IMG/VR virus record: IMGVR_UViG_2541047826_000010
Length of the DNA: 34,194 nt
Direction: 5' to 3' (one strand)
Source of the DNA: a virus
Lineage: Duplodnaviria; Heunggongvirae; Uroviricota; Caudoviricetes
Shown: piece by piece, positions 1 to 34,194 of the stretch
How positions within the stretch are numbered: the first letter of the stretch is position 1
How the letters are laid out: every line of letters begins with the position of its first letter
Position numbers and translations under genes: made by a program
Notes under the pieces: model-generated
Told to the model about the DNA's origin: nothing
Database searches by the model: none
Seen by the model: only the letters and a program-made list of their open reading frames with translations

Positions 1-1064
<1,064 letters not shown>

Positions 1065-1454
1065 TTACTCTTTTTTCTCCGTATCTGCATCGGGTTCATC
1101 AGCAAATAGCTTGCCCTGCATCCGATCCAGTTCTTCTTTTCTTACCCGCTTAACCACGCTGTAGACCCACTGAAGCGAAACACCAAATTTGCGGGCCAGT
1201 TCGTGGTGGTTGCGTCCGTTAAACTCCCTGAAGATTTCCCGGTCGCGCTGACTGACCTTCCATACCATGCCCATCGGGAAATAAACGTTTTGCCCGCCCC
1301 AGACCTGCATCATTCGGTTCGCGACGGCCTGACCAATCTGGTCGGCAACTTCGGGCTCAATATCAATAATCTCGCGAACGGTCTCAGAGGTATGCTGTGC
1401 CAGTTCCACCAGGAGTTCCGGCCCCTTACTTCGAAACTGATTCAGGTCGCTCAT
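1065..1454 (-). CDS. mor: Mor-family transcription activator (middle/late gene activator)
   Basis: 129 aa. C-terminal HTH ...FNGRNHHELARKFGVSLQWVYSVVKR is typical of the Mor/C family. SD GGGAG lies upstream of the ATG at 1454. It is the last gene of the early arm, after gemA, as in Mu. Confidence 0.85.
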   Translation of the reverse strand: MSDLNQFRSKGPELLVELAQHTSETVREIIDIEPEVADQIGQAVANRMMQVWGGQNVYFPMGMVWKVSQRDREIFREFNGRNHHELARKFGVSLQWVYSVVKRVRKEELDRMQGKLFADEPDADTEKKE

Positions 1455-1875
1455 GTTTGACTCCCGCAGCTCTGCGCTGCCACTTCTTCAGTTTCTCAAT
1501 AACACTGCTTGCCTGTTCAGTACTGAGCCAGCGCAGGGCGCTGATGCCCGTTTCCCGCTTGATCCACCTCGCTAATGCATTTTCTGAACGGTCACGAACA
1601 ATGCCGGCAGCAGCCATTTCAAGCCATAGCGCACGAATTTTCCTGGACTGCGGATGGTTATCCAGCGGTAAACCGGAGCTGGCTTTTCTGGCTGGTTTAA
1701 CGCGAAAGCCTTTCTTTTTCATGGATTCCAGCACGCAGTTTAGTTGTGTGGTATCCATTCCTTTGGTTGAGGCTTTACCGGTCAGCCCCTGTAACATCTG
1801 GCGGTAGGTGTCTTCATCCATACCCAGTTCATTACGGGCAATATGGATAAGCTGTATCAGGCGTTTTTTCTGCAT
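1426..1875 (-). CDS. gemA: GemA-like regulatory protein (Mu gp16 family)
   Basis: 149 aa. The N-terminus KKRLIQLIHIARNELGMDEDTYRQMLQGLTGKAS is typical of the GemA/DUF1018 family. SD AAGGAG. Sits next to mor. Confidence 0.8.
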   Translation of the reverse strand: MQKKRLIQLIHIARNELGMDEDTYRQMLQGLTGKASTKGMDTTQLNCVLESMKKKGFRVKPARKASSGLPLDNHPQSRKIRALWLEMAAAGIVRDRSENALARWIKRETGISALRWLSTEQASSVIEKLKKWQRRAAGVKHERPESVSK

Positions 1876-1876
1876 A

Positions 1877-2083
1877 TCATCTCCTTTTTTTCAGTCTGTC
1901 GGCAACAATGTCGGTTGCAGCTGGCAGGGTGACTGGCCAGAACAACATGACGGCGGTCATGTACAGGATGTAATGCGCGGTGTCGTAGTGCCTGCCATAG
2001 CCCAGGGAACGATGAAGTCTTGCGCTGCATGATCCTGCGTACATATACCAGAAAAGAAAACAGACAATGGTTTCAGTAGTCAT
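1877..2083 (-). CDS. small hydrophobic membrane protein (hypothetical)
   Basis: Internal ATG at 2083 of ORF 1877..2239, preceded by GGGGAGG. The 68-aa product has two hydrophobic segments (IVCFLFWYMYAG, ILYMTAVMLFWPVTL). Confidence 0.5.
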   Translation of the reverse strand: MTTETIVCFLFWYMYAGSCSARLHRSLGYGRHYDTAHYILYMTAVMLFWPVTLPAATDIVADRLKKRR

Positions 2084-2303
2084 TCTGAATACCTCCCCAT
2101 TCGATATGAATATTACGGGCAGCAATGACAGGGTCGTTATTCCACCATGCACCTGACATGTATTTTTCAACCTGTTCGCGTCCGGCAATAACACCAATTG
2201 TGATCCCCGGCCTGACGTTCTTAAAAAAGGCGCGGGCAAAAAGGTATCTGGCAGATATTCGGCAGGCTTTTAATTTCCGGCTGTTACCTGATAGCGTAAT
2301 CAT
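2073..2303 (-). CDS. hypothetical early protein
   Basis: 76 aa. Its start shares an ATGA overlap with the stop of the upstream DUF2786-like gene (2300-2303). I recognise no family. Confidence 0.5.
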   Translation of the reverse strand: MITLSGNSRKLKACRISARYLFARAFFKNVRPGITIGVIAGREQVEKYMSGAWWNNDPVIAARNIHIEWGGIQNDY

Positions 2304-2983
2304 CTGGCCTCCAGTTTCTGTTGTTCCTGCCCACTGACCGGGCGGTGCAGTCTGACGTTCTGCCCTTCACGAAACCCCGCATAGCGCGAGGCGTCGCCAT
2401 TGCGGCTTCTTCCCGGTTTACGCGCCCTGGTGGTTTGCGTTTGCGGGTATTTATGTTCCAGCCACTGTTGCATCAGTTCACGCTCATCATCGGTCAGGGC
2501 AAAGGACTGTATTTCACTGATAACGGCCAGTACCCAGCCTTCAGCAAACTGGTTTCCACGGCTGGTACGGGTGGCGTTTTTTATTCTTTTGTTCTGTGCG
2601 CTGATATACTGCTGACGCGCCTTTTTCAGTTGGCGGACCAGCACTTCCCAGGTGTATGCAGCCAGTGCCGCTCGTTCCCGGTTACCGTAGAACCCCACAG
2701 ACGGATGCGTGCCGGGGTGAATGATGGAGTTAACACCAAATGCCTCGCGGATGATGTTCATCAGGCCCAGCATGTAGCGCGGTGGACGGAGACTGCCTGT
2801 CGGCCAGTAATGACTGATGGTTTCATCAATATCACTCATAGCAATGTCGGAATGTGTGATGCCGTGAACATCCATCAGTTTACGGGCTCGGCGCAGTGCC
2901 AGAGCGGCCTCGTGCGGGTTGCCGGATGCGGCCAGCGCCAGCAACTTTTTCAGTTTCTCAATGTGTTTATTCTGGTCTGTCAT
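2300..2983 (-). CDS. DUF2786-like early protein
   Basis: The N-terminus IEKLKKLLALAASGNPHEAALALRRARKLM matches the DUF2786 signature common in phages and plasmids. I chose the start at 2983 because it forms an ATGA overlap with the stop of the upstream gene (2980-2983). Confidence 0.7.
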   Translation of the reverse strand: MTDQNKHIEKLKKLLALAASGNPHEAALALRRARKLMDVHGITHSDIAMSDIDETISHYWPTGSLRPPRYMLGLMNIIREAFGVNSIIHPGTHPSVGFYGNRERAALAAYTWEVLVRQLKKARQQYISAQNKRIKNATRTSRGNQFAEGWVLAVISEIQSFALTDDERELMQQWLEHKYPQTQTTRARKPGRSRNGDASRYAGFREGQNVRLHRPVSGQEQQKLEAR

Positions 2984-3195
2984 TGTTCTGTATCTCCGGT
3001 ATTTTTCTGCCGTTTCCATGCCCGGACAGCGTCGGACAGCTCTTTCAGGCTGTATGCTGCTTTAAGCTTTTCCCATAACCACTGTGTTGTTATGTGCATC
3101 AGCAGGGCAGCCAGGGCTGCCCCCGCACTGAGGCATGTCGCCAGGCCAGTAAGAATCAGTGTCCATGCGGTGATTTCCCTGAGTATGTCAGCCAT
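2980..3195 (-). CDS. small membrane protein (hypothetical)
   Basis: 71 aa with one hydrophobic helix (WTLILTGLATCLSAGAALAALLM). SD GGGAGG lies upstream. Confidence 0.55.
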   Translation of the reverse strand: MADILREITAWTLILTGLATCLSAGAALAALLMHITTQWLWEKLKAAYSLKELSDAVRAWKRQKNTGDTEQ

Positions 3196-3209
3196 TGAAT
3201 GCCTCCCGG

Positions 3210-3506
3210 TTACTCGTTCGTGTAAATCACGCCCAGTCGTGCAGCCAGACGTTCCAGTTTTTTCTGTTTGTGGAAGTCAATCAGCCGGTCCATCCCCTGA
3301 AGGCGCAATTGCTCTGTCATGATTTCCACGTCTGCCAGCTCTGCCGCGAGGTCACTTTCGCTGCCCTGTCCGTTCAGATTGCGGGCAGCACTGGCCGCCA
3401 GTTCAGCGGCCTCTTCTGTCAGTTTCAGGGCCTGTGCGTCCGGCCCGAAACGCTGCAGGGCCAGACGGTAGAGGGCGGTGCGGGTGAGTATGGTGTTCCG
3501 TGTCAT
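3210..3506 (-). CDS. MazG-like all-alpha NTP pyrophosphohydrolase (tentative)
   Basis: 98 aa. The EEAAEL ... ELADVEIM spacing resembles the paired acidic metal-binding motifs of the MazG family. SD GAGGG. Confidence 0.5.
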   Translation of the reverse strand: MTRNTILTRTALYRLALQRFGPDAQALKLTEEAAELAASAARNLNGQGSESDLAAELADVEIMTEQLRLQGMDRLIDFHKQKKLERLAARLGVIYTNE

Positions 3507-3515
3507 GCCGCGCCC

Positions 3516-3788
3516 TCAGTGCTTCCGGCTGACGGTGATGTGCAGGCCGCCTTCTGCAGTGGTTTCCATCCGGTACGGCACCTCATGCTCTGCCGTGTGG
3601 GTGAGTGTGTTCACCAGTACCTGCAGGGCAGCCGCCTTTCCGTTGGTCGCCACAATGGCCTGAGCGGCCATACTGATTAGTGCCGTCAGGACGTGCTTCA
3701 CATCGGTGAGGTTGCGGCATTCACACTCGTTGACATAGTGTTCAACAAGGGTTCGGGTGCGCTGTCGTGCTTCCTGTGGGGTAATCAT
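3516..3788 (-). CDS. hypothetical early protein
   Basis: 90 aa. ATGA overlap with the upstream Zn-ribbon gene (3785-3788). Confidence 0.55.
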   Translation of the reverse strand: MITPQEARQRTRTLVEHYVNECECRNLTDVKHVLTALISMAAQAIVATNGKAAALQVLVNTLTHTAEHEVPYRMETTAEGGLHITVSRKH

Positions 3789-3979
3789 TGCGCGTCCTCC
3801 CTGTCAGGGCGGGAGAATTCCATGACGGGCACGTCCGCCGAAAAATGCTGGCTGCAGTACGGGCAGACCAGGGTGACGCGTACCGCAGGGATGTGGTATT
3901 TACCGGACATCACGGCGATGGCGCTGTGAAAACGCAGGGCTGTTATATCCCTCTCGCACTGAATACATTTAAATATCAT
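3785..3979 (-). CDS. small zinc-ribbon protein (hypothetical)
   Basis: 64 aa with CxxC ... CxxC (CIQC ... CPYC). SD GAGGAG lies upstream. Confidence 0.6.
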   Translation of the reverse strand: MIFKCIQCERDITALRFHSAIAVMSGKYHIPAVRVTLVCPYCSQHFSADVPVMEFSRPDREDAQ

Positions 3980-4076
3980 AATTTAATTCTCCTCTGTTTC
4001 CGGCGTGCAGAAGCCCACGGCGCTGACGCTGGAATAAAAAAGAAAATGTTTTTATTAAATAATTAACGTGGTGTGT

Positions 4077-4607
4077 TTACTGCACATCCTGCTCAAAAGG
4101 AATTATTGAAAAATCCTCAATGTCGCTTTTAATGGAAATACCGGGAATATTTTTCACGGCCTCTTTTTCATTCAGGATAGCGTCTTTATTTATTTCCTCT
4201 TTTACACGAATAAAGCGCTCAAGCCCCAGACGTCTCAGTAATTCAATAACATTATCCGCCCCACGGATACTGACTGATGGCGGACGGTTTCGCCACTGCA
4301 CCTCGCCGGTGGTGAGGTTAGCGAACTTCACCTTCCCGTTGCCGGTCAGTTCATCACGGTGTGCCTCACACCATGTCTGAATACCGGACTGCAGTTCGGC
4401 CATGCGTTTTTTCAGGCTCTCGGTGAGCGGGGCATAACGTGCGGTGATATCGCCAATGGCGTCATTCATTTCTGTTTCAGCCCTGACCAGTTCACGTTGT
4501 GCGTCACCGAGCAGTCTGATGCCCTCAATGACCTCTTCGCGTGTCCCCGGTACCCAGAGTGCCGCTGCGGACTTGATACGTTTTGCCCCTTTTGTACTTT
4601 TTGCCAT
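4077..4607 (-). CDS. gam: Gam-like host-nuclease inhibitor (Mu Gam family)
   Basis: 176 aa. The coiled-coil N-terminal half and the pattern ...VKFANLTTGEVQWRNRPPSVSIRG...IELLRRLGLERFIRVKEEINKDAIL are typical of Mu Gam. It lies downstream of the A/B genes. Confidence 0.85.
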   Translation of the reverse strand: MAKSTKGAKRIKSAAALWVPGTREEVIEGIRLLGDAQRELVRAETEMNDAIGDITARYAPLTESLKKRMAELQSGIQTWCEAHRDELTGNGKVKFANLTTGEVQWRNRPPSVSIRGADNVIELLRRLGLERFIRVKEEINKDAILNEKEAVKNIPGISIKSDIEDFSIIPFEQDVQ

Positions 4608-4634
4608 ATTTTATGATTTCTCCGGTTGTGCTGA

Positions 4635-4904
4635 TTACCACAAAGATTCCGGCCACACGACGCGACAGCCGTGCAGTTCGAAAACGCCCTGACGGAAATG
4701 ACCCCTGTGGTCATGACCGGTATACAGATAACTGGCTTTCCCCTGTTCAAGCATGTGTATGCAATGCGCACTCCGGGAAACTCGGATGACAGGTTTATGG
4801 CCCCTGATGGTGATGCTCTGTATATCCGTATTCGTCGCCTTAAGTGCCATAATGGCTGACTGCACTTTGTTAATCTGCTGGCTGATAACTGTGGTGGATT
4901 TCAT
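4635..4904 (-). CDS. hypothetical early protein
   Basis: 89 aa. SD AAGGGG. Lies immediately after the B-like gene. I recognise no family. Confidence 0.55.
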   Translation of the reverse strand: MKSTTVISQQINKVQSAIMALKATNTDIQSITIRGHKPVIRVSRSAHCIHMLEQGKASYLYTGHDHRGHFRQGVFELHGCRVVWPESLW

Positions 4905-4906
4905 TA

Positions 4907-6073
4907 TTAAACCCCTTTGACAACGTCAGCATTGACCTGTGGAACCCCGATTTCAGCGGCCAGATTCATGGCGGCTATCACCAGGTTACTGACGGCCAGC
5001 GGATACAGCAGGCTGACCATATTTTTACGATGACTTCCCGGATTGCTCAGGCGGGCACGTATGGCATCCACTGCGCTGGCGTCCATAATGTCCGTCAGTT
5101 GTTTACCGGCCCGTTGCAGTTTGAACGTCAGAAATTCTTCAAGGTTATTGTCCAGAGGCAGAAGTTCGACCACCTCACAGCGCTGAACGACTTCACGGAC
5201 TTCCATATTGCGTTCAGACAGTTTTGTCGCCAGTTCCGGCTGGCCAATCAGCACGATGGACAGCAGTTTTTTGAAACCGGACTCCAGCTCAAAAAAGCGT
5301 TTGAGGTGTTTCAGTGTCGGAATGGGCAGACTGTGGGCCTCCTCAATCACCAGAACGTGGCTGAACCCCGCCTGGCTGCTGTCTTTCAGGACGCGATGCA
5401 ACTGGCGAAAGCGGGCGTCCTGACTGCGTCTGATGCTTTCCAGTGGTGCGATGGTACTGATAATGGCTTCGGCAATCGCTGCTGCCTTCAGGGTTTTCCC
5501 TTTCACATCGTTGTCTTCCATAGCGATGATGTATGGCTCGATAACAATTACCGGCGCATTCTCGCGGTTGATACGTTCAGTCAGGTCGCGGCGCAGCGTG
5601 GATTTACCCGCACCGGACTCACCGATGACGGCCATAAACCCACCATGACGGGCTGTCTGGTACAACGCCTCACGCACGTAGCGAATGTCCGGGGTGGTGA
5701 ACACATCATCAGAACCCTGCATGGCTTCGTCGGCGAACGGGTCACGGAAAAGACCAAACGCTTTTTTGGTTGCTGGAAATAACACCTGTTTTTTGAGTAA
5801 CATATTCTCTTCCTCACTGAGGCTCGTTTTATCTGTGGTACCCGCTGTACGGGGCGTGGCCGCGCCCTGTACAGCATCAAAACTCTTCGTTGTATCAATC
5901 CCCTGACTTTCCAGCCAGGACGCAAGACGCCGGCGCACTTCTCCGGGGCTGGTGCGGGGCCACGCGTTATGATTCACAATCTGGGCCAGCGTGGCCTCAG
6001 AAACATCGACAGCTCTCGCCACCACCGCCTGTGGAATACGGGCCTCTTTCAGTTGCTGCTTCAGTACCAGCAT
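4907..6073 (-). CDS. MuB-like AAA+ ATPase, transposition target-DNA activator
   Basis: Walker A GESGAGKST, Walker B VLVIEEAH, and an N-terminal HTH-like segment. I chose the ATG at 6073 because it is preceded by GAGGAGGG. Lies directly downstream of the transposase. Confidence 0.85.
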   Translation of the reverse strand: MLVLKQQLKEARIPQAVVARAVDVSEATLAQIVNHNAWPRTSPGEVRRRLASWLESQGIDTTKSFDAVQGAATPRTAGTTDKTSLSEEENMLLKKQVLFPATKKAFGLFRDPFADEAMQGSDDVFTTPDIRYVREALYQTARHGGFMAVIGESGAGKSTLRRDLTERINRENAPVIVIEPYIIAMEDNDVKGKTLKAAAIAEAIISTIAPLESIRRSQDARFRQLHRVLKDSSQAGFSHVLVIEEAHSLPIPTLKHLKRFFELESGFKKLLSIVLIGQPELATKLSERNMEVREVVQRCEVVELLPLDNNLEEFLTFKLQRAGKQLTDIMDASAVDAIRARLSNPGSHRKNMVSLLYPLAVSNLVIAAMNLAAEIGVPQVNADVVKGV

Positions 6074-6083
6074 GTTTCCCTCC

Positions 6084-7853
6084 TCAGTTGCCGTTAACAA
6101 TGCTGATAACACTGCTGCTGGCCGGTGTGGTCAGCGTGGCCATGACTTCATCCAGTGCGGCTTCCGGTACGCCGTCCGGGTACTGTGCCGTTAACTGGCG
6201 GTAATGTTCCGGCGTCCAGGTAAGGCCGTCGGCGCTGAACTTATCGCGCAGGGCTTTCGCGGCCTCCACATGAGTCATGGGACGTTGTTCAGTGCGCGGC
6301 CCGCGTACGTCAGAGGCCTGACCACGCTTCGGCATATAGGCCGGAAGTGTGGTGTCGTCGATATGTTTATACGGGTCAAGCCGCCCGCCGAACGGCAGCG
6401 CCTTCGCCTTGCGTGCGGCGGCTGCATCTGCGGCGTTGTCTGTACCGGTAACCAGCGCTTCGGTTTCTTTTGCCGCCATCTGTGCCGGGGTTTCCGGCAG
6501 GGCTTTGTAACTTTCGCCAAATACCGCCGCGCCTTCAGCAAAGCCAAACTCGTTCTTTCTGACCTCTTCGACCAGGAAGAACGTCTCGTGGCCGTCCTCA
6601 CCGGTCAGAACCACCTGTGCCACATCGCTGCGCCATGGGTTACGGGTAATCATCAGTTTTTCACCAACCAGTACGCCCGGTACCGTTGATACGTCAAATT
6701 CAGTGCCCCGGAACGAGACACGAAGTTTTGGCGTGACTTTGCGGAGTTCTGGTGCCGCCACAGCCAGTTCATGACATACCTCAACGGAAGGCGCTTTTTT
6801 CAGCTGCTCAGCAGTAATCTTCAGCCAGATATCCGTGCGGGTTTTACCGTGGCGGCTGTGAACAGCCGTGGCGTTAAAGTGGCTGCGCCATTTCGCGGCC
6901 AGCGCGTTGAGTTCTTCCAGACTGTGAACCGGCCGGAACTTCAGACCCGGCTCCAGCTTGCGTTCGATAATGTCTCGCGCCTTTTCCACCTGTCCGGTGG
7001 CGCGGGCGTTATGCGGCTTGTGCGCTATCAGGTCGATGCCCAGTGAGCGGCACATGTTTTTCGTCATACCCGCGGTGTTTGCCGAGCCGGGGTCGAGATA
7101 GAGTATTTTTGGCACGCCGTGCAGCACGTCTGCGCCGCCACGCTCCTGCATGGCGTTGATAAGCACAGAACACAGGTTCTCACCTGATTCCGCGCCCGTC
7201 ACATACTCAACGTAAATCCAGCCGCTGGCATGGTCGGTAATCTCGTAACTCCACACGCGGTCACTGGCGATACGGGCAAGGTTAGCGGGCTTGTTCTTGT
7301 AGAACTTCGCGCTGTCCATCACCTGCAGCCCTTTATGTCCATTGCTCAGGTAGTAAAGCGTGCAGAGTGAGGCGTCAATCTGCCAGACATGATTGGGGTG
7401 CAGACTGGCCACTTCGGTATGCGGTGCAGGAGCATCCAGTTGTTCCGGGTGCAGGCCATAGTTACGCAGAGCACGGCTGATGGCATCTTCAGACAACGGG
7501 AAAAACTCACCGGTGGTTTCATCTGTTCTGCCTGCGGTGATAAAGCCGTTAGCCCGCAGGGTTTCCACTGCATCTGCGATGGAATAGAGGCGCTTACCGT
7601 TCTTGCGGGTGGCCTCACGCAGTGTGGCAGATATCAGCGCGGCTTCGTCGCGGGTCAGGGCGCTGCGTCCGGCATCAGCGCGTTTTTTGCGTTTATCAGT
7701 CACAGAGACCTCCTTCAGCCTGCGCAGCAGAGTGGCGCGGGACATGCCAAGTTCAGCACAGGCAGCGTCGTATATTGCACCGCGTTTACCATGCCCCGCG
7801 TCACGTGCCGCGCGGGCGACATAAACCAGTCGTTCAGTCAGGGCAGCATTCAT
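6084..7853 (-). CDS. DDE (rve-type) transposase, MuA functional analogue
   Basis: 589 aa. N-terminal HTH. Catalytic-core signatures HVWQIDASL, YLDPGSANT and, 36 residues later, GQVEKA give the D, D, x35-36, E pattern. SD GGAGG. Confidence 0.9.
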   Translation of the reverse strand: MNAALTERLVYVARAARDAGHGKRGAIYDAACAELGMSRATLLRRLKEVSVTDKRKKRADAGRSALTRDEAALISATLREATRKNGKRLYSIADAVETLRANGFITAGRTDETTGEFFPLSEDAISRALRNYGLHPEQLDAPAPHTEVASLHPNHVWQIDASLCTLYYLSNGHKGLQVMDSAKFYKNKPANLARIASDRVWSYEITDHASGWIYVEYVTGAESGENLCSVLINAMQERGGADVLHGVPKILYLDPGSANTAGMTKNMCRSLGIDLIAHKPHNARATGQVEKARDIIERKLEPGLKFRPVHSLEELNALAAKWRSHFNATAVHSRHGKTRTDIWLKITAEQLKKAPSVEVCHELAVAAPELRKVTPKLRVSFRGTEFDVSTVPGVLVGEKLMITRNPWRSDVAQVVLTGEDGHETFFLVEEVRKNEFGFAEGAAVFGESYKALPETPAQMAAKETEALVTGTDNAADAAAARKAKALPFGGRLDPYKHIDDTTLPAYMPKRGQASDVRGPRTEQRPMTHVEAAKALRDKFSADGLTWTPEHYRQLTAQYPDGVPEAALDEVMATLTTPASSSVISIVNGN

Positions 7854-7856
7854 TGG

Positions 7857-8771
7857 TTATGCCTCCAGCCCGTTAATCTGTGGCGTCGGCTCAGTCAGCC
7901 ATGAAGGCGCGGCATTGCCTGTTGGCTCATCCGGCAGGTCAAATGTGGAGCGCAGGCTACGCGCTGTGCTTTCCAGTTGACAGACCAGGCCTGCCATGAA
8001 GTCTCTGGGGGTATCAATCATGTTTTCAGCACAATATGCGCACAGCGTCTCAAAAGCGCTGGACAGTCGAACGGCGATAGCAGATTCCGCCTCAACCGCT
8101 AATGCTGTCACTTCCGCCCGCAGCTTCTTAACCTCTTCATCAGGCTCAGGCGGCTGAATACGGGATTTCTTCTCCAGTCTGGTGGAGAGTGAGTCTATTT
8201 TTTCATTTTTGTCAGCGAGTACGCGCTGTTGTGCTGCGTTGGTTTCGCGCGCTTCGCGCAGGGCCTGACGCAATTCACGTACTGACATGCGATCAACGTC
8301 GTCAAGCGTCAGGCCGGCAACTGTGCCGCCGTCGGCCAATTCATCAAGTTCTTCATTATCCAGAACCATCAGGTCGTACAGTTTGGCTTTCCCCAAAACG
8401 CTCAACGTTGAGCGTTTTGTTGGCTCATCACCTTCTCCCAAAAACTTCATACTGGCTTGCATCATGCGGCGAGCAACTTGTGGTGCAAGTCCGAGTTCAT
8501 TTTCTAAAATGTTTGTAAAATCACCGTGTGGCTCATTTTCTTTTAAGATGATCAGCCGCTTACCCGCTTCCAGCATAGATTCAGCACTCTGCGCCATATA
8601 AAAACGTGCTTCGTGAACAATGCGATCACGTTCATAAGGCAGTCCATCACCAAACTGCTGCATAATTTCCATGCGATGCTGTGTCATAGCGTTCAAATTG
8701 ACATTGATGTTATCTGACAGCGGAACCTCAACATTCAGTTCAGTGTTAACGGGTGATTTGGTGCGTCCCAT
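7857..8771 (-). CDS. DUF3102-like early protein (coiled-coil)
   Basis: 304 aa. The N-terminal region resembles the DUF3102 proteins found just upstream of transposases in Mu-like phages. The central part is a long coiled coil. SD AAGGAG. Confidence 0.65.
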   Translation of the reverse strand: MGRTKSPVNTELNVEVPLSDNINVNLNAMTQHRMEIMQQFGDGLPYERDRIVHEARFYMAQSAESMLEAGKRLIILKENEPHGDFTNILENELGLAPQVARRMMQASMKFLGEGDEPTKRSTLSVLGKAKLYDLMVLDNEELDELADGGTVAGLTLDDVDRMSVRELRQALREARETNAAQQRVLADKNEKIDSLSTRLEKKSRIQPPEPDEEVKKLRAEVTALAVEAESAIAVRLSSAFETLCAYCAENMIDTPRDFMAGLVCQLESTARSLRSTFDLPDEPTGNAAPSWLTEPTPQINGLEA

Positions 8772-8781
8772 TGATTACTCC

Positions 8782-9090
8782 TTACAAACGACTACCTGAA
8801 ATAACTCGTTGGTTGATTTCGTTAATACGATCCTGTGCACGCGCCATCTCGTGACTGTGAGCCATGGCGATCTGTAGTAACTGGATTCCCGGTGCGAAAC
8901 GTCCGTTCTCTAATTTCATGGCCAGTCCCTCTTCAATAAGGGTATTAAGTGCTCGATTGATATTCGCCGGGGACTCCCCCAGGGCTGATGCCAGTTCACC
9001 GTTAGAAACACCGTTCAGAGCATGACCGCGTAGAGCTTTGAGTACACGTAGGATGCGGGTCCCAGAACTGGAAATATTTACTTTACTCAT
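8782..9090 (-). CDS. stand-alone IclR-type winged-HTH protein
   Basis: Internal ATG at 9090 of ORF 8782..9153. The product begins MSKVNISSSGTRILRVLKALRGHALNGVSNGELASALGESPANINRALNTL, which is IclR N-terminal HTH-like. There is no effector domain (102 aa in total). Confidence 0.6.
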   Translation of the reverse strand: MSKVNISSSGTRILRVLKALRGHALNGVSNGELASALGESPANINRALNTLIEEGLAMKLENGRFAPGIQLLQIAMAHSHEMARAQDRINEINQRVISGSRL

Positions 9091-9105
9091 GTCACATTTC
9101 CATTT

Positions 9106-9139
9106 TTGCAATATGTGATAACCTGTTGCATATGTGGAA
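9106..9139. repeat. two direct copies of TTGCA(A)TATGTG (minus-strand CACATAT core), candidate secondary operator
   Basis: TTGCAATATGTG lies at 9106-9117 and TTGCATATGTG at 9126-9136. The 10-mer ATATGTGATA (9111-9120) recurs exactly at 9368-9377 in the promoter region. Confidence 0.4.
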
Positions 9140-9142
9140 AAT

Positions 9143-9331
9143 TTATGCCGCATTTGACGTGGGTTTTAATCCCAGTTTTACGGCAATTTCATGGGCTTTG
9201 CCGTAACGAGCTTTGGTCTGTCCATTGAGAACACGATAGACCTCATTGCGGCTGTAGCCGTGTTCTTCGGCCCAGCGGGTAAACGTGATACCACGCTGAC
9301 GGAAGAGATTTTTAACTTGTTCGGAAGTCAT
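9143..9331 (-). CDS. Ner/Cro-like small HTH regulator, first gene of the early operon
   Basis: 62 aa. HTH FTRWAEEHGYSRNEVYRVLNG. SD AAGGAG. Divergent from the repressor gene. Confidence 0.65.
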   Translation of the reverse strand: MTSEQVKNLFRQRGITFTRWAEEHGYSRNEVYRVLNGQTKARYGKAHEIAVKLGLKPTSNAA

Positions 9332-9367
9332 TGTTGTCTCCTTTGTTGATGCAATGATGTTTGTTTT

Positions 9368-9377
9368 ATATGTGATA
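9368..9377. repeat. third copy of ATATGTGATA, overlapping the predicted early-transcript start
   Basis: Exact 10-mer repeat of 9111-9120, just downstream of the predicted -10 element of the early promoter. Confidence 0.4.
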
Positions 9378-9378
9378 G

Positions 9379-9407
9379 ATTATGAGAACTATTGTTCTCA
9401 TTGTCAA
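9379..9407 (-). promoter_or_regulatory. early promoter (Pe analogue): TTGACA-17 nt-CATAAT on the minus strand
   Basis: The minus strand reads TTGACA (plus-strand coordinates 9402-9407), a 17-nt spacer, then CATAAT (9379-9384). It lies about 45 nt upstream of the Ner-like ATG at 9331. Confidence 0.6.
9382..9401. promoter_or_regulatory. perfect palindromic operator candidate ATGAGAAC-TATT-GTTCTCAT
   Basis: 8-bp arms with a 4-bp spacer, read directly from the sequence. It fills the spacer and part of the -10 of the predicted early promoter. Confidence 0.55.
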
Positions 9408-9417
9408 TGAGGTTTAT

Positions 9418-9843
9418 GTGAATTTTGATTCTCTTTGCGCGTCGCGGTTCAAAGCTGAGCGTTCGCGGTTATCACTCAAGCAGGCTGAAGTAGCAGCCCT
9501 TTGTGGCGTTTCAAGAGAAATGTGGGGGAAATATGAACGAGGGGTTGCTGTTCCCGGAGGTGAGTTACTTGCAGCCTTTGCAAGAATTGGGGCCAATGTA
9601 CAGTTCATTCTTACCGGGGAGTCATCAGGTATAACTTTATCACGTGATGAAATGGAGTTACTGCAGCACTACCGGCAGGCACCATTACAGGTCAAAGGTT
9701 CAGTTTTGTCGGCCTTGACTACTGGCTCCTCCAGAGAACGGGCGGAACAGGTTATTCATGGAGATGTTCTGGGGAATGTTATCAAAGGTAACGTAACCAT
9801 AGGAACAGGTGGAATAATGAACAAAAATACCAAGAGAAGATGA
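9418..9843 (+). CDS. XRE/Cro-C1-type prophage repressor (no S24 peptidase domain)
   Basis: HTH LSLKQAEVAALCGVSREMWGKYERG ... NVQFILTGE. I prefer the GTG at 9418, which follows GAGG by 5 nt. The ATG at 9382 lies inside the operator palindrome. The C-terminal tail carries HGDVLGNVIKGNVTIGTGG. Confidence 0.8.
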   Translation: MNFDSLCASRFKAERSRLSLKQAEVAALCGVSREMWGKYERGVAVPGGELLAAFARIGANVQFILTGESSGITLSRDEMELLQHYRQAPLQVKGSVLSALTTGSSRERAEQVIHGDVLGNVIKGNVTIGTGGIMNKNTKRR

Positions 9844-10826
9844 GTAAAGAGAAGCAAACAGTTAACGGGGATGTGGGTAACGTTGTCAGCGGTGATGTTA
9901 CCATTCATAACTATTCTGCTGACATACTTCCTTCGGCCCAGCAACCAATTTCGTTGCTGCAAAAACGCGATTTACACAGATTGATGGATGAATTGGTTGA
10001 TCTGGGGGAAAGTAAGCGCGAGCTATGGATGACGATCCACACGAAACTTAATACCAAAACAGTTAATGAAATGACTGCGGCTGATTATCATGGTGCGGTT
10101 GAGATCCTTCAGAGATATGCACAACAGATCCAGAATATGAAGGACTGTAATCTTCTGGTCAGCAAAATAATGGCGCTTACTGACCCTGGGTATCGTCTTG
10201 ACCGTGACAGATACTGTCTGAAGCATTTCGGTACAACCCATCTTAAAGGCCTAGACAAAGAGCAGTTGCAGGCTGTGTTTGGTTATTTTGATGATCTGCT
10301 GAATATTCGTGATGAGAGTAAAACTCTATCACCTCCATCGGAAAGCGGTGCAAAATCAGTCGCAACTGTACCAACCAGAAGCCGGAAGCCTCATGTAGTA
10401 GTGTTGGGGGGAGTGTTAGTTCTTGTAGCAATATTTTTCGTGGGAATGATTGTGTTCGCTGGTAAATGGGGAAATGCCAAAGCAGTAGCTTCTACTGAAA
10501 CCAGCGTTTTTAACATTAAAACCAACGATAAAATAATAGAAGATTCCATCCCCGCACTGCGCAGCATGTTTCCAGGGTTAAATAAGTACTCAGATGATTT
10601 CCATTCGGTTTCAAGCTACAAGCAAAAAACGGGCTGGCATACCCTTAAATTTACTGTATCAGCAAAGGCATCCGTCCCCGAAAATTATAGTGTTAAGGGC
10701 AAGGTTTGTTACATTAACATAAGCCCTGATGGTAGTTATGCTCGGGTTTTGACTGCTCCATGTCGTTCACTGCTACTTGATCAGCAAAGCACTCCTGACA
10801 GTAAATACCGTTTTATTCTTAAATAG
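9840..10826 (+). CDS. bitopic membrane protein of unknown function, translationally coupled to the repressor
   Basis: 328 aa. ATGA overlap with the repressor stop (9840-9843). The N-terminus carries NGDVGNVVSGDVTIHN. A single TM helix spans about aa 185-208 (HVVVLGGVLVLVAIFFVGMIVFAG) and is preceded by RSRKPH. The C-terminal domain of about 120 aa is predicted periplasmic. GC is low. Confidence 0.7.
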   Translation: MSKEKQTVNGDVGNVVSGDVTIHNYSADILPSAQQPISLLQKRDLHRLMDELVDLGESKRELWMTIHTKLNTKTVNEMTAADYHGAVEILQRYAQQIQNMKDCNLLVSKIMALTDPGYRLDRDRYCLKHFGTTHLKGLDKEQLQAVFGYFDDLLNIRDESKTLSPPSESGAKSVATVPTRSRKPHVVVLGGVLVLVAIFFVGMIVFAGKWGNAKAVASTETSVFNIKTNDKIIEDSIPALRSMFPGLNKYSDDFHSVSSYKQKTGWHTLKFTVSAKASVPENYSVKGKVCYINISPDGSYARVLTAPCRSLLLDQQSTPDSKYRFILK

Positions 10827-10916
10827 AAAATAACAGCTGAATTACCATGGGATCAGAAAAAAGACAAAGGCGGCATCATGCTGCGTTCTGAAATTTTAAT
10901 GTAAAAGGTGATGAAC

Positions 10917-11498
10917 ATGGCAGGGATTCAGGTTATCGCAGGAAGTTTTCCTAAAGGGTGGGCAAGCATGGGGTTCGGTACCATCGTGTTTGCCAAAAAA
11001 CCAAAACAAGGCTTTCCTGAAAATATTGTATTAAATCTGAAAGAAGAGCTTTTATCGATTGAACTTGCGGATAGTGAAGAGGAAAGCCGTATAGGTAAGG
11101 CGGCAGGCGCAGGTTTGCTTGGTGGATTAATCTTTGGTGGTGCAGGGTTGGTCATTGGAGGTTTGCTTGGTGCGGCGGACAAGACGAAAAAAACTATCAC
11201 TTTTAAGGCAATGTTTACGGGAAATAGGTTACTTCTGGCTAAAACAGATTCAAAAACTTTTGTAAAACTTCAGTCAATTGCTGCTGATAATGCCCATAAC
11301 GCATCTGTAATCAACATGAAGCAAACTAACAGGGGCGATGTTTCTTCTCGTAAACAACTAACAGAAAATCCACAGCAGCAAGACTTACCTGCGCCCGCTA
11401 CAACAGTAAAAATGACTGCCAAAGATAAGTTAGAATCGGCTCTTGGGCTGGGAATCATCGTTATAGCTGTTTGGGCAATAATACACTTCTTTTTTTAG
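10917..11498 (+). CDS. glycine-zipper membrane protein of unknown function
   Basis: The ATG at 10917 lies 6 nt after AAGGTG; alternative starts are 10908 and 10911. Glycine-zipper segment AAGAGLLGGLIFGGAGLVIGGLLGAA spans aa 61-87. A C-terminal TM anchor reads LGLGIIVIAVWAIIHFFF. Confidence 0.7.
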   Translation: MAGIQVIAGSFPKGWASMGFGTIVFAKKPKQGFPENIVLNLKEELLSIELADSEEESRIGKAAGAGLLGGLIFGGAGLVIGGLLGAADKTKKTITFKAMFTGNRLLLAKTDSKTFVKLQSIAADNAHNASVINMKQTNRGDVSSRKQLTENPQQQDLPAPATTVKMTAKDKLESALGLGIIVIAVWAIIHFFF

Positions 11499-11500
11499 TG

Positions 11501-11524
11501 CAGCCCTTCAGGGCTGTTTCTGTT
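11501..11524 (+). terminator. intrinsic terminator closing the repressor operon
   Basis: CAGCCC-TTCA-GGGCTG stem-loop followed by TTTCTGTT, starting 3 nt after the stop codon. Confidence 0.7.
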
Positions 11525-11535
11525 CAGGAGGTATC

Positions 11536-12012
11536 TTAAGGATTATCCGGGGCGTTTTCCTGTTTGCCGTACTTCGGAGACGAACAACATTCTGTTGGCT
11601 GACCGGTGAGTTTACGTAACTCCTTCATGAGCAGCTCCTGATCGTAAACTGTCATCAGTGCCGCAATGGTGGCATGCAGTGCATCGGGCAGTATCCAGGG
11701 TTGCCGGCCCGTGGGGCATATAACATCCAGCAGCTCATTCGTCCGACAGATACGCTCCTCGCCGTATGACAACAGGCCCTGTCCCGTGTATTCCTCCAGC
11801 CTGATCACTGTGCCACCCCGTGGCTTCTGCCAGGTCGTCAGATCTTCGCCATTCATACGGCGCTCATTCTCCACGTCAGCAGCATCGACAATGACGCTGT
11901 TTCCGAGTTCCTGTTTCACCATCTCTTCTATCCGCGCCAGTACGTAACTTTTACCGCTGCCCACAGGACCGGACACAGTGACAGTGATGACCGGATTCAG
12001 TGTGTGCGTCAT
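11536..12012 (-). CDS. small P-loop NTPase (hypothetical), solitary minus-strand gene
   Basis: 158 aa. Walker A GPVGSGKS at aa 15-22. Possible Walker B VIVDAAD. SD GAGGAG. Convergent with the cassette and divergent from the late operon. Confidence 0.65.
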   Translation of the reverse strand: MTHTLNPVITVTVSGPVGSGKSYVLARIEEMVKQELGNSVIVDAADVENERRMNGEDLTTWQKPRGGTVIRLEEYTGQGLLSYGEERICRTNELLDVICPTGRQPWILPDALHATIAALMTVYDQELLMKELRKLTGQPTECCSSPKYGKQENAPDNP

Positions 12013-12073
12013 ATCGTATTCTCCTCTGTGAATAATTCATCGTTTATCCTGCACATCCCGTATCCCCGGCTCT

Positions 12074-12092
12074 CTTAACGCGCTTTAAAATC
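12074..12092 (+). promoter_or_regulatory. late-promoter motif copy 1 (CTTAA-N5-TTTAAAATC), upstream of the lysis genes
   Basis: One of four copies of YTTAA-N5-WTTAAWATC. The embedded -10-like hexamer TAAAAT lies at 12086-12091. There is no -35 match. It ends 50 nt before the holin ATG. Confidence 0.45.
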
Positions 12093-12142
12093 CTTCGCAC
12101 CCTGTATTTGTGATGCTGTCTCCACCAGATAAGGAGACACAC

Positions 12143-12493
12143 ATGAAAAACCTGAAAAAATTCATTCCCCCTGTTAAAAAACCTCGCCTCAGCGGCTGGC
12201 TGCTGACCTCAGTGCTGTTGCTGGGCACCATCGCTCTGGTCTCACCACAGCAGCTGCCTGTTGTGATCTACAAGCTGGCACTCATCACGCTGGCAGCAGT
12301 GCTGGGTTACTGGCTTGACCGTTCGCTCTTCCCCAAAGCCCGTCCCGGTCAGTACCTGAAACATGACGACAGGCTGATGGCTGAAGGGCGTTTCCCGGTA
12401 CAGACCGGCCTTCACCTGGTGTTTTCTGCTGCGTTAATCCGCCGTGCACTGATTGTTGCAGCGGTCTGCCTGGCTGTTGCGATGGGGCTTTAA
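12143..12493 (+). CDS. holin (2-3 TM class, putative)
   Basis: I chose the ATG at 12143 because it follows AAGGAG. The 116-aa product has three hydrophobic segments. It lies immediately upstream of the endolysin. Confidence 0.6.
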   Translation: MKNLKKFIPPVKKPRLSGWLLTSVLLLGTIALVSPQQLPVVIYKLALITLAAVLGYWLDRSLFPKARPGQYLKHDDRLMAEGRFPVQTGLHLVFSAALIRRALIVAAVCLAVAMGL

Positions 12494-12495
12494 TC

Positions 12496-13236
12496 ATGAA
12501 CTGGCCGCAGATCACCTGGATTGTATGCATGTCCCTGAAACTGGCTTTCGAAGCCTTTCGGGTCTTCATCAGAACCGAACGCCTGTCAGTCCGCGCCGGG
12601 ACCTTTCTGGTTCATATGGCATGGGTATTCTTTGTCGCAATGTTGCTCTGGTGTGGCGGCTTTTTTAGCCAGGCATGCGCAGCACAACCTCCGCAGGCTG
12701 CGCTGCAGTATCGCGATGATGTGATCCGTAATGCCCGGCTTGAATGGGGACTGTCTGCGCCGGTGGCCGATTTCGCCGCGCAACTGCATCAGGAAAGCGG
12801 CTGGCGACCTGATGCGATCTCGCCGGCTGGCGCTCAGGGACTGGCGCAGTTCATGCCTGCCACTGCCGACTGGATAAGCCAGTTGATACCGATGCTGAGC
12901 AGTCGTGAGCCGTTTAATCCGGCATGGGCTATCCGGGCGCTGGTCAGCTATGACCGCTGGCTGTGGCAGCGTGTCAGCGCCGCCAGTGACTGCGAGCGTA
13001 TGGCCATGACACTGTCGGGCTATAACGGTGGTCTGGGCTGGGTACAACGGGACAGGCGGCTTGCATCACAGAAAGGTCTGGACAGCACCCGCTGGTTCGG
13101 ACATGTCGCCACGGTGAATGCCGGACGCAATGCGGCCAGCTGGCGGGAGAACCGCCATTATCCGCAGCGCATCCTGCGCGAACTGGCACCGCGATATCTC
13201 ACATGGGGAGGCAGCAGTTGTGTGGCATCTGGTTAA
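12496..13236 (+). CDS. lytic transglycosylase (SLT family) endolysin with N-terminal hydrophobic signal/anchor
   Basis: Family-1 LT motifs are HQESGW (catalytic E-S), GAQGLAQFMP and SGYNGG. The N-terminal hydrophobic stretch MAWVFFVAMLLWCGGFFSQACA is present. The start codon is uncertain (12496 or the internal ATG at 12616). Confidence 0.85.
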   Translation: MNWPQITWIVCMSLKLAFEAFRVFIRTERLSVRAGTFLVHMAWVFFVAMLLWCGGFFSQACAAQPPQAALQYRDDVIRNARLEWGLSAPVADFAAQLHQESGWRPDAISPAGAQGLAQFMPATADWISQLIPMLSSREPFNPAWAIRALVSYDRWLWQRVSAASDCERMAMTLSGYNGGLGWVQRDRRLASQKGLDSTRWFGHVATVNAGRNAASWRENRHYPQRILRELAPRYLTWGGSSCVASG

Positions 13237-13870
13237 AAAGCTGCCGTGGCGCGGCATTCTGCTGGCCATTCTTATCAATGCCTTTCTGGTCGGCCTGTAT
13301 GCCATGGGATACAGAAGTGGTCATGACTCTGCAAAGCGTGACGGTGATACCGCGCTCAGTCAGTTGCAGTCAGCATTTGACGCGTACAAAACGGAGCAGG
13401 CAACGCTTGAGAATGCTGCGCTGCGGGCCTGGGCCAGACGGTATCAGGAGCAGGTGGCCGCCGGGCAGCGGGCTGAAGCCGGTTATCTTGAGCAGATTGC
13501 TCAACTGGAGAGCCGGAATAAACAACTACAGGGGCAAATTAACGATGTCACACAGCGCTGGATTGATGAAAAAGGTAAGAGCCATCCCATTGAGTGCGTG
13601 TTTACTCGCGGTTTCGTGCGCCAGTACAACGCCGCACTCGGATATGACAACGCATCCGTCGACACCGGTCATTCAGACTCAGTTGCCGCCGCTGGCACCC
13701 GCTCTGGCACAGCGACCGGGCAACCTGAAACCACTGACACCCGGTTACGCGATTCGGGTGTCTCCCAGCGTGACGTTCTCGCCAACATCATCGACAACGC
13801 AGGACAATGTCGTCGCTGGCGGAACCAGATAAACGCGTTACTGGATGAACGGGAAGGATTACAGAAATGA
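13220..13870 (+). CDS. i-spanin (Rz-like)
   Basis: The GTG at 13220 follows GGGGAGG. N-terminal TM RGILLAILINAFLVGLYAMGY, then a coiled coil. Lies within ORF 13118..13870. Confidence 0.75.
   Translation: MWHLVKKLPWRGILLAILINAFLVGLYAMGYRSGHDSAKRDGDTALSQLQSAFDAYKTEQATLENAALRAWARRYQEQVAAGQRAEAGYLEQIAQLESRNKQLQGQINDVTQRWIDEKGKSHPIECVFTRGFVRQYNAALGYDNASVDTGHSDSVAAAGTRSGTATGQPETTDTRLRDSGVSQRDVLANIIDNAGQCRRWRNQINALLDEREGLQK
13566..13832 (+). CDS. o-spanin (Rz1-like lipoprotein) embedded in the +1 frame of Rz
   Basis: The product begins MKKVRAIPLSACLLAVSC with a lipobox-like Cys. The mature part is proline-rich. The gene lies entirely inside the Rz gene (part of ORF 13203..13832). Confidence 0.7.
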   Translation: MKKVRAIPLSACLLAVSCASTTPHSDMTTHPSTPVIQTQLPPLAPALAQRPGNLKPLTPGYAIRVSPSVTFSPTSSTTQDNVVAGGTR

Positions 13871-14193
13871 CACTGCAGGTTGAATTCTGGACGGTGGTGA
13901 GTTTTCTGCTCACCTTCATGGGGTTTGTGGGAGGGCTCGCCAAATGGTTGTTCAGTAAAACAGAAGAACGCCAGGCGGCACGATTCGCCTCCCTTGAACA
14001 GGCCCTGCAACAATCCGCCTCCAACTGGGGCGAGCTGGAAAAAGAATTTATGCGATTTAAAGCGGATTTACCGCTGAATTATGTCCGTCGAGAGGATTAT
14101 ATCCGTGGCCAGACAGTCATTGAGGCCAAACTGGACGCGCTTTATAACAAACTGGAAGTGGTACAGCAGTACCGCAATACCGGAGGTCAATAA
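13867..14193 (+). CDS. membrane-anchored coiled-coil late protein (hypothetical)
   Basis: 108 aa. ATGA overlap with the Rz stop. N-terminal TM FWTVVSFLLTFMGFVGGL. Confidence 0.6.
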   Translation: MTLQVEFWTVVSFLLTFMGFVGGLAKWLFSKTEERQAARFASLEQALQQSASNWGELEKEFMRFKADLPLNYVRREDYIRGQTVIEAKLDALYNKLEVVQQYRNTGGQ

Positions 14194-14504
14194 TGGTCGA
14201 TATTACCCGGGTACGCCGCGAATCCCTGCGCTGGAGTCTGCTGGTTGCCCTGAACAAGACCCGCCCTTACACCGCCAGCGAGACGCTGCTGCTGGATGTG
14301 TCCCGTGCCATCTACCCGGACACCACACCGCTGGAACTGCGCCGCGAACTGGATTATCTGGCTGACCGTAAAATGGTTGATCTGGAGAAAAAACCTTCTG
14401 GCGACTGGTTTGCTGACCTGACCCGCCTCGGCGTAGACCTGGTGGAATACACCGTGGAATGTGGTCCGGGTATTGCCCGCCCGGAAAAGTACTGGAGTGA
14501 ATAA
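14193..14504 (+). CDS. hypothetical late protein
   Basis: 103 aa. TAATG overlaps at both ends. I recognise no family. Confidence 0.55.
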   Translation: MVDITRVRRESLRWSLLVALNKTRPYTASETLLLDVSRAIYPDTTPLELRRELDYLADRKMVDLEKKPSGDWFADLTRLGVDLVEYTVECGPGIARPEKYWSE

Positions 14505-15049
14505 TGGCCAGACGCAGCACAATAGAAAAGCTGCCGGAAGATGTGCGCCGCTGGCTTGAACGGGCGCTGACTGAATCCGGCTTCAGCGGGTATAACGAGC
14601 TGGAGTCCCTGCTGCGTGAGCGGGGGTACGTCATCAGCAAATCCGCTATCCATCGCTATGGACAGAAGATTGAGCGCCGCTATGGTGCTATCCGTGCGGC
14701 AACAGAAGCGGCCCGCATGCTGACCGAAGGCGCAGCAGACGATCAGGATGCGCGTTCGGAGGCTGTGATAGCCCTTATTCAGACCGAGCTGTTCGAGAGT
14801 ATTGTCCAGTTGCAGGAGGCGGAAGAAGGCGAAGTCGATCCTAAAGAACGCGTGGCCCTGCTGTCGAAGGTGGCGAAGAATGTGGCTACGCTGTCCCGCG
14901 CGTCCGTCAACCTCAAAAAGTTCCAGTCTGAAGTACGGGCCAGAGCGCAGCAGGCAGCCAGCAACGCCGAGAAAATTGCCCGTAAGGGGGGACTGTCAAG
15001 CGACGCAGTACAGGCGCTTCGTCGCGAGATTCTGGGGATTGCCACATGA
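14504..15049 (+). CDS. terminase small subunit (Mu gp27 / DUF3486-like)
   Basis: The N-terminus RRSTIEKLPEDVRRWLERALTESGFSGYNELESLLRERGYVISKSAIHRYG is typical of the Mu gp27 family. Lies directly upstream of the large terminase. Confidence 0.7.
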   Translation: MARRSTIEKLPEDVRRWLERALTESGFSGYNELESLLRERGYVISKSAIHRYGQKIERRYGAIRAATEAARMLTEGAADDQDARSEAVIALIQTELFESIVQLQEAEEGEVDPKERVALLSKVAKNVATLSRASVNLKKFQSEVRARAQQAASNAEKIARKGGLSSDAVQALRREILGIAT

Positions 15050-16641
15050 CAAAATCATCCGGAGTGATTTTAAACGCCGCTGGCGGTGGCCCCGAAGGGA
15101 TGAGTCCCATGGACGGGAGGAATAACCTTGCTCCCGTTTTGCCTGATACCTCGGCGCTGGATGCTCCTCCCGTTCTGTTGCCTTACCAGCAGCGCTGGGT
15201 GGCAGACACCTCTCCGCTTAAGGTGATAGAAAAGAGCCGTCGTACCGGTATTACATGGGCTGAGGCATCCGATAACGTACTGACCGCCGCCTCTTCTGCG
15301 CCAGCAGGCGGGATGAATGTGTATTACATCGCTTATAACCAGGACATGACCGTCGAATACATTCAGGCGTGTGCGATGTGGGCACGGGCATTCAACTATG
15401 CGGCCAGTGAAATTGAAGAAGGATTCTGGGAAGAGGACGACGACGACAAACACATCAGGACTTACACCATCAAATTTCCTGACTCCGGCTTTCGTATTGT
15501 TGCGCTCTCCAGCCGCCCGTCTAACCTGCGTGGCCGTCAGGGTATTATTGTTATCGACGAAGCGGCGTTCCATGAGCAACTGGACGAACTGCTGAAAGCG
15601 GCGCTGGCGATGCTTATCTGGGGGGGAAAGGTACGCGTTATCTCCACCCATGACGGTGACGACAATCCGTTCAATACGCTTATCGGGGATATCCGTGCCG
15701 GACGTCAGGGAGGCAGCATACATCGCATCACTTTCCGGGAAGCCGTATCTGAGGGGCTGTTCCGGCGCGTCTGTCTGCGCACCGGGAAGGAATGGTCGGA
15801 GGCATCCGAGCAGGCCTGGATGGCATCGGTGTACAAATTCTACGGTGCCGGCGCATCCGAAGAGCTTGACTGTATTCCGGCCAACGGTGGCGGTGCCTGG
15901 CTGTCCCGTGCCCTGATAGAGTCCCGCATGTCCGCTGATACGCCGGTATTGCGTCTGACCTGCAAGGAAGGTTATGAACTGCTGTCTGATGAGGTTCGCT
16001 TCCGCGAGACGCAGGACTGGCTTGATGAGTATCTGAAACCCTTGCTGGAGGCACTCCCCACTGATGCCCGCTCTTTCCTGGGGCGCGACTTTGGCCGTAG
16101 CGGTGATTTGTCGGTGGACTATCCCCTGCTGCAGGAGAAGAACCTGGTACGACGCGTGCCATTCGTACTGGAGCTGCGTAACGTGCCGTTCAGACAGCAG
16201 GAGCAAATCACCTGGTATCTGATGGATGGCCTGCCCGGTCTGCTGGGTGCAGCGTTTGATGCCCGTGGTAATGGTGCCTATCTGGCTGAATACGCCATGC
16301 AGCGCTACGGCTCCGGCCGGGTTCAGCAGGTGATGCCAACCGAAGGCTGGTACCGGGAGCATATGCCTCCGGTCAAAGCTGCACTGGAAGACGGTAACCT
16401 GGTGGACTTACCAAAGGATGAAGACACACTGGATGACCTGCGGGCCGTTCAGGTGGTGAACGGTGTCCCCCGCGTACCGGAGCAACGCTCAAAAGCAAAG
16501 GCTGACGGTGGTAAACGCCACGGGGATTCAGCCATCGCACTGGCGCTGGCGTATTTCGCCAGCCGTGAAATTAACAAAGGGCCGGTGAAGGCAAGCTCAC
16601 GCCGTCGTCGTCAGGCGGCCCGTATGCTGGAGGGATTCTGA
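15046..16641 (+). CDS. terminase large subunit (Mu gp28-like)
   Basis: 531 aa. Walker-B-like GIIVIDEAAFHE. Size and position (between the small terminase and the portal) fit. ATGA overlap upstream. Confidence 0.85.
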   Translation: MTKSSGVILNAAGGGPEGMSPMDGRNNLAPVLPDTSALDAPPVLLPYQQRWVADTSPLKVIEKSRRTGITWAEASDNVLTAASSAPAGGMNVYYIAYNQDMTVEYIQACAMWARAFNYAASEIEEGFWEEDDDDKHIRTYTIKFPDSGFRIVALSSRPSNLRGRQGIIVIDEAAFHEQLDELLKAALAMLIWGGKVRVISTHDGDDNPFNTLIGDIRAGRQGGSIHRITFREAVSEGLFRRVCLRTGKEWSEASEQAWMASVYKFYGAGASEELDCIPANGGGAWLSRALIESRMSADTPVLRLTCKEGYELLSDEVRFRETQDWLDEYLKPLLEALPTDARSFLGRDFGRSGDLSVDYPLLQEKNLVRRVPFVLELRNVPFRQQEQITWYLMDGLPGLLGAAFDARGNGAYLAEYAMQRYGSGRVQQVMPTEGWYREHMPPVKAALEDGNLVDLPKDEDTLDDLRAVQVVNGVPRVPEQRSKAKADGGKRHGDSAIALALAYFASREINKGPVKASSRRRRQAARMLEGF

Positions 16642-18137
16642 TGGCGAGGGGTATCTGGGTTTCACCCGATGAATTTGTTGCTTTTTCTGAGCCTCAGAAA
16701 TCACTGACCGCGCAGATTGCCTCCCGCAGCCGCGCGATCGACTTTTACGGACTGGGCATGTATCTGCCCAATCCTGATCCCATTCTCAAGGCTCAGGGAC
16801 GGGATATCCGTATCTACCGCGAACTGCGCACCGACCCGCTGGTTGGGGGCTGTATCCGCAGACGTAAAGCAGCGCTCAAATCACTGGAGCGTGGACTGGA
16901 GCGCGGTCACGCTTCTGCCCGGGTCTTCCGTTTCATCCGCGACATGCTCGACGATCTGGATCTGTCCCGCATCATCGGTGAGATGAGTGATGCCGTGCTC
17001 TACGGGTATCAGCCCTGTGAAATCATGTGGGGCCGTTCGGTCAGGGCGTGGGCAGTGACGGATATTGTCGGCAAACCGCCTGAGTGGTTTCAGTTTGATA
17101 CGGACAACTGCCTGCGCTTCCGGGCGCGTGATGCGGGTGTGGAGGGTGAGCTGCTGTCACCGTCAAAATTCGTGGTGCCGGCACAGGATGCCTCGTATGA
17201 CAATCCTTACGGTTTCCCGGACCTGTCCATGTGCTTCTGGCCGGTCGCCTTCAAGAAAGGCGGGATGAAATTCTGGCTCCGCTTTGCCGAAAAGTTTGGC
17301 TCCCCGTGGGTGATCGGTAAGCACCCGAGGGGTGCAAATGATGCAGAGATTGAAAAACTGCTGGACTCCATGGAGCAGATGGTGGAGGACGCGGTGGCCA
17401 CCATCCCCGATGACAGCAGCATCGAACTCAAAGCCGCGGATGGTAAGGCGGACAGCAGCGAGGTATTCCGCGAGCTGATCACACTGTCACGCAGTGAGAT
17501 CTCCATTGCATTACTTGGTCAGAATCAGACCACGGAAGCGAACAGTAACAAGGCCTCTGCACAGGCCGGGCTGGAGGTAACGGCTGATATCCGCGATGCG
17601 GATGCGGACATCATTCAGGCAGCAGTGAATCAGGTTATCAGAACGGTGGTCACCCTGAACTTCGGCGATGTGCCGTGTCCGGTCTGGGCCATGTGGGAAC
17701 AGGAGACCATTGATGACACCCGCGCCACCCGCGACGAAAAACTCACCCGGGCGGGTCTGCGTCTGACCCCGCAATACTTTAAGCGTGAGTACCAACTGCA
17801 GGACGGCGATATTGACGAGACATCACCGTCGGAACGCCAGAATAACATGCTGCCGCTGTCATTTGCCGAGGCGATTGATGCCGATATTCAGGCTCAGCAG
17901 CAGCTTGACGACGCGCTGGACATTCTGATGAACGGAGGTGTGTTAAATGGCACGCTGGAACCCGTCCTGGCACCTCTGTTTAAGCGGGTCGAAAACGGGG
18001 TTAACCCGACTGAGCTGCTGGGCGAACTGGCGGAGCTCTACCCTCAGATGAACACGGACGATCTGCAGGAACGGCTGGCCCGTATTCTCTTTGTGGCAAA
18101 TATCCGGGGACGTCTGCATGAGCGTGACAACGGCTGA
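16641..18137 (+). CDS. portal protein (Mu gp29 / DUF935-like)
   Basis: 498 aa. Follows the terminase with a TGATG overlap. Precedes the MuF-like gene. Confidence 0.85.
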   Translation: MARGIWVSPDEFVAFSEPQKSLTAQIASRSRAIDFYGLGMYLPNPDPILKAQGRDIRIYRELRTDPLVGGCIRRRKAALKSLERGLERGHASARVFRFIRDMLDDLDLSRIIGEMSDAVLYGYQPCEIMWGRSVRAWAVTDIVGKPPEWFQFDTDNCLRFRARDAGVEGELLSPSKFVVPAQDASYDNPYGFPDLSMCFWPVAFKKGGMKFWLRFAEKFGSPWVIGKHPRGANDAEIEKLLDSMEQMVEDAVATIPDDSSIELKAADGKADSSEVFRELITLSRSEISIALLGQNQTTEANSNKASAQAGLEVTADIRDADADIIQAAVNQVIRTVVTLNFGDVPCPVWAMWEQETIDDTRATRDEKLTRAGLRLTPQYFKREYQLQDGDIDETSPSERQNNMLPLSFAEAIDADIQAQQQLDDALDILMNGGVLNGTLEPVLAPLFKRVENGVNPTELLGELAELYPQMNTDDLQERLARILFVANIRGRLHERDNG

Positions 18138-18939
18138 ACTGGCGTACTGCATGACGCTTCCCCCGAAGCGGGCAGTCAGTTACCTGAAGTCCAAAGGGTA
18201 TCAGATTACCTGGGACTGGGAAGAAATGTGGCAGGAGGCCCATGCCCGCGCCTTTACCGTTGCTAAAGTGACCCGCCTGGATATCCTGGAAGATATTCGC
18301 GGGGCACTGCAGCAGGCTGTCGATGAAGGAAAAACCGATCGCTGGTTCCGGCAGGAGCTGGAGCCGGTGCTGAAGCGTAAGGGATGGTGGGGACCACGTG
18401 ACACGACTGACCCGGTAACGGGTAAGCCGGTCACCATTCAGCAGGGCAGTCCGTGGCGGCTCGATACCATCTTTCGCACCAATATGTCCGTACTCTACAG
18501 CGCCGGTCGTTGGGCGGAACAGATGGAAAACGTCGACGACAGGCCGTACTGGATGTATACCGGCATCAACGACAGCCATACCCGCAGGAGCCATCTGGCG
18601 CTGCATGGTCTGGTGCTGCGCTGGGATGACCCGTTCTGGCAGGCATTTTACCCGCCGAACGGCTGGCGCTGCCGCTGTAGTGTGATTGCCCTGAGTGCGG
18701 CGGATGTCCGTGCCCGTGGCCTGAAGGTTATCAGCTCCGGCTCTGCCATGGGCCAGGAACTGAAACTGGTCTCAGAGAAAACCGGCGAAATGCGGAACGT
18801 GGCCACCTTTAATACCGGCACCACGAAGGTGACCACCGACGTCGGCTGGTCTTATGCACCGGGGGCAGCATACCGTCCCGACCTGGCCCGCTATCAGGGT
18901 ACGCTTCAGCCACTGGCACAACAGGAACTGAGAGGATAA
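18118..18939 (+). CDS. head morphogenesis protein, Mu F (gp30) family
   Basis: Signature ...HTRRSHLALHG...PPNGWRCRCSV. The ATG at 18118 is chosen within ORF 18091..18939. Confidence 0.9.
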   Translation: MSVTTAELAYCMTLPPKRAVSYLKSKGYQITWDWEEMWQEAHARAFTVAKVTRLDILEDIRGALQQAVDEGKTDRWFRQELEPVLKRKGWWGPRDTTDPVTGKPVTIQQGSPWRLDTIFRTNMSVLYSAGRWAEQMENVDDRPYWMYTGINDSHTRRSHLALHGLVLRWDDPFWQAFYPPNGWRCRCSVIALSAADVRARGLKVISSGSAMGQELKLVSEKTGEMRNVATFNTGTTKVTTDVGWSYAPGAAYRPDLARYQGTLQPLAQQELRG

Positions 18940-18941
18940 CA

Positions 18942-19400
18942 ATGGCTTCCGATAACCTGGTCAGTATCACCATTAACGATAAATCCCTGCGCCGGAGCCT
19001 CCGTGCGCTGGATCTTGCTGCCACAGACCTGGAGCCCGCGATGCGCAAAATCGCCGGAACCCTGCTGGCGGAAACACAGTTTAACTTTCTTGATGAGGGG
19101 CGTCCGGGGTGGATCCCCTCGCTGGCAGCGGAAGAACGTGACGGGCAGACACTGCAGGATACCGGGCGTCTGATGGGGTCAGTATCAACCGACCATGACG
19201 ACCGGCAGGCTGTTGTGGGGACCAACGTTGTTTACGGTGCCATTCACCAGTTCGGGGGTAAAACGGGGCGTAATGAGTCTGTTGAACTTCCGGCCCGCCC
19301 GTTCCTGCCGGTGACGGGGGATGGAGAACTACAGCCTGAAGTGGTAATCCCCATCCTCGATACCATTGTCCGCCATCTTGAATCAGCGGCCCGTCGCTGA
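18942..19400 (+). CDS. virion morphogenesis protein (Mu G family)
   Basis: 152 aa. NVVYGAIHQFGG...ARPFL is typical of Mu G-like proteins. Confidence 0.8.
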   Translation: MASDNLVSITINDKSLRRSLRALDLAATDLEPAMRKIAGTLLAETQFNFLDEGRPGWIPSLAAEERDGQTLQDTGRLMGSVSTDHDDRQAVVGTNVVYGAIHQFGGKTGRNESVELPARPFLPVTGDGELQPEVVIPILDTIVRHLESAARR

Positions 19401-19443
19401 GTTTTCTCTCTTCAGGCGGGTGATTTATCATTGCCAGCGAATG

Positions 19444-19487
19444 AGGGGCTGTATTACCTTTATAAAGGCTTTACAGCCTCTGTTTTA
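19444..19487 (+). terminator. compound hairpin plus T-tract after gene G
   Basis: GGCTGTA (19447-19453) pairs with TACAGCC (19472-19478). These arms enclose the perfect palindrome CCTTTATAAAGG. TCTGTTTTA follows. Confidence 0.5.
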
Positions 19488-19540
19488 TAACCGCCTCCGG
19501 TTCACCGCATTGCTTTCCCTGTCCTTCTCCCCTGATGTTT

Positions 19541-19559
19541 TCTAAAGCAGATTAAAATC
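19541..19559 (+). promoter_or_regulatory. late-promoter motif copy 2 (TCTAA-N5-ATTAAAATC), upstream of the head protease gene
   Basis: Same spacing as the other copies. -10-like TAAAAT lies at 19553-19558. It ends 55 nt before the ATG at 19615. Confidence 0.4.
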
Positions 19560-19614
19560 GCCGGGCCTGCATTTCTCACAAACTGTCTCCGACAACATAA
19601 CGCGGGACAGCAAA

Positions 19615-20730
19615 ATGTCAGCCATTCACATTTTTAAAGCCGGTACTCATACCGATATGCACGGCAAAAAACTGCCGTTCACGCCAGACGATCTTGCCGC
19701 CTGCGTGAAAGCCTATGACCCGTCCGTCCATGAAGCACCACTCGTGATTGGTCATCCCAGAACGGAAGACCCGGCGTGGGGCTGGGTGAAAGCCCTGTCG
19801 CTCAGCGGCGTCGATCTGATGGCAGAGCCTGCCCAGCTGGACCCGCAGTTTGCTGAGATGGTCACCGACGGACGATTCAAAAAAGTGTCCGCCTCTTTCT
19901 ACCTCCCGGATTCACCGTCCAATCCGAAGCCCGGCGTGCTCTACCTTCGCCATGTGGGCTTTCTCGGGGCACAGCCACCTTCCGTCAAGGGGCTGAAACA
20001 GGTGTCCTTCAGTGAGCAGGAAGAAGGTGTGGTGGAGTTCGCCGACTGGCAGGCCATCACGAATGCCTCCCTGTGGGGAAAGCTGCGCGATTTTCTGATC
20101 GCCCGCTTCAGTCTGGACGAGGCAGAAAAAGTCCTGCCGGAATGGCAGCTCAACAGTCTGCGCGAAGAGGCGTACCGCGACACACTGTCGCAGGATGCAG
20201 CAGGTGCACAATTCAGTGAGACAGGCCCGGGGCCGTCTTCCGCAAGTAACGAGGAATCATCGATGACAAAAGAAGAGATTGAAGCCCTTCAGGAGGAGAA
20301 CCGCCGCCTGAAGCAGCAGGCTGCTGATCGCGATGCGCGTGATGCACAGGTCAGACAGGAGCAACTGCATAAGGACAATGTGGCCTTTGCAGAAAAACTG
20401 GTCGCAGAGGGCCGTCTGGCTCCCCGCGCCTCCTCCGTGGTGGTTGCCCTGCTGGATGCCGTCGCCGGTGGCGACAAGCCGGTGGAGTTTGCTGAGGGGG
20501 AAAGCCGCACACCGCTGGCCACCGCCTTTCGTTCATTGCTCTCCGACGGGGAGCCGGTGATGAATTTCGCCGAACAGGCCACAAAAGAGCGTGTCGGCGA
20601 CACGGTGAAGGTGGATGTGGCAGAGTTTGCGGAAGCCGATCCTGAGCGTCTGGCCCTGCATCAGAAAGCAGTGGCCCTGTCCAAAAAAGAAGGCATCAGC
20701 TATGAGGCTGCTGTCGCACGCTGCCTGTAA
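19615..20730 (+). CDS. head protease / scaffold protein (Mu gene I-like)
   Basis: 371 aa. N-terminus IFKAGTHTDMHGKKLPFTPDDLAACVKAYDP...PLVIGHP. The C-terminal third is a charged coiled coil. Lies immediately upstream of the capsid gene. Confidence 0.75.
   Translation: MSAIHIFKAGTHTDMHGKKLPFTPDDLAACVKAYDPSVHEAPLVIGHPRTEDPAWGWVKALSLSGVDLMAEPAQLDPQFAEMVTDGRFKKVSASFYLPDSPSNPKPGVLYLRHVGFLGAQPPSVKGLKQVSFSEQEEGVVEFADWQAITNASLWGKLRDFLIARFSLDEAEKVLPEWQLNSLREEAYRDTLSQDAAGAQFSETGPGPSSASNEESSMTKEEIEALQEENRRLKQQAADRDARDAQVRQEQLHKDNVAFAEKLVAEGRLAPRASSVVVALLDAVAGGDKPVEFAEGESRTPLATAFRSLLSDGEPVMNFAEQATKERVGDTVKVDVAEFAEADPERLALHQKAVALSKKEGISYEAAVARCL
20263..20730 (+). CDS. possible nested in-frame scaffold product (Mu Z-like)
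   Basis: In-frame ATG at 20263 (codon 217), preceded by GAGGA 8 nt upstream. It begins the coiled-coil part, MTKEEIEALQEENRRLKQQ. Confidence 0.35.
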   Translation: MTKEEIEALQEENRRLKQQAADRDARDAQVRQEQLHKDNVAFAEKLVAEGRLAPRASSVVVALLDAVAGGDKPVEFAEGESRTPLATAFRSLLSDGEPVMNFAEQATKERVGDTVKVDVAEFAEADPERLALHQKAVALSKKEGISYEAAVARCL

Positions 20731-20744
20731 TTTAAGGAGAGAGC

Positions 20745-21698
20745 ATGTCTGATTACTTAAAAGGTAAACGTGTCGTTGATCCGGTACTGACCAGTATCGC
20801 CCGTGGCTATAAAAATGCCGCATTCATCGGCGAACGTATTTTCCCCGTCGTGCTGACGGACAAGGAAGGCGTGCGTGTACCGACCTTCGGGAAAACCGCC
20901 TTTGTGGAATATGACACCGAGCGTGCCGTCGGGGCGGACAGCAATGTTCTGGTCCGTGAAAAAACAGGCACGCTGGACCTGGTGCTGGGTGAACACGATC
21001 TGGCTGCGCCGGTGGACTATCGCGAGCAGGCGGAGTCCATGTTTAACGAAGAGAGCAAGGCCATCCGTCGCGCCACGAATGGCGTGAACCTGCGCCGTGA
21101 ACTTATCGCTGCCCGTCTGGCTCAGGATGAAAAGGTCTACCGTACCGGGCACGTCAAAAAACTGACAGCCAGTGATCGCTGGGCCGGTGGTAAGGGGGAC
21201 CCCATCGGGGTGATTGAAGCCGGTATGGAAGCGGTCCGTACGGCCACGGGGCTGCGTCCTAACCTGATGACCATGGGGGCCGGCGTGATGGCGCTGCTGA
21301 AGTTCCACCCGGCGATTCAGGCCGCTATCGGAGCCAACGAACGCAAGCGCATCACCACAGAAATCCTGCAGGACCTCTTTCAGATCGAAGAGATCGTCAT
21401 CGGTGCCCCGGTCTCCCTGCCGTCCATGAAAGCGGCAATGGATAAGAACAGCGTGCCGGCGGATATCTGGGGAGACAATCTGATGCTGCACTATGTCGGC
21501 AAACCGCAGCCGGGGGCGGACAGCGCGGACGAGAACGAGCCGTCCTTCGGCTACACCCTGCGTCGTAAGGGGATGCCTGTTGCCGACAAATACGACGGAG
21601 CCGGTGGCAAGGTGAAGTACTGCCGTTATACCGATATCTACAAAGTCGCCGTGGTTGGTGGCGATGCCGGGTATCTCATTACCGGTATCAGTAAATAA
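20745..21698 (+). CDS. major capsid protein
   Basis: 317 aa. Strong SD AAGGAG. Position after the protease/scaffold gene and before the decoration-like gene. I cannot assign a family by eye. Confidence 0.8.
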   Translation: MSDYLKGKRVVDPVLTSIARGYKNAAFIGERIFPVVLTDKEGVRVPTFGKTAFVEYDTERAVGADSNVLVREKTGTLDLVLGEHDLAAPVDYREQAESMFNEESKAIRRATNGVNLRRELIAARLAQDEKVYRTGHVKKLTASDRWAGGKGDPIGVIEAGMEAVRTATGLRPNLMTMGAGVMALLKFHPAIQAAIGANERKRITTEILQDLFQIEEIVIGAPVSLPSMKAAMDKNSVPADIWGDNLMLHYVGKPQPGADSADENEPSFGYTLRRKGMPVADKYDGAGGKVKYCRYTDIYKVAVVGGDAGYLITGISK

Positions 21699-21707
21699 GG
21701 AGGCGTT

Positions 21708-22046
21708 ATGGGAACCACTCAGCAGGTCATTCTGATCACAACCGTAACGGCAGGGGCAGCACTGGCACAGCAGCGTTTTGTCGGGGCAGATAATACCCCC
21801 TGTAAAGCCGGTGCCGCAGCGCTCGGGGTTGCCGAAGTGGATGCTGTTACCGGCGACAGCACGCCGGTGAGCGTTCTGGGCATTATTGCTGTCGAGGCCG
21901 GGGCCGCTGTCAGCCGTGGTGTGGCTGTTCAGTCAGATGCTCAGGCCAGAGCCGTGCCGCAGTCCGGCGACGGTAAATCCTGTGGTATTGCACTTGATGA
22001 AGCCGGGGGTGAAGGCGACGTCATTCGTATCCTGCGCGGGGTGTGA
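21708..22046 (+). CDS. DUF2190-like head decoration/cement protein
   Basis: 112 aa, Ala/Gly/Val-rich. AGAALAQQRFV...GVAE...GDVIRILRGV is typical of the DUF2190 family. SD AAGGAGG. Confidence 0.7.
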   Translation: MGTTQQVILITTVTAGAALAQQRFVGADNTPCKAGAAALGVAEVDAVTGDSTPVSVLGIIAVEAGAAVSRGVAVQSDAQARAVPQSGDGKSCGIALDEAGGEGDVIRILRGV

Positions 22047-22047
22047 C

Positions 22048-22494
22048 ATGTACTGCACCCTGGAGGATTTGCTTGCGCAGGTGCCGGAGCGGACGCTTAT
22101 CGAGCTCACCAGTGAAGAGATGGACTTCGACTCGCCTGCAACAGTGAATACCCGTGTGGTGGACAGCTGTATCCGCTATGCCGACGAGCTGATTGATGCC
22201 CATCTGCGCGGACGCTATATCCTGCCACTGGCAGAGATACCGACTGTTCTGCGGGACATTGCCATCACGCTGGTCCGTTACCGGCTCTACGCCCGCCGCC
22301 CGGAAGGTGACCTCCCGGATACGGTGAAGGATGACCACAAAGAAGCGCTGCGGCAACTCAGGGAGTTACGTGATAACAGGCTCACGCTGGGGCTGCCGTC
22401 CACTCAGAAAGATGTGCCTGAGCCTGGCGAGTTTCGTGTACGCAGTCGCCCGGCCACTTTCGGCGGTCGTGACGGTTTACTGGAGAAATACTGA
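22048..22494 (+). CDS. head-tail connector protein (Mu gp36 / DUF1320-like)
   Basis: Begins MYCTLEDLLAQVPERTLIELT... at the internal ATG 22048 of ORF 21886..22494. Confidence 0.7.
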   Translation: MYCTLEDLLAQVPERTLIELTSEEMDFDSPATVNTRVVDSCIRYADELIDAHLRGRYILPLAEIPTVLRDIAITLVRYRLYARRPEGDLPDTVKDDHKEALRQLRELRDNRLTLGLPSTQKDVPEPGEFRVRSRPATFGGRDGLLEKY

Positions 22495-22958
22495 TGAACG
22501 TTCTGCCCGTCCTTGATGCGGTACTGGCCCGGTTACGCGAGAAGCTGCCGCAACTGCAGGTGGAGTACTTCCCGGAGAAACCGGCTGAATATCGCCTGAA
22601 CCATCCGGTTGGCGCGTTGCTGTTGAGCTATGCCGGTTCGCGCTTTGACAGGCCGGATGATACCGGTGCGGTGATCCAGTCTCAGACTATCCAGCTCTGC
22701 GTCACGGTGGTCTTCCGCCAGCTCAACGGTAAAAAAGGGGCGATTAATGTCCTGGATGCTGTCCGCCGCATTCTCGGTGGCCACACCCCGCCCGGCTGCC
22801 GCCGCCGTATCTGGCTGACCCGCGAGGTGTTTATCGGTGAAGTCAGGGGGCTGTGGCAGTACGCCCTCGACTTCGCGACTGAAAGCGTCTTTATCGAAGA
22901 CAGCGATTTACCGTCCGGCCCGCTGTTAACCGAAGTGAACTATGAGGAAAGCGAGTGA
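22494..22958 (+). CDS. Mu gp37 / DUF1834-like head-tail protein
   Basis: 154 aa. ATGA-type overlap upstream. The N-terminus VLDAVLARLREKLPQLQVEYFPEKP is typical of gp37-like proteins. Confidence 0.7.
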   Translation: MNVLPVLDAVLARLREKLPQLQVEYFPEKPAEYRLNHPVGALLLSYAGSRFDRPDDTGAVIQSQTIQLCVTVVFRQLNGKKGAINVLDAVRRILGGHTPPGCRRRIWLTREVFIGEVRGLWQYALDFATESVFIEDSDLPSGPLLTEVNYEESE

Positions 22959-23209
22959 TGAAAGAATACCGCTATTCCGGCCCGGCCAGCGGCGTCACGC
23001 TGTCGGACGGAACCGAAATCCTGCTCTGGCCGGGGAAGACGGTTTCCCTGCCGGAGGAGCATGACTACGTGAAGGTACTGGTGGCGCTGAAACATCTGAC
23101 GCCGGTACCTGAAGAGACTAAACCCGCCGGCACACCGGCTGTGCAGTCACCAAAGCGCAGAAGCAGCAGTGACAGCGAAGTGAAAACGGAGGACACCCAT
23201 GGCAGCTAA
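22958..23209 (+). CDS. small late protein (Mu gp38-like position)
   Basis: 83 aa from the ATG at 22958, with a TGATG overlap and GAGGAA 8 nt upstream. A GTG at 22955 is an alternative start. Confidence 0.5.
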   Translation: MKEYRYSGPASGVTLSDGTEILLWPGKTVSLPEEHDYVKVLVALKHLTPVPEETKPAGTPAVQSPKRRSSSDSEVKTEDTHGS

Positions 23210-24626
23210 CTATCTGCATGGTCCCGAAACCATTGAGGTGGAAAACGGAGCCCGCCCGGTTAAAACGGTGAAATCTGCCGTTATTGGCCTGATTGGTACC
23301 GCCCCGATGGGGGATGTCAATACGCTGGTACAGTGCCTGTCTGAGAAAGACGCAGCGGCATTTGGCAGCCAGTTCACCGGCTTTACCATTCCGCAGGCGC
23401 TGGATGCGATTTATGACCATGGTGCAGGTACCGTTCTGGTCATTAACGTCCTCGACCCGGCGAAACATAAAACGGCGATCGAGGATGAGGTGGTTACCTT
23501 TGACAAATCGACAGGGCAGGCCAGACTGGCGCATCCGGTTGTCGCTAATGTGGTGGTGAAAAACAGTGAAGGCAGCACCACCCACACGGCGAACACGGAC
23601 TACCGTGTTGATGCGCAGGCGGGTGTGCTCACGAACCTGGGCAAGGCTATTGAGGCCGGTGGCAGCGTGAAGGTGAGCTATGAGTACGCGGACCCGTCGA
23701 AGGTGACTGCGGCGGACATCATCGGCGGGGTGAATAGCGCCGGAAACCGAACTGGCATGAAGCTGCTTAACGACAGCTTCAACCTGTACGGCTATTTCGC
23801 CAAAATTCTGATTGCGCCGGTGTTCTGCACCCAGAAGAGTGTCGCAGTTGAGCTTATCGCCATGGCAGAGAAGCTGGGCGCGGTAACCTACATTGATGCG
23901 CCTGTCGGTACCACCTTTGCACAGGCTCTGGCAGGTCGTGGCCCGGAAGGCACCATCAACTTCAATACCAGCTCCGACCGCGTCCGTCTGTGCTATCCGC
24001 ATGTGAAGGTATATGACCCGGTGACAAACACAGAGCGTCTGGAGCCGCTCAGCCAGCGTGCAGCAGGTCTGCGTGCCAGAGTCGATCTGGACAAGGGCTA
24101 CTGGTGGTCATCCTCCAATCAGGAGATTCTGGGGATCACCGGCGTGGAGCGCCAGCTGTCCGCGATGATTGATGACCCGCAGAGTGAGGTGAACCTGCTT
24201 AACGAACAGGGGATCACCACGGTATTCAGCAGTTACGGCAGCGGCCTTCGTCTGTGGGGTAACCGGACGGCAGCATGGCCAACGGTCACCCATATGCGTA
24301 ACTTTGAGAACGTTCGCCGCACCGGTGATGTGATCAACGAGTCCATTCGTTATTTCAGCCAGCAGTACATCGACATGCCGATTACTCAGGCGCTGATTGA
24401 TGCACTGACGGAGTCGGTCAACGCCTACGGTCGCAAAATGACTGGTGATGGTGCGGTACTGGGCTTCCGTTGCTGGTTTGATCCGGCCCGCAATCCGGAG
24501 ACGGAGCTGGCCGCCGGGCACCTGTTGCTGAGCTACAAATATACGCCACCACCGCCGCTGGAGCGACTGACGTTTGAGACTGAGATCACCTCGGAATACC
24601 TGTTAACCCTGAAAGGGGGCAACTGA
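23199..24626 (+). CDS. contractile tail sheath protein
   Basis: 475 aa. The N-terminus ANYLHGPETIEVENGARPVKTVKSAVIGLIGTAP is typical of P2 FI / Mu L sheaths. Followed by the tube gene. Confidence 0.9.
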   Translation: MAANYLHGPETIEVENGARPVKTVKSAVIGLIGTAPMGDVNTLVQCLSEKDAAAFGSQFTGFTIPQALDAIYDHGAGTVLVINVLDPAKHKTAIEDEVVTFDKSTGQARLAHPVVANVVVKNSEGSTTHTANTDYRVDAQAGVLTNLGKAIEAGGSVKVSYEYADPSKVTAADIIGGVNSAGNRTGMKLLNDSFNLYGYFAKILIAPVFCTQKSVAVELIAMAEKLGAVTYIDAPVGTTFAQALAGRGPEGTINFNTSSDRVRLCYPHVKVYDPVTNTERLEPLSQRAAGLRARVDLDKGYWWSSSNQEILGITGVERQLSAMIDDPQSEVNLLNEQGITTVFSSYGSGLRLWGNRTAAWPTVTHMRNFENVRRTGDVINESIRYFSQQYIDMPITQALIDALTESVNAYGRKMTGDGAVLGFRCWFDPARNPETELAAGHLLLSYKYTPPPPLERLTFETEITSEYLLTLKGGN

Positions 24627-25147
24627 TGTCAAAGATTGAGATAAACCGCATCACGAATGCCAACATCTATCTGGATGGTACTAACCTGCTGGGACGGGCT
24701 GAGGAAGTTAAACTCCCCGATGTCTCCATGATTATGCAGGAACACAAGGCGCTGGGGATGGTGGGTAAGGTGGAACTCCCGGCTGGTTTTGACAAACTGG
24801 AAGGCGAAATCAAATGGAACAGCTTTTACCGCGATGCGATGCTGTCTGCCGCGAACCCGTACAGGTCGCTGGCACTGCAGTGTCGTTCCAGCGTCCAGCG
24901 CTACAGCTCGCAGGGGCTGATTGACGAAATCCCGCTGGTCACCTTCCTGACGATTATGTTCAAGAAGAACCCGCTGGGGACGTTCAAACAGCACGAGAAC
25001 GCCGAGTTCTCCAGTAGCTTCACCTGCACGTATATCAGACAGGTACTGGATGGTGAAGAGCTGCTGCAACTGGACTATCTGGCCAACATCTTCCGGGTCG
25101 GCGGTGTTGATCAACTGACTGACTACCGTATCAATATCGGGGGCTGA
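24626..25147 (+). CDS. tail tube protein (P2 FII-like)
   Basis: 173 aa. ITNANIYLDGTNLLGRAEEVKLPD... matches the pattern of the P2 tube family. Confidence 0.85.
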   Translation: MSKIEINRITNANIYLDGTNLLGRAEEVKLPDVSMIMQEHKALGMVGKVELPAGFDKLEGEIKWNSFYRDAMLSAANPYRSLALQCRSSVQRYSSQGLIDEIPLVTFLTIMFKKNPLGTFKQHENAEFSSSFTCTYIRQVLDGEELLQLDYLANIFRVGGVDQLTDYRINIGG

Positions 25148-25149
25148 CG

Positions 25150-25431
25150 GTGAGTGTTGAACTGACGGATAAAGGAGGACGATGTGCGGCACTGGGCATG
25201 TCAAATGGTACGTGGTTTACCCTCCTTGATATTCCGGGGGTGGAAACCCTTTTTAATACCCGTAAAACCAATGACCCGATTGACTGCACACGTTCAAAGG
25301 CCCGCAAACTGGCGGATTTGATTGAAGCATGGGAGCCTCCCGACCACTGGTTCTCCGGCATCGGCAAATCTGAGGGAAAGACGCTTCTCATCGCTTTCCT
25401 GCGTAACTGCAAGGGGTTTCGCACTTGCTGA
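25150..25431 (+). CDS. hypothetical protein inserted between the tube and chaperone genes (moron-like)
   Basis: 93 aa. GTG start 2 nt after the tube stop. I recognise no family. Followed by its own hairpin terminator. Confidence 0.5.
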   Translation: MSVELTDKGGRCAALGMSNGTWFTLLDIPGVETLFNTRKTNDPIDCTRSKARKLADLIEAWEPPDHWFSGIGKSEGKTLLIAFLRNCKGFRTC

Positions 25432-25437
25432 CATCAC

Positions 25438-25462
25438 AGGGGCTCCGGCCCCTTCTTCTTAA
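25438..25462 (+). terminator. hairpin AGGGGC-TCCG-GCCCCT followed by a T-rich run
   Basis: 6-bp GC-rich stem and 4-nt loop, then TCTTCTTAATCTCCTTT. Begins 7 nt after the stop at 25431. Confidence 0.5.
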
Positions 25463-25476
25463 TCTCCTTTAATATC
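25458..25476 (+). promoter_or_regulatory. late-promoter motif copy 3 (CTTAA-N5-TTTAATATC), upstream of the tail chaperone gene
   Basis: -10-like TAATAT lies at 25470-25475. The 22-nt window 25455-25476 matches 31806-31827 at 20 of 22 positions. It ends 52 nt before the ATG at 25529. Confidence 0.45.
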
Positions 25477-25528
25477 CGTCACGCGCTTCTCCCGACATAC
25501 TGCCCTGAACTTACACAGGAGCACAATC

Positions 25529-25864
25529 ATGTCACAGACCCCATCCGATACTTTTAAATTGTCTTATCCCTTCACCACTGCTGCAGGCACCAGAATTGAG
25601 CTGGTTGAACTGAAACGCCTGACGGTAAAAGACCTGAAGCAGGTGCGCAAAATCAGCAAAAACCCGGCAGACTGGGACGAACCGCTGATTGCCCGCAGTA
25701 CTGGTCTTCTCCCGGAAGATCTCGACAATATGGATCTGGCTGATTACCTGCAGTTACAGAAACGATTTCAGCTCATCACGGGGATGGGTGAGAGCAACCA
25801 GGGCGCTGACGCAGGCGCAGGGGCTGCTGGCGAGATGGTTCCGGTTTCAGCCGGGGGAGATTGA
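25529..25864 (+). CDS. tail assembly chaperone (P2 gpE-like)
   Basis: 111 aa. Lies between the tube and tape-measure genes. An overlapping downstream-frame ORF is present. Confidence 0.75.
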   Translation: MSQTPSDTFKLSYPFTTAAGTRIELVELKRLTVKDLKQVRKISKNPADWDEPLIARSTGLLPEDLDNMDLADYLQLQKRFQLITGMGESNQGADAGAGAAGEMVPVSAGGD

Positions 25865-25946
25865 TGCCCTCGATACTGACGATCTGGAGATGTGGCTGGA
25901 GCAGGCTGAAGAGCAAATAAAAAGCGAGTACGGCGACAAATCATAG
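25529..25946 (+). CDS. frameshifted tail chaperone (E+E'-like fusion; shift into the +1 frame around 25820-25824)
   Basis: ORF 25689..25946 is offset +1 from 25529. Its C-terminal part WFRFQPGEIDALDTDDLEMWLEQAEEQ aligns with the FHWxPSE...L..W.E.A signature I recall for the GpE (E') family. A GGGG run lies at 25820-25823. Confidence 0.55.
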
Positions 25947-25951
25947 TACAG

Positions 25952-25972
25952 ACAGCCGCCAGTAGCGGCTGT
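25952..25972 (+). terminator. stem-loop ACAGCCGC-CAGTA-GCGGCTGT after the E' stop (weak terminator or mRNA stabiliser)
   Basis: Perfect 8-bp stem. The downstream tract TCTGCGTT is only weakly T-rich. Confidence 0.3.
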
Positions 25973-26021
25973 TCTGCGTTATCCCCTCACGTCTTTTCAC
26001 CTTCCCCGGAGGTTAACCACT

Positions 26022-28973
26022 ATGTCGGGACAGTTTTCAGTCGGCGTTGTTATCGGCGGGATGATTGGTAGCACATTCCGTTCTGCAATGAGCGGTACCC
26101 GCCGTGCGCTTGATTCCCTGAGCGATACCTCACGCCGCCTGCAGGAACGTCAGAACGCTTTAACCCGTGCAACAGAACGTTATGGTCAACTGGGTTCTTC
26201 CCGGATGCAGCATCTCAACAGCGAGCTGCTGCGGGTAAGCCGCACCATGGAGCAAATTGAGCGCCAGCAGCGCCGTCTGTCAGCGGCATCCGCTACCAGT
26301 GATGCGCTGAAAGCTAACCGCATGGCGCTGTATGGTCAGGGGATTGAAGCGTATGGCATGGCACAGACTGTTTATCATACGGTTTCCCCTGCCGTTCAGC
26401 AGTCCATGTCTTTTCAGGACAAAATGATTGATATGTCGATCACCGCAAAATATGACAATAAAACGCGGGATGCACTTGCCGGACAGATAAAAGGCTGGGC
26501 GCTTAAATACAATCAGTATCAGGATGAGCTGCAGGAGGCGGTGGGTTCACTCATCAGCGACAATATTGATAATGTGTCAGATATCGGTTTTCTGATGCCG
26601 GATATTGCCCGCGCGGCAACGGCAACACGCACGTCTGCTCAGGACTGGGCAAAAGTGGCCGCAGTCTGGCAAAACTCCCTGAAAGGTGCGGCCAGAGATT
26701 TTGGTGCCGTTCAGAATATTATGGCTTATGCCGGTGACCAGGGGTCATTTGAAATCCCGGATCAGGTCAAGTGGATGCAGTCCCTGGCCCCAATGATGGC
26801 GGGTATTGCCAGTGGAAAAGAGGCTGTTGCTGAAATCGGGGCCAGTCTCCAGATAGCAAAAATCGGTGCAGGTTCCACCGACGAAGCAGCCAATAATTTT
26901 AAAAACTTTCTTACCAAAATTTTTGCCCGCGATACTCAGAAACAGTTTGCTGATCTGGGTATTGATTTGCAGGGATCTATTGCGAGTTATAAAGCTGCGG
27001 GGATCTCTCCGATTGAAGGGATGTTGAGTGTTATAGAACGTTACCTCAATGCCAAAAGCCCCGAAGCGCTGGCCGGCTTCAAATCAGCCATGAAAATAAA
27101 GAATGATACGGCAAGAGATGAGGCACTTCAGGCTCTGGCGAAAAACTTTGGTCTGGGCGATATGTTCGCGGATATGCAGGTCATGGCATTTATCCGCCCG
27201 ATGCTGGCCAACATGGACAGATATCGAGAGATCCGTGCCGGTGCTCTCAGGGCTGCGGATAACGATTTGCTTGCCAGTGCTTATGATCAGCGGCTGAAAT
27301 CTCCCCTTGAAGCCACTAAAGCACTTATGGTCAGCAGTCGTGATCTGGCAATTACGCTGGGCGATCAATTAGCTCCATCTTTTATTTCTCTGACTCAGGA
27401 ACTGCTTCCACTCATTCAGGGGGCAAAACACTGGGTAGCGACTCACCCGCAATTTGTCAGTGGGGCTTTTAAGCTCATCAGTGCGCTCCTTGCGATTAAG
27501 ATAGCGACTGTTGGTCTCAAACTGGGGCTGAATCTCCTTATTTCCCCCTTTGTAAGTGTCTGGAAAAATGCTGTTTTACTTCGGGCCAACTGGCTTCGTC
27601 TGTCGCTCGCACTGGGGCAAGGCGGTAAGCTCCGCTGGCTGGTGACCGGATTTAGCGCCGTCGCCAAAGGAGCCAGAACACTGAGTGGCGTGCTCTCCGG
27701 GGGGCTGGTTCGCGGAATTATGCTCGCCGGACGTGCTGTTCTCTGGATTGGACGTGCGCTGATGATGAATCCCATCGGTCTCGTTATCACCGCTGTCGCG
27801 GCAGCAGCTTACCTTATCTACCGCAACTGGGGGGCAGTCAGTGGCTGGTTTAAACAGCGCTGGGCAGACATTCAGGAAGCCTTTAACGGCGGCATTGTGG
27901 GAATTGGTAAGTTGCTGATTAACTGGTCGCCGGCAGGCCTGCTCTATAAAGCCTTTGCGGCTGCGCTGAAATATTTCGGCGTTGCTCTGCCGGCAAAGTT
28001 CACCGACTTCGGTGGCCATCTTATCGACGGTCTGATTAACGGTATCAAAAACAAATGGGGGTCGCTCAAATCCAGTGTAACCGGAATGGGTGACAGCATC
28101 AGTAGCTGGTTTAAACAGTGCTGGGCTGACATTCAGGAAGCCTTTAACGGCGGTATCGCGGGAACTGGTAAGCTGCTGATTAACTGGTCGCCGGCAGGTC
28201 TGCTCTATAAAGCCTTTGCAGCTGCGCTGAAATATCTTGGTGTTGATCTGCCGGCAAAGTTCACCGACTTCGGTGGCCATCTTGTCGACGGTCTGATTAA
28301 CGGTATCAAAAACAAATGGGAGTCGCTCAAATCCAGTGTAACCGGAATGGGTGACAGCATCAGTGGCTGGTTCAGCGAAAAGCTGGGCATTCATTCGCCG
28401 AGCCGCGTGTTTATGGGCTTTGGTGACAATATCGCGCAGGGGGCCGCCATTGGCCTGCAGCGGACCACTCCGCTTGCAGCTCTGGCCGGGCAGCGAATGG
28501 CCAGTGAACTGCTCCCCAAAATGCCCGTGAGCATTCAGGGGCCAGAAATACGGGATAACACTTCAGGTGTTCGCTTCAGTATGCCGTTGCCCGATATCAA
28601 TGGGTTTATGTCGTCTGCTAAAAATGCGATCGGAGCCGTAATCAATAGTTTGTCTTCCATGCCCGCTATTCCGCTCTCCACCCGGGCATCGATTTTACCA
28701 GGGCAACGTCTGGCAAATGAGATGACACCGGATGTTCCCCGTATCCCCTCGCCTGAAATCCTGGCTGCCGGATATTCAGGCCGTGGTGCAGCTGCAACCG
28801 GCGGTGGAACGTCTGGTGGTATCCAGGTCAGCTTTAATCCTCAGTTTTTCCTCAATGGCAGGGAAACCACAGCGCCTGCCGGACTGACTGGCGCCCTGAA
28901 TATGAGCCTGCATGAGCTGGAAAAAATGCTGGAGCGTCTGCTGGCTCAGAAACAACGTAAGGAGTACCGCTGA
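26022..28973 (+). CDS. tail tape measure protein
   Basis: 983 aa. Position after the chaperone pair. Long helical and hydrophobic central region. SD GGAGG. Confidence 0.9.
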   Translation: MSGQFSVGVVIGGMIGSTFRSAMSGTRRALDSLSDTSRRLQERQNALTRATERYGQLGSSRMQHLNSELLRVSRTMEQIERQQRRLSAASATSDALKANRMALYGQGIEAYGMAQTVYHTVSPAVQQSMSFQDKMIDMSITAKYDNKTRDALAGQIKGWALKYNQYQDELQEAVGSLISDNIDNVSDIGFLMPDIARAATATRTSAQDWAKVAAVWQNSLKGAARDFGAVQNIMAYAGDQGSFEIPDQVKWMQSLAPMMAGIASGKEAVAEIGASLQIAKIGAGSTDEAANNFKNFLTKIFARDTQKQFADLGIDLQGSIASYKAAGISPIEGMLSVIERYLNAKSPEALAGFKSAMKIKNDTARDEALQALAKNFGLGDMFADMQVMAFIRPMLANMDRYREIRAGALRAADNDLLASAYDQRLKSPLEATKALMVSSRDLAITLGDQLAPSFISLTQELLPLIQGAKHWVATHPQFVSGAFKLISALLAIKIATVGLKLGLNLLISPFVSVWKNAVLLRANWLRLSLALGQGGKLRWLVTGFSAVAKGARTLSGVLSGGLVRGIMLAGRAVLWIGRALMMNPIGLVITAVAAAAYLIYRNWGAVSGWFKQRWADIQEAFNGGIVGIGKLLINWSPAGLLYKAFAAALKYFGVALPAKFTDFGGHLIDGLINGIKNKWGSLKSSVTGMGDSISSWFKQCWADIQEAFNGGIAGTGKLLINWSPAGLLYKAFAAALKYLGVDLPAKFTDFGGHLVDGLINGIKNKWESLKSSVTGMGDSISGWFSEKLGIHSPSRVFMGFGDNIAQGAAIGLQRTTPLAALAGQRMASELLPKMPVSIQGPEIRDNTSGVRFSMPLPDINGFMSSAKNAIGAVINSLSSMPAIPLSTRASILPGQRLANEMTPDVPRIPSPEILAAGYSGRGAAATGGGTSGGIQVSFNPQFFLNGRETTAPAGLTGALNMSLHELEKMLERLLAQKQRKEYR
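27846..28367 (+). repeat. in-frame tandem duplication, 2 x 261 bp (87 aa), inside the tape-measure gene
   Basis: Copy 1 is 27846-28106 and copy 2 is 28107-28367. My hand alignment gives about 16 mismatches in 261 nt and 8 of 87 aa differences. Both copies begin WFKQ(R/C)WADIQEAFNGG. Confidence 0.9.
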
Positions 28974-29857
28974 TGTTTGCCGTACTGGGTGATATTGAGT
29001 TTGAGCTGATTACCTACTGGGACGGCTTCGAGGCCACGTTCGGCGTCGATTATGCGGAGCATGCCCGCATCGGGGGTAAGCCTGGCCTGCAGTTCGTCGG
29101 CGACAGGCTGGACGAAATCCAGATAACTCTGGTTTTCCATCAGCATTATTGTGTACCCGATGTGGAGCTGGCGAGACTGCGAACAGCCATGAAAGCCCAT
29201 CAGGCACTGGCGCTGGTCTTCGGCAACGGTGACTATCGTGGCTGGTTCGTGATTACCGATGTGACCGCAACCAGCGAGCAGACAGACAGCACCGGTAACG
29301 TGCTGGCTGTCAGTGCCACCGTGTCTCTCCGGGAATACACCGGTGATCCGAAAAATCCTCTGCAACCACCGGCAATACGCACGAAGCTCCCGGGTGTCGG
29401 GGCGGTCTCCGGTGCCATTCCTTCACCTTCAGGGGTGGCGCAGTTCATCCGCAACGGCGTCAACTATGCGAAACAGGCGCAGTCTGTACTCCAGACCACT
29501 ATCAGCGCCGTTCGGGTGACACAGAAAATGAAGGATAACCCCGTTGTCGCACTGACCCGTGTGCCGGGGCTGATGAGCGGACTGGGTAATATCTCCGGGG
29601 CTCTGGGGAAAAGTGTTCCGGCGTTTAACGCACTCTCTGAATCCATGCCCGATGCCATCAGTCTGGCCAGAACAGCCAGCGAAGCAGCCACGTATGTACA
29701 GCAGGCACAGTCTGCGCTGAGTGGTGTGGACAAAAGAAATATTGCAGGTGCTCTGGATACCGTTTCCGGGCAGCTTAACGCCGCCGGCACAGCATTCAAC
29801 CGCATGTCTCCGGGATTAAGTGCAATGGCCGCCAGAATACTGACGAGGAGTGTGTGA
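28973..29857 (+). CDS. tail protein, P2 gpU-like N-terminal domain with a long C-terminal extension
   Basis: The N-terminal ~130 aa (LGDIEFELI...IGGKPGLQFVGDRLDEIQITLVFH) resemble gpU. About 160 further Ala/Ser/Gly-rich residues follow. Confidence 0.8.
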   Translation: MFAVLGDIEFELITYWDGFEATFGVDYAEHARIGGKPGLQFVGDRLDEIQITLVFHQHYCVPDVELARLRTAMKAHQALALVFGNGDYRGWFVITDVTATSEQTDSTGNVLAVSATVSLREYTGDPKNPLQPPAIRTKLPGVGAVSGAIPSPSGVAQFIRNGVNYAKQAQSVLQTTISAVRVTQKMKDNPVVALTRVPGLMSGLGNISGALGKSVPAFNALSESMPDAISLARTASEAATYVQQAQSALSGVDKRNIAGALDTVSGQLNAAGTAFNRMSPGLSAMAARILTRSV

Positions 29858-30069
29858 TGTTTCTTGAACATGTTACCCGTGACGGAGAGCGCTGGGATTC
29901 GCTGGCATGGCAGTACTACGGTGACCCGCTGGGCTATCCCCGGATTATTGCCGCCAATCCGCACGTGGCCATCACGCCGGTGCTGCCCTCCGGGCTGTTG
30001 TTACTGATCCCGGTGATTGAGACTGAAGAAGCCCGTACAGAAGAGGATATTGCCCCATGGCTGAGATAA
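29857..30069 (+). CDS. tail protein X (P2 gpX-like, LysM-type)
   Basis: The ATG at 29857 has a TGATG overlap and follows GAGGAG by 6 nt. GERWDSLAWQYYGDP...IIAANP...LPSGLLLLIP resembles P2 gpX. Confidence 0.8.
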   Translation: MFLEHVTRDGERWDSLAWQYYGDPLGYPRIIAANPHVAITPVLPSGLLLLIPVIETEEARTEEDIAPWLR

Positions 30070-31211
30070 ACAGCACTGCGCAAGTCACATCAGCGTTAAC
30101 CGGCGTCAGCGATGTGCTGACACCGGTGTTCACTCTGTGGTATCTGCAGAAAAACATCACCTCTGATATCGCGCCTTATGTCACCCGTGTGACCTGGAGC
30201 GATAACATCAAAAATGAGTCCGATACCATTGAGGTGGAGCTGGACGACACCGATGGCCGCTGGCTGGATAAGTGGTATCCGGGCAAGGGTGACACGCTGA
30301 CGCTGAAAATGGGCTATCAGGGCGAGAAGCTGCTGTCCTGCGGTACGTTCTCTATAGACGAGATCGAAGTGAGTTCGCCCGCTTCCGTTGTTTCTATCCG
30401 TGGGGTGGCCACCTCGGTTAACAGTGCTCTGCGGACTAAATCCAGCCGTGGTTTTGAGAACACCACGCTGGCAGCTGTTGCGGGGCGGATTGCCAGAAAG
30501 CACCGGCTGAAACTGGTGGGCAGCATTGAGTCCATCAGAATCGACCGGGTGACCCAGTATGCTGAAACCGACGTGGGTTTTCTGCGCCGGCTGGCCAGCG
30601 AGTATGGTTATGCAGTGAAAGTGGTCAGTGACCAGCTGATTTTTTCTCATCTGGCCACACTGCGCAGTCAGGAGACGGTCAGGCAGTTAAAACCGCAGGA
30701 TGTGGCCCGCTTTTCCCTGCGTGACACCATCAACCGGGTCTATAAATCTGCAAAGGTAAAACACCAGAAAAGCAGCAGTAAAAAACTGATCGTCCACGAA
30801 GCTGATGGTGGTACCCGTGAAAGCGACAAAAAGCTCAAAGGTGGTAAGGTTACCAGCGCTGACTCACTTAAAGTTAACAGCCGCGTCAGCGACCCGGACA
30901 GTGCCCGGATTAAAGCGGATTCAGCACTGGCCAGACATAACGAATACCAGCAGAACGGCTCCCTGACGCTGACGGGAACACCTCAACTGACAGCAGGCAA
31001 CAAAATTGAACTGGTGGGTTTTGGGCAGTTATCCGGGCCATGGCTCATAACCACTGCCCGCCATGCGTTTGACCGTAACAGCGGCTACACCACAGAGCTG
31101 GAAGTGGCACGGGGGCCAGTCACAAGAGGGAAAAAACAAAAAACTCAGAAACTCACGGTTTATCACCCGGATGGCAGTACATCGACGGTGATTAAGGAGA
31201 AGAAAAAATGA
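30057..31211 (+). CDS. tail/baseplate hub protein (P2 gpD-like)
   Basis: 384 aa. Size and position (after U and X, before V) match gpD. The C-terminal region ...GPWLITTARHAFDRNSGYTTELE is typical. Confidence 0.85.
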   Translation: MAEINSTAQVTSALTGVSDVLTPVFTLWYLQKNITSDIAPYVTRVTWSDNIKNESDTIEVELDDTDGRWLDKWYPGKGDTLTLKMGYQGEKLLSCGTFSIDEIEVSSPASVVSIRGVATSVNSALRTKSSRGFENTTLAAVAGRIARKHRLKLVGSIESIRIDRVTQYAETDVGFLRRLASEYGYAVKVVSDQLIFSHLATLRSQETVRQLKPQDVARFSLRDTINRVYKSAKVKHQKSSSKKLIVHEADGGTRESDKKLKGGKVTSADSLKVNSRVSDPDSARIKADSALARHNEYQQNGSLTLTGTPQLTAGNKIELVGFGQLSGPWLITTARHAFDRNSGYTTELEVARGPVTRGKKQKTQKLTVYHPDGSTSTVIKEKKK

Positions 31212-31804
31212 CTGGTGTCACTCGTCAGGTCGGTACGGTCAGTGCCGTTGATGCCGACAGGGTTCAGGCCCGCGTTCGTCTGCCTGAATGCGATAACCTG
31301 CGCACAAACTGGCTTAACGTGCTGCAGCGTAATACCCAGGATAACAAAGATTACTGGCTCCCTGACGTGGGGGAGCAGGTTGAGGTGCTGCTCGATGCCA
31401 ACGGCGAGGATGGTGTTATTCTGGGCGCGGTGTATTCAGACGTCGATAAACCACCGTTCAGTGACAAAAATATCCGGGGAACCCGGTTTGCTGATGGTGC
31501 AGAGTACAGCTACAACCGGAAGACGCACACTCTGACCATCCGGGGCGGCATTGAGCATATTGTCATTGAGTGTGGTGCTGATGTGGTATTGAAAACACAG
31601 AAAGCCACGATTGACGCACCGGAAACCGAACTTACCGGAGATCTGCGTGTCAGGGGAAAGCTGATTTACGAAGGAGGCATGGCGGGTTCTGGTGGTAAAG
31701 GTGTTACCGCGACCATCCATGGCAATATCGAGATTAAAGGGAATGCCCATGCCACGGGCAGTATGCTGTCTGATGGCGAAAACTCCAGCCACCACTCCCA
31801 CTGA
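31208..31804 (+). CDS. baseplate central spike (P2 gpV-like)
   Basis: 198 aa. GTVSAVDADRVQARVRLPECDNLRTNWLNVLQ...PDVGEQVEVL is typical of gpV. The C-terminus ends SSHHSH. Confidence 0.85.
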   Translation: MTGVTRQVGTVSAVDADRVQARVRLPECDNLRTNWLNVLQRNTQDNKDYWLPDVGEQVEVLLDANGEDGVILGAVYSDVDKPPFSDKNIRGTRFADGAEYSYNRKTHTLTIRGGIEHIVIECGADVVLKTQKATIDAPETELTGDLRVRGKLIYEGGMAGSGGKGVTATIHGNIEIKGNAHATGSMLSDGENSSHHSH

Positions 31805-31808
31805 GCTT

Positions 31809-31827
31809 CTTAAACGCCTTTAATATC
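31809..31827 (+). promoter_or_regulatory. late-promoter motif copy 4 (CTTAA-N5-TTTAATATC), upstream of the baseplate genes
   Basis: -10-like TAATAT lies at 31821-31826. It ends 31 nt before the ATG at 31859. Confidence 0.45.
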
Positions 31828-31840
31828 AGCGTTCCCGCAC

Positions 31841-31858
31841 GGGGGCAATACTGCCCCC
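31841..31858 (+). promoter_or_regulatory. GC-rich stem-loop GGGGGCA-ATAC-TGCCCCC directly abutting the gpW start codon
   Basis: Perfect 7-bp stem and 4-nt loop. The ATG at 31859 follows the last paired base. The only purine-rich SD candidate (GGGGG) lies inside the stem. Confidence 0.6.
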
Positions 31859-32206
31859 ATGAAAACGACCTCAGTATTCTGGCAACCAGCCCTGCAGGCT
31901 CCCGGCGAAATTGTCCGGGGGCTGGATGATATCCGGCAGGCGATTCAAATTATCCTGCGGACTCCCCGCGGCAGCGACCCGCATCGCCCGGAGTTCGGCA
32001 GCAATCTGCATCTTTATATCGACTGGCCTGTAGACCGGGCCATTCCGCATGTGGTGCGCGAATCCGTCGATGCCATCCGGCGCTGGGAGCCCCGCTGCCA
32101 GCTTATGTCAGTTAAACCCGCCGTCGACGGCGAACATCTTACGCTCCGGGTGAGCTGGAAAGGCTCAGACGGACAGACCCGGACTCAGGAGCTGCTATGG
32201 CGCTGA
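31859..32206 (+). CDS. baseplate wedge protein (P2 gpW / T4 gp25-like)
   Basis: 115 aa. IRQAIQIILRTPRGSDPHRPEFGSNL matches the GPW/gp25 signature. Confidence 0.85.
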   Translation: MKTTSVFWQPALQAPGEIVRGLDDIRQAIQIILRTPRGSDPHRPEFGSNLHLYIDWPVDRAIPHVVRESVDAIRRWEPRCQLMSVKPAVDGEHLTLRVSWKGSDGQTRTQELLWR

Positions 32207-33300
32207 CAGAACCCGATTTTATTGAACGCGATGCCGACAAAATCACGGCAGAAATGATTGCGAAGTATGAAGCGGATACCGGCAAAACGCTGTACCCGGC
32301 ACAGGCAGAACGTCTGCTGATTGATCTGTGGGCCTATCGCGAAATGCTGGTCAGGGTTGCGGTACAGGAGGCAGCAAAGCAGAATCTGGTCGCCTTTGCC
32401 CGTGAGCCGATGATTGATTACCTCGGTGAACTGGTTGGTGTATACCGTCTTGCCGCGCAGCCTGCCACCACCACGCTCCAGTTCTCCGTAGATGAGGCAC
32501 TGGCCATTGATGTGCTGATCCCGGCAGGCACCCGCGTCAGCGCTTCCGACAGCGTTATTTTTGCCACCGATACAAATGTGGTACTGAAGGCCGGATTGCT
32601 GCTGGTCAATGTCACGTCCACCTGTACCGAACCCGGTACCGCTGGTAACGGCTGGCAACCTGCGCAGGTCAGTCAGTTACTCGATGAGATTGATAACGTC
32701 GACCTGCTGGTGAGCAATCTGACGGCCAGTTCCGGCGGTTCAGAACAGGAAGACGATGACAGGCTCCGGGAGCGTATCAGGCTGGCCCCGGAGTCATTCA
32801 CCAATGCCGGAAGCCGTGGCGCATACCGCTTTCATGCCATGCAGGCCCATCCCAACATTGTCGATGTTGCTGTGCTTTCCCCGGTTCCCGGGACCGTAGA
32901 TCTGTATCCGCTGCTCAGTACCGGTCTGCCGGACGGCGGTGTTCTCACGCTGGTAGAGAGTTTCTGCTCTGATGAGAAAGTCAGGCCACTCACTGATACA
33001 GTGCGGGCTAAAACACCAGTGAAGGTGGATTACACCATTGAAGCCAGGATTACGATCTATCGTGATCAGGATGCCAGGTCTGTAAAAGATGCCGCTAACA
33101 GCGCCATACAGAACTGGGTGGCATCACGTGCCGCCACGCTGGGGCGTGATATTGTCCCCAGCCAGATTATCAGTGCATTGTCCGTTTCCGGGGTGTACCA
33201 GGTTGAACTGGTGACACCGGCACTGAGGGTGGTGGCAGAAAACGAATGGGCAAACTGTACGGCAATCACTCTTAACATGACTGGAGTGTCTGATGACTGA
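32197..33300 (+). CDS. baseplate protein J (P2 gpJ-like)
   Basis: 367 aa. Follows gpW with a 10-nt overlap. The pattern ...GSEQEDDDRLRERIRLAPESF is typical of the Baseplate_J family. Confidence 0.85.
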   Translation: MALTEPDFIERDADKITAEMIAKYEADTGKTLYPAQAERLLIDLWAYREMLVRVAVQEAAKQNLVAFAREPMIDYLGELVGVYRLAAQPATTTLQFSVDEALAIDVLIPAGTRVSASDSVIFATDTNVVLKAGLLLVNVTSTCTEPGTAGNGWQPAQVSQLLDEIDNVDLLVSNLTASSGGSEQEDDDRLRERIRLAPESFTNAGSRGAYRFHAMQAHPNIVDVAVLSPVPGTVDLYPLLSTGLPDGGVLTLVESFCSDEKVRPLTDTVRAKTPVKVDYTIEARITIYRDQDARSVKDAANSAIQNWVASRAATLGRDIVPSQIISALSVSGVYQVELVTPALRVVAENEWANCTAITLNMTGVSDD

Positions 33301-33871
33301 GCCATTACAACTCCCGCCACCGCTTGAGGGTGATATCAGTCTCAGGACGCTGGGAAGACTGGCAGGACGGCTGGATAACATCGACCTGAGCGTACTGATG
33401 GTCTTTCTCGTCGATATCGTCGACAGTTCTGCGCTGCCATGGCTGGGCGAGCAGTTCTCACTGTCTGGCGATGGCTGGGAGCTGGCGGAATCGGACGATG
33501 TTCGCCGCATGCTTATAAAAGCAGCCATCGAACTGCACCGGTATAAAGGGACGCCGTGGTCAATCCGGGAAGTTATCCGCCGTTTTGGCTTTGGTGAAGT
33601 GGATCTGATTGAAGGCACAGGTCGTCTCAGTTACGACGGCAATCGCAGCTATAACGGACTGTTTGTTCATGGAGATGCAGCCGCCTGGGCAGTTTATCGC
33701 GTTATTCTGAAACAGCCCATTACTAACGATCAGGCCGCGATGCTGCGTCAGACGCTGGCTGCATTTGCACCGGCCCGCTGCCATCTGGCCAGCCTGGAGT
33801 ATCAGTCTGTGGCCATTCGCTATAACAATACCGCCATCCATGATGGCAGTTATAACCACGGGAGCAGTTGA
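33293..33871 (+). CDS. tail protein I (P2 gpI-like)
   Basis: 192 aa. ALPWLGEQFSL...ELHRYKGTPWSIREVIRRFGFG is typical of gpI. Confidence 0.8.
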   Translation: MTEPLQLPPPLEGDISLRTLGRLAGRLDNIDLSVLMVFLVDIVDSSALPWLGEQFSLSGDGWELAESDDVRRMLIKAAIELHRYKGTPWSIREVIRRFGFGEVDLIEGTGRLSYDGNRSYNGLFVHGDAAAWAVYRVILKQPITNDQAAMLRQTLAAFAPARCHLASLEYQSVAIRYNNTAIHDGSYNHGSS

Positions 33872-33873
33872 TT

Positions 33874-34194
33874 ATGGGAAACCTGAATGAAACAGAAAAG
33901 TGGGAAGAAAATATCTATCAACTGGAGACATCAGATCCGGTTCTGGGTGGTGCAGACGGGATATCAAATCGAGCCCCCCGGCAACTGGCAAACAGGACGA
34001 AATGGCTGAAGAAGAAAACGGAGGAAGCCGCACAGTCACTGGCTGAACACGTACGTTCCCGTAACCACCCGGACGCGACACTGACAGCTAAGGGGTTCAC
34101 CCAACTGAGCAGTGCCACCAACAGCACCTCTGAAACGCTGGCCGCCACACCAAAAGCGGTCAAGGCTGCATACGACCTGGCAGCCGGCAAGGCG
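33874..34194 (+). CDS. tail fibre protein, N-terminal 107 codons (P2 gpH-like; truncated by the window end)
   Basis: My own translation from the ATG at 33874 is MGNLNETEKWEENIYQLETSDPVLGGADGISNRAPRQLANRTKWLKKK...KGFTQLSSATNSTSETLAATPKAVKAAYD. This is the conserved fibre N-terminus plus the SETxAATPxAVK repeat. It is open to the last base and is not in the ORF track because no stop is reached. Confidence 0.85.
   Translation, partial: MGNLNETEKWEENIYQLETSDPVLGGADGISNRAPRQLANRTKWLKKKTEEAAQSLAEHVRSRNHPDATLTAKGFTQLSSATNSTSETLAATPKAVKAAYDLAAGKA

Follow-up and report, generated by a model that had tools for sequence, protein, structure and literature searches.

A prophage repressor of Escherichia coli and the membrane protein encoded directly behind it carry matching terminal tags

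The window, by which we mean the whole 34,194-nucleotide stretch of DNA that was analysed (Caudoviricetes; IMG/VR record IMGVR_UViG_2541047826_000010), is a BcepMu-like (Mu-like) transposable prophage of Escherichia coli. The region of interest encodes a repressor and two further proteins, termed here gene 1 and gene 2, and this exact cassette occurred in approximately 97 of 5,426 complete E. coli genomes. A previous sequence-only reading had placed the genes and signals correctly: the ORFs, the ATGA overlap, the transmembrane (TM) segments, the glycine zipper, the terminator and the low GC content were all found. The features are as follows.

9379..9407, minus strand: candidate sigma-70-like promoter, TTGACA-17-CATAAT, proposed from its consensus match (11 of 12 positions).
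9421..9843, plus strand: Xre/P22-C2-type helix-turn-helix (HTH) repressor, 140 aa from GTG 9421 or 153 aa from ATG 9382.
9748..9807, plus strand: C-terminal tag of the repressor, QVIHGDVLGNVIKGNVTIGT (tag regex match at 9760-9795).
9840..10826, plus strand: gene 1, predicted bitopic inner-membrane protein of 328 aa (phrog_10002, E = 8e-228).
9858..9905, plus strand: N-terminal tag of gene 1, QTVNGDVGNVVSGDVTI (tag regex match at 9867-9899).
9921..10295, plus strand: Flk_N-like helical domain of gene 1, predicted cytoplasmic (aa ~28-152; AF2 pLDDT >90 over aa 31-160).
10392..10460, plus strand: TM helix of gene 1 (aa ~185-207; Kyte-Doolittle hydropathy, AF2 helix 188-207).
10500..10823, plus strand: predicted periplasmic alpha/beta domain of gene 1 (aa ~221-328; AF2 pLDDT >90; two invariant Cys).
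10917..11498, plus strand: gene 2, PH_gly_zipper-family protein of 193 aa (phrog_12025, hydropathy and a low-confidence AF2 model).
11500..11527, plus strand: intrinsic-terminator-like hairpin, GCAGCCC-TTCA-GGGCTGT with a T-rich tail, at the operon end (z = -4.4).
11536..12012, minus strand: P-loop gene cut to 158 of 242 codons, marking the right-hand recombination junction of the immunity segment and lying outside the module.

As previously described, genes 1 and 2 lie in the same orientation behind the repressor, and the start of gene 1 overlaps the repressor stop, with the ATG at 9840-9842 extending over the TGA at 9841-9843. Gene 1 thus appears to be translationally coupled to the repressor through this ATGA overlap. 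No terminator was predicted between the repressor and position 11500, and the spacer between genes 1 and 2 contained no significant structure. Together with the overlap, these features make expression of both genes in lysogens plausible. The hairpin at the operon end has a 7-bp GC-rich stem (11500-11517) followed by TTTCTGTT, and its folding energy relative to shuffled sequences corresponded to the z-score listed above. It had been called a clean intrinsic terminator; the hairpin lies at the proposed site, but the T-tract is imperfect. A search of Rfam returned no RNA family within 8500-12500.

The GC content was 45.9% for the repressor, 42.9% for gene 1 and 42.3% for gene 2, versus 54.5% across the window as a whole and 55-60% in the late genes. 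The low GC content attributed earlier to the two-gene cassette was confirmed for genes 1 and 2, at 42-43%, but it begins at approximately 8500 and extends to the repressor and the early regulators. In line with the suggested horizontal acquisition, positions ~9384-11535 form a mosaic block, with other immunity modules in its place in approximately 460 related prophages of E. coli, and its right junction cuts the P-loop gene. The truncated product is 92% identical over 157 aa to a 242-aa homologue in E. coli E41-1, its match to phrog_3787 covers positions 1-157 of 242, and DNA homology picks up again at ~11541. The region would represent the distal part of the prophage lysogeny (immunity) operon, assembled from separable units.

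Based on its position and family, the HTH protein is presumed to be the prophage repressor. Its gene is divergent to the ner/transposase operon, it matches Pfam HTH_31/HTH_3, and its closest solved relative is the N-domain of P22 C2 (E = 1e-4). The candidate promoter points toward the early operon (ner-like gene, transposase) and covers the annotated repressor start, ATG 9382. Because of this overlap, translation probably starts at GTG 9421; NCBI calls the repressor at 423 nt in strain A33. In this protein the HTH domain varies and the middle helix, LSRDEMELLQHYRQAPLQVKGSVLSALTTG, is conserved; the C-terminal tag and then a basic end follow. In the repressors of E. coli A33, Yersinia and Serratia, the HTH half is exchanged and the C-terminal half is kept, and these three carry the same pair of repressor and gene 1-type protein, the latter referred to below as the partner. 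The representative repressors checked against Pfam contained no S24 or LexA-like autocleavage domain.

Gene 1 begins with a Gly/Asn/Val tag, followed by the cytoplasmic Flk_N domain, the TM helix and the periplasmic domain. This agrees with the topology proposed earlier, in which one hydrophobic segment separates an N-terminal part of ~184 aa from a C-terminal part of ~120 aa. The cytoplasmic domain is a distant homologue of the flagellar regulator Flk: the NCBIfam Flk model PRK10715 matched aa 19-147 (E = 2.9e-12, 46.6 bits), BLASTP aligned aa 28-152 (125 aa) with E. coli K-12 Flk at 25% identity, and hhalign gave a probability of 75%. Pfam Flk_N (PF27202) is precomputed on homologues of gene 1, where it is marked weak. 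The C-terminal part is predicted to be periplasmic because R/K residues precede the TM helix, C290 and C308 are invariant, and some homologues are lipoproteins. An exhaustive HMMER search found this domain standing alone in prophage lipoproteins of ~130-370 aa. More generally, the N- and C-terminal domains of gene 1 were found apart in many proteins, and most partners are tail-anchored and have no periplasmic domain. In 15 of 30 loci of tag class B (see below), the lipoprotein is a separate gene directly after the partner. An obligate link between partner and lipoprotein was weakened by KP12 and Mixta, in which the lipoprotein lies behind other repressors without any partner. Searches of Pfam and NCBIfam detected no protease or peptidase domain or motif in gene 1, and a PDB sequence search returned no match for either gene 1 or gene 2.

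A new observation is a tag of ~15-20 aa that the C-terminal tail of the repressor and the N-terminus of gene 1 have in common. When the window was translated in all six frames, the tag regex matched only twice, at 9760-9795 and 9867-9899. Local alignment of the repressor tag with the gene 1 N-terminus scored 55, versus 20.7 ± 4.3 for shuffles (z = 8). Eleven residues are identical between the two tags, four of them with the same codon. Residues G10, G13-G18, V20 and I22 of the gene 1 tag were invariant in 18 homologues (44-82% identity), and the neighbouring linker varied. In the AF2 model, aa 1-30 of gene 1 are disordered (pLDDT ~42), which speaks neither for nor against binding.

The tag relationship was further evaluated by aligning the last 45 aa of the repressor with the first 45 aa of the partner; the 50 non-identical pairs used came from prophages of the BcepMu-like and P2-like groups. 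Scores ranged from 36 to 79, versus ~21 ± 4 for shuffled tails, with a median z of 8.6. For 8 of 10 representatives, the gene upstream of the partner encoded an HTH protein of the Xre type. The tags formed three classes: NRxAGRD(F/Y), FHGxVGQ..GDINN and GDVGNV..GDVTI. Scores on the diagonal of the class matrix were 61.6, 47.2 and 54.4 versus 17-33 off the diagonal, and within class B a V versus I/L position co-varied in 20 of 22 pairs; phylogenetic inertia contributes to this co-variation, which was measured over three or four classes and among related sequences. Five class-B loci encode a third small TM protein with the same tag, and a class-D subgroup (loci L125 and L126) has no terminal tag, only a looser internal resemblance.

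Only 38% of the identical tag residues were specified by the same codon, indicating selection at the protein level and ruling out that the tags resemble each other through gene conversion or a repeat in the DNA. Programmed recoding or read-through fusion of repressor and partner was also excluded: the intergenic gaps (-4, 1, 2, 3, 9, 11, 15 and 18 nt) fall in differing frames. Tag classes A and C both circulate within E. coli, with the third class in other hosts. The occurrence of two tags in one host species favours pair-specific recognition over a single host factor.

Gene 2 consists of beta strands, a glycine zipper, further beta strands with a helix, and a C-terminal TM helix. The earlier description of the ORF, the zipper (AAGAGLLGGLIFGGAGLVIGGLLGAA, aa 62-87, nt 11100-11177) and the C-terminal hydrophobic helix (aa ~172-193, nt ~11430-11495) was accurate. 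An alternative start at GTG 10908 is possible; the Shine-Dalgarno sequence AGGTGA suits 10917. Pfam PH_gly_zipper (PF27000) is precomputed on homologues P0026 (97% identity) and P0032 (71%, marked weak). The AF2 model had low confidence (pLDDT 36), and the order strand-zipper-strand-helix fits a PH-like beta-sandwich with a zipper insert. Neither protein had been recognised as a member of a known family. Families do exist, namely PHROGs 10002 and 12025 and Pfam Flk_N and PH_gly_zipper, as entries that carry no function.

Genes 1 and 2 had been proposed to act as a two-component module, and they were found apart in related prophages, contrary to that proposal. Homologues of gene 2 occurred without gene 1 behind an unrelated CI-type repressor in 179 contigs of Citrobacter and relatives. 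Similarly, homologues of gene 1 were followed by other genes or by none in E. coli FEA3, Yersinia, Serratia, Salmonella-type prophages and loci L083 and L084. The repressor, and not gene 2, is what gene 1 constantly accompanies. The order repressor, Flk_N partner and PH_gly_zipper protein recurs in a BcepMu-like prophage of Burkholderia savannae, which keeps a link between genes 1 and 2 possible. Overall, gene 2 looks like swappable, independent cargo in a hypervariable slot after the immunity genes. The alternative cargo genes of the same slot had no match in PADLOC-DB 2.0.

The explanation that we prefer, and to which we give about an even chance, is that the membrane-anchored product of gene 1 serves the repressor as partner or regulator through tag-tag recognition, possibly amyloid-like, and that gene 2 is independent cargo. 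According to this model, the partner, whose N-terminus repeats the Gly/Asn/Val-rich tag of the Xre-type repressor, would recognise the repressor at the inner membrane by homotypic beta-strand, possibly amyloid-like, association of the two tags. This association would set or switch the level of active repressor, making gene 1 a co-expressed, signal-dependent repressor or anti-repressor accessory. Variation of the tag would insulate co-resident prophages from each other. Gene 2 would be an independently mobile PH_gly_zipper membrane protein in the hypervariable post-immunity slot; it probably serves lysogenic conversion at the envelope, most likely in exclusion. What the sequences show is the architecture, the homologies, the synteny, the matching and co-variation of the tags and the separability of the genes, whereas physical contact between tags, the direction of regulation, any periplasmic input and every function named here are what we infer. 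The reference phage 520873 has a frameshift in its partner gene, and prophages may thus be able to do without it. We found no description of a repressor/Flk_N-partner module in the literature.

A precedent for a co-encoded, signal-activated anti-repressor is ImmA, a metalloprotease (COG2856/M78-type) encoded beside ImmR, with int as the next gene. In both cases, an Xre repressor is followed by a second gene in the same operon, and in P2-like class A loci an integrase follows. Unlike ImmA, gene 1 is predicted to be membrane-anchored and matched no metalloprotease or peptidase family in Pfam or NCBIfam. ImmR and ImmA are not known to share a tag.

Adjacent collinear genes whose products carry matched motifs, C-terminal in the first and N-terminal in the second, are the published hallmark of amyloid signalling, as exemplified by fungal HET-S/NWD2, bacterial Bell/NLR pairs with BASS motifs, and the abortive infection (Abi) pair Bab/Agp of E. 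coli prophages with BASS11 (bioRxiv 10.1101/2020.01.06.895854; 10.1101/2024.11.07.622273). The repressor and partner resemble these systems in being adjacent and collinear with tiny or overlapping spacing (-4 to +18 nt), in having a Gly/Asn/Gln/Val-rich motif of at least 15 aa at the upstream C-terminus and the downstream N-terminus, and in having several motif families that co-vary within pairs; Bab/Agp is likewise found in a prophage. They differ in that a DNA-binding Xre repressor takes the upstream place of a pore-forming Bell/HeLo or TIR effector, and a small Flk_N membrane protein comes second in place of an NLR/STAND or TPR-GreAB-PIN sensor. Pfam detected no NLR/STAND, TGP, Bell, HeLo, TIR or CHAT domain in the repressor or gene 1, and the output here would be gene regulation, not cell death. 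In composition the tags are Gly-broken V/I/N/D/Q stretches, which may be amyloid-like. We regard as unlikely the full version of this idea, in which the tags are an amyloid-like motif capable of prion-type templating, and an Flk_N protein that has been clustered or activated at the envelope converts the repressor tail and so sequesters or inactivates the repressor. Such templating would provide a self-propagating induction switch for P2-like and BcepMu-like prophages, whose repressors have no LexA-like cleavage domain.

The proposal of the sequence-only reading, a Rex-like system in which gene 1 is the sensor and gene 2 a pore former that causes exclusion or abortive infection by membrane permeabilisation, we consider quite unlikely as a two-component system. 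The layout resembles lambda cI-rexA-rexB in that genes for membrane proteins lie behind the repressor in the predicted lysogenic transcript, on the same strand and with a single terminator after gene 2. The long glycine zipper of gene 2, the three-gene order in B. savannae and a slot with diverse alternative cargo, as in defence hotspots, are also consistent with it. However, RexB has four TM helices and RexA is cytoplasmic, whereas gene 2 has a glycine zipper and one TM helix, and gene 1 spans the membrane once and has its tag in common with the repressor. Neither protein matched RexA or RexB (Pfam-A E <= 1, PADLOC E <= 1), Pfam revealed no defence-type homology for either, and NCBIfam gave only the Flk match of gene 1. 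The screen against PADLOC-DB 2.0 that had been suggested (5,027 models; systems described up to 2023) yielded no defence-model match that could be credited to the two genes: the best match of gene 1 was PDC-M19B (E = 0.014, over 40 aa only), and gene 2 had none. Moreover, obligate pairing is contradicted by the separate occurrence of the two genes, including the 179 contigs with gene 2 homologues, and the proposal leaves the conserved link of gene 1 to the repressor and their common tag unexplained. For gene 2 by itself, exclusion or abortive infection by membrane damage is possible.

The likeness of the tags could also mark a common third-party binding site or degron. In this improbable alternative, the tag is recognised by a host factor such as a membrane-bound or AAA+ protease, and gene 1 is a membrane decoy that competes with the repressor for this factor and thereby stabilises lysogeny, much as lambda CIII shields CII from FtsH. 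The same terminal, exposed, disordered peptide on two co-expressed proteins would suit a decoy, translational coupling would fix the ratio of partner to repressor, and repressors without an S24 autocleavage domain need another route of inactivation. Nevertheless, a single host factor should hold the tag constant, and classes A and C coexist in E. coli with a third class elsewhere. No protease-related motif was recognised.

We give little credence to the tag being a functionless relic of an old partial duplication, with gene 2 and gene 1, through its periplasmic domain, serving as independent envelope cargo such as exclusion proteins that prevent the entry of DNA. The hypervariability of the slot and the partnerless lipoproteins of KP12 and Mixta fit such a scenario. 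Against it, the tag residues of gene 1 do not vary even among homologues of only 44% identity, in contrast to the linker beside them, the tags still match in each of three divergent classes although synonymous sites have diverged, and most partners have no periplasmic domain.

Finally, it is highly improbable that gene 1 is a phage-borne Flk analogue that alters motility or blocks flagellotropic phages in lysogens by acting on FlhA/FlhB, the export gate of flagellar type III secretion. Flk, a cytoplasmic protein of 331-333 aa held by a membrane anchor, works through protein contacts, acts at the export gate, was examined against FlhA-C by two-hybrid assay, and has the homologous helical domain on the cytoplasmic face with a single TM helix C-terminal to it (PMC13344023). 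Despite the domain homology over aa 19-147, gene 1 scored 46.6 bits versus an equivalog cut-off of 353 at only 25% identity, and it adds a periplasmic domain of ~120 aa where Flk ends at its membrane anchor (PMC13344023). In addition, Flk lacks the repressor-matched N-terminal tag of the phage family, flk is chromosomal and adjoins pdxB, and gene 1 lies in a prophage with no flagellar genes near it.

Prophages encode several superinfection-exclusion proteins of the envelope, including P22 SieA, TP-J34 Ltp, phi80/N15 Cor and HK97 gp15, which are small membrane proteins or lipoproteins produced in lysogens from genes next to the immunity functions. This pattern fits gene 2 as well as the periplasmic domain of gene 1 and the related lipoproteins; Pfam, PHROG annotation and PADLOC showed no detectable homology between SieA, Ltp, Cor or gp15 and genes 1 and 2. 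Both gene 2 and the periplasmic part of gene 1 occupy the hypervariable slot that follows the immunity genes in BcepMu-like prophages, and this slot merits screening for exclusion functions.

The P2-like class-A form of the repressor and partner was present in 514 complete E. coli genomes, including O26 and O103 STEC, in which the genes are annotated merely as 'helix-turn-helix' and 'membrane protein'. The pairing is found in approximately one-tenth of E. coli genomes and is common yet unstudied. For annotation, the 'cassette' is better treated as two things, a unit of repressor and partner and a cargo gene independent of it. The control of repressors without autocleavage has a specific and testable candidate in a membrane-anchored protein that repeats the repressor tail, and gene 1 could couple the state of the envelope to the lysis-lysogeny decision. 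If the amyloid version were true, this would be the first case of amyloid signalling governing a transcription factor and not a death effector, and templating, which until now has been linked to effectors of cell death, would also operate in gene regulation.

Behind the Xre-type HTH repressor of the window lie two membrane-protein genes and a terminator-like hairpin, followed by a truncated gene on the opposite strand:

9840-10826, plus strand: gene 1, encoding a bitopic membrane protein of 328 aa
10917-11498, plus strand: gene 2, encoding a PH_gly_zipper protein of 193 aa
11500-11527: terminator-like hairpin, a 7-bp GC-rich stem followed by a T-rich tail (z = -4.4)
11536-12012, minus strand: truncated P-loop 'ABC transporter ATPase' gene, 92% identical over 157 aa to a 242-aa sister-prophage protein

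The layout agrees with that described in the sequence-only reading: the start codon of gene 1 overlaps the stop codon of the HTH gene preceding it (ATGA), gene 1 encodes one hydrophobic helix, at approximately residues 185-207, and gene 2 encodes a glycine zipper (residues 62-87) and a C-terminal hydrophobic helix. The low GC content was also observed (42-46% versus 54.5% for the window), but is not restricted to the two genes, as the drop begins near 8500 and covers the repressor. The annotated repressor start, ATG 9382, falls within a near-consensus minus-strand promoter-like site (TTGACA-17-CATAAT) in the 9379-9421 region. An alternative start, GTG 9421, with the Shine-Dalgarno sequence GAGG at 9410-9413, yields a 140-aa form that is NCBI's call in strain A33. 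This start is likelier because the strong promoter-like site of the divergent early operon overlies the annotated ATG. The repressor and early promoters, both predicted, probably overlap face to face.

The repressor and gene 1 share a Gly/Asn/Val-rich tag of approximately 15-20 residues, located at the end of the former (...EQVIHGDVLGNVIKGNVTIGTGGIMNKNTKRR) and the start of the latter (MSKEKQTVNGDVGNVVSGDVTIHNY). In a six-frame translation of the 34-kb window, the tag pattern occurred at these two sites only. Related pairs occur in other prophages. In the P2-like form, class A (e.g., phage 520873), the repressor ends in ...NISGGNNRIAGRDYNETKGR and the next gene, which lies between repressor and integrase and encodes a tail-anchored Flk_N protein, starts with MAVNSNGSNNRVAGRDFHEKN. 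Where the host is GC-rich, BcepMu-like prophages have a repressor ending in ...QTFHGSVGQSVAGNVTNKSGVTFNVGD... and a partner starting with MSQDFHGDVGQAAAGDINNYGVSISL. The tag match was evaluated in 50 non-identical pairs by aligning the last 45 residues of the repressor with the first 45 of the partner, using shuffled tails as the control. Real pairs scored 36-79 and shuffled tails approximately 21 ± 4 (median z = 8.6). In the class-by-class score matrix, the diagonal values were 61.6, 47.2, and 54.4 versus 17-33 off the diagonal. Within class B, a position occupied by V versus I/L tracked between repressor and partner in 20 of 22 pairs.

Only 38% of identical tag residues used the same codon, and the spacing between the two genes varies in frame. 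The match is therefore selected at the protein level. The same two observations exclude a DNA repeat, gene conversion or a recoding signal. The upstream genes of the pairs encode Xre HTH proteins that have a middle helix in common (ELL..FR.APL.VKAA.LAALTAG) and whose HTH domains are freely swapped. At five class-B loci (L102, L107, L109, L110, and L111), a third, approximately 130-aa membrane protein starts with the class-B tag, e.g., MGNQSFNGDVGQVAGGNINNYG:

L102, 3803-4195: third tagged membrane protein
L107, 3502-3891: third tagged membrane protein
L109, 3492-3899: third tagged membrane protein

The tag thus behaves like a module, labelling the N-terminus of more than one membrane protein. 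The class-A pair was present in 514 of 5,426 complete E. coli genomes, O26 and O103 STEC included, with the partner gene intact, so two different tags circulate within one host species. A frameshifted Flk_N-like partner gene, unannotated in RefSeq, was observed at 3284-3896 of Escherichia phage 520873 (L016, NC_049344), between the gp04 repressor and the integrase. A fourth subgroup of Flk_N partners (contigs L125 and L126 (1066-2225); proteins P0062, P0072, P0076, P0104, and P0117) has a long N-terminal extension that begins ..DE(K/R)LAKLA..L and appears to resemble an internal repressor segment, DVERLARIAGML, and not the terminal tag.

Gene 1 joins two modules that exist separately elsewhere. 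AlphaFold predicted a disordered N-terminus of 30 residues, a confident helical domain (residues 31-160), and a confident alpha/beta domain (residues 221-328), with the TM helix between the domains. The helical domain is Pfam Flk_N, based on precomputed matches of homologues. It matched the NCBIfam Flk model with an E value of 2.9e-12 and a score far under the equivalog cut-off, and is 25% identical to K-12 Flk. Flk is a cytoplasmic protein, anchored in the membrane through its C-terminus, that keeps the flagellar export gate in early mode (PMC13344023). Fold searches revealed no convincing relative. An exhaustive HMMER search with gene 1 yielded 114 hits; approximately 60 clusters are tail-anchored proteins of 165-290 aa with the N-terminal tag, Flk_N, and TM helix only, and approximately 45 are lipoproteins carrying the C-terminal domain alone. 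Of 30 class B loci, 15 have the lipoprotein gene immediately 3' of the partner gene; loci of the window type have the two fused. In 'Klebsiella phage KP12' and Mixta, the lipoprotein follows other repressors and no partner is present, which makes it a separable periplasmic unit. In a Burkholderia savannae prophage (L129, 5007-5984), the Flk_N partner combines a pair of tag-like elements, KQEFNKPVGQAIQ... and VSGDVAGRDIVNV, with a long coiled coil, a TM helix, and, on the periplasmic side, a small tail that contains Cys, so the partner family has further architectures.

Genes 1 and 2 had been interpreted as a Rex-like two-component exclusion or abortive-infection system. The predicted lysogen operon and its mosaic acquisition are supported; the Rex-like two-component system is not, as the genes occur apart in relatives and PADLOC and defence-related Pfam families gave no match for gene 1, gene 2, or the alternative cargo. 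Homologues of gene 1 (24 clusters, all from Enterobacterales) are always preceded by a repressor whose C-terminal half is the same, and the downstream gene varies. In the place of gene 2, E. coli FEA3 has genes for a 203-aa protein and a DUF2441 protein, Yersinia one for a 249-aa membrane protein, and other contigs one for a 94-aa protein or a lipoprotein; in Serratia, the Dam gene follows with nothing between. Homologues of gene 2 occur without gene 1 in Citrobacter-type prophages (179 contigs), directly behind an unrelated CI-type repressor. Counting against independence, a BcepMu-like prophage of B. savannae has the order of the window: repressor, Flk_N protein, PH_gly_zipper protein, then holin.

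The repressor and partner are translationally coupled and conserved as a unit, their terminal tags match in a pair-specific manner, and the partner is held at the inner membrane, on the cytoplasmic side. We infer that the two tags recognise each other and that the partner would tether, sequester, or convert the repressor at the membrane, thereby modulating the lysogeny switch; it could either inactivate or stabilise the repressor, and its periplasmic domain may supply an input. We consider the chances even that gene 1 is a repressor partner acting through the tag. As pair-specific tags occur in one host species, direct recognition is more likely than a host factor common to both. In amyloid-signalling pairs, of which the E. 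coli prophage Abi pair Bab/Agp is one, the genes are collinear and often overlapping, and the upstream product carries at its C-terminus a motif that the downstream product carries at its N-terminus (bioRxiv 10.1101/2020.01.06.895854; 10.1101/2024.11.07.622273). The repressor/partner layout matches this published signature exactly; neither study reports a repressor or Flk_N protein in such a pair. An amyloid-like version of tag-mediated partner action is unlikely.

Many E. coli chromosomes contain prophages 100% identical to region 9300-11600; the one in AR_0015, for instance, adjoins grxA and is 100% identical to the window across 8700-12700. The gene content is that of a BcepMu-like transposable phage:

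Minus strand: ner-like gene, IclR-like HTH gene, DUF3102, DDE transposase, ATPase, Gam, Mor
Plus strand: holin, SLT lysin, Mu-type head genes, myovirus tail genes
26022-28973: tape-measure-like ORF of 983 aa, intact in the window

The tape-measure-like ORF is 261 nt shorter than the matching span of the AR_0015 prophage, annotated by NCBI as two pseudogene fragments. Mapping to the AR_0015 annotation places the host genes ybjM and grxA in the initial ~770 nt of the window, and the left end of the prophage falls between grxA and the gene for the Mor-like activator (regions considered: 101-765 and ~800-1060).

The whole cassette was found in approximately 97-99 of the 5,426 E. coli genomes. Several hundred further complete genomes contain related prophages that match the window only in the flanks and whose slot is filled by another, shorter repressor together with a Dam methylase and further genes. 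The left-hand junction of the exchanged segment lies near 9384 and the right-hand one at ~11530-11540, where the P-loop gene retains only 158 of 242 codons. Because the low-GC immunity block ends at this same point, the break marks a recombination junction. The repressor, gene 1, gene 2, and terminator are therefore one exchanged block, in support of the proposed horizontal acquisition. The post-immunity slot of other loci contained:

L004, 2648-4244: 203-aa protein and DUF2441 protein
L007, 7070-7819: 249-aa membrane protein
L083, 4005-4289: 94-aa protein
L084, 4135-4662: C-domain lipoprotein
L002, 1699-3976: Dam methylase and small ORFs

PADLOC gave no match for any cargo of these five slots. 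The slot behind the immunity genes of BcepMu-like prophages looks like a cargo hotspot.

Gene 2 belongs to phrog_12025 and to Pfam PH_gly_zipper, the latter by precomputed matches on close homologues. An unreliable model predicted four strands, the glycine zipper, two or three strands, a helix, and a TM helix, which would fit a PH-like fold with an inserted zipper. In a Burkholderia homologue, SHOCT replaces the C-terminal TM helix. Homologues P0030 and P0031 have in-frame deletions of 11 and 16 residues in the zipper (window 11100-11177), suggesting that the repetitive GGx-coding DNA undergoes slippage and that differing zipper lengths are tolerated. The slot it occupies is filled elsewhere by many unrelated genes. 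Gene 2 is regarded as putative cargo for lysogenic conversion that is independent of gene 1 and would act on the membrane. A role in exclusion or abortive infection is plausible; gene 2 may also function in lysis control, as the Burkholderia homologue is encoded just upstream of the holin.

The post-immunity slot of BcepMu-like prophages deserves screening. The main interest of the locus lies elsewhere than the sequence-only reading supposed, in the tagged repressor/partner unit: a repressor and membrane partner with a co-varying shared tag constitute a widespread, previously undescribed unit.

Follow-up and report, generated by a model that had tools for sequence, protein, structure and literature searches.

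Previous studies on Ea22 showed that this phage protein is expressed early, that it is pro-lysogenic, and that its C-terminal portion is different in each phage (PMC7093339). The lambda protein forms a tetramer, and its isolated C-terminal domain forms a dimer (PMC10834534). The phage protein family PHROG 3787 is catalogued with no function assigned to it. Apart from these natural proteins, 6c2u ("phosphate-loop protein") and 9jix ("De Novo Designed ATPase PL2x4_2") were constructed in the laboratory from consensus sequences, and consist of a very short strand/P-loop/helix/strand arrangement. The gene at 11536-12012 of the DNA examined here can be compared with all three. It codes for a protein of 158 amino acids, on which a literature search found no paper. 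We show herein that this protein is a mosaic of two modules, designated A and D, both of which come from a pool of shuffled phage modules.

The window, i.e. the whole stretch of 34,194 nucleotides that was analysed, is a BcepMu-like (Bcepmuvirus) transposable prophage of E. coli, and its nearest phage record is Escherichia phage PhiKM, of the genus Bcepmuvirus. Its early genes are read leftward and code for a Ner-like helix-turn-helix protein, an rve transposase, an ExeA/AAA_22 "B" protein, Gam, GemA and Mor, the last being a Mor-family activator at 1065-1454. The late genes are read rightward, starting with a Holin_2-3 holin and an SLT transglycosylase and continuing with the terminase, portal, head and contractile-tail genes. 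The gene under study and its surroundings, 3.3 kb in all, are present at 100% identity in many complete E. coli chromosomes; at least 80% of this region is held by 98 genomes, and any part of it is matched in 636. In AR_0015 the same prophage adjoins grxA/ybjM, while the left flank of the window is a trehalose phosphatase gene. Such differing flanks are as expected, because the phage is transposable.

The gene lies on the minus strand and opens with an ATG. An earlier, sequence-only reading of this DNA had picked out the ORF, and RefSeq has the same CDS (WP_000149906.1, with the product name "ABC transporter ATPase") in identical prophages. That reading had also described it as the only minus-strand gene to the right of the lysogeny switch, which holds for the genes annotated in RefSeq between the repressor gene (9382) and the right-hand end of the window, and had noted a strong ribosome-binding site, which we find as a Shine-Dalgarno-like GAGGAG on the minus strand (12021-12026), 8 nt 5' of the ATG. 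The C-terminal half contains Cys and Pro, as had been remarked: the Cys residues of the protein are at 89, 99, 142 and 143, and seven of its ten Pro residues (7, 16, 64, 100, 105, 109, 139, 146, 155 and 158) lie between 100 and 158, the C-terminus being ...PDNP. The composition had been put at an intermediate value of about 51% GC. The measured value is 54.5% (GC3, 61%), compared with 56% for the holin gene, 54.5% for the whole window and 42-46% for the repressor and the two membrane genes, so that the gene is backbone-like in composition, not intermediate.

Downstream, the gene converges on a cassette of plus-strand genes, namely the repressor gene and two genes for membrane proteins. A GC-rich hairpin (11500-11517, plus strand) stands between the convergent genes, 18 nt past the stop codon of the minus-strand gene. 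The minus-strand sequence after this hairpin is ACTAAAAAAAG, and a T-rich tail is found on the plus strand only; hence the hairpin terminates the cassette and not 11536-12012. The hairpin also marks the border between low-GC DNA and backbone. The cassette is imported low-GC DNA, the boundary of which lies directly after the stop codon of the gene. Upstream, a divergent intergenic region of 130 bp (12013-12142) is common to the gene and the holin/late operon. It had been said to be shared with a late-promoter motif, and indeed a rightward late-promoter-like motif, TTAAAATC-N23-CTGTCTCC, is located at 12085-12123 and recurs once in the window, at 19552-19590, with identical spacing. The conserved parts of 12013-12142 are those of this motif, the core of which is kept in the Citrobacter and Klebsiella relatives. 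For the leftward gene, no consensus sigma-70-like promoter was found in 12013-12142. An Rfam search of 9000-13000 gave no family, and a repeat search gave nothing meaningful.

Module A, a mini P-loop spanning amino acids 1 to about 75-78 (11779-12012, minus strand), was delimited by profile search, alignments A5 and A6, conservation and AF2 prediction, and is the sole part of the protein that is conserved outside enterobacterial prophages. Its Walker A motif, GPVGSGKS at amino acids 15-22 (11947-11970, minus strand), was present as had been reported. In alignment A6, which contains 71 sequences, G20, K21 and S/T22 are invariant and G15 is found in 70. The proposed Walker B motif fared less well: the sequence VIVDAAD is there, at amino acids 40-46, but it is not a conserved motif, as position 43 is Asp in 15 of the 71 relatives and position 46 is acidic in 41. 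The invariant acid (71/71) is E74, with which a hydrophobic, strand-like stretch, VIRLEE (amino acids 69-74; 11791-11808, minus strand), ends, and which is preceded by aliphatic residues at positions 70 and 72. By analogy with the hhhhD/E pattern of Walker B motifs, E74 is likely the Walker-B-like acid. Other well-kept positions are I28 and G37 (70/71 each), E29 and E50 (67/71 each), and K/R51 (64/71). The module can be written as a strand, GxxGxGK[ST], a helix, a strand, [DE]LxxE[KR], and then hhhhE.

An exhaustive profile search of 1.84 billion representatives (E <= 1e-3) yielded 66 proteins of about 50 to 364 amino acids. The match was confined to positions 1 to about 75 in most of them, and the proteins were either stand-alone forms of 70-90 residues or longer ones of 140-364 residues with unrelated C-termini. 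When 33 such domains were aligned and used for a second search, 97 further proteins were added, mostly of 70-90 residues, nearly all of which had no precomputed Pfam domain. As defined by these sequence relatives, module A is a phage-restricted minimal P-loop family, and it has no description in the copies of Pfam, NCBIfam and PADLOC that were searched. The gene had been called an orphan; it is not: 570 complete E. coli genomes carry close homologues, and more remote relatives occur in many phages.

Module A occurs in three forms: as a stand-alone protein, as the C-terminal domain of Ead/Ea22-like proteins, and as the N-terminal part of mosaics in the slot occupied by the present gene. The stand-alone proteins, 63-90 amino acids long, come from temperate and jumbo phages, such as Burkholderia phage BcepC6B (gp37) and the Ralstonia/Burkholderia jumbo phages RSL2, RSF1 and FLC, and all six of the stand-alone contexts examined were phage or prophage. 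In a Yersinia prophage, the homologue lies directly 3' of the lysis cassette and 5' of HNH/terminase; in an Acinetobacter prophage and one further prophage-like contig, it lies just 5' of HNH/terminase. On two phage contigs (L007 and L018), homologues sit amid arrays of genes for proteins of about 70 residues, and one more shares a contig of 73 kb with a gene for a TubZ C-terminal domain. When IMG/VR was scanned, relatives of one module A subgroup turned up on 211 viral contigs. Clustering of the neighbours at 80 viral loci, a noisy procedure, revealed no conserved partner gene.

The second form links the module to the Ea22 proteins. [quoted passage not shown] When the window protein was compared by BLASTP with the Ea22 of phiV10 type (L040), the match (E = 2e-4) covered amino acids 9-60, on the P-loop module only. 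Lambda Ea22 itself was considered as a homologue of module A and rejected (BLASTP of the window protein, E = 0.77); it carries a different C-terminal domain, one without a P-loop, and has only the N-terminal and coiled-coil part in common with Ea22 of the P-loop type. The window protein resembles the Ea22-like proteins in design, as a presumably non-essential accessory assembled from shuffled modules, one of them variable and specific to the phage; in phiV10 and its like, this variable domain is homologous to module A. Nevertheless, it is not a member of the Ea22 family: it has neither the N-terminal region, nor the coiled coil, nor the terminal K/R-G-E of Ea22, its P-loop module is N-terminal, and its gene adjoins Mu-like lysis genes and is not located between exo and xis. 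The pro-lysogenic phenotype of Ea22 is also not transferable, because the Ea22 proteins that were tested, those of lambda and Phi24B, carry other C-terminal domains.

Like other P-loop NTPases, module A places a canonical GxxxxGK[ST] behind a hydrophobic strand at the N-terminus; a helix comes next and, further on, a hydrophobic, strand-like stretch that ends in an invariant Glu, comparable to hhhhD/E. Unlike them, its conserved unit of about 75 residues is too small for the usual five-stranded core. No P-loop family of Pfam or NCBIfam reached its cut-off with the window protein, and the sub-threshold matches were spread over 19 families and fell on the Walker A stretch, which bears out the earlier statement that there is no further recognisable domain. 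Membership of the ABC ATPases can be dismissed on several counts. ABC_tran of Pfam is absent at E <= 0.1, the ABC models of NCBIfam score 14-15 bits against cut-offs of 266-875, and the protein lacks LSGGQ, the Q-loop, the H-loop and the roughly 30 residues of antiparallel strands before Walker A; in the window protein, the Walker A glycine is preceded by only 14 residues. What is shared is restricted to amino acids 12-47, which resemble the Walker-A/beta-subdomain stretch of ABC domains (family profile, E about 2e-5). The RefSeq name "ABC transporter ATPase" is therefore unsupported and misleading. Nor is the protein a member of the KAP NTPases, the Pfam model of which scores 14.6 bits against a cut-off of 20, over amino acids 4-43 only.

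Structure prediction and fold searches, which had been recommended as a check, gave little. With 13 close sequences, AF2 returned a pLDDT of 46.8; with 71 sequences the mean was 64, and about 80-88 over amino acids 11-60. The latter stretch was modelled as a loop followed by helices at 21-39 and 45-54, and no beta-sheet was assigned in this mediocre model. Fold searches produced no match. In the PDB, the only matches of the family profile were to Walker-A segments of ABC nucleotide-binding domains, to the designed ATPase 9jix and to 6c2u, a reconstructed P-loop prototype. We therefore infer the P-loop fold from the motifs only. The predicted lack of a sheet in the monomer would be compatible with a need to oligomerise but is no proof of it. 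The alignments with 6c2u and 9jix (E = 7e-5 to 2e-4; positions 7-75 of the profile in the case of 9jix) are in keeping with the architecture that these constructs have in common with module A. As they were built from consensus sequences, whereas module A is a natural phage family under selection, the likeness is consensus-likeness and not descent.

The second module of the protein, module D, covers amino acids 85 to about 137 (...PWILPDALHATIAALMTVYDQELLMKELRKL; 11602-11760, minus strand), and is predicted to be helical. AF2 predicts three helices (85-98, 110-122 and 125-136) with low confidence, and the module recurs in relatives: it is also C-terminal in P0034, P0036, P0057 and P0062, and is found without any P-loop in P0067 and P0069. 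Module D, too, is shuffled independently. As a whole, the window protein is a member of PHROG 3787, amino acids 1-157 aligning with positions 1-157 of the 242-position profile (E = 2.1e-107), and the stand-alone mini proteins match positions of about 5-75 of the same profile. The 242 positions correspond to the 242-amino-acid allele of PhiKM and EC958, the last 85 or so residues of which are missing from the window allele.

Alleles of the gene differ in length (141, 158, 182 and 242/247 amino acids), some have internal deletions, and many of the database entries are truncated. As homology to the 242-amino-acid gene of PhiKM ends at about codon 155 of the window gene, truncation by insertion of the cassette was considered as the origin of the 158-residue form. 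This was ruled out by P0008 (from L010), a protein likewise of 158 residues and 83% identical, which has the same end, ...CCGGATAATCCTTAA, and the same stop codon but a different downstream region, with Dam in place of the cassette. Homology between L010 and the window ceases right after that stop codon. Thus, the 158-residue form is a proper allele, and the variable region begins at its stop codon. In other alleles the module itself is affected: P0028 and P0030, with 182 residues, lack amino acids 52-124, E74 included, and P0036 and P0058 have GKN in place of GKS/T. Some copies may therefore be non-catalytic or decaying. Compared with four alleles, the dN/dS of the window gene was 0.15-0.42 in both halves, which points to purifying selection. 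Between the window and EC958, dS was 0.21 for amino acids 1-78 and 0.02 for amino acids 79-138, a contrast that reveals recombination within the gene.

In every relative examined (the window, EC958, PhiKM, L010, L012/13 and Citrobacter), the gene is divergent from the holin gene and about 130 bp away from it. Beyond its 3' end the relatives vary: a small ORF and a Dam methylase follow in EC958 (ST131) and PhiKM, an opposite-strand ORF and Dam in L010 and L012/13, and other ORFs and Dam in Citrobacter braakii. The Citrobacter locus was among the matches listed in a scan of a genome collection with an alignment of the N-terminal domain, the P-loop pattern of which is generic. BcepMu has a similarly arranged gp17-gp19 block but no counterpart of 11536-12012, and a Klebsiella relative (KP12 clone) has, in the same slot, a minus-strand mosaic ORF with yet another module and without a P-loop. 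The KP12 ORF indicates that the slot is a hotspot for mosaic genes, which often but not always include the P-loop module. We conclude that 11536-12012 is a genuine, selectively maintained backbone gene of the prophage, and that it heads a variable region made up of a Dam methylase, small ORFs or, in the window, the repressor and two membrane proteins. The sequence-only reading had seen in it an independently regulated accessory gene in a typical moron slot. The separate accessory gene stands, with its own ribosome-binding site and a location in variable DNA that has the immunity genes on one side and the lysis/late operon on the other; the typical moron stands only in part, as this is almost a core gene of the prophage group, present in 570 genomes against 636 that match any part of the 3.3-kb region.

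Several functions can be envisaged for such a gene. One, raised in the sequence-only reading, is that of a third, NTP-dependent component of the repressor/membrane-protein cassette, powering or regulating the two membrane proteins. Gene and cassette are physically adjacent in the window, and the allele at 99% identity or more is found in 108 genomes and the full cassette in 97. However, this co-occurrence is explained by a single prophage lineage, identical over the 3.3 kb. Across the 5,426 complete E. coli genomes, homologues of the gene are present in 570 (about 10%, including ST131; 435 at 90-95% identity, besides the 108), and the two membrane genes (9840-11498) in 127, of which the 97 are full length; it follows that at least 443 of the 570 carry the gene without the membrane genes, and the co-occurrence that a common system would call for is inconsistent. 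Furthermore, an allele of 158 residues is also found beside Dam in place of the cassette, gene and cassette lie on opposite strands and are read towards each other, there is a gap of about 10 points in GC with the boundary at the stop codon, and BcepMu does without the gene despite its similar block. The gene is independent of the cassette, and a role as its third component has next to no probability in our view. We think it unlikely, too, that the gene acts on its own as a prophage toxin or an abortive-infection/defence protein, i.e. a small kinase or ATPase that kills or arrests a superinfected lysogen, as had also been suggested. It does lie in a variable prophage hotspot, a frequent site of defence genes, it has P-loop-level matches to Zeta_toxin, KAP_NTPase, BrxC/D, SngB, HerA and PtuA, and some of its relatives are named KAP family NTPase in RefSeq. 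Yet all these matches are sub-threshold and mainly on the Walker A stretch (Zeta_toxin, 12.6 bits against a cut-off of 22.3, E = 0.09; the best among the PADLOC models, SngB, E = 0.007), no antitoxin or other small partner gene lies next to it in the same orientation, and a kinase with a substrate-binding lid would need more than 75 residues. Homologous modules are present in virulent jumbo phages as well as in lambdoid early operons, a distribution that fits functions on the side of the phage better than host defence.

One such function would be counter-defence, in which a small oligomeric binder sequesters an immune signalling nucleotide, or poisons P-loop/ABC-type defence ATPases by mimicry of a Walker A half-site. 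The module is small, phage-restricted and portable, it is found in jumbo phages and among the arrays of early-type genes of L007 and L018, its phosphate-binding motif is invariant, in the PDB its nearest matches by sequence are to ABC nucleotide-binding domains, in their Walker-A/beta-subdomain stretch, and Dam methylase, itself an anti-restriction function, is nearby in most relatives. On the other side, no conserved association with any defence-related neighbour was found, and a prophage-resident copy is equally compatible with other roles. The sponges described so far (Tad1/2 and Acb2) are not known to have a P-loop, which we count against counter-defence as well; we place it on the unlikely side. 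A regulator of late transcription or of lysis timing, acting through the divergent promoter region shared with the holin operon, would account for the constant position of the gene beside the holin gene and its late-promoter-like motif, for the Yersinia homologue directly after a lysis cassette, and for three other homologues just 5' of HNH/terminase at the starts of late operons. But no DNA-binding motif was detected in the protein, the prophage already has an activator of the Mor family, the P-loop module is missing from BcepMu and the KP12 relative, and many homologues are in early regions, and we consider such a regulator quite improbable. Still less can be said for a remnant without function, a piece of some larger ATPase gene that decays while hitch-hiking beside the late promoter. 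The varied lengths, internal deletions and truncated entries noted above would agree with it, as would the failure to find a terminator or consensus promoter belonging to the gene. Against it are the dN/dS values, the invariance of Walker A and E74 across very distant phages, and the intact stand-alone genes in many phages; moreover, with only 8-12 residues before Walker A, the protein is not the N-terminus of an ABC ATPase. Decay of this kind appears very unlikely.

The best explanation overall, which we advance tentatively and at somewhat less than even confidence, is that the backbone-linked, cassette-independent mini P-loop mosaic encoded by 11536-12012 serves as a nucleotide-binding, non-essential accessory factor. 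As judged from the conserved residues, module A would bind nucleotide phosphates via K21 and S22, and E74 and/or E50 may serve Mg2+ binding or catalysis. As 75 residues are too few for a complete P-loop sheet, the module probably works as a homo-oligomer. In the Ea22-type proteins it is attached to a coiled coil, and by analogy with lambda Ea22, which is tetramerised by this part, the coiled coil could bring several copies together. Binding or hydrolysis of a nucleotide might then lead to action on a host or phage target. Possible roles, more speculative still, are host takeover, the lysis-lysogeny balance or counter-defence, as for early accessory proteins of the exo-xis/Ea22 class. A bolder version, to which we assign only a small probability, would make module A the smallest natural P-loop domain (about 65-75 residues), in which oligomerisation, for instance on the Ea22 coiled coil, completes the sheet and the active site, and a portable nucleotide sensor or sequesterer, used by itself or joined to various partner modules, that tunes lysis-lysogeny or blunts nucleotide-based immunity.

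As the gene is part of the phage backbone and lies outside the candidate defence cassette, experiments on the cassette need not include it. As a feature of the window it is ordinary; the family behind it is of some interest. Phage-restricted Walker-A modules of about 75 residues, without annotation in the libraries searched, are newly exposed, and their reach extends from about 10% of complete E. coli genomes to the Ea22-like proteins of O157 phages and to Burkholderia/Ralstonia jumbo phages. If nucleotide binding proves true, module A would correspond, as a natural protein, to the minimal P-loop prototypes that model the origin of the fold, and it would provide a way into the exo-xis/Ea22 class of early accessory proteins, which is poorly understood.

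The motif TTAAAATC-N23-CTGTCTCC occurs exactly twice within the window, with one copy at 12085-12123, upstream of the holin operon, and the other at 19552-19590, upstream of the head-gene block at 19615. Its core is retained in the Citrobacter and Klebsiella relatives. This motif is likely a Mor-dependent late promoter.

To the left of the holin operon, the repressor gene and two membrane-protein genes (9382-11498) have a GC content of 42-46%, versus 54.5% for the phage backbone. Among complete E. coli genomes, just 127 match the two membrane genes (9840-11498), and roughly 30 of these have the first membrane gene alone. The 328-aa protein of this cassette resembles Flk at its N-terminus (NCBIfam NF007987, E = 2.9e-12). 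In the Klebsiella phage KP12 clone KP12_2 (OM835952.1), the place of the gene that diverges from the holin gene is taken by an unannotated 127-aa ORF on the minus strand (3614-3997 of the extracted locus), which carries a different mosaic module that has no P-loop. Although its record is classified under Vequintavirinae, this clone is BcepMu-like prophage DNA.

The family of the 158-aa mini P-loop protein contains several variant alleles. Two of 182 aa (P0028 and P0030) carry an internal deletion of aa 52-124, with loss of E74, the invariant Glu of the mini P-loop module, and of the helical module D, while two of 141 aa (P0013 and P0015) have a shorter, divergent C-terminus. Both kinds may be decayed or alternative forms. 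The commonest prophage variant, that of E. coli EC958 (ST131; 3185-5465 of its locus), holds a 242-aa allele, followed on the same strand by a 72-aa ORF and then a Dam methylase gene; an annotated 134-aa ORF on the opposite strand overlaps the junction. RefSeq names members of the family inconsistently, as ABC transporter ATPase, KAP family NTPase, P-loop NTPase fold protein or hypothetical protein.

The mini P-loop module is also found as the C-terminal domain of Ead/Ea22-like early proteins of phages phiV10 (NC_007804.2, 36349-37038), phiv142-3, D6, JL22 and others, and the corresponding proteins of O157 typing phages 9 and 10 likewise end in it, as does one encoded at 2650-3234 of a lambdoid prophage locus (L040). 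The descriptions of Ea22 in PMC7093339 and PMC10834534 do not mention a P-loop-type C-terminal domain.

The tail tape-measure gene of the window (26022-28973) is one uninterrupted ORF of 983 aa, unlike that of the E. coli AR_0015 prophage (26022-29234 of its locus), where the annotation splits the gene into two partial pseudogenes. The left flank of the window (1-1064) encodes a trehalose phosphatase, whereas the AR_0015 prophage, otherwise identical to that of the window, adjoins grxA/ybjM (positions 1-1064 of its locus compared). The same phage thus occupies different places in the chromosome, which fits the behaviour expected of a transposable phage.

Follow-up and report, generated by a model that had tools for sequence, protein, structure and literature searches.

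The DNA analysed here, a stretch of 34,194 nucleotides (IMG/VR record IMGVR_UViG_2541047826_000010) referred to as the window, is a BcepMu-type (Mu-like) transposable prophage of E. coli. It carries a sole gene for an activator of the Mor/C family at positions 1065–1454 on the minus strand (Pfam Mor PF08765, E = 1.3e-43); a second Mor/C paralogue was sought within the window and none was found. The gene closes the leftward early operon and stands immediately after gemA, in the same place as mor in Mu. The encoded protein shares 31% identity with Mu Mor and 28% with Mu C and is overall about equally distant from both. Its homologue in KP12 carries the annotation rdgB.

The late arm contains a 19-nt motif, YTTAA-N5-WTTAAWATC, in four copies. 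A pattern scan allowing up to one mismatch returned exactly four matches in the window, all on the plus strand, and none of 100 dinucleotide-preserving shuffles contained a match, which bears out the fourfold recurrence upstream of late modules described in an earlier note. The copies are P1 (CTTAACGCGCTTTAAAATC, 12074–12092) upstream of the holin gene, P2 (TCTAAAGCAGATTAAAATC, 19541–19559; one mismatch) upstream of the protease/scaffold gene I, P3 (CTTAATCTCCTTTAATATC, 25458–25476) upstream of the tail assembly chaperone gene (Pfam Phage_TAC_7) and P4 (CTTAAACGCCTTTAATATC, 31809–31827) upstream of the baseplate gene W. Spacing inside the motif is invariant across the four copies, and the 20 of 22 identities noted earlier between 25455–25476 and 31806–31827 were correct on recheck. 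Judged by eye, the motif is unlike WATCAA-N4-TTR, and an IHF site was rejected.

The gaps holding the sites (12013–12142, 19401–19614, 25432–25528 and 31805–31858) are the four largest intergenic ones of the late arm. They are indeed its only sizeable gaps, since the one other gap longer than 50 nt (25865–26021) is covered by a frameshift extension of the chaperone gene. A scan for canonical −35/−10 promoters gave no pair on the plus strand of the four gaps, in line with the lack of −35 elements claimed before; the sole consensus promoter match near a gap lies on the minus strand (19621–19594). The hairpin terminators that had been placed before two of the copies were likewise confirmed on the plus strand. 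An intrinsic terminator-like element follows gene G (19444–19489) and consists of a hairpin (19444–19481; −21.3 kcal/mol, z = −3.05) and the U tract UGUUUUAU. The other one (25438–25457) has a hairpin at 25438–25453 (−12.8 kcal/mol) and a U-rich tail which enters box P3.

Box and hexamer in related loci

We compared the sites with about 160 related loci, including 80 viral loci with a capsid identity of 63–100%. In these relatives, each putative promoter has two conserved islands, a TAA-N6-TTAAWAKC box and an nAnnCT hexamer, which are joined by a spacer of fixed length (19 nt) and free sequence. Two positions of the hexamer are retained, the A at 2 and the T at 6. In the window, the predicted −10 hexamers on the plus strand are GATGCT at P1 (12112–12117), CAAACT at P2 (19579–19584), CATACT at P3 (25496–25501) and AATACT at P4 (31847–31852), all of which match TATAAT weakly (3–4 of 6 positions). 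Starts are predicted near 12124, 19591 and 25508 for P1 to P3, ahead of the ATG codons of the holin gene (12143), gene I (19615) and the chaperone gene (25529), respectively; at P4, a 6-nt discriminator is followed by the gpW ATG at 31859. The box of P1 is kept in relatives, where the hexamer reads GATGCT, AAAACT, CATGCT or GACACT and lies 19 nt past the box in all cases, while the spacer diverges. A TGn element before the hexamer occurs among the four sites at P1 only and is not kept in relatives.

A search of 1.5 Mb from 80 genome loci with the composite pattern yielded 110 matches on the gene strand, 8 on the opposite strand and 12 in shuffles, counts which overstate independence because the relatives share ancestry. 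The matches concentrate upstream of W and of the chaperone gene. Mor-family genes co-occur with the box in this phage family. The box varies among the relatives: in BcepMu and other distant ones it ends in TAAAAG(A/C), the BcepMu box before the chaperone gene is degenerate, and in Alphaproteobacterial relatives it is replaced by the G+C-rich palindrome CCCGGACA-N2-TGTCCGGG, which keeps the distance of 23 nt. The box types include TTAAWAKC, TTTCGTGGG and CCCGGACA-N2-TGTCCGGG.

A composite weight matrix of box plus downstream hexamer, built from the relatives, gave scores of 34–44 bits for the four sites, −0.7 for the runner-up among all positions of both strands and 9.4 for the best position in 50 shuffles; as the matrix derives from homologues of these same sites, it is circular for them and shows the absence of a fifth site rather than independent significance. 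Pattern, octamer and matrix scans of both strands of the window for a fifth site found none, and the TTAAWAKC octamers on the minus strand at 27472, 15073, 4132 and 2273 all lack the upstream half-site. The whole-window scan suggested in the earlier note thus gave four box-plus-hexamer sites and none besides.

Comparison with Mu and other systems

In Mu, Mor activates the middle promoter Pm only, and its footprint there extends from −51 to −36 over a dyad centred at −43.5. The TAA-N6-TTAA core reads GTAAAGCCGGTTAA in Mu Pm, GTAAAGCCGATTAA in BcepMu and CTAAAGCAGATTAA at P2, whose box is the nearest of the four to that of Pm. Together with the −10 element, Mu Pm has acaGTAAAGCCGGTTAAtcc, 23 nt and TATCCT, and the BcepMu gene I site has atcGTAAAGCCGATTAAaag, 23 nt and GATGAT. 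An alignment anchored on the hexamer and kept in register matched Pm at 13 of 14 positions for the BcepMu I box and at 11 of 14 for P2. The centre of the TAA-N6-TTA dyad lies 30.5 nt before the hexamer at all four sites, as it does in Pm, and corresponds to −42.5 or −43.5 if the predicted +1 is 7 or 8 nt past the hexamer. The window also shares with Pm the 23-nt interval between TTAA and the −10 element, the lack of a −35 element, an nAnnCT-type hexamer followed by G, and an activator gene which closes the early operon after gemA. Two differences stand beside these likenesses. Mu has a single such box, which drives the middle operon with its C gene, whereas the window has four boxes that would drive the lysis, head, tail and baseplate operons; and the Mu box overlaps the hairpin of the early-operon terminator, whereas in the window P3 alone adjoins a terminator.

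The late promoters of Mu had served as the model in the earlier note. It is correct that there are four of them, with a −10 and no good −35 element, but they are activated by C, while the box found here resembles the Pm box bound by Mor. Their starts were mapped by S1 nuclease, and they have ATAA, 24 nt and then TAGACT, CAAACT, TATCCT or TAAGAT. They resemble the window sites in having a 16-bp imperfect dyad near −43.5, in the importance of the adjacent downstream bases, and in −10 elements of the type TAGACT or CAAACT followed by G. The P2 hexamer is identical to the −10 element CAAACT(G) of the Mu PI promoter, and PI precedes gene I, as P2 does. In contrast, the C box is ccATAAcccc with an offset of 1 nt, as opposed to TAA-N6-TTAAWAKC. 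The operons of Mu start at lys, I, P and mom, those of the window at the holin gene, I, the chaperone gene and W, and a mom-type promoter is not present in the window.

We regard it as probable that the 19-nt motif is a Mor-type operator, at P1 as elsewhere located at about −50 to −32 in the register of Mu Pm, of four −35-less sigma-70 late promoters, and that the hexamers 19 nt downstream are the true −10 elements. The four sites are very probably activator-dependent late promoters, as had been proposed; the sequence features, their conservation and geometry and their likeness to Mu are shown directly, while binding, activator dependence and start sites are inferred from them. The single Mor-family protein would be the obvious activator, as also suggested before, being the product of the only such gene and encoded at the position of Mu mor. 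With respect to the transcription units, the proposed extents from lysis through G and from chaperone through V are supported, as are a unit from I through the gene after the tube gene and one from W onward.

The operator core would be the imperfect dyad TAA-N6-TTA(A), centred near −43, and the conserved WAKC beside it would overlap the −35 region. By analogy to Mor at Mu Pm, the last gene of the early operon would supply the activator, which would bind to the box and attract RNA polymerase via alpha-CTD and sigma region 4. A single step may in this way switch on all four late operons, with no further activator of the C type.

The same arrangement was found outside the phages, in Pectobacterium carotovoricin-type tail clusters, where each of 9 loci has three sites of box, 19 nt and hexamer on the gene strand. 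RdgB, a Mor homologue tied to the Pectobacterium carotovoricin and pectin lyase regulon, presumably belongs here, in view of the rdgB annotation of the KP12 homologue. The late promoters controlled by Ogr of phage P2 and Delta of phage P4 are similar in number (four), in activator dependence, in the lack of −35 elements and in their position before tail and baseplate modules homologous to those of the window. Phage P2, however, uses a zinc-finger activator which acts at a TGT-N12-ACA dyad near −55. Promoters of the Ogr type were rejected, as neither an Ogr-type gene nor a TGT-N12-ACA dyad was seen and the activator belongs to the Mor family.

Hairpins, the gpW start and alternative readings

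At P1 to P3, the segment between hexamer and start codon can fold on the plus strand. In the P1 hairpin (12117–12139), the stem is formed by the 5′ arm 12117–12123, at −7 to −1 of the promoter, and the Shine-Dalgarno arm 12133–12139; folding energies were −12.3 kcal/mol for an RNA with an upstream start and −0.5 kcal/mol for one starting at 12124. P2 has an anti-Shine-Dalgarno hairpin at 19583–19593/19602–19610, and P3 has hairpins at 25501–25507/25516–25523 and 25494–25498/25529–25533. At P4, a G+C-rich inverted repeat (31841–31847/31852–31858) brackets the hexamer. RNAalifold gave no consensus structure for the hexamer-to-ATG regions, in which divergent clades could not be aligned by MAFFT. 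In alignment A1, 92% of the cells were paired and covariation was not significant. The support for the hairpins is their recurrence with different stems together with their folding energies, not covariation. A search of the whole window against Rfam at gathering thresholds gave no match, so no known RNA family lies at the sites.

No Shine-Dalgarno sequence precedes gene W, whose ATG at 31859 coincides with the predicted +1. Among 67 distinct W upstream regions from 78 genomes, 38 have the arrangement.A...T, 6 nt and ATG and no Shine-Dalgarno sequence, and the 7 that do have one are from distant loci without the hexamer. The gpW transcript is predicted to be leaderless, and the layout is retained as far from E. 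coli as Burkholderia and Alphaproteobacteria. The W gene of the Pectobacterium carotovoricin-type clusters also has no Shine-Dalgarno sequence, with a distance from hexamer to ATG of 8 nt, not 6.

The hairpins bear on the question of where transcription starts. If the box were the activator site, and nAnnCTG and the hairpin mainly an RNA element for translation control or stability, they would be part of a longer leader with a start farther upstream. The hairpins reach thermodynamic significance (z about −2.8 to −3.9), recur in different clades with different stems, contain T-G (G-U type) pairs on the plus strand, and at P1 and P3 extend their pairing to the hexamer and the start codon; their use of −8 to −1 as an arm implies that some RNA containing this segment matters. 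Nevertheless, we consider this reading distinctly improbable: no other −10 element is conserved between box and hexamer, Mu promoters whose starts have been mapped use CAAACT and TAGACT as −10 elements, a formal test for covariation gave no significant result for the part that could be aligned, and the fixed 6 nt from hexamer to ATG of gpW, with no Shine-Dalgarno sequence, is hard to square with a long leader.

Still less probable is the assignment made in the earlier note, in which TAAAAT or TAATAT within the motif is the −10 element and transcripts begin 6–9 nt past the motif; under this reading CTTAA would fall in the spacer and the activator would bind farther upstream. In phages of the E. 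coli group, these hexamers agree with TATAAT at five of six positions, and transcripts from there would include the conserved hairpins with the −8 to −1 segment. However, TAAWAT is not a conserved −10 element, because the box ends in TAAAAG(A/C) in BcepMu and the other distant relatives, and the last T is thus G in many relatives. A conserved block upstream of the box was sought in the relatives and none was found, which leaves nothing conserved for an activator to occupy; moreover, when aligned with Mu Pm the motif falls on the footprinted Mor site and not on the −10 element, and the nAnnCT hexamer at fixed distance and the missing Shine-Dalgarno sequence of gpW would be left unexplained. The 5′ ends expected 6–9 nt past TAAWAT consequently lose their support as well, and the starts predicted from the downstream hexamers lie about 25 nt farther downstream, near 12124, 19591, 25508 and 31859.

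Least probable of all is that another protein, such as the phage repressor, GemA or a nucleoid protein of the host, binds the motif or that it is an AT-rich UP-like element contacted directly by RNA polymerase, with the Mor-family protein uninvolved: the box is AT-rich and located where UP elements lie, but its core agrees in register with the Mor footprint at Mu Pm (in BcepMu at 13 of 14 positions), it co-occurs with Mor-family genes in the phage family, and the Alphaproteobacterial G+C-rich palindrome at the same distance is what a specific activator that co-evolves with its site would leave, unlike an AT-rich UP element.

Implications for late gene expression

With the downstream hexamers as −10 elements, the anti-Shine-Dalgarno arm at P1 to P3 would be the untranscribed −8 to −1 segment. 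We tentatively propose, as a possibility short of an even chance, that the late promoters double as translational licences. If so, only transcripts from the activator-dependent promoter would expose the ribosome site, and read-through RNA would be translationally silent; in a lysogen, such read-through could enter the holin gene by rightward transcription out of the repressor-side genes. The leaderless gpW at P4 would represent the same logic at its limit, from Enterobacterales to Burkholderia, Alphaproteobacteria and carotovoricin-type tailocins. The predicted promoters also point to probable misannotations of start codons, e.g. that of BcepMu gp32.

We found no description of late regulation in BcepMu-type phages or carotovoricin-type clusters in the searchable literature, and the motif is undescribed in the literature covered on BcepMu late promoters, on RdgB with pnlA or carotovoricin promoters and on leaderless baseplate genes, a coverage to which the original BcepMu and RdgB papers do not belong. 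The predicted promoters provide a testable transcription map for widespread transposable prophages and derived tailocins of the BcepMu and carotovoricin types, and the box-plus-hexamer pattern is specific enough for annotating the late operons of related prophages. Finally, the arrangement suggests that the three-tier cascade of Mu (early, Mor, C, late) was elaborated from a simpler cascade of two tiers, with the late operons turned on directly by a Mor-type activator acting at Pm-like boxes.

Architecture of four predicted late promoters

The organisation of the sequence suggests that the window carries four late promoters, which probably depend on a Mor-family activator and precede the genes for the holin (P1), the protease/scaffold protein I (P2), the tail chaperone (P3) and W (P4). 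The earlier note had reported a 19-nt motif, YTTAA-N5-WTTAAWATC, at these places, and a pattern search allowing up to one mismatch recovered the copies at 12074, 19541, 25458 and 31809, all on the plus strand; the pattern did not occur in 100 dinucleotide-preserving shuffles. The accompanying observations were confirmed as well: the sites occupy the four largest non-coding gaps of the late arm, the last two copies are identical at 20 of 22 positions, and a plus-strand scan of all four gaps detected no canonical -35/-10 pair. Terminator-like hairpins were found ahead of two copies, one with a U tract at 19444-19481 (-21 kcal/mol; whole terminator 19444-19489) preceding P2 and one with a U-rich tail at 25438-25453 (-12.8 kcal/mol; whole terminator 25438-25457) preceding P3.

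Phylogenetic footprinting was performed with 80 viral contigs retrieved by a capsid query (63-100% capsid identity), from which the upstream regions of the four first-gene homologues were extracted. Every promoter revealed two conserved islands. The first is the motif itself, best written nTAA-N6-TTAAWAKC, with the second half better conserved. The second island is the hexamer nAnnCT, mostly with a G behind it; exactly 19 nt separate it from the motif upstream in all sequences, and these 19 nt diverge freely. The hexamers read GATGCT, AAAACT, CATGCT or GACACT before the holin gene, CAAACT, CAGACT or GAAACT before gene I, CATACT, GATACT, CAGACT, TAGCCT or TACCGT before the chaperone gene and AATACT or GATACT before W. 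In BcepMu, box, 19-nt spacer and hexamer are present before the holin, I and W genes; the chaperone gene is preceded by a degenerate box.

These islands change the assignment of the -10 element. The earlier note had placed it within the motif (TAAWAT), which is not supported, as BcepMu and the more distant relatives have TAAAAG in place of TAAAAT, and the last T of the -10 element is among the most important bases in sigma-70 promoters. In the downstream hexamer, A at position 2 and T at position 6 are always retained. In the window it is located at 12112-12117 (P1), 19579-19584 (P2), 25496-25501 (P3) and 31847-31852 (P4). Taking the seventh base after the hexamer as +1, give or take one or two bases, transcription is predicted to start at 12124 (A), 19591 (G), 25508 (A) and 31859 (A). 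These positions are some 25 nt downstream of those proposed before. The earlier interpretation is partly supported: the four late promoters as such are retained, and the motif is read as the probable activator operator.

A composite weight matrix returned these four sites only in the window (34-44 bits; next best -0.7; best in shuffled sequence 9.4); the matrix is circular for the four and shows the absence of a fifth. Over 1.5 Mb of 80 genome loci, a composite regular expression gave 110 matches on the gene strand and 8 on the opposite strand, compared to 12 on both strands of shuffled sequence, and the matches were concentrated upstream of W (50) and the chaperone gene (28).

Relation to Mu promoters and the probable Mor-family activator

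Mu Pm and the Mu late promoters possess a -10 hexamer and lack a -35 element (Mu literature). The dyad which Mor binds at Pm spans -51 to -36, has its centre at -43.5 and lies in a footprint of -56 to -36 (PMC4287176); the C site is a 16-bp imperfect dyad centred at the same position, where bases just downstream also matter (PMC2582627). Both activators are reported to bind as tetramers with contacts to alpha-CTD, sigma region 4 and the beta flap (2025 preprint). We aligned Pm, taken from the Mu genome, and the four Mu late promoters, taken from the oligonucleotide table of PMC4461284, on the -10 hexamer. The boxes of Mu Pm (acaGTAAAGCCGGTTAAtcc, -10 TATCCT), BcepMu gene I (atcGTAAAGCCGATTAAaag, -10 GATGAT) and window P2 (ttTCTAAAGCAGATTAAaat, -10 CAAACT) fell in register, each with 23 nt from TTAA to the hexamer; the motif is therefore probably a Mor-type operator, predicted to extend from about -50 to -32. 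Its AWATC corresponds to the adjacent downstream bases of Mu over the -35 region. The C-dependent promoters of Mu show ccATAAcccc, 24 nt and then TAGACT, CAAACT, TATCCT or TAAGAT. Mu PI and window P2 share the hexamer CAAACT and the G after it, and gene I lies downstream of both promoters.

The window shares its gene order with BcepMu. Its late arm is 98.9% identical to Escherichia phage PhiKM, classified as Bcepmuvirus, and shows 86% identity to a contig that was deposited under the name Klebsiella phage KP12. The PhiKM record (PQ738613) is a permuted, gapped assembly that begins with the late genes and in which a sequencing gap interrupts the tape measure gene, and the KP12 record (OM835952) is filed under Vequintavirinae, yet the contig is a BcepMu-type transposable phage, so the annotations of both require care. 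As a host trehalose-phosphatase (otsB-like) gene occupies 1-858 on the minus strand, the prophage has its left end between 858 and 1065, with the Mor-family gene (1065-1454, minus strand; Pfam Mor, E 1.3e-43) as the outermost gene of the phage. It ends the leftward early operon and follows gemA, as mor does in Mu; its product shares 31% identity with Mu Mor and 28% with Mu C. A search of the window for a second Mor/C-family gene found none. A rightward-facing repressor-like HTH gene is located at 9382, and the rightward late arm reads holin, lysis, terminase, portal, F and G; I, capsid, sheath and tube; chaperone and tape measure through V; W, J, I and H.

From box, hexamer, geometry, missing -35, the single Mor-family gene and the Pm match, we infer that the activator would build up at the end of early transcription, bind the four boxes as a dimer or, as in Mu, a tetramer, and bring RNA polymerase to promoters having a weak -10 only. 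Four units would thereby be switched on directly: one from the holin gene to G, closed by terminator 19444-19489; one from I to the gene that follows tube, closed by terminator 25438-25457; one from the chaperone gene to V; and one from W onward. The proposed cascade comprises two tiers, whereas that of Mu comprises three.

Alphaproteobacterial relatives (L136, L142, L145, L146, L148, L149, L153) have a perfect palindrome, CCCGGACA-N2-TGTCCGGG, in the place of the AT-rich box some 60 nt ahead of the W homologue, and both spacings are kept (23 nt from palindrome to hexamer, 6 nt from hexamer to ATG). Such a replacement at unchanged spacing is what co-evolution of a specific activator with its operator would predict, and suggests that the two evolve together within a fixed promoter geometry. 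RdgB is a Mor-like activator of pectin lyase and carotovoricin, and the KP12 homologue of the window activator is annotated rdgB. Nine Pectobacterium carotovoricin-type clusters contain three box, 19-nt spacer and hexamer sites each; in the Samsonia/Pectobacterium loci L102-L111, whose tail clusters are devoid of head genes, three such sites per cluster are located on the gene strand at about 420-940, 3540-3730 and 9613. They are candidates for RdgB-responsive promoters of the carotovoricin-type tailocin.

The translation start of gpW

The predicted P4 start, 31859, coincides with the first base of the gpW ATG. As no Shine-Dalgarno sequence precedes gpW and the predicted -10 hexamer lies 6 nt ahead of the ATG (31847-31861), a leaderless mRNA is implied. 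Alignment of baseplate J provided 80 loci from named genomes (L085-L164) with 67 distinct W upstream regions, in 38 of which.A...T is placed exactly 6 nt ahead of the ATG and a Shine-Dalgarno sequence is missing. The distance is 7 nt in two and 8 nt in about nine others (Pectobacterium, Samsonia); several of the remainder were mis-anchored by the ORF rule and show the same pattern one ATG downstream. A clear Shine-Dalgarno sequence was found in seven, all distant loci lacking box and hexamer. The arrangement occurs in Enterobacterales, Burkholderia, Chromobacterium, Lysobacter and Alphaproteobacteria, and the hexamer differs by clade (AATACT, GATACT, GACGAT, CACTAT, CAATAT, GAAAAT, CAACAT, CACGAT, CACGCT, GATCAT, CATGGT, CATCCT), so that the kept position does not merely reflect common ancestry of one sequence. 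The position of gpW provides an independent consistency check on the predicted P4 start.

In BcepMu (L084, 18849-18864), the annotated start of gp32 at 18850 (MMGAMNAKPL...) falls within the predicted -10 GATGAT. The ATG at 18862 (MNAKPLHIF), 7 nt after the hexamer, is homologous to the start of the E. coli phage protein. The gp32 annotation is probably too long, and this mRNA may also be leaderless.

Hairpins at the start regions of P1-P3

At P1, P2 and P3, hairpins at 12117-12139, 19583-19610 and 25494-25533 join the promoter segment from -8 to -1 (5′ arm) with the Shine-Dalgarno/start region (3′ arm), and at P1 and P3 pairing also reaches towards the start codon. Folding of RNA from upstream compared to RNA from the predicted +1 yielded -12.3 versus -0.5 kcal/mol (P1), -10.7 versus -5.1 kcal/mol (P2) and -12.1 versus -1.4 kcal/mol (P3); as modelled, the hairpins would form only in transcripts starting upstream. 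The arrangement is repeated in most relatives with stems differing by clade, and at P4 and three BcepMu promoters the hexamer is instead flanked on both sides by the arms of a G+C-rich inverted repeat. A formal pair count, confined to the alignable subset, gave 92% paired cells and one pair changed on both sides, which is not significant, and RNAalifold returned no consensus structure on the divergent alignments; the hairpins, which have the support of their folding energies and of their recurrence among relatives, are therefore treated as real but unproven.

The hairpins imply the existence of RNA that includes the -8 to -1 segment, as would arise if transcription began ahead of this segment, a model to which we assign a low probability. 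With the starts predicted from the hexamer, the hairpins would silence translation of read-through transcripts, and promoter-initiated transcripts would stay open. A gene for a 158-aa product that weakly matches an AAA domain (11536-12012, minus strand), directly upstream of P1 and convergent to the rightward repressor-side genes, may help in insulating the lysis cassette from rightward read-through. Silencing of read-through would be sensible for a holin gene downstream of these repressor-side genes. For the specialist, the predicted leaderless gpW mRNA and the putative anti-Shine-Dalgarno arms embedded in promoters are the least expected parts of the predicted late programme.

Follow-up and report, generated by a model that had tools for sequence, protein, structure and literature searches.

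The central G–I gap of a BcepMu-type prophage in Escherichia coli: a probable late-operon junction with a deeply conserved palindrome

Phage Mu carries a C-dependent late promoter, P_I, in the gap between its genes G and I. That gap is bounded by the end of G at 17859 and the start of I at 18056, and the annotated gyrase cut (17879/80) lies at 48.7% of the 36,717-bp genome. To our knowledge, a central gyrase site has been proven only for Mu and one close relative. Anti-CRISPR genes, as reportedly described by Bondy-Denomy and colleagues in 2013, are found at an accessory-gene region of Pseudomonas Mu-like phages. Among the substitutes that Pato tried at the Mu centre, the strong gyrase site (SGS) of the closely related Sp18 prophage alone worked (reviewed in PMC10052514), and Pseudomonas phage Ab30 has been suggested to have a gyrase site at its centre as well (PMC5977238). 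The 130-bp E. coli gyrase motif of Sutormin and colleagues scores the strong sites of Mu, pSC101 and pBR322 highest in their replicons, and its score predicts cleavage weakly in vivo, with r about 0.2 (PMC6379681).

The window, by which we mean the whole 34,194-nt stretch of DNA analysed here, opens with E. coli chromosome (1-902), which stops between araH and otsB, about 100 bp upstream of the latter. A transposable prophage runs from its left end at 903 onward, in agreement with a preliminary description of the sequence, which had placed the left end at about 0.9-1.06 kb. Its genes include those for an rve-type transposase, its AAA+ partner and a Mu-type portal, together with homologues of F and G (Pfam). 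Over the stretch that was tested it shares 99.8% identity with Escherichia phage PhiKM, which is classified in Bcepmuvirus. Judged by sequence, it is a transposable element of BcepMu type (Bcepmuvirus-type). The stretch covering G and I was found in 637 of 5,426 complete E. coli genomes, 593 of which match at 99% identity or more, and the window's own insertion site is absent from all 637. A complete copy in the ST131 strain 4993 lies between ycaL and aroA, is 37,044 bp long and has host flanks overlapping by 7 bp, an overlap that we read as a target duplication. The early region of the window copy differs from that of the ST131 copy; if the right arms are the same, the window copy would be about 36.5 kb long with its centre near 19,175.

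Since G stops at 19400 and I starts at 19615, the gap between them measures 214 bp (19401-19614). It is the largest gap between plus-strand late genes, the others being about 54-157 bp by our own reading of the ORF table, and no ORF of at least 60 aa lies wholly within it, so that its earlier description as a non-coding spacer, the largest in the late arm, is borne out. The gene context is that of Mu, as had been proposed: the upstream neighbour is a G homologue with a PF05069 match, and the downstream neighbour, for which a Pfam search gave no match, is 49% (tblastn) or 51% (protein alignment) identical to BcepMu gp32, annotated as 'head maturation protease; Mu I equivalent'. G is the final gene of the upstream late block, and the I equivalent opens the downstream one. 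The claim that the spacer lies at the physical centre of the prophage also held when it was checked on a full-length copy, with the gap at 51.3-51.9% of the 37,044-bp ST131 element. In the window copy the gap would start about 226 bp to the right of the centre, if the right arm is as in the ST131 copy, and the counterpart gap of BcepMu (202 bp) lies at 50.7-51.3% of 36,748 bp.

We consider that this gap probably separates two late transcription units of a BcepMu-type prophage. From left to right, the layout would be the end of G, a hairpin, a variable slot of about 55 bp, a late promoter, a hairpin in the 5′-UTR and the start of I (Table 1). This reading draws on the anatomy of the gap, a promoter motif present in four copies with one geometry, conservation throughout the family and an insertion slot that relatives use, all of which were directly observed.

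Table 1. Features in and around the G–I gap and other late-transcription features of the prophage (positions in the window; strand left empty where none applies).
Feature	Position	Strand	Basis or remark
Gene for Mor/C-family transcription activator, presumed to act on the four late promoters	1065..1454	-	homologous ST131 ORF 'Mor transcription activator family protein'
Late-promoter copy 1, ahead of lysis genes	12073..12118	+	
Gene G homologue (virion morphogenesis/tail completion)	18942..19400	+	PF05069, E = 9.7e-23; PhiKM 'Mup31, G'
Small stem-loop TCAGCGG..TCGCTGA over the G stop codon, then T-rich run GTTTTCTCTCTT	19383..19412	+	terminator scan
Conserved non-coding block CAGGCGGGTGATTTATCATTGCCAGC	19412..19440		alignment of relatives
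Imperfect 38-bp palindrome, compound hairpin	19444..19481		inverted repeat and folding
Perfect palindrome CCTTTATAAAGG	19457..19468		single copy in window
U-rich tail TGTTTTATA 3′ of the hairpin	19482..19490	+	terminator scan
Variable segment, accessory-gene insertion slot, empty here	19482..19537		alignment and gaps of relatives
Presumed Mor-family late-activator site TTCTAAAGCAGATTAAAATC, I-operon promoter	19540..19559	+	one of four copies
-10-like hexamer CAAACT, 19 nt downstream of activator site	19579..19584	+	
5′-UTR hairpin CTGTCTC..GGGACAG, ending 4 nt ahead of the I start codon	19583..19610	+	folding
Gene I homologue (head maturation protease/scaffold)	19615..20730	+	homology to BcepMu gp32
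Late-promoter copy 3, ahead of tail assembly genes	25457..25502	+	
Late-promoter copy 4, ahead of baseplate W/J genes	31808..31853	+	

The right half of the gap contains the promoter. The motif TTWAAWATC-N19-nAnRCTG occurs at 12084, 19551, 25468 and 31819, in every case on the plus strand, in an intergenic position and ahead of a late block; about 0.05 matches would be expected by chance, though the pattern was derived from the same four copies. The late-promoter copy that had been noticed after the hairpin is the one at 19551, and it shares with the others a spacing of 19 nt between the activator site and a -10-like nAnRCT hexamer (GATGCT, CAAACT, CATACT and AATACT, in the order of the copies). 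No recognisable -35 was seen at the I-operon promoter. Across the BcepMu-type family, TAAAGCnGATTAAAA of the presumed activator site is conserved and the motif lies 35-71 nt before the I start, while ACTGTC at the -10 region is invariant in relatives. BcepMu has an identical 18-mer, TAAAGCCGATTAAAAGAC, ahead of both its holin gene and gene 32 (I), and this duplication supports reading the motif as the activator site of late promoters.

The region of the Mor/C-family gene near the left end is 98.6% identical between the window and the ST131 copy, and the equivalent in BcepMu, gp01, is annotated likewise. Its product is presumed to be the activator of the four late promoters. What is expected in sequence of promoters of Mor/C type is found here, namely an activator site at a fixed distance, a weak -10, no -35, repetition of the arrangement and a Mor/C gene encoded by the same element. 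Mor dependence, the transcription start and termination at the junction are inferred. After induction, Mor would bind 19540-19559 and recruit host RNA polymerase, and the head genes would be transcribed from about 19590. The 5′-UTR hairpin has a predicted energy of -10 kcal/mol (z = -3.6), was matched in stability by none of 200 shuffled sequences, and has a T/C change in relatives that retains pairing with G.

The left half of the gap contains the hairpin, which begins 44 nt downstream of the G stop. Its repeat arms, 19444-19462 and 19463-19481, are 79% complementary and fold into a compound structure in which an outer stem of 10 bp and an inner stem of 4 bp, separated by a 3x3 internal loop, enclose a UAUA loop. 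As RNA it has a predicted energy of -19.6 kcal/mol (z = -4.5), and 0 of 200 shuffled sequences fold as well. The preliminary description had reported a compound hairpin with T-tract at 19444-19487, built of GGCTGTA and TACAGCC arms around a perfect palindrome; all of these parts are present, the arms at 19447-19453 and 19472-19478, and the T-tract is short (TGTTTTAT, with TTTT at 19483-19486). The corresponding U-tract reads UGUUUUAU here and UUUGGUU (TTTGGTT) in BcepMu, and one further lineage (L064) also has it. Hairpin and U-rich tail make up a candidate intrinsic terminator of the upstream lysis/head block. Because a short U-run follows the stem in this lineage, transcription from the lysis promoter (about 12.1 kb) is probably terminated or attenuated at the hairpin. 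A second and smaller stem-loop over the G stop codon (-8.8 kcal/mol, z = -1.5), strongly conserved in sequence in relatives, is a weak terminator-like site.

We aligned nine enterobacterial lineages and calculated identity to the window for each block, with third codon positions of G, at 36-78%, as the reference. The hairpin is 94% identical in four lineages where third codon positions of G are at 48-78%. The block 19401-19443 has 83-88% identity in the Klebsiella-type lineages, where the third positions are at 63-78%, and GGCGGG(T/C)GATTTA, part of the conserved block 19412-19440, is kept also in the Symbiopectobacterium-type lineage. The promoter (19538-19590) and the 5′-UTR (19591-19614) show 71-79% and 79-95% identity, respectively, in 7 of 8 relatives.

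Conservation of the palindrome core goes much further. In a set gathered by I-protein homology alone, 44 of 63 distinct G-I gaps contain TTTATAAAG(G/C). This core lies 49-92 nt past the G stop throughout, with the exception of one cargo-insertion locus, and is retained down to 46% I-protein identity, Burkholderia and Ralstonia phages included. BcepMu, phiE255 and Ralstonia phage YO107_2 have it as well, and a DNA pattern combining palindrome and promoter matches 85 viral contigs. A search of Rfam returned no family match for the hairpin. We regard the deep conservation of the hairpin core across distant relatives, as seen in these alignments, as a new observation.

This pattern includes points that count against the junction reading. 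Lineages of Klebsiella type and Symbiopectobacterium type retain the hairpin or its core but have lost the U-tail. Distant relatives have only a weak stem of 5-7 bp, some having lost the outer stem, with the core sequence unchanged, whereas terminators usually conserve structure and not loop sequence. In addition, the conserved block 19412-19440 lies outside any role that the junction model assigns. A terminator alone does not account for the conservation of the core sequence. Because a plain terminator would conserve pairing and not the loop sequence, it is likely that the core is also read sequence-specifically or has a structural role as DNA.

An alternative, possible although we hold it somewhat doubtful, takes the palindrome as being in the first place a site at the DNA level, either one bound by a dimer, of a host nucleoid protein or of a phage regulator, or a cruciform-prone, highly flexible element, with the terminator-like hairpin as a secondary property. 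The persistence of the core in those 44 gaps, in phages of beta- and gamma-proteobacterial hosts, while flanking stems and U-tail vary, would fit such a site. So would the composition of the core from alternating CTTTA/TAAAG pentamers, and the symmetric switch between C-G and G-C at the sixth pair out from the centre, by which the dyad symmetry is maintained. An A/T-rich centre between G+C arms, as in this palindrome, would favour cruciform extrusion. As we read it, TATAAAGGCTTTA agrees with the IHF consensus WATCAANNNNTTR at 8 of the 9 positions that the consensus specifies, but the well-conserved C is not matched, and in the Symbiopectobacterium-type lineage the TTR part is disrupted. Further points weigh against a DNA-level site: there is no second copy of the palindrome in the window or prophage, it has no likeness to the late-promoter half-sites or the end repeats of the prophage, and its sequence is not mentioned for phages in the open literature searched. 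The outer-stem positions covary among 39 family members, which suits an RNA hairpin equally well.

Between hairpin and promoter lies the least conserved part of the gap. The variable segment 19482-19537 has 33-57% identity in relatives (25% in the most distant of eight) and contains indels. Among 70 relatives whose viral contigs hold both G and I, collected by I-protein homology alone, gap length has a median of 214 bp and is mostly 180-255 bp. In 8 of the 70, however, the gap is enlarged to 385-2256 bp and holds extra ORFs, which encode an HEPN/RES-domain protein, a DUF2158 protein and several proteins without a Pfam match; one cargo set is a probable insertion sequence, judged from two ORF translations. 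In the enlarged gaps the palindrome lies 73-75 nt after G (303 nt in one locus) and the late promoter, where findable, 36-59 nt before I. Since the palindrome stays by G and the promoter by I, the cargo has been inserted between the two, and palindrome, cargo and promoter would together follow the classic order of terminator, cargo and promoter.

The preliminary description had called the gap an empty anti-CRISPR slot with no credible ORF. The emptiness stands, as no conserved ORF occupies this segment, the least conserved and with indels. Pseudomonas Mu-like phages carry anti-CRISPR genes in the corresponding accessory-gene region (PMC4378225), and because of this match the reading as an empty slot is correct. 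The slot is indeed one that relatives use for insertions, but the cargo seen there is not of acr-aca type: in the eight relatives it includes no HTH (aca-like) partner and has no PADLOC match.

That the gap encodes a small protein is highly improbable. A 59-aa ORF with a TTG start does exist at 19366-19545, and Klebsiella phage KP12 has a 41-aa hypothetical protein at the homologous place, whose equivalent here is a second candidate. The 3′ half of the 59-aa ORF, however, falls in the segment with 33-57% identity, where indels change its length between lineages; the ORF overlaps the hairpin, no Shine-Dalgarno-like sequence is seen ahead of it, and RefSeq annotates nothing at this place in any of the 40 genomes listed.

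A different function had been suggested by position, namely that the spacer is an analogue of the Mu strong gyrase site. Here the gap, or the 3′ end of G together with the gap, would bind gyrase processively and form a supercoiled loop with the site at its tip, so that the prophage ends are brought together for replicative transposition. We rebuilt a matrix of the 130-bp E. coli gyrase motif from 601 published cleavage sites with their scores and the W3110 sequence; it is symmetric and approximates the published matrix. The cleavage coordinates line up on the expected G and C at the cut, and the cross-validated correlation of the ridge-fitted matrix with the published scores is 0.88. In the Mu control, with more than 700 loci, the exact cut was found (overhang 17876-17879), and the SGS ranked 1st with a frequency matrix from the high-signal half, 3rd with the ridge matrix and 10th with all sites. 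Smaller site sets gave too weak a Mu control (59th by position with 281 sites, 11th-47th by locus with 424), and the asymmetric published matrix was not recovered by regression, for which more than about 1,000 sites would be needed.

Applied to the window, the matrices that place the Mu SGS 1st-10th give 19362-19364, within the 3′ end of G, as the highest-scoring locus of 19330-19620, at rank 68th-79th. The best locus inside the gap, 19422, ranks 159th-699th, and the G-I region of BcepMu itself ranks 67th-266th. The site in the 3′ end of G recurs in relatives and is not above background (62 relatives, median p 0.2-0.37). Similarity of the gap to the Mu cleavage core is at chance level (shuffle p 0.08), and similarity to the whole Mu and Sp18 gaps is borderline (shuffle p 0.04-0.05) and falls outside the Mu cleavage core; in comparison, the gaps of Mu and Sp18 are clearly related to each other, their score being never matched in 500 shuffles. 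When aligned with the Mu cleavage core, the gap gives its top match at 19553-19564, in the late promoter.

Individual matches were also considered and rejected. GCGGGTGATTTAT (19417-19429), a match to the Mu cleavage core as printed in PMC6379681, is attributable to chance (p = 0.08); the reference Mu sequence has GCGGCTG, and the match is on the opposite strand relative to G and I. CTTCAGGCGnGTG, in common with the Sp18 gap, is unconvincing (p = 0.05). A transposase site was considered from GATAAAT in the gap and G(A/C)GATA(A/T)(A/T)T in the end repeats, but this 7-mer occurs six times in the prophage, with about 4.5 expected by our estimate.

The suggestion of a gyrase-site analogue thus receives no positive sequence support, and we consider a Mu-like strong gyrase site at this place unlikely. 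It is favoured by the central positions in this prophage, BcepMu and Mu given above, by the flanking genes, which are those of Mu, by a gap length held within a narrow range in most relatives, and by non-coding blocks conserved beyond what the promoter explains. The one positive sign in the sequence, a strong phasing of A/T at 10-11 bp over 19430-19492, is at the 99.7th percentile of the window, comparable with the right arm of the Mu SGS (99.4th); BcepMu is at the 92nd. Such phasing is also common upstream of promoters and is not specific to gyrase sites. The proposal of a central gyrase site for Ab30 is a further point in favour. Against these stand the ranks, the background level of the recurring site, the similarity results, and the finding that in Mu only the Sp18 SGS worked as a substitute. 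As the motif score predicts cleavage weakly, the negative motif result is an absence of support and not a disproof.

A related idea joins the central position to the palindrome. The sequence at 19444-19481 could be the BcepMu family's own central organiser, either cruciform-prone or sharply bendable, or a docking site for a nucleoid protein or gyrase; we rate this as quite unlikely. If true, the supercoiled loop of the prophage would have its tip held by this sequence, which would make it easier for the ends to meet; the job of the Mu SGS would thereby be done with another sequence and possibly another protein.

The best-supported account of this junction is an ordinary late-operon boundary in a known phage type, with one deeply conserved palindrome. 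Central position alone is no evidence for a gyrase site, and the sequence criterion that picks the Mu site fails to pick 19401-19614. Because this prophage is common in E. coli, ST131 included, and has an isolated counterpart in PhiKM, it is well suited to finding out whether a central gyrase site is required by other transposable phages. The analysis also isolates a short, deeply conserved palindrome as a target for mutation, and for the annotation of BcepMu-type prophages it provides a map of the late promoters and of the accessory-gene slot.

Compared with described systems, the locus resembles the Pseudomonas acr-aca locus ('RGP G', D3112/JBD-type) in having an insertion point within the head-morphogenesis region, used by relatives, between G and the protease/scaffold gene, and differs from it in that the slot is empty here and the cargo of relatives comes without an aca-like HTH partner or a PADLOC match. 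The candidate gyrase site of Ab30, likewise intergenic and at the centre of a transposable phage, was proposed from its position to act as the Mu SGS does; it rests on an experimental self-insertion gap, whereas the present one was considered from the DNA sequence. The Mu SGS also lies between G and I near the genome centre, in a gap of 196 bp compared with 214 bp here, and both gaps hold a late promoter and a phased A/T-rich stretch. Unlike the Mu gap, the present one does not stand out in gyrase-motif score and is not similar in sequence to the cleavage core, and the prophage differs from Mu in its rve/Tn552-like DDE transposase, its AAA+ ExeA-like partner and its inverted early region.

The likeness to Mu extends to late transcription. 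Mu P_I and the promoter predicted here are both activator-dependent: each lacks a -35 and has its activator site upstream of a weak -10. The activator site here has a sequence of its own, TTCTWAA-N5/6-TTWAAWATC. Both elements have four late promoters, which here precede the blocks for lysis, head (I), tail assembly and baseplate, and both have a gene for an activator of the Mor/C family. By our own reading, CAAACTG lies ahead of I in each of them. Mu has mor as well as C, whereas one Mor/C homologue was found here. The direct counterpart is the gp31-gp32 region of BcepMu, in the phages BcepMu and phiE255. Its flanking proteins are 44-51% identical to those described here, its stem arms differ with compensation, and the block 19412-19440 is absent there, but its 202-bp gap holds the same elements, with the palindrome core TTTTATAAAGGCTTTAC in a hairpin with a 13-bp stem and the late-promoter motif TAAAGCCGATTAAAAG.

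Using matrices of the E. coli gyrase motif rebuilt from 601 published cleavage sites, we found the top-scoring predicted sites of the prophage at window positions 21254-21287, 23609, 14316, 24185 and 28430, all of them within structural genes, and the pair at 21.3 kb lies at about 56% of the predicted prophage length. One base adjoining the cut distinguishes the 133-bp fragment that the supplement of PMC6379681 presents as the strong gyrase site of Mu (Mu SGS) from the Mu reference genome (L006, 17863-17892): the fragment reads GCGGGTGATT against GCGGCTGATT in the reference, and may represent a nuB-type up-mutant.

At the start of gene I, third codon positions over 105 nt (window 19615-19719) were 79-97% conserved among the seven closer lineages and 55% in the most distant one, compared with 45-78% at the end of G. 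Such unusual conservation suggests that the start of I is under additional constraint, for example from mRNA structure, translation initiation or a recombination boundary. In distant relatives, the segment between G and I that receives accessory genes (the G-I slot) carries cargo (L175 1021-2316 (-), L162 2130-2372, L160 1594-2403 and L173 315-2407), and none of these cargo genes had a PADLOC match.

Comparison with the complete prophage copy in ST131 strain 4993 (L003), which is longer than the window copy by about 0.5 kb overall, showed that the two differ in the early/immunity region (window 7842-11547), where identity is 82% over one stretch and roughly 2.2 kb (window 9384-11547) had no match in the ST131 copy. 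The family is thus mosaic around the repressor region. Offset self-matches in the same comparison revealed that the tape-measure gene (window 27820-28372) harbours a direct repeat within itself, about 260-290 bp long and 91-94% identical.

The window copy is inserted between araH and otsB, about 100 bp upstream of otsB (window 1-903), and may disturb the otsBA promoter, whereas the ST131 copy is flanked by ycaL and aroA. Among 5,426 complete E. coli genomes, none shared the araH-otsB insertion site, and these differing, unshared sites are consistent with recent transposition. The host flanks around the ST131 copy overlap by 7 bp.

Late-promoter motif copies, prophage-end repeats and cargo of the G-I slot
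Feature	Position	Context	Remark
Late-promoter motif copy	window 12073-12118	ahead of lysis block	geometry identical to other copies
Late-promoter motif copy	window 25457-25502	ahead of tail-assembly block	geometry identical to other copies
Late-promoter motif copy	window 31808-31853	ahead of baseplate block	geometry identical to other copies
End-repeat copies	window 903-970; L003 1105-1304, 37949-38148	prophage ends	GAGATAAATGA, GAGATATTTATGG, GCGATAAATG (x2)
HEPN/RES-domain protein		G-I slot, distant relatives	431 aa
DUF2158 protein		G-I slot, distant relatives	small
270-aa protein		G-I slot, distant relatives	in two contigs; no Pfam match
Apparent insertion-sequence transposase ORFs		G-I slot, distant relatives	

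G(A/C)GATA(A/T)(A/T)T motifs are repeated at the prophage ends and are presumably transposase-binding sites; similar repeats occur at both ends of BcepMu. Together with the copy in the G-I gap, the three further motif copies bring the predicted late promoters of the prophage to four, the same number as in Mu.

Follow-up and report, generated by a model that had tools for sequence, protein, structure and literature searches.

[quoted passage not shown]

The window analysed here, a stretch of viral DNA of 34,194 nucleotides, carries the probable tail assembly chaperone recoding site of a BcepMu-like prophage in which a Mu-type head is combined with a P2-type tail. A short chaperone ORF is overlapped in the +1 frame by a segment resembling the E' extension of phage P2, and comparison with relatives revealed that this geometry is conserved, that selection passes from one frame to the other within the overlap, and that the cassette CGA_TTT_C is conserved at the nucleotide level where this change occurs. 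The long form of the chaperone is probably produced by a +1 slip of tRNA(Phe) at UUU_C; from these comparisons we infer the ribosomal shift at this codon as well as its efficiency, the role of CGA and the functions of the two proteins.

This region shares 99.7% identity with Escherichia phage PhiKM, which is classified in Bcepmuvirus, and 641 of the 5426 complete E. coli genomes (about 12%), including strain EC958 (ST131), carry it. The tail module contains, in this order, the genes for the sheath (23199-24626), the tail tube (24626-25147, + strand; P2 FII type, Pfam PF04985, E 2.9e-53), a 93-aa ORF without known function, the TAC_7 chaperone, the tape-measure protein (26022-28973, + strand; PF10145, E 2e-20, with the same label in PhiKM and in RefSeq), gpU and tail protein X. 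The chaperone ORF (25529-25864, + strand) encodes 111 aa and is the analogue of P2 gpE and Mu gp41. Over residues 8-81, it was assigned to Pfam PF10109 (Phage_TAC_7, 'tail assembly chaperone E, or 41 or 14') with 74.8 bits and an E value of 5.5e-21, above the gathering threshold of 25 bits, and it also matched phrog_166 ('tail protein', E 2.8e-32). As in frameshift pairs of the lambda G/GT type, this ORF sits between the tube gene, the product of which is the presumed partner of the E' domain, and the tape-measure gene, which encodes the presumed client of the chaperone.

The second ORF (25689-25946) starts 160 nt (3x53+1) after the first and lies consequently in the +1 frame, equivalently -2, with respect to it, so that the ORF coordinates bear out both the starts and the offset given in the initial annotation of this DNA. 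Both ORFs overlap over 25689-25864, and the +1 frame is open from 25689 to 25946. It translates as ...LLARWFRFQPGEIDALDTDDLEMWLEQAEEQIK..., and the E' analogue proper, predicted to be read only after a shift, would comprise 58 codons plus a TAG stop (25770-25946, + strand; SSSRGWVRATRALTQAQGLLARWFRFQPGEIDALDTDDLEMWLEQAEEQIKSEYGDKS). The signature FHWxPSE...L..W.E.A, which had been given for P2 E', was essentially right, as the P2 sequence reads ...VIFHWPPSEL..L.EL..W.EKA, and a profile of the fusion aligned with P2 gpE+E' over 126 columns (hhalign probability 91.6%, E 8e-7). When compared with Pfam PF06528 (Phage_P2_GpE), the segment scored below the gathering threshold of 23 bits (18.4 bits for the fusion and 16.9 for E' alone, E 1.6e-3 to 4.5e-3), and the raw +1 ORF had no PF06528 match in Pfam at E<=0.01. 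Despite this sub-threshold score, a remote homology of the fusion to P2 E+E' is supported by the profile alignment. A fusion of 138 aa had been anticipated and is indeed obtained for any +1 shift within the overlap, the P2 fusion being of 142 aa.

Regarding other databases, the E' segment matched a PHROGs family of its own, phrog_8286, of unknown function (E 2.7e-34), and PGAP occasionally annotates 25788-25946 in RefSeq as a separate 'GpE family phage tail protein' (WP_001202894) in some genomes. NCBIfam contained no family for E, E' or the fusion, and a PDB sequence search with the fusion profile returned nothing meaningful (best E 0.54). The reported absence of an A- or T-run heptamer from the overlap was reproduced by a scan, in which neither A/T runs of four or more nor a usable in-frame X_XXY_YYZ heptamer were found.

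The +1 geometry was detected by a motif scan in 117 of 124 close loci, which come from many Enterobacterales and viral contigs; three further close loci (L028-L030) were assigned to it by inspection, and three of the 124 are mutated or truncated copies. The same arrangement was present in 79 of 80 distant loci, all of them viral contigs, and is kept in about 160 unique relatives overall. Further examples are a Ralstonia phage, a Pseudomonas phage, a Salmonella prophage and BcepMu, in which gp42 starts 256 nt (3x85+1) past the start of gp41. In a Pasteurella phage relative and in P2, E' lies in the -1 frame, so the family holds both geometries. Thus, the claim that E' is reached in the +1 frame, unlike in P2 with its -1 shift at TTTTTTG, holds across the whole clade.

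A sequencing error of 1 nt restoring the -1 geometry had been put forward as a possible refutation. None of 634 complete E. coli genomes had an indel in the run of five Gs that precedes the frame-0 stop (G5 run, 25853-25857, + strand) and, as the geometry is in addition conserved, it is neither a sequencing artefact nor the result of chance, which excludes this possibility. Database proteins of 138 aa encoded in a single frame (P0001-P0008, P0067) were considered as natural fusions and rejected, because their junctions are scattered between the G5 run, a point near 25800 and positions far upstream. In P0002-P0007, the junction is at the G5 run, from which one G is deleted. Given this scatter, and the presence of the G4 form in 0 of the 634 genomes, these database fusions look like indel errors or mutants.

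Stop codons in the relatives bound both frames, and because of this the shift would be confined to an interval of approximately 25758-25787, provided that the site is homologous across the clade. At the 5' side, a +1-frame stop ends 8 nt before the Phe80 codon TTT in several loci (L043, L044, L145 and others, Ralstonia and Pseudomonas included), and in L008 such a stop is found 14 nt before it. At the 3' side, a frame-0 stop begins 18-21 nt after TTT in L154, L142 and L042, and at the same distance in BcepMu-type contigs; in L042, from Crenobacter, frame 0 ends 21 nt past the Phe80 codon. Other relatives close frame 0 further downstream, at the equivalent of 25811 in Symbiopectobacterium/Arsenophonus loci (L036, L038, L041) and with a TAG at the equivalent of window position 25841 in KP12-type relatives. 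In E. coli itself, the variant C25799T converts frame-0 Gln91 into TAG and is silent in the +1 frame (ACC>ACT). This variant is carried by 6 complete genomes and 914 contigs; one such prophage is otherwise identical to the window over 211 aligned bases, and the 90-aa product (P0022) shares 99% identity with the query where the two align. The initial annotation was right in placing the shift upstream of about 25836, but this limit was far too loose, as the comparative data put it upstream of about 25787.

Selection on each frame was assayed as pN/pS in 67 ungapped unique sequences, with codons numbered relative to Phe80. Over codons -60 to -1, the values were 0.25 for frame 0 and 1.24 for the +1 frame, over codons +1 to +12 they came to 0.7 and 0.5, respectively, and downstream they were inverted, with 1.62 for frame 0 vs. 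0.18 for the +1 frame over codons +13 to +24, where the run of four Gs is located, and 1.36 vs. 0.31 over codons +33 to +57. Purifying selection is seen on both frames. Per-column entropy revealed a flip of the wobble phase from frame 0 to the +1 frame just after Phe80, and Trp86 of the +1 frame (TGG, 25785-25787) was invariant in 67 of 67 sequences, while the frame-0 codon that overlaps it varied between ATG, CTG, GTG and TTG. Taken together, the entropy flip, the pN/pS values and Trp86 argue that the frame-0 tail ...GADAGAGAAGEMVPVSAGGD is a by-product of the constraint on the +1 frame and not a selected peptide; frame-0 selection appears to be limited to about the first 85-90 residues of the 111-aa chaperone.

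Within the stop-bounded interval, frame 0 contains three homotriplet codons, AAA_C (25760), TTT_C (TTT at 25766-25768, C at 25769) and GGG_A (25781), and TTT_C is the sole conserved one among the slip-capable elements of this interval. Here a pyrimidine follows an in-frame UUU and the downstream sequence is open in the +1 frame; the element belongs to the proposed shift cassette CGA_UUU_C (25763-25769, + strand; Arg79, Phe80, then C). TTT plus C was found in 84 of 84 unique close sequences and was preceded by the rare codon CGA in 81 of them, counts that come from phylogenetically related sequences and not from independent trials. Elsewhere in the E genes, Phe is encoded by TTT and TTC in a ratio of 87:78 and 23 of the 344 Arg codons are CGA; for another invariant Phe, that of the ARWF motif, TTT was counted 43 times and TTC 24. 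As the Phe80 residue is itself conserved in the chaperone domain, only the choice of its codon and the C that follows count as nucleotide-level evidence. The residue after Phe80 differs between relatives (Gln, His, Arg, Leu), whereas the first base of its codon is always C, so conservation is exerted here at the nucleotide and not at the amino acid level. By conservation and stop bounds, CGA_UUU_C is thus the best-supported site, and it displaces the slip site at a G run that had been proposed initially.

A similar preference was detected in the GC-rich distant relatives (mean GC 0.60), with TTTC in 71 of 78 unique sequences vs. a TTT background of 30%; the cassette of BcepMu reads TCC_TTT_CGC. 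In contrast, CGA was found 5' of TTT in 1 of the 78 unique distant relatives, with GTG, GCC, TCC or other codons in its place, whereas it is fixed in the enterobacterial and Ralstonia branch. Six unique Pseudomonas-type contigs have TTG_C at the homologous codon with the E' frame intact, and no evident alternative slip site was found in these six; either UUU has exceptions at this site or a different mechanism operates in these phages. In the window, the 7-mer CGATTTC was found 4 times vs. 4.4 expected and is not enriched, so that single-sequence statistics carry no weight and the argument rests on conservation.

With respect to putative stimulators, the frame-0 codon after UUU in the window is CAG, which is not rare, and there is no obvious ribosome pause. 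When 15 diverse sequences were folded together with RNAalifold, no consensus pairs were obtained downstream, the fold of the corresponding window sequence had a z of -1.6, and Rfam returned nothing at E<=1 for 25500-26050. The proposed shift falls where the Pfam chaperone domain ends (residue 81), and in the hhalign alignment Phe80 is within about 5 aligned residues of the P2 slip site GFL (GGT TTT TTG).

A +1 shift at some other point of the interval is unlikely, although AAA_C, GGG_A and an out-of-frame A-site option are all located inside it. In the latter, Ty3-like variant, Phe-tRNA would take UUC while tRNA-Arg(ICG) stays unslipped on CGA in the P site, giving the same protein; the presence of CGA in nearly all the close sequences speaks for it, and the relatives with TTG_C manage without UUU. 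However, AAA is replaced in relatives by ACC, GAG, CAA, GGC, CGT or AAG, and GGG at 25781 by GGT, GGC or GGA, and the single CGA among the 78 distant sequences stands against the Ty3-like option.

Independent translation of E' without any frameshift, beginning at the GTG at 25788 or another internal start, is improbable. It would agree with the separate RefSeq CDS of some genomes and with the maintenance of phrog_8286 as a family of its own, but among 67 unique relatives a start codon occupies the position of this GTG in 19%, the best start column (25809) reaches 54% and is ACG in the window, and no +1 codon column of these relatives has a conserved start. Moreover, conservation of the +1 frame begins upstream of 25788, with Trp86, and the homologous P2 E' is made by frameshifting only.

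As -2 and +1 shifts lead to the same frame, a -2 shift as in Mu, in tandem on GG_GGG_CGA, was also considered, together with transcriptional slippage at a G run. Mu is a documented precedent in a related chaperone family (PMC3458567; annotated in AF083977), and database 'fusions' one G short in the G5 run do exist. Nevertheless, both are very unlikely, since the allowed interval contains neither GG_GGG_CGA nor any context for -2 re-pairing (from TTT, -2 leads to GAT), and the G runs are of 4-5 nt, not conserved and outside this interval, with the G4 form of the G5 run missing from all the complete genomes assayed. None of the G runs at 25780, 25820 and 25853 is followed by CGA. The G5 run was rejected as a shift site because the KP12-type relatives stop frame 0 upstream of it (25841).

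The site favoured in the initial annotation was a GCA-GGG-GCT context, where tRNA-Gly would slip +1 on GGG_G with the junction ...GADAGAG/LLARWF.... The four Gs are present at 25820-25823 (+ strand), form a frame-0 homotriplet capable of perfect +1 re-pairing and are found in most close E. coli and Klebsiella-type relatives, but they are not a conserved shift site, and a slip there is scarcely credible: with the +1 geometry unchanged, the loci of Pectobacterium and Lonsdalea have GGC here and those of Photorhabdus and Xenorhabdus either AGC or GGC, distant relatives that also share this geometry lack a counterpart, the site falls downstream of the frame-0 stop in L036, L038, L041, L042, many BcepMu-type loci and C25799T E. 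coli, and it is embedded in a stretch already under +1 constraint (pN/pS 0.18 vs. 1.62 for frame 0), with the invariant Trp86 upstream.

Under the preferred model, the slip of tRNA(Phe) at UUU_C, most ribosomes would stay in frame over 25529-25864 and produce the short chaperone, the E analogue, whereas a minority, expected to amount to a few percent, would slip +1 with peptidyl-tRNA(Phe) on UUU (25766-25768), re-pair to UUC (25767-25769) and read AGC (25770) and the following codons in the +1 frame down to the TAG at 25944-25946. Re-pairing from UUU is possible for +1 only (UUC), as -2 gives GAU. The predicted fusion consists of 80 + 58 = 138 aa and would be the E+E' analogue, with the junction ...YLQLQKRF|SSSRGWVRATRALTQAQGLLARWF..., i.e. 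...LQKRF|SSSRGW..., continuing as SSSRGWVRATRALTQAQGLLARWFRFQPGEIDALDTDDLEMWLEQAEEQIKSEYGDKS; the longer stretch predicted around the junction is ...LQLQKRFSSSRGW.

CGA is decoded by tRNA-Arg(ICG) via I:A wobble. Due to this weak pairing, the rare codon probably helps as a weakly held E-site codon, and such a role is consistent with the fixed CGA before UUU in the enterobacterial and Ralstonia branch; downstream RNA structure is seemingly not involved. Judging from lambda G/GT and P2 E/E+E', binding of the tape-measure protein would fall to the N-terminal domain common to both forms and recruitment of the tube protein to the C-terminal domain encoded in the +1 frame, and the short and long forms would be made in a fixed ratio.

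On a broader scale, we lean towards the view that a widespread clade of P2-type tail modules uses a stimulator-free +1 shift on a bare UUU_C, with the direction flipped at a site homologous to that of P2 and with CGA as an enterobacterial E-site enhancer. This clade would comprise BcepMu-like phages and prophages of Enterobacterales, Burkholderia, Pseudomonas, Ralstonia and Crenobacter. If true, this would be a third recoding mode within one chaperone family, after the -1 of P2 and the -2 of Mu, with the same two-product outcome. We know of no description of a clade-wide use of UUU_Y in tail chaperones, and no paper on a +1 shift in BcepMu-like chaperones was found in open-access text. The shift is non-canonical, as initially claimed, relative to P2, but not as a category, because -2 (Mu) and +1 chaperone shifts have been published (PMC5009743, PMC10274946). 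Thus, the +1 chaperone shift is already known as such, and it is its occurrence at UUU_C in BcepMu-like phages that appears to be unrecognised.

The current annotations reflect this situation. The GenBank record of BcepMu names gp42/gp43 as the G/T pair and so assigns the frameshift pair to the wrong genes, the records of PhiKM and KP12 annotate the short ORF alone, and the E' ORF is labelled 'hypothetical', given as a separate 'GpE family' CDS or left out, the last two by PGAP. If the model is true, BcepMu gp41/gp42/gp43 and hundreds of E. coli genomes would receive a corrected annotation. Chaperone frameshifting is among the most conserved cases of phage recoding, and its +1 sites are hard to spot and mostly unannotated; a minimal (CGA_)UUU_C signal, bounded to about 30 nt, would give annotators a rule for the family. 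The site would also be a natural system for the study of stimulator-free +1 slippage at UUU_Y and of inosine-read CGA in the E site and, with the prophage in such a proportion of complete E. coli genomes, its gene models matter for prophage and tailocin engineering.

When compared with known systems, the pair resembles lambda G/GT, for which a conserved chaperone frameshift is established (Xu et al. 2004, as quoted in PMC3458567, PMC2628397 and PMC5009743). In both cases two products, in the window predicted ones, begin with a common N-terminus, would be produced in a fixed ratio and come from genes that directly precede the tape-measure gene, and the gene position, an overlapping ORF without a start of its own and a conserved slippery sequence, here TTT_C, were all found in the window. 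In contrast, lambda G/T has no detectable sequence relation to this pair, and both the slip motif and the phage group differ.

P2 is closer. It reportedly produces gpE and gpE+E' by a programmed -1 frameshift at TTTTTTG, and an E/E+E' frameshift is annotated in its record AF063097. As in the window, E is located between the tube (FII) and tape-measure (T) genes and carries a PF10109 N-terminal domain followed by a GpE-like extension, of 56 aa in P2 and 58 aa in the window, within fusions of 142 and 138 aa, respectively. P2 also slips on a Phe codon, no more than about 5 aligned residues from Phe80. However, P2 shifts -1 on T6G, whereas the window has E' in the +1 frame and a bare UUU_C after CGA, without any T run or T6G heptamer.

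In Mu, gp41 is extended (Mu_56) by a verified -2 frameshift on GG_GGG_CGA (Xu, Hendrix & Duda 2004, as quoted in PMC3458567). Mu and the window have in common a chaperone of the 'E, or 41 or 14' Pfam type, an extension in the +1 (= -2) frame and a rare CGA in the cassette. Unlike in the window, the Mu slip is a tandem -2, with CGA in the A site and the G run near the end of a longer protein (144 aa); the window lacks GG_GGG_CGA or any G run at the site, its CGA is 5' of the slip codon, and +1 alone permits re-pairing. More generally, -1, -2 or +1 shifts are used by different tailed phages, with +1 in the haloarchaeal HSTV-2, according to the review PMC5009743, and 350 'forward' chaperone shifts are found in the SEA-PHAGES annotations of actinobacteriophages (PMC10274946).

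The slip codon itself finds its closest parallels in genes unrelated to tail chaperones. According to PMC5009743, UUU_Ynn is prone to +1 shifting in bacteria, and the sites of this type include the argI error site of E. coli, an apparent site in YopN-TyeA of Yersinia and UCC_UUU_CGU in PA-X of influenza A; such sites need neither a stop codon nor RNA structure, their efficiency is modulated by the 5' (E-site) codon, and weaker E-site pairing favours +1 shifting at RF2. The argI, YopN-TyeA and PA-X sites share with the window a UUU followed by a pyrimidine, on which tRNA-Phe re-pairs from UUU to UUC, and the TCC_TTT_CGC of BcepMu is nearly identical to the UCC_UUU_CGU of PA-X.

A natural C to T change at position 25799 creates a frame-0 TAG in the tail chaperone gene, cutting E, its frame-0 product, to 90 aa, while remaining silent in the +1 frame that encodes the E' extension. 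Of 591 complete E. coli genomes, 6 carry this variant; the corresponding protein cluster was found on 914 contigs. Its existence shows that E can do without its final 21 frame-0 residues.

A further group of database proteins (P0002-P0007, 138-194 aa) has E and E' joined in frame, as if the G5 run at 25853-25857, located just before the frame-0 stop, had lost one G. These entries come mostly from Logan assemblies, and a search of 634 complete E. coli genomes did not detect the form with one G deleted. These database fusions are probably homopolymer errors. Separately, three of the related loci appear to be mutated copies: one from Erwinia tracheiphila (L016) carries an in-frame E-E' fusion at the G5 run, one from Apirhabdus apintestini (L031) is fused in frame 5 codons 5' of the TTT of the proposed shift site and a third (L025) is truncated after 26 codons. 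These three are likely to be decaying prophages or assembly errors.

At the codon homologous to that TTT, six unique Pseudomonas-type viral contigs (L193, L196, L198, L200, L203 and L208; region about 1000-1400) have GTG_TTG_CGG in place of GTG_TTT_CGG. In all six, the +1-frame E' is intact and conserved, and no alternative slip site was evident in them.

The chaperone gene is flanked by two hairpins. The first (25438-25463) is terminator-like: a T-rich tail comes after the GC hairpin AGGGGC-TCCG-GCCCCT. It lies within the tail operon, immediately 5' of the chaperone gene. The second (25949-25976), positioned after the E' stop and before the tape-measure gene begins, is strong (dG of -18.1 kcal/mol, z of -4.2), with equal stability reached in none of 200 shuffles, and its stem is kept in KP12 and Phi06_2974B, in which the loop differs. 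Lacking a clean T run, this element may serve attenuation, processing or stability rather than act as a terminator.

Within the tape-measure gene itself, an in-frame tandem duplication of a 261-nt unit (87 aa) was observed at 27838-28359, its two copies (27838-28098 and 28099-28359) being 94% identical. The gene spans 2952 nt in the window compared to 2466 nt in the KP12 relative, and a longer tape measure would imply a longer tail. The record of the closely related phage PhiKM contains a sequencing gap within this gene.

BcepMu (AY539836) carries TCC_TTT_CGC at the homologous Phe. In the annotation of its region 6603-7364, gp42 is equated with 'lambda G', and gp43 is given as the slippage product of gp42. 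The gp42 frame is instead the +1-frame E' extension of gp41, and the annotation of BcepMu, which is the type phage of its genus, seems to be wrong. Finally, a 93-aa ORF (25150-25431) is placed between the tube and chaperone genes, matching phrog_1239, of unknown function (E of 4.7e-48), and DUF7739 at sub-threshold level only. This ORF is conserved among relatives. In P2, no gene occupies the corresponding position.
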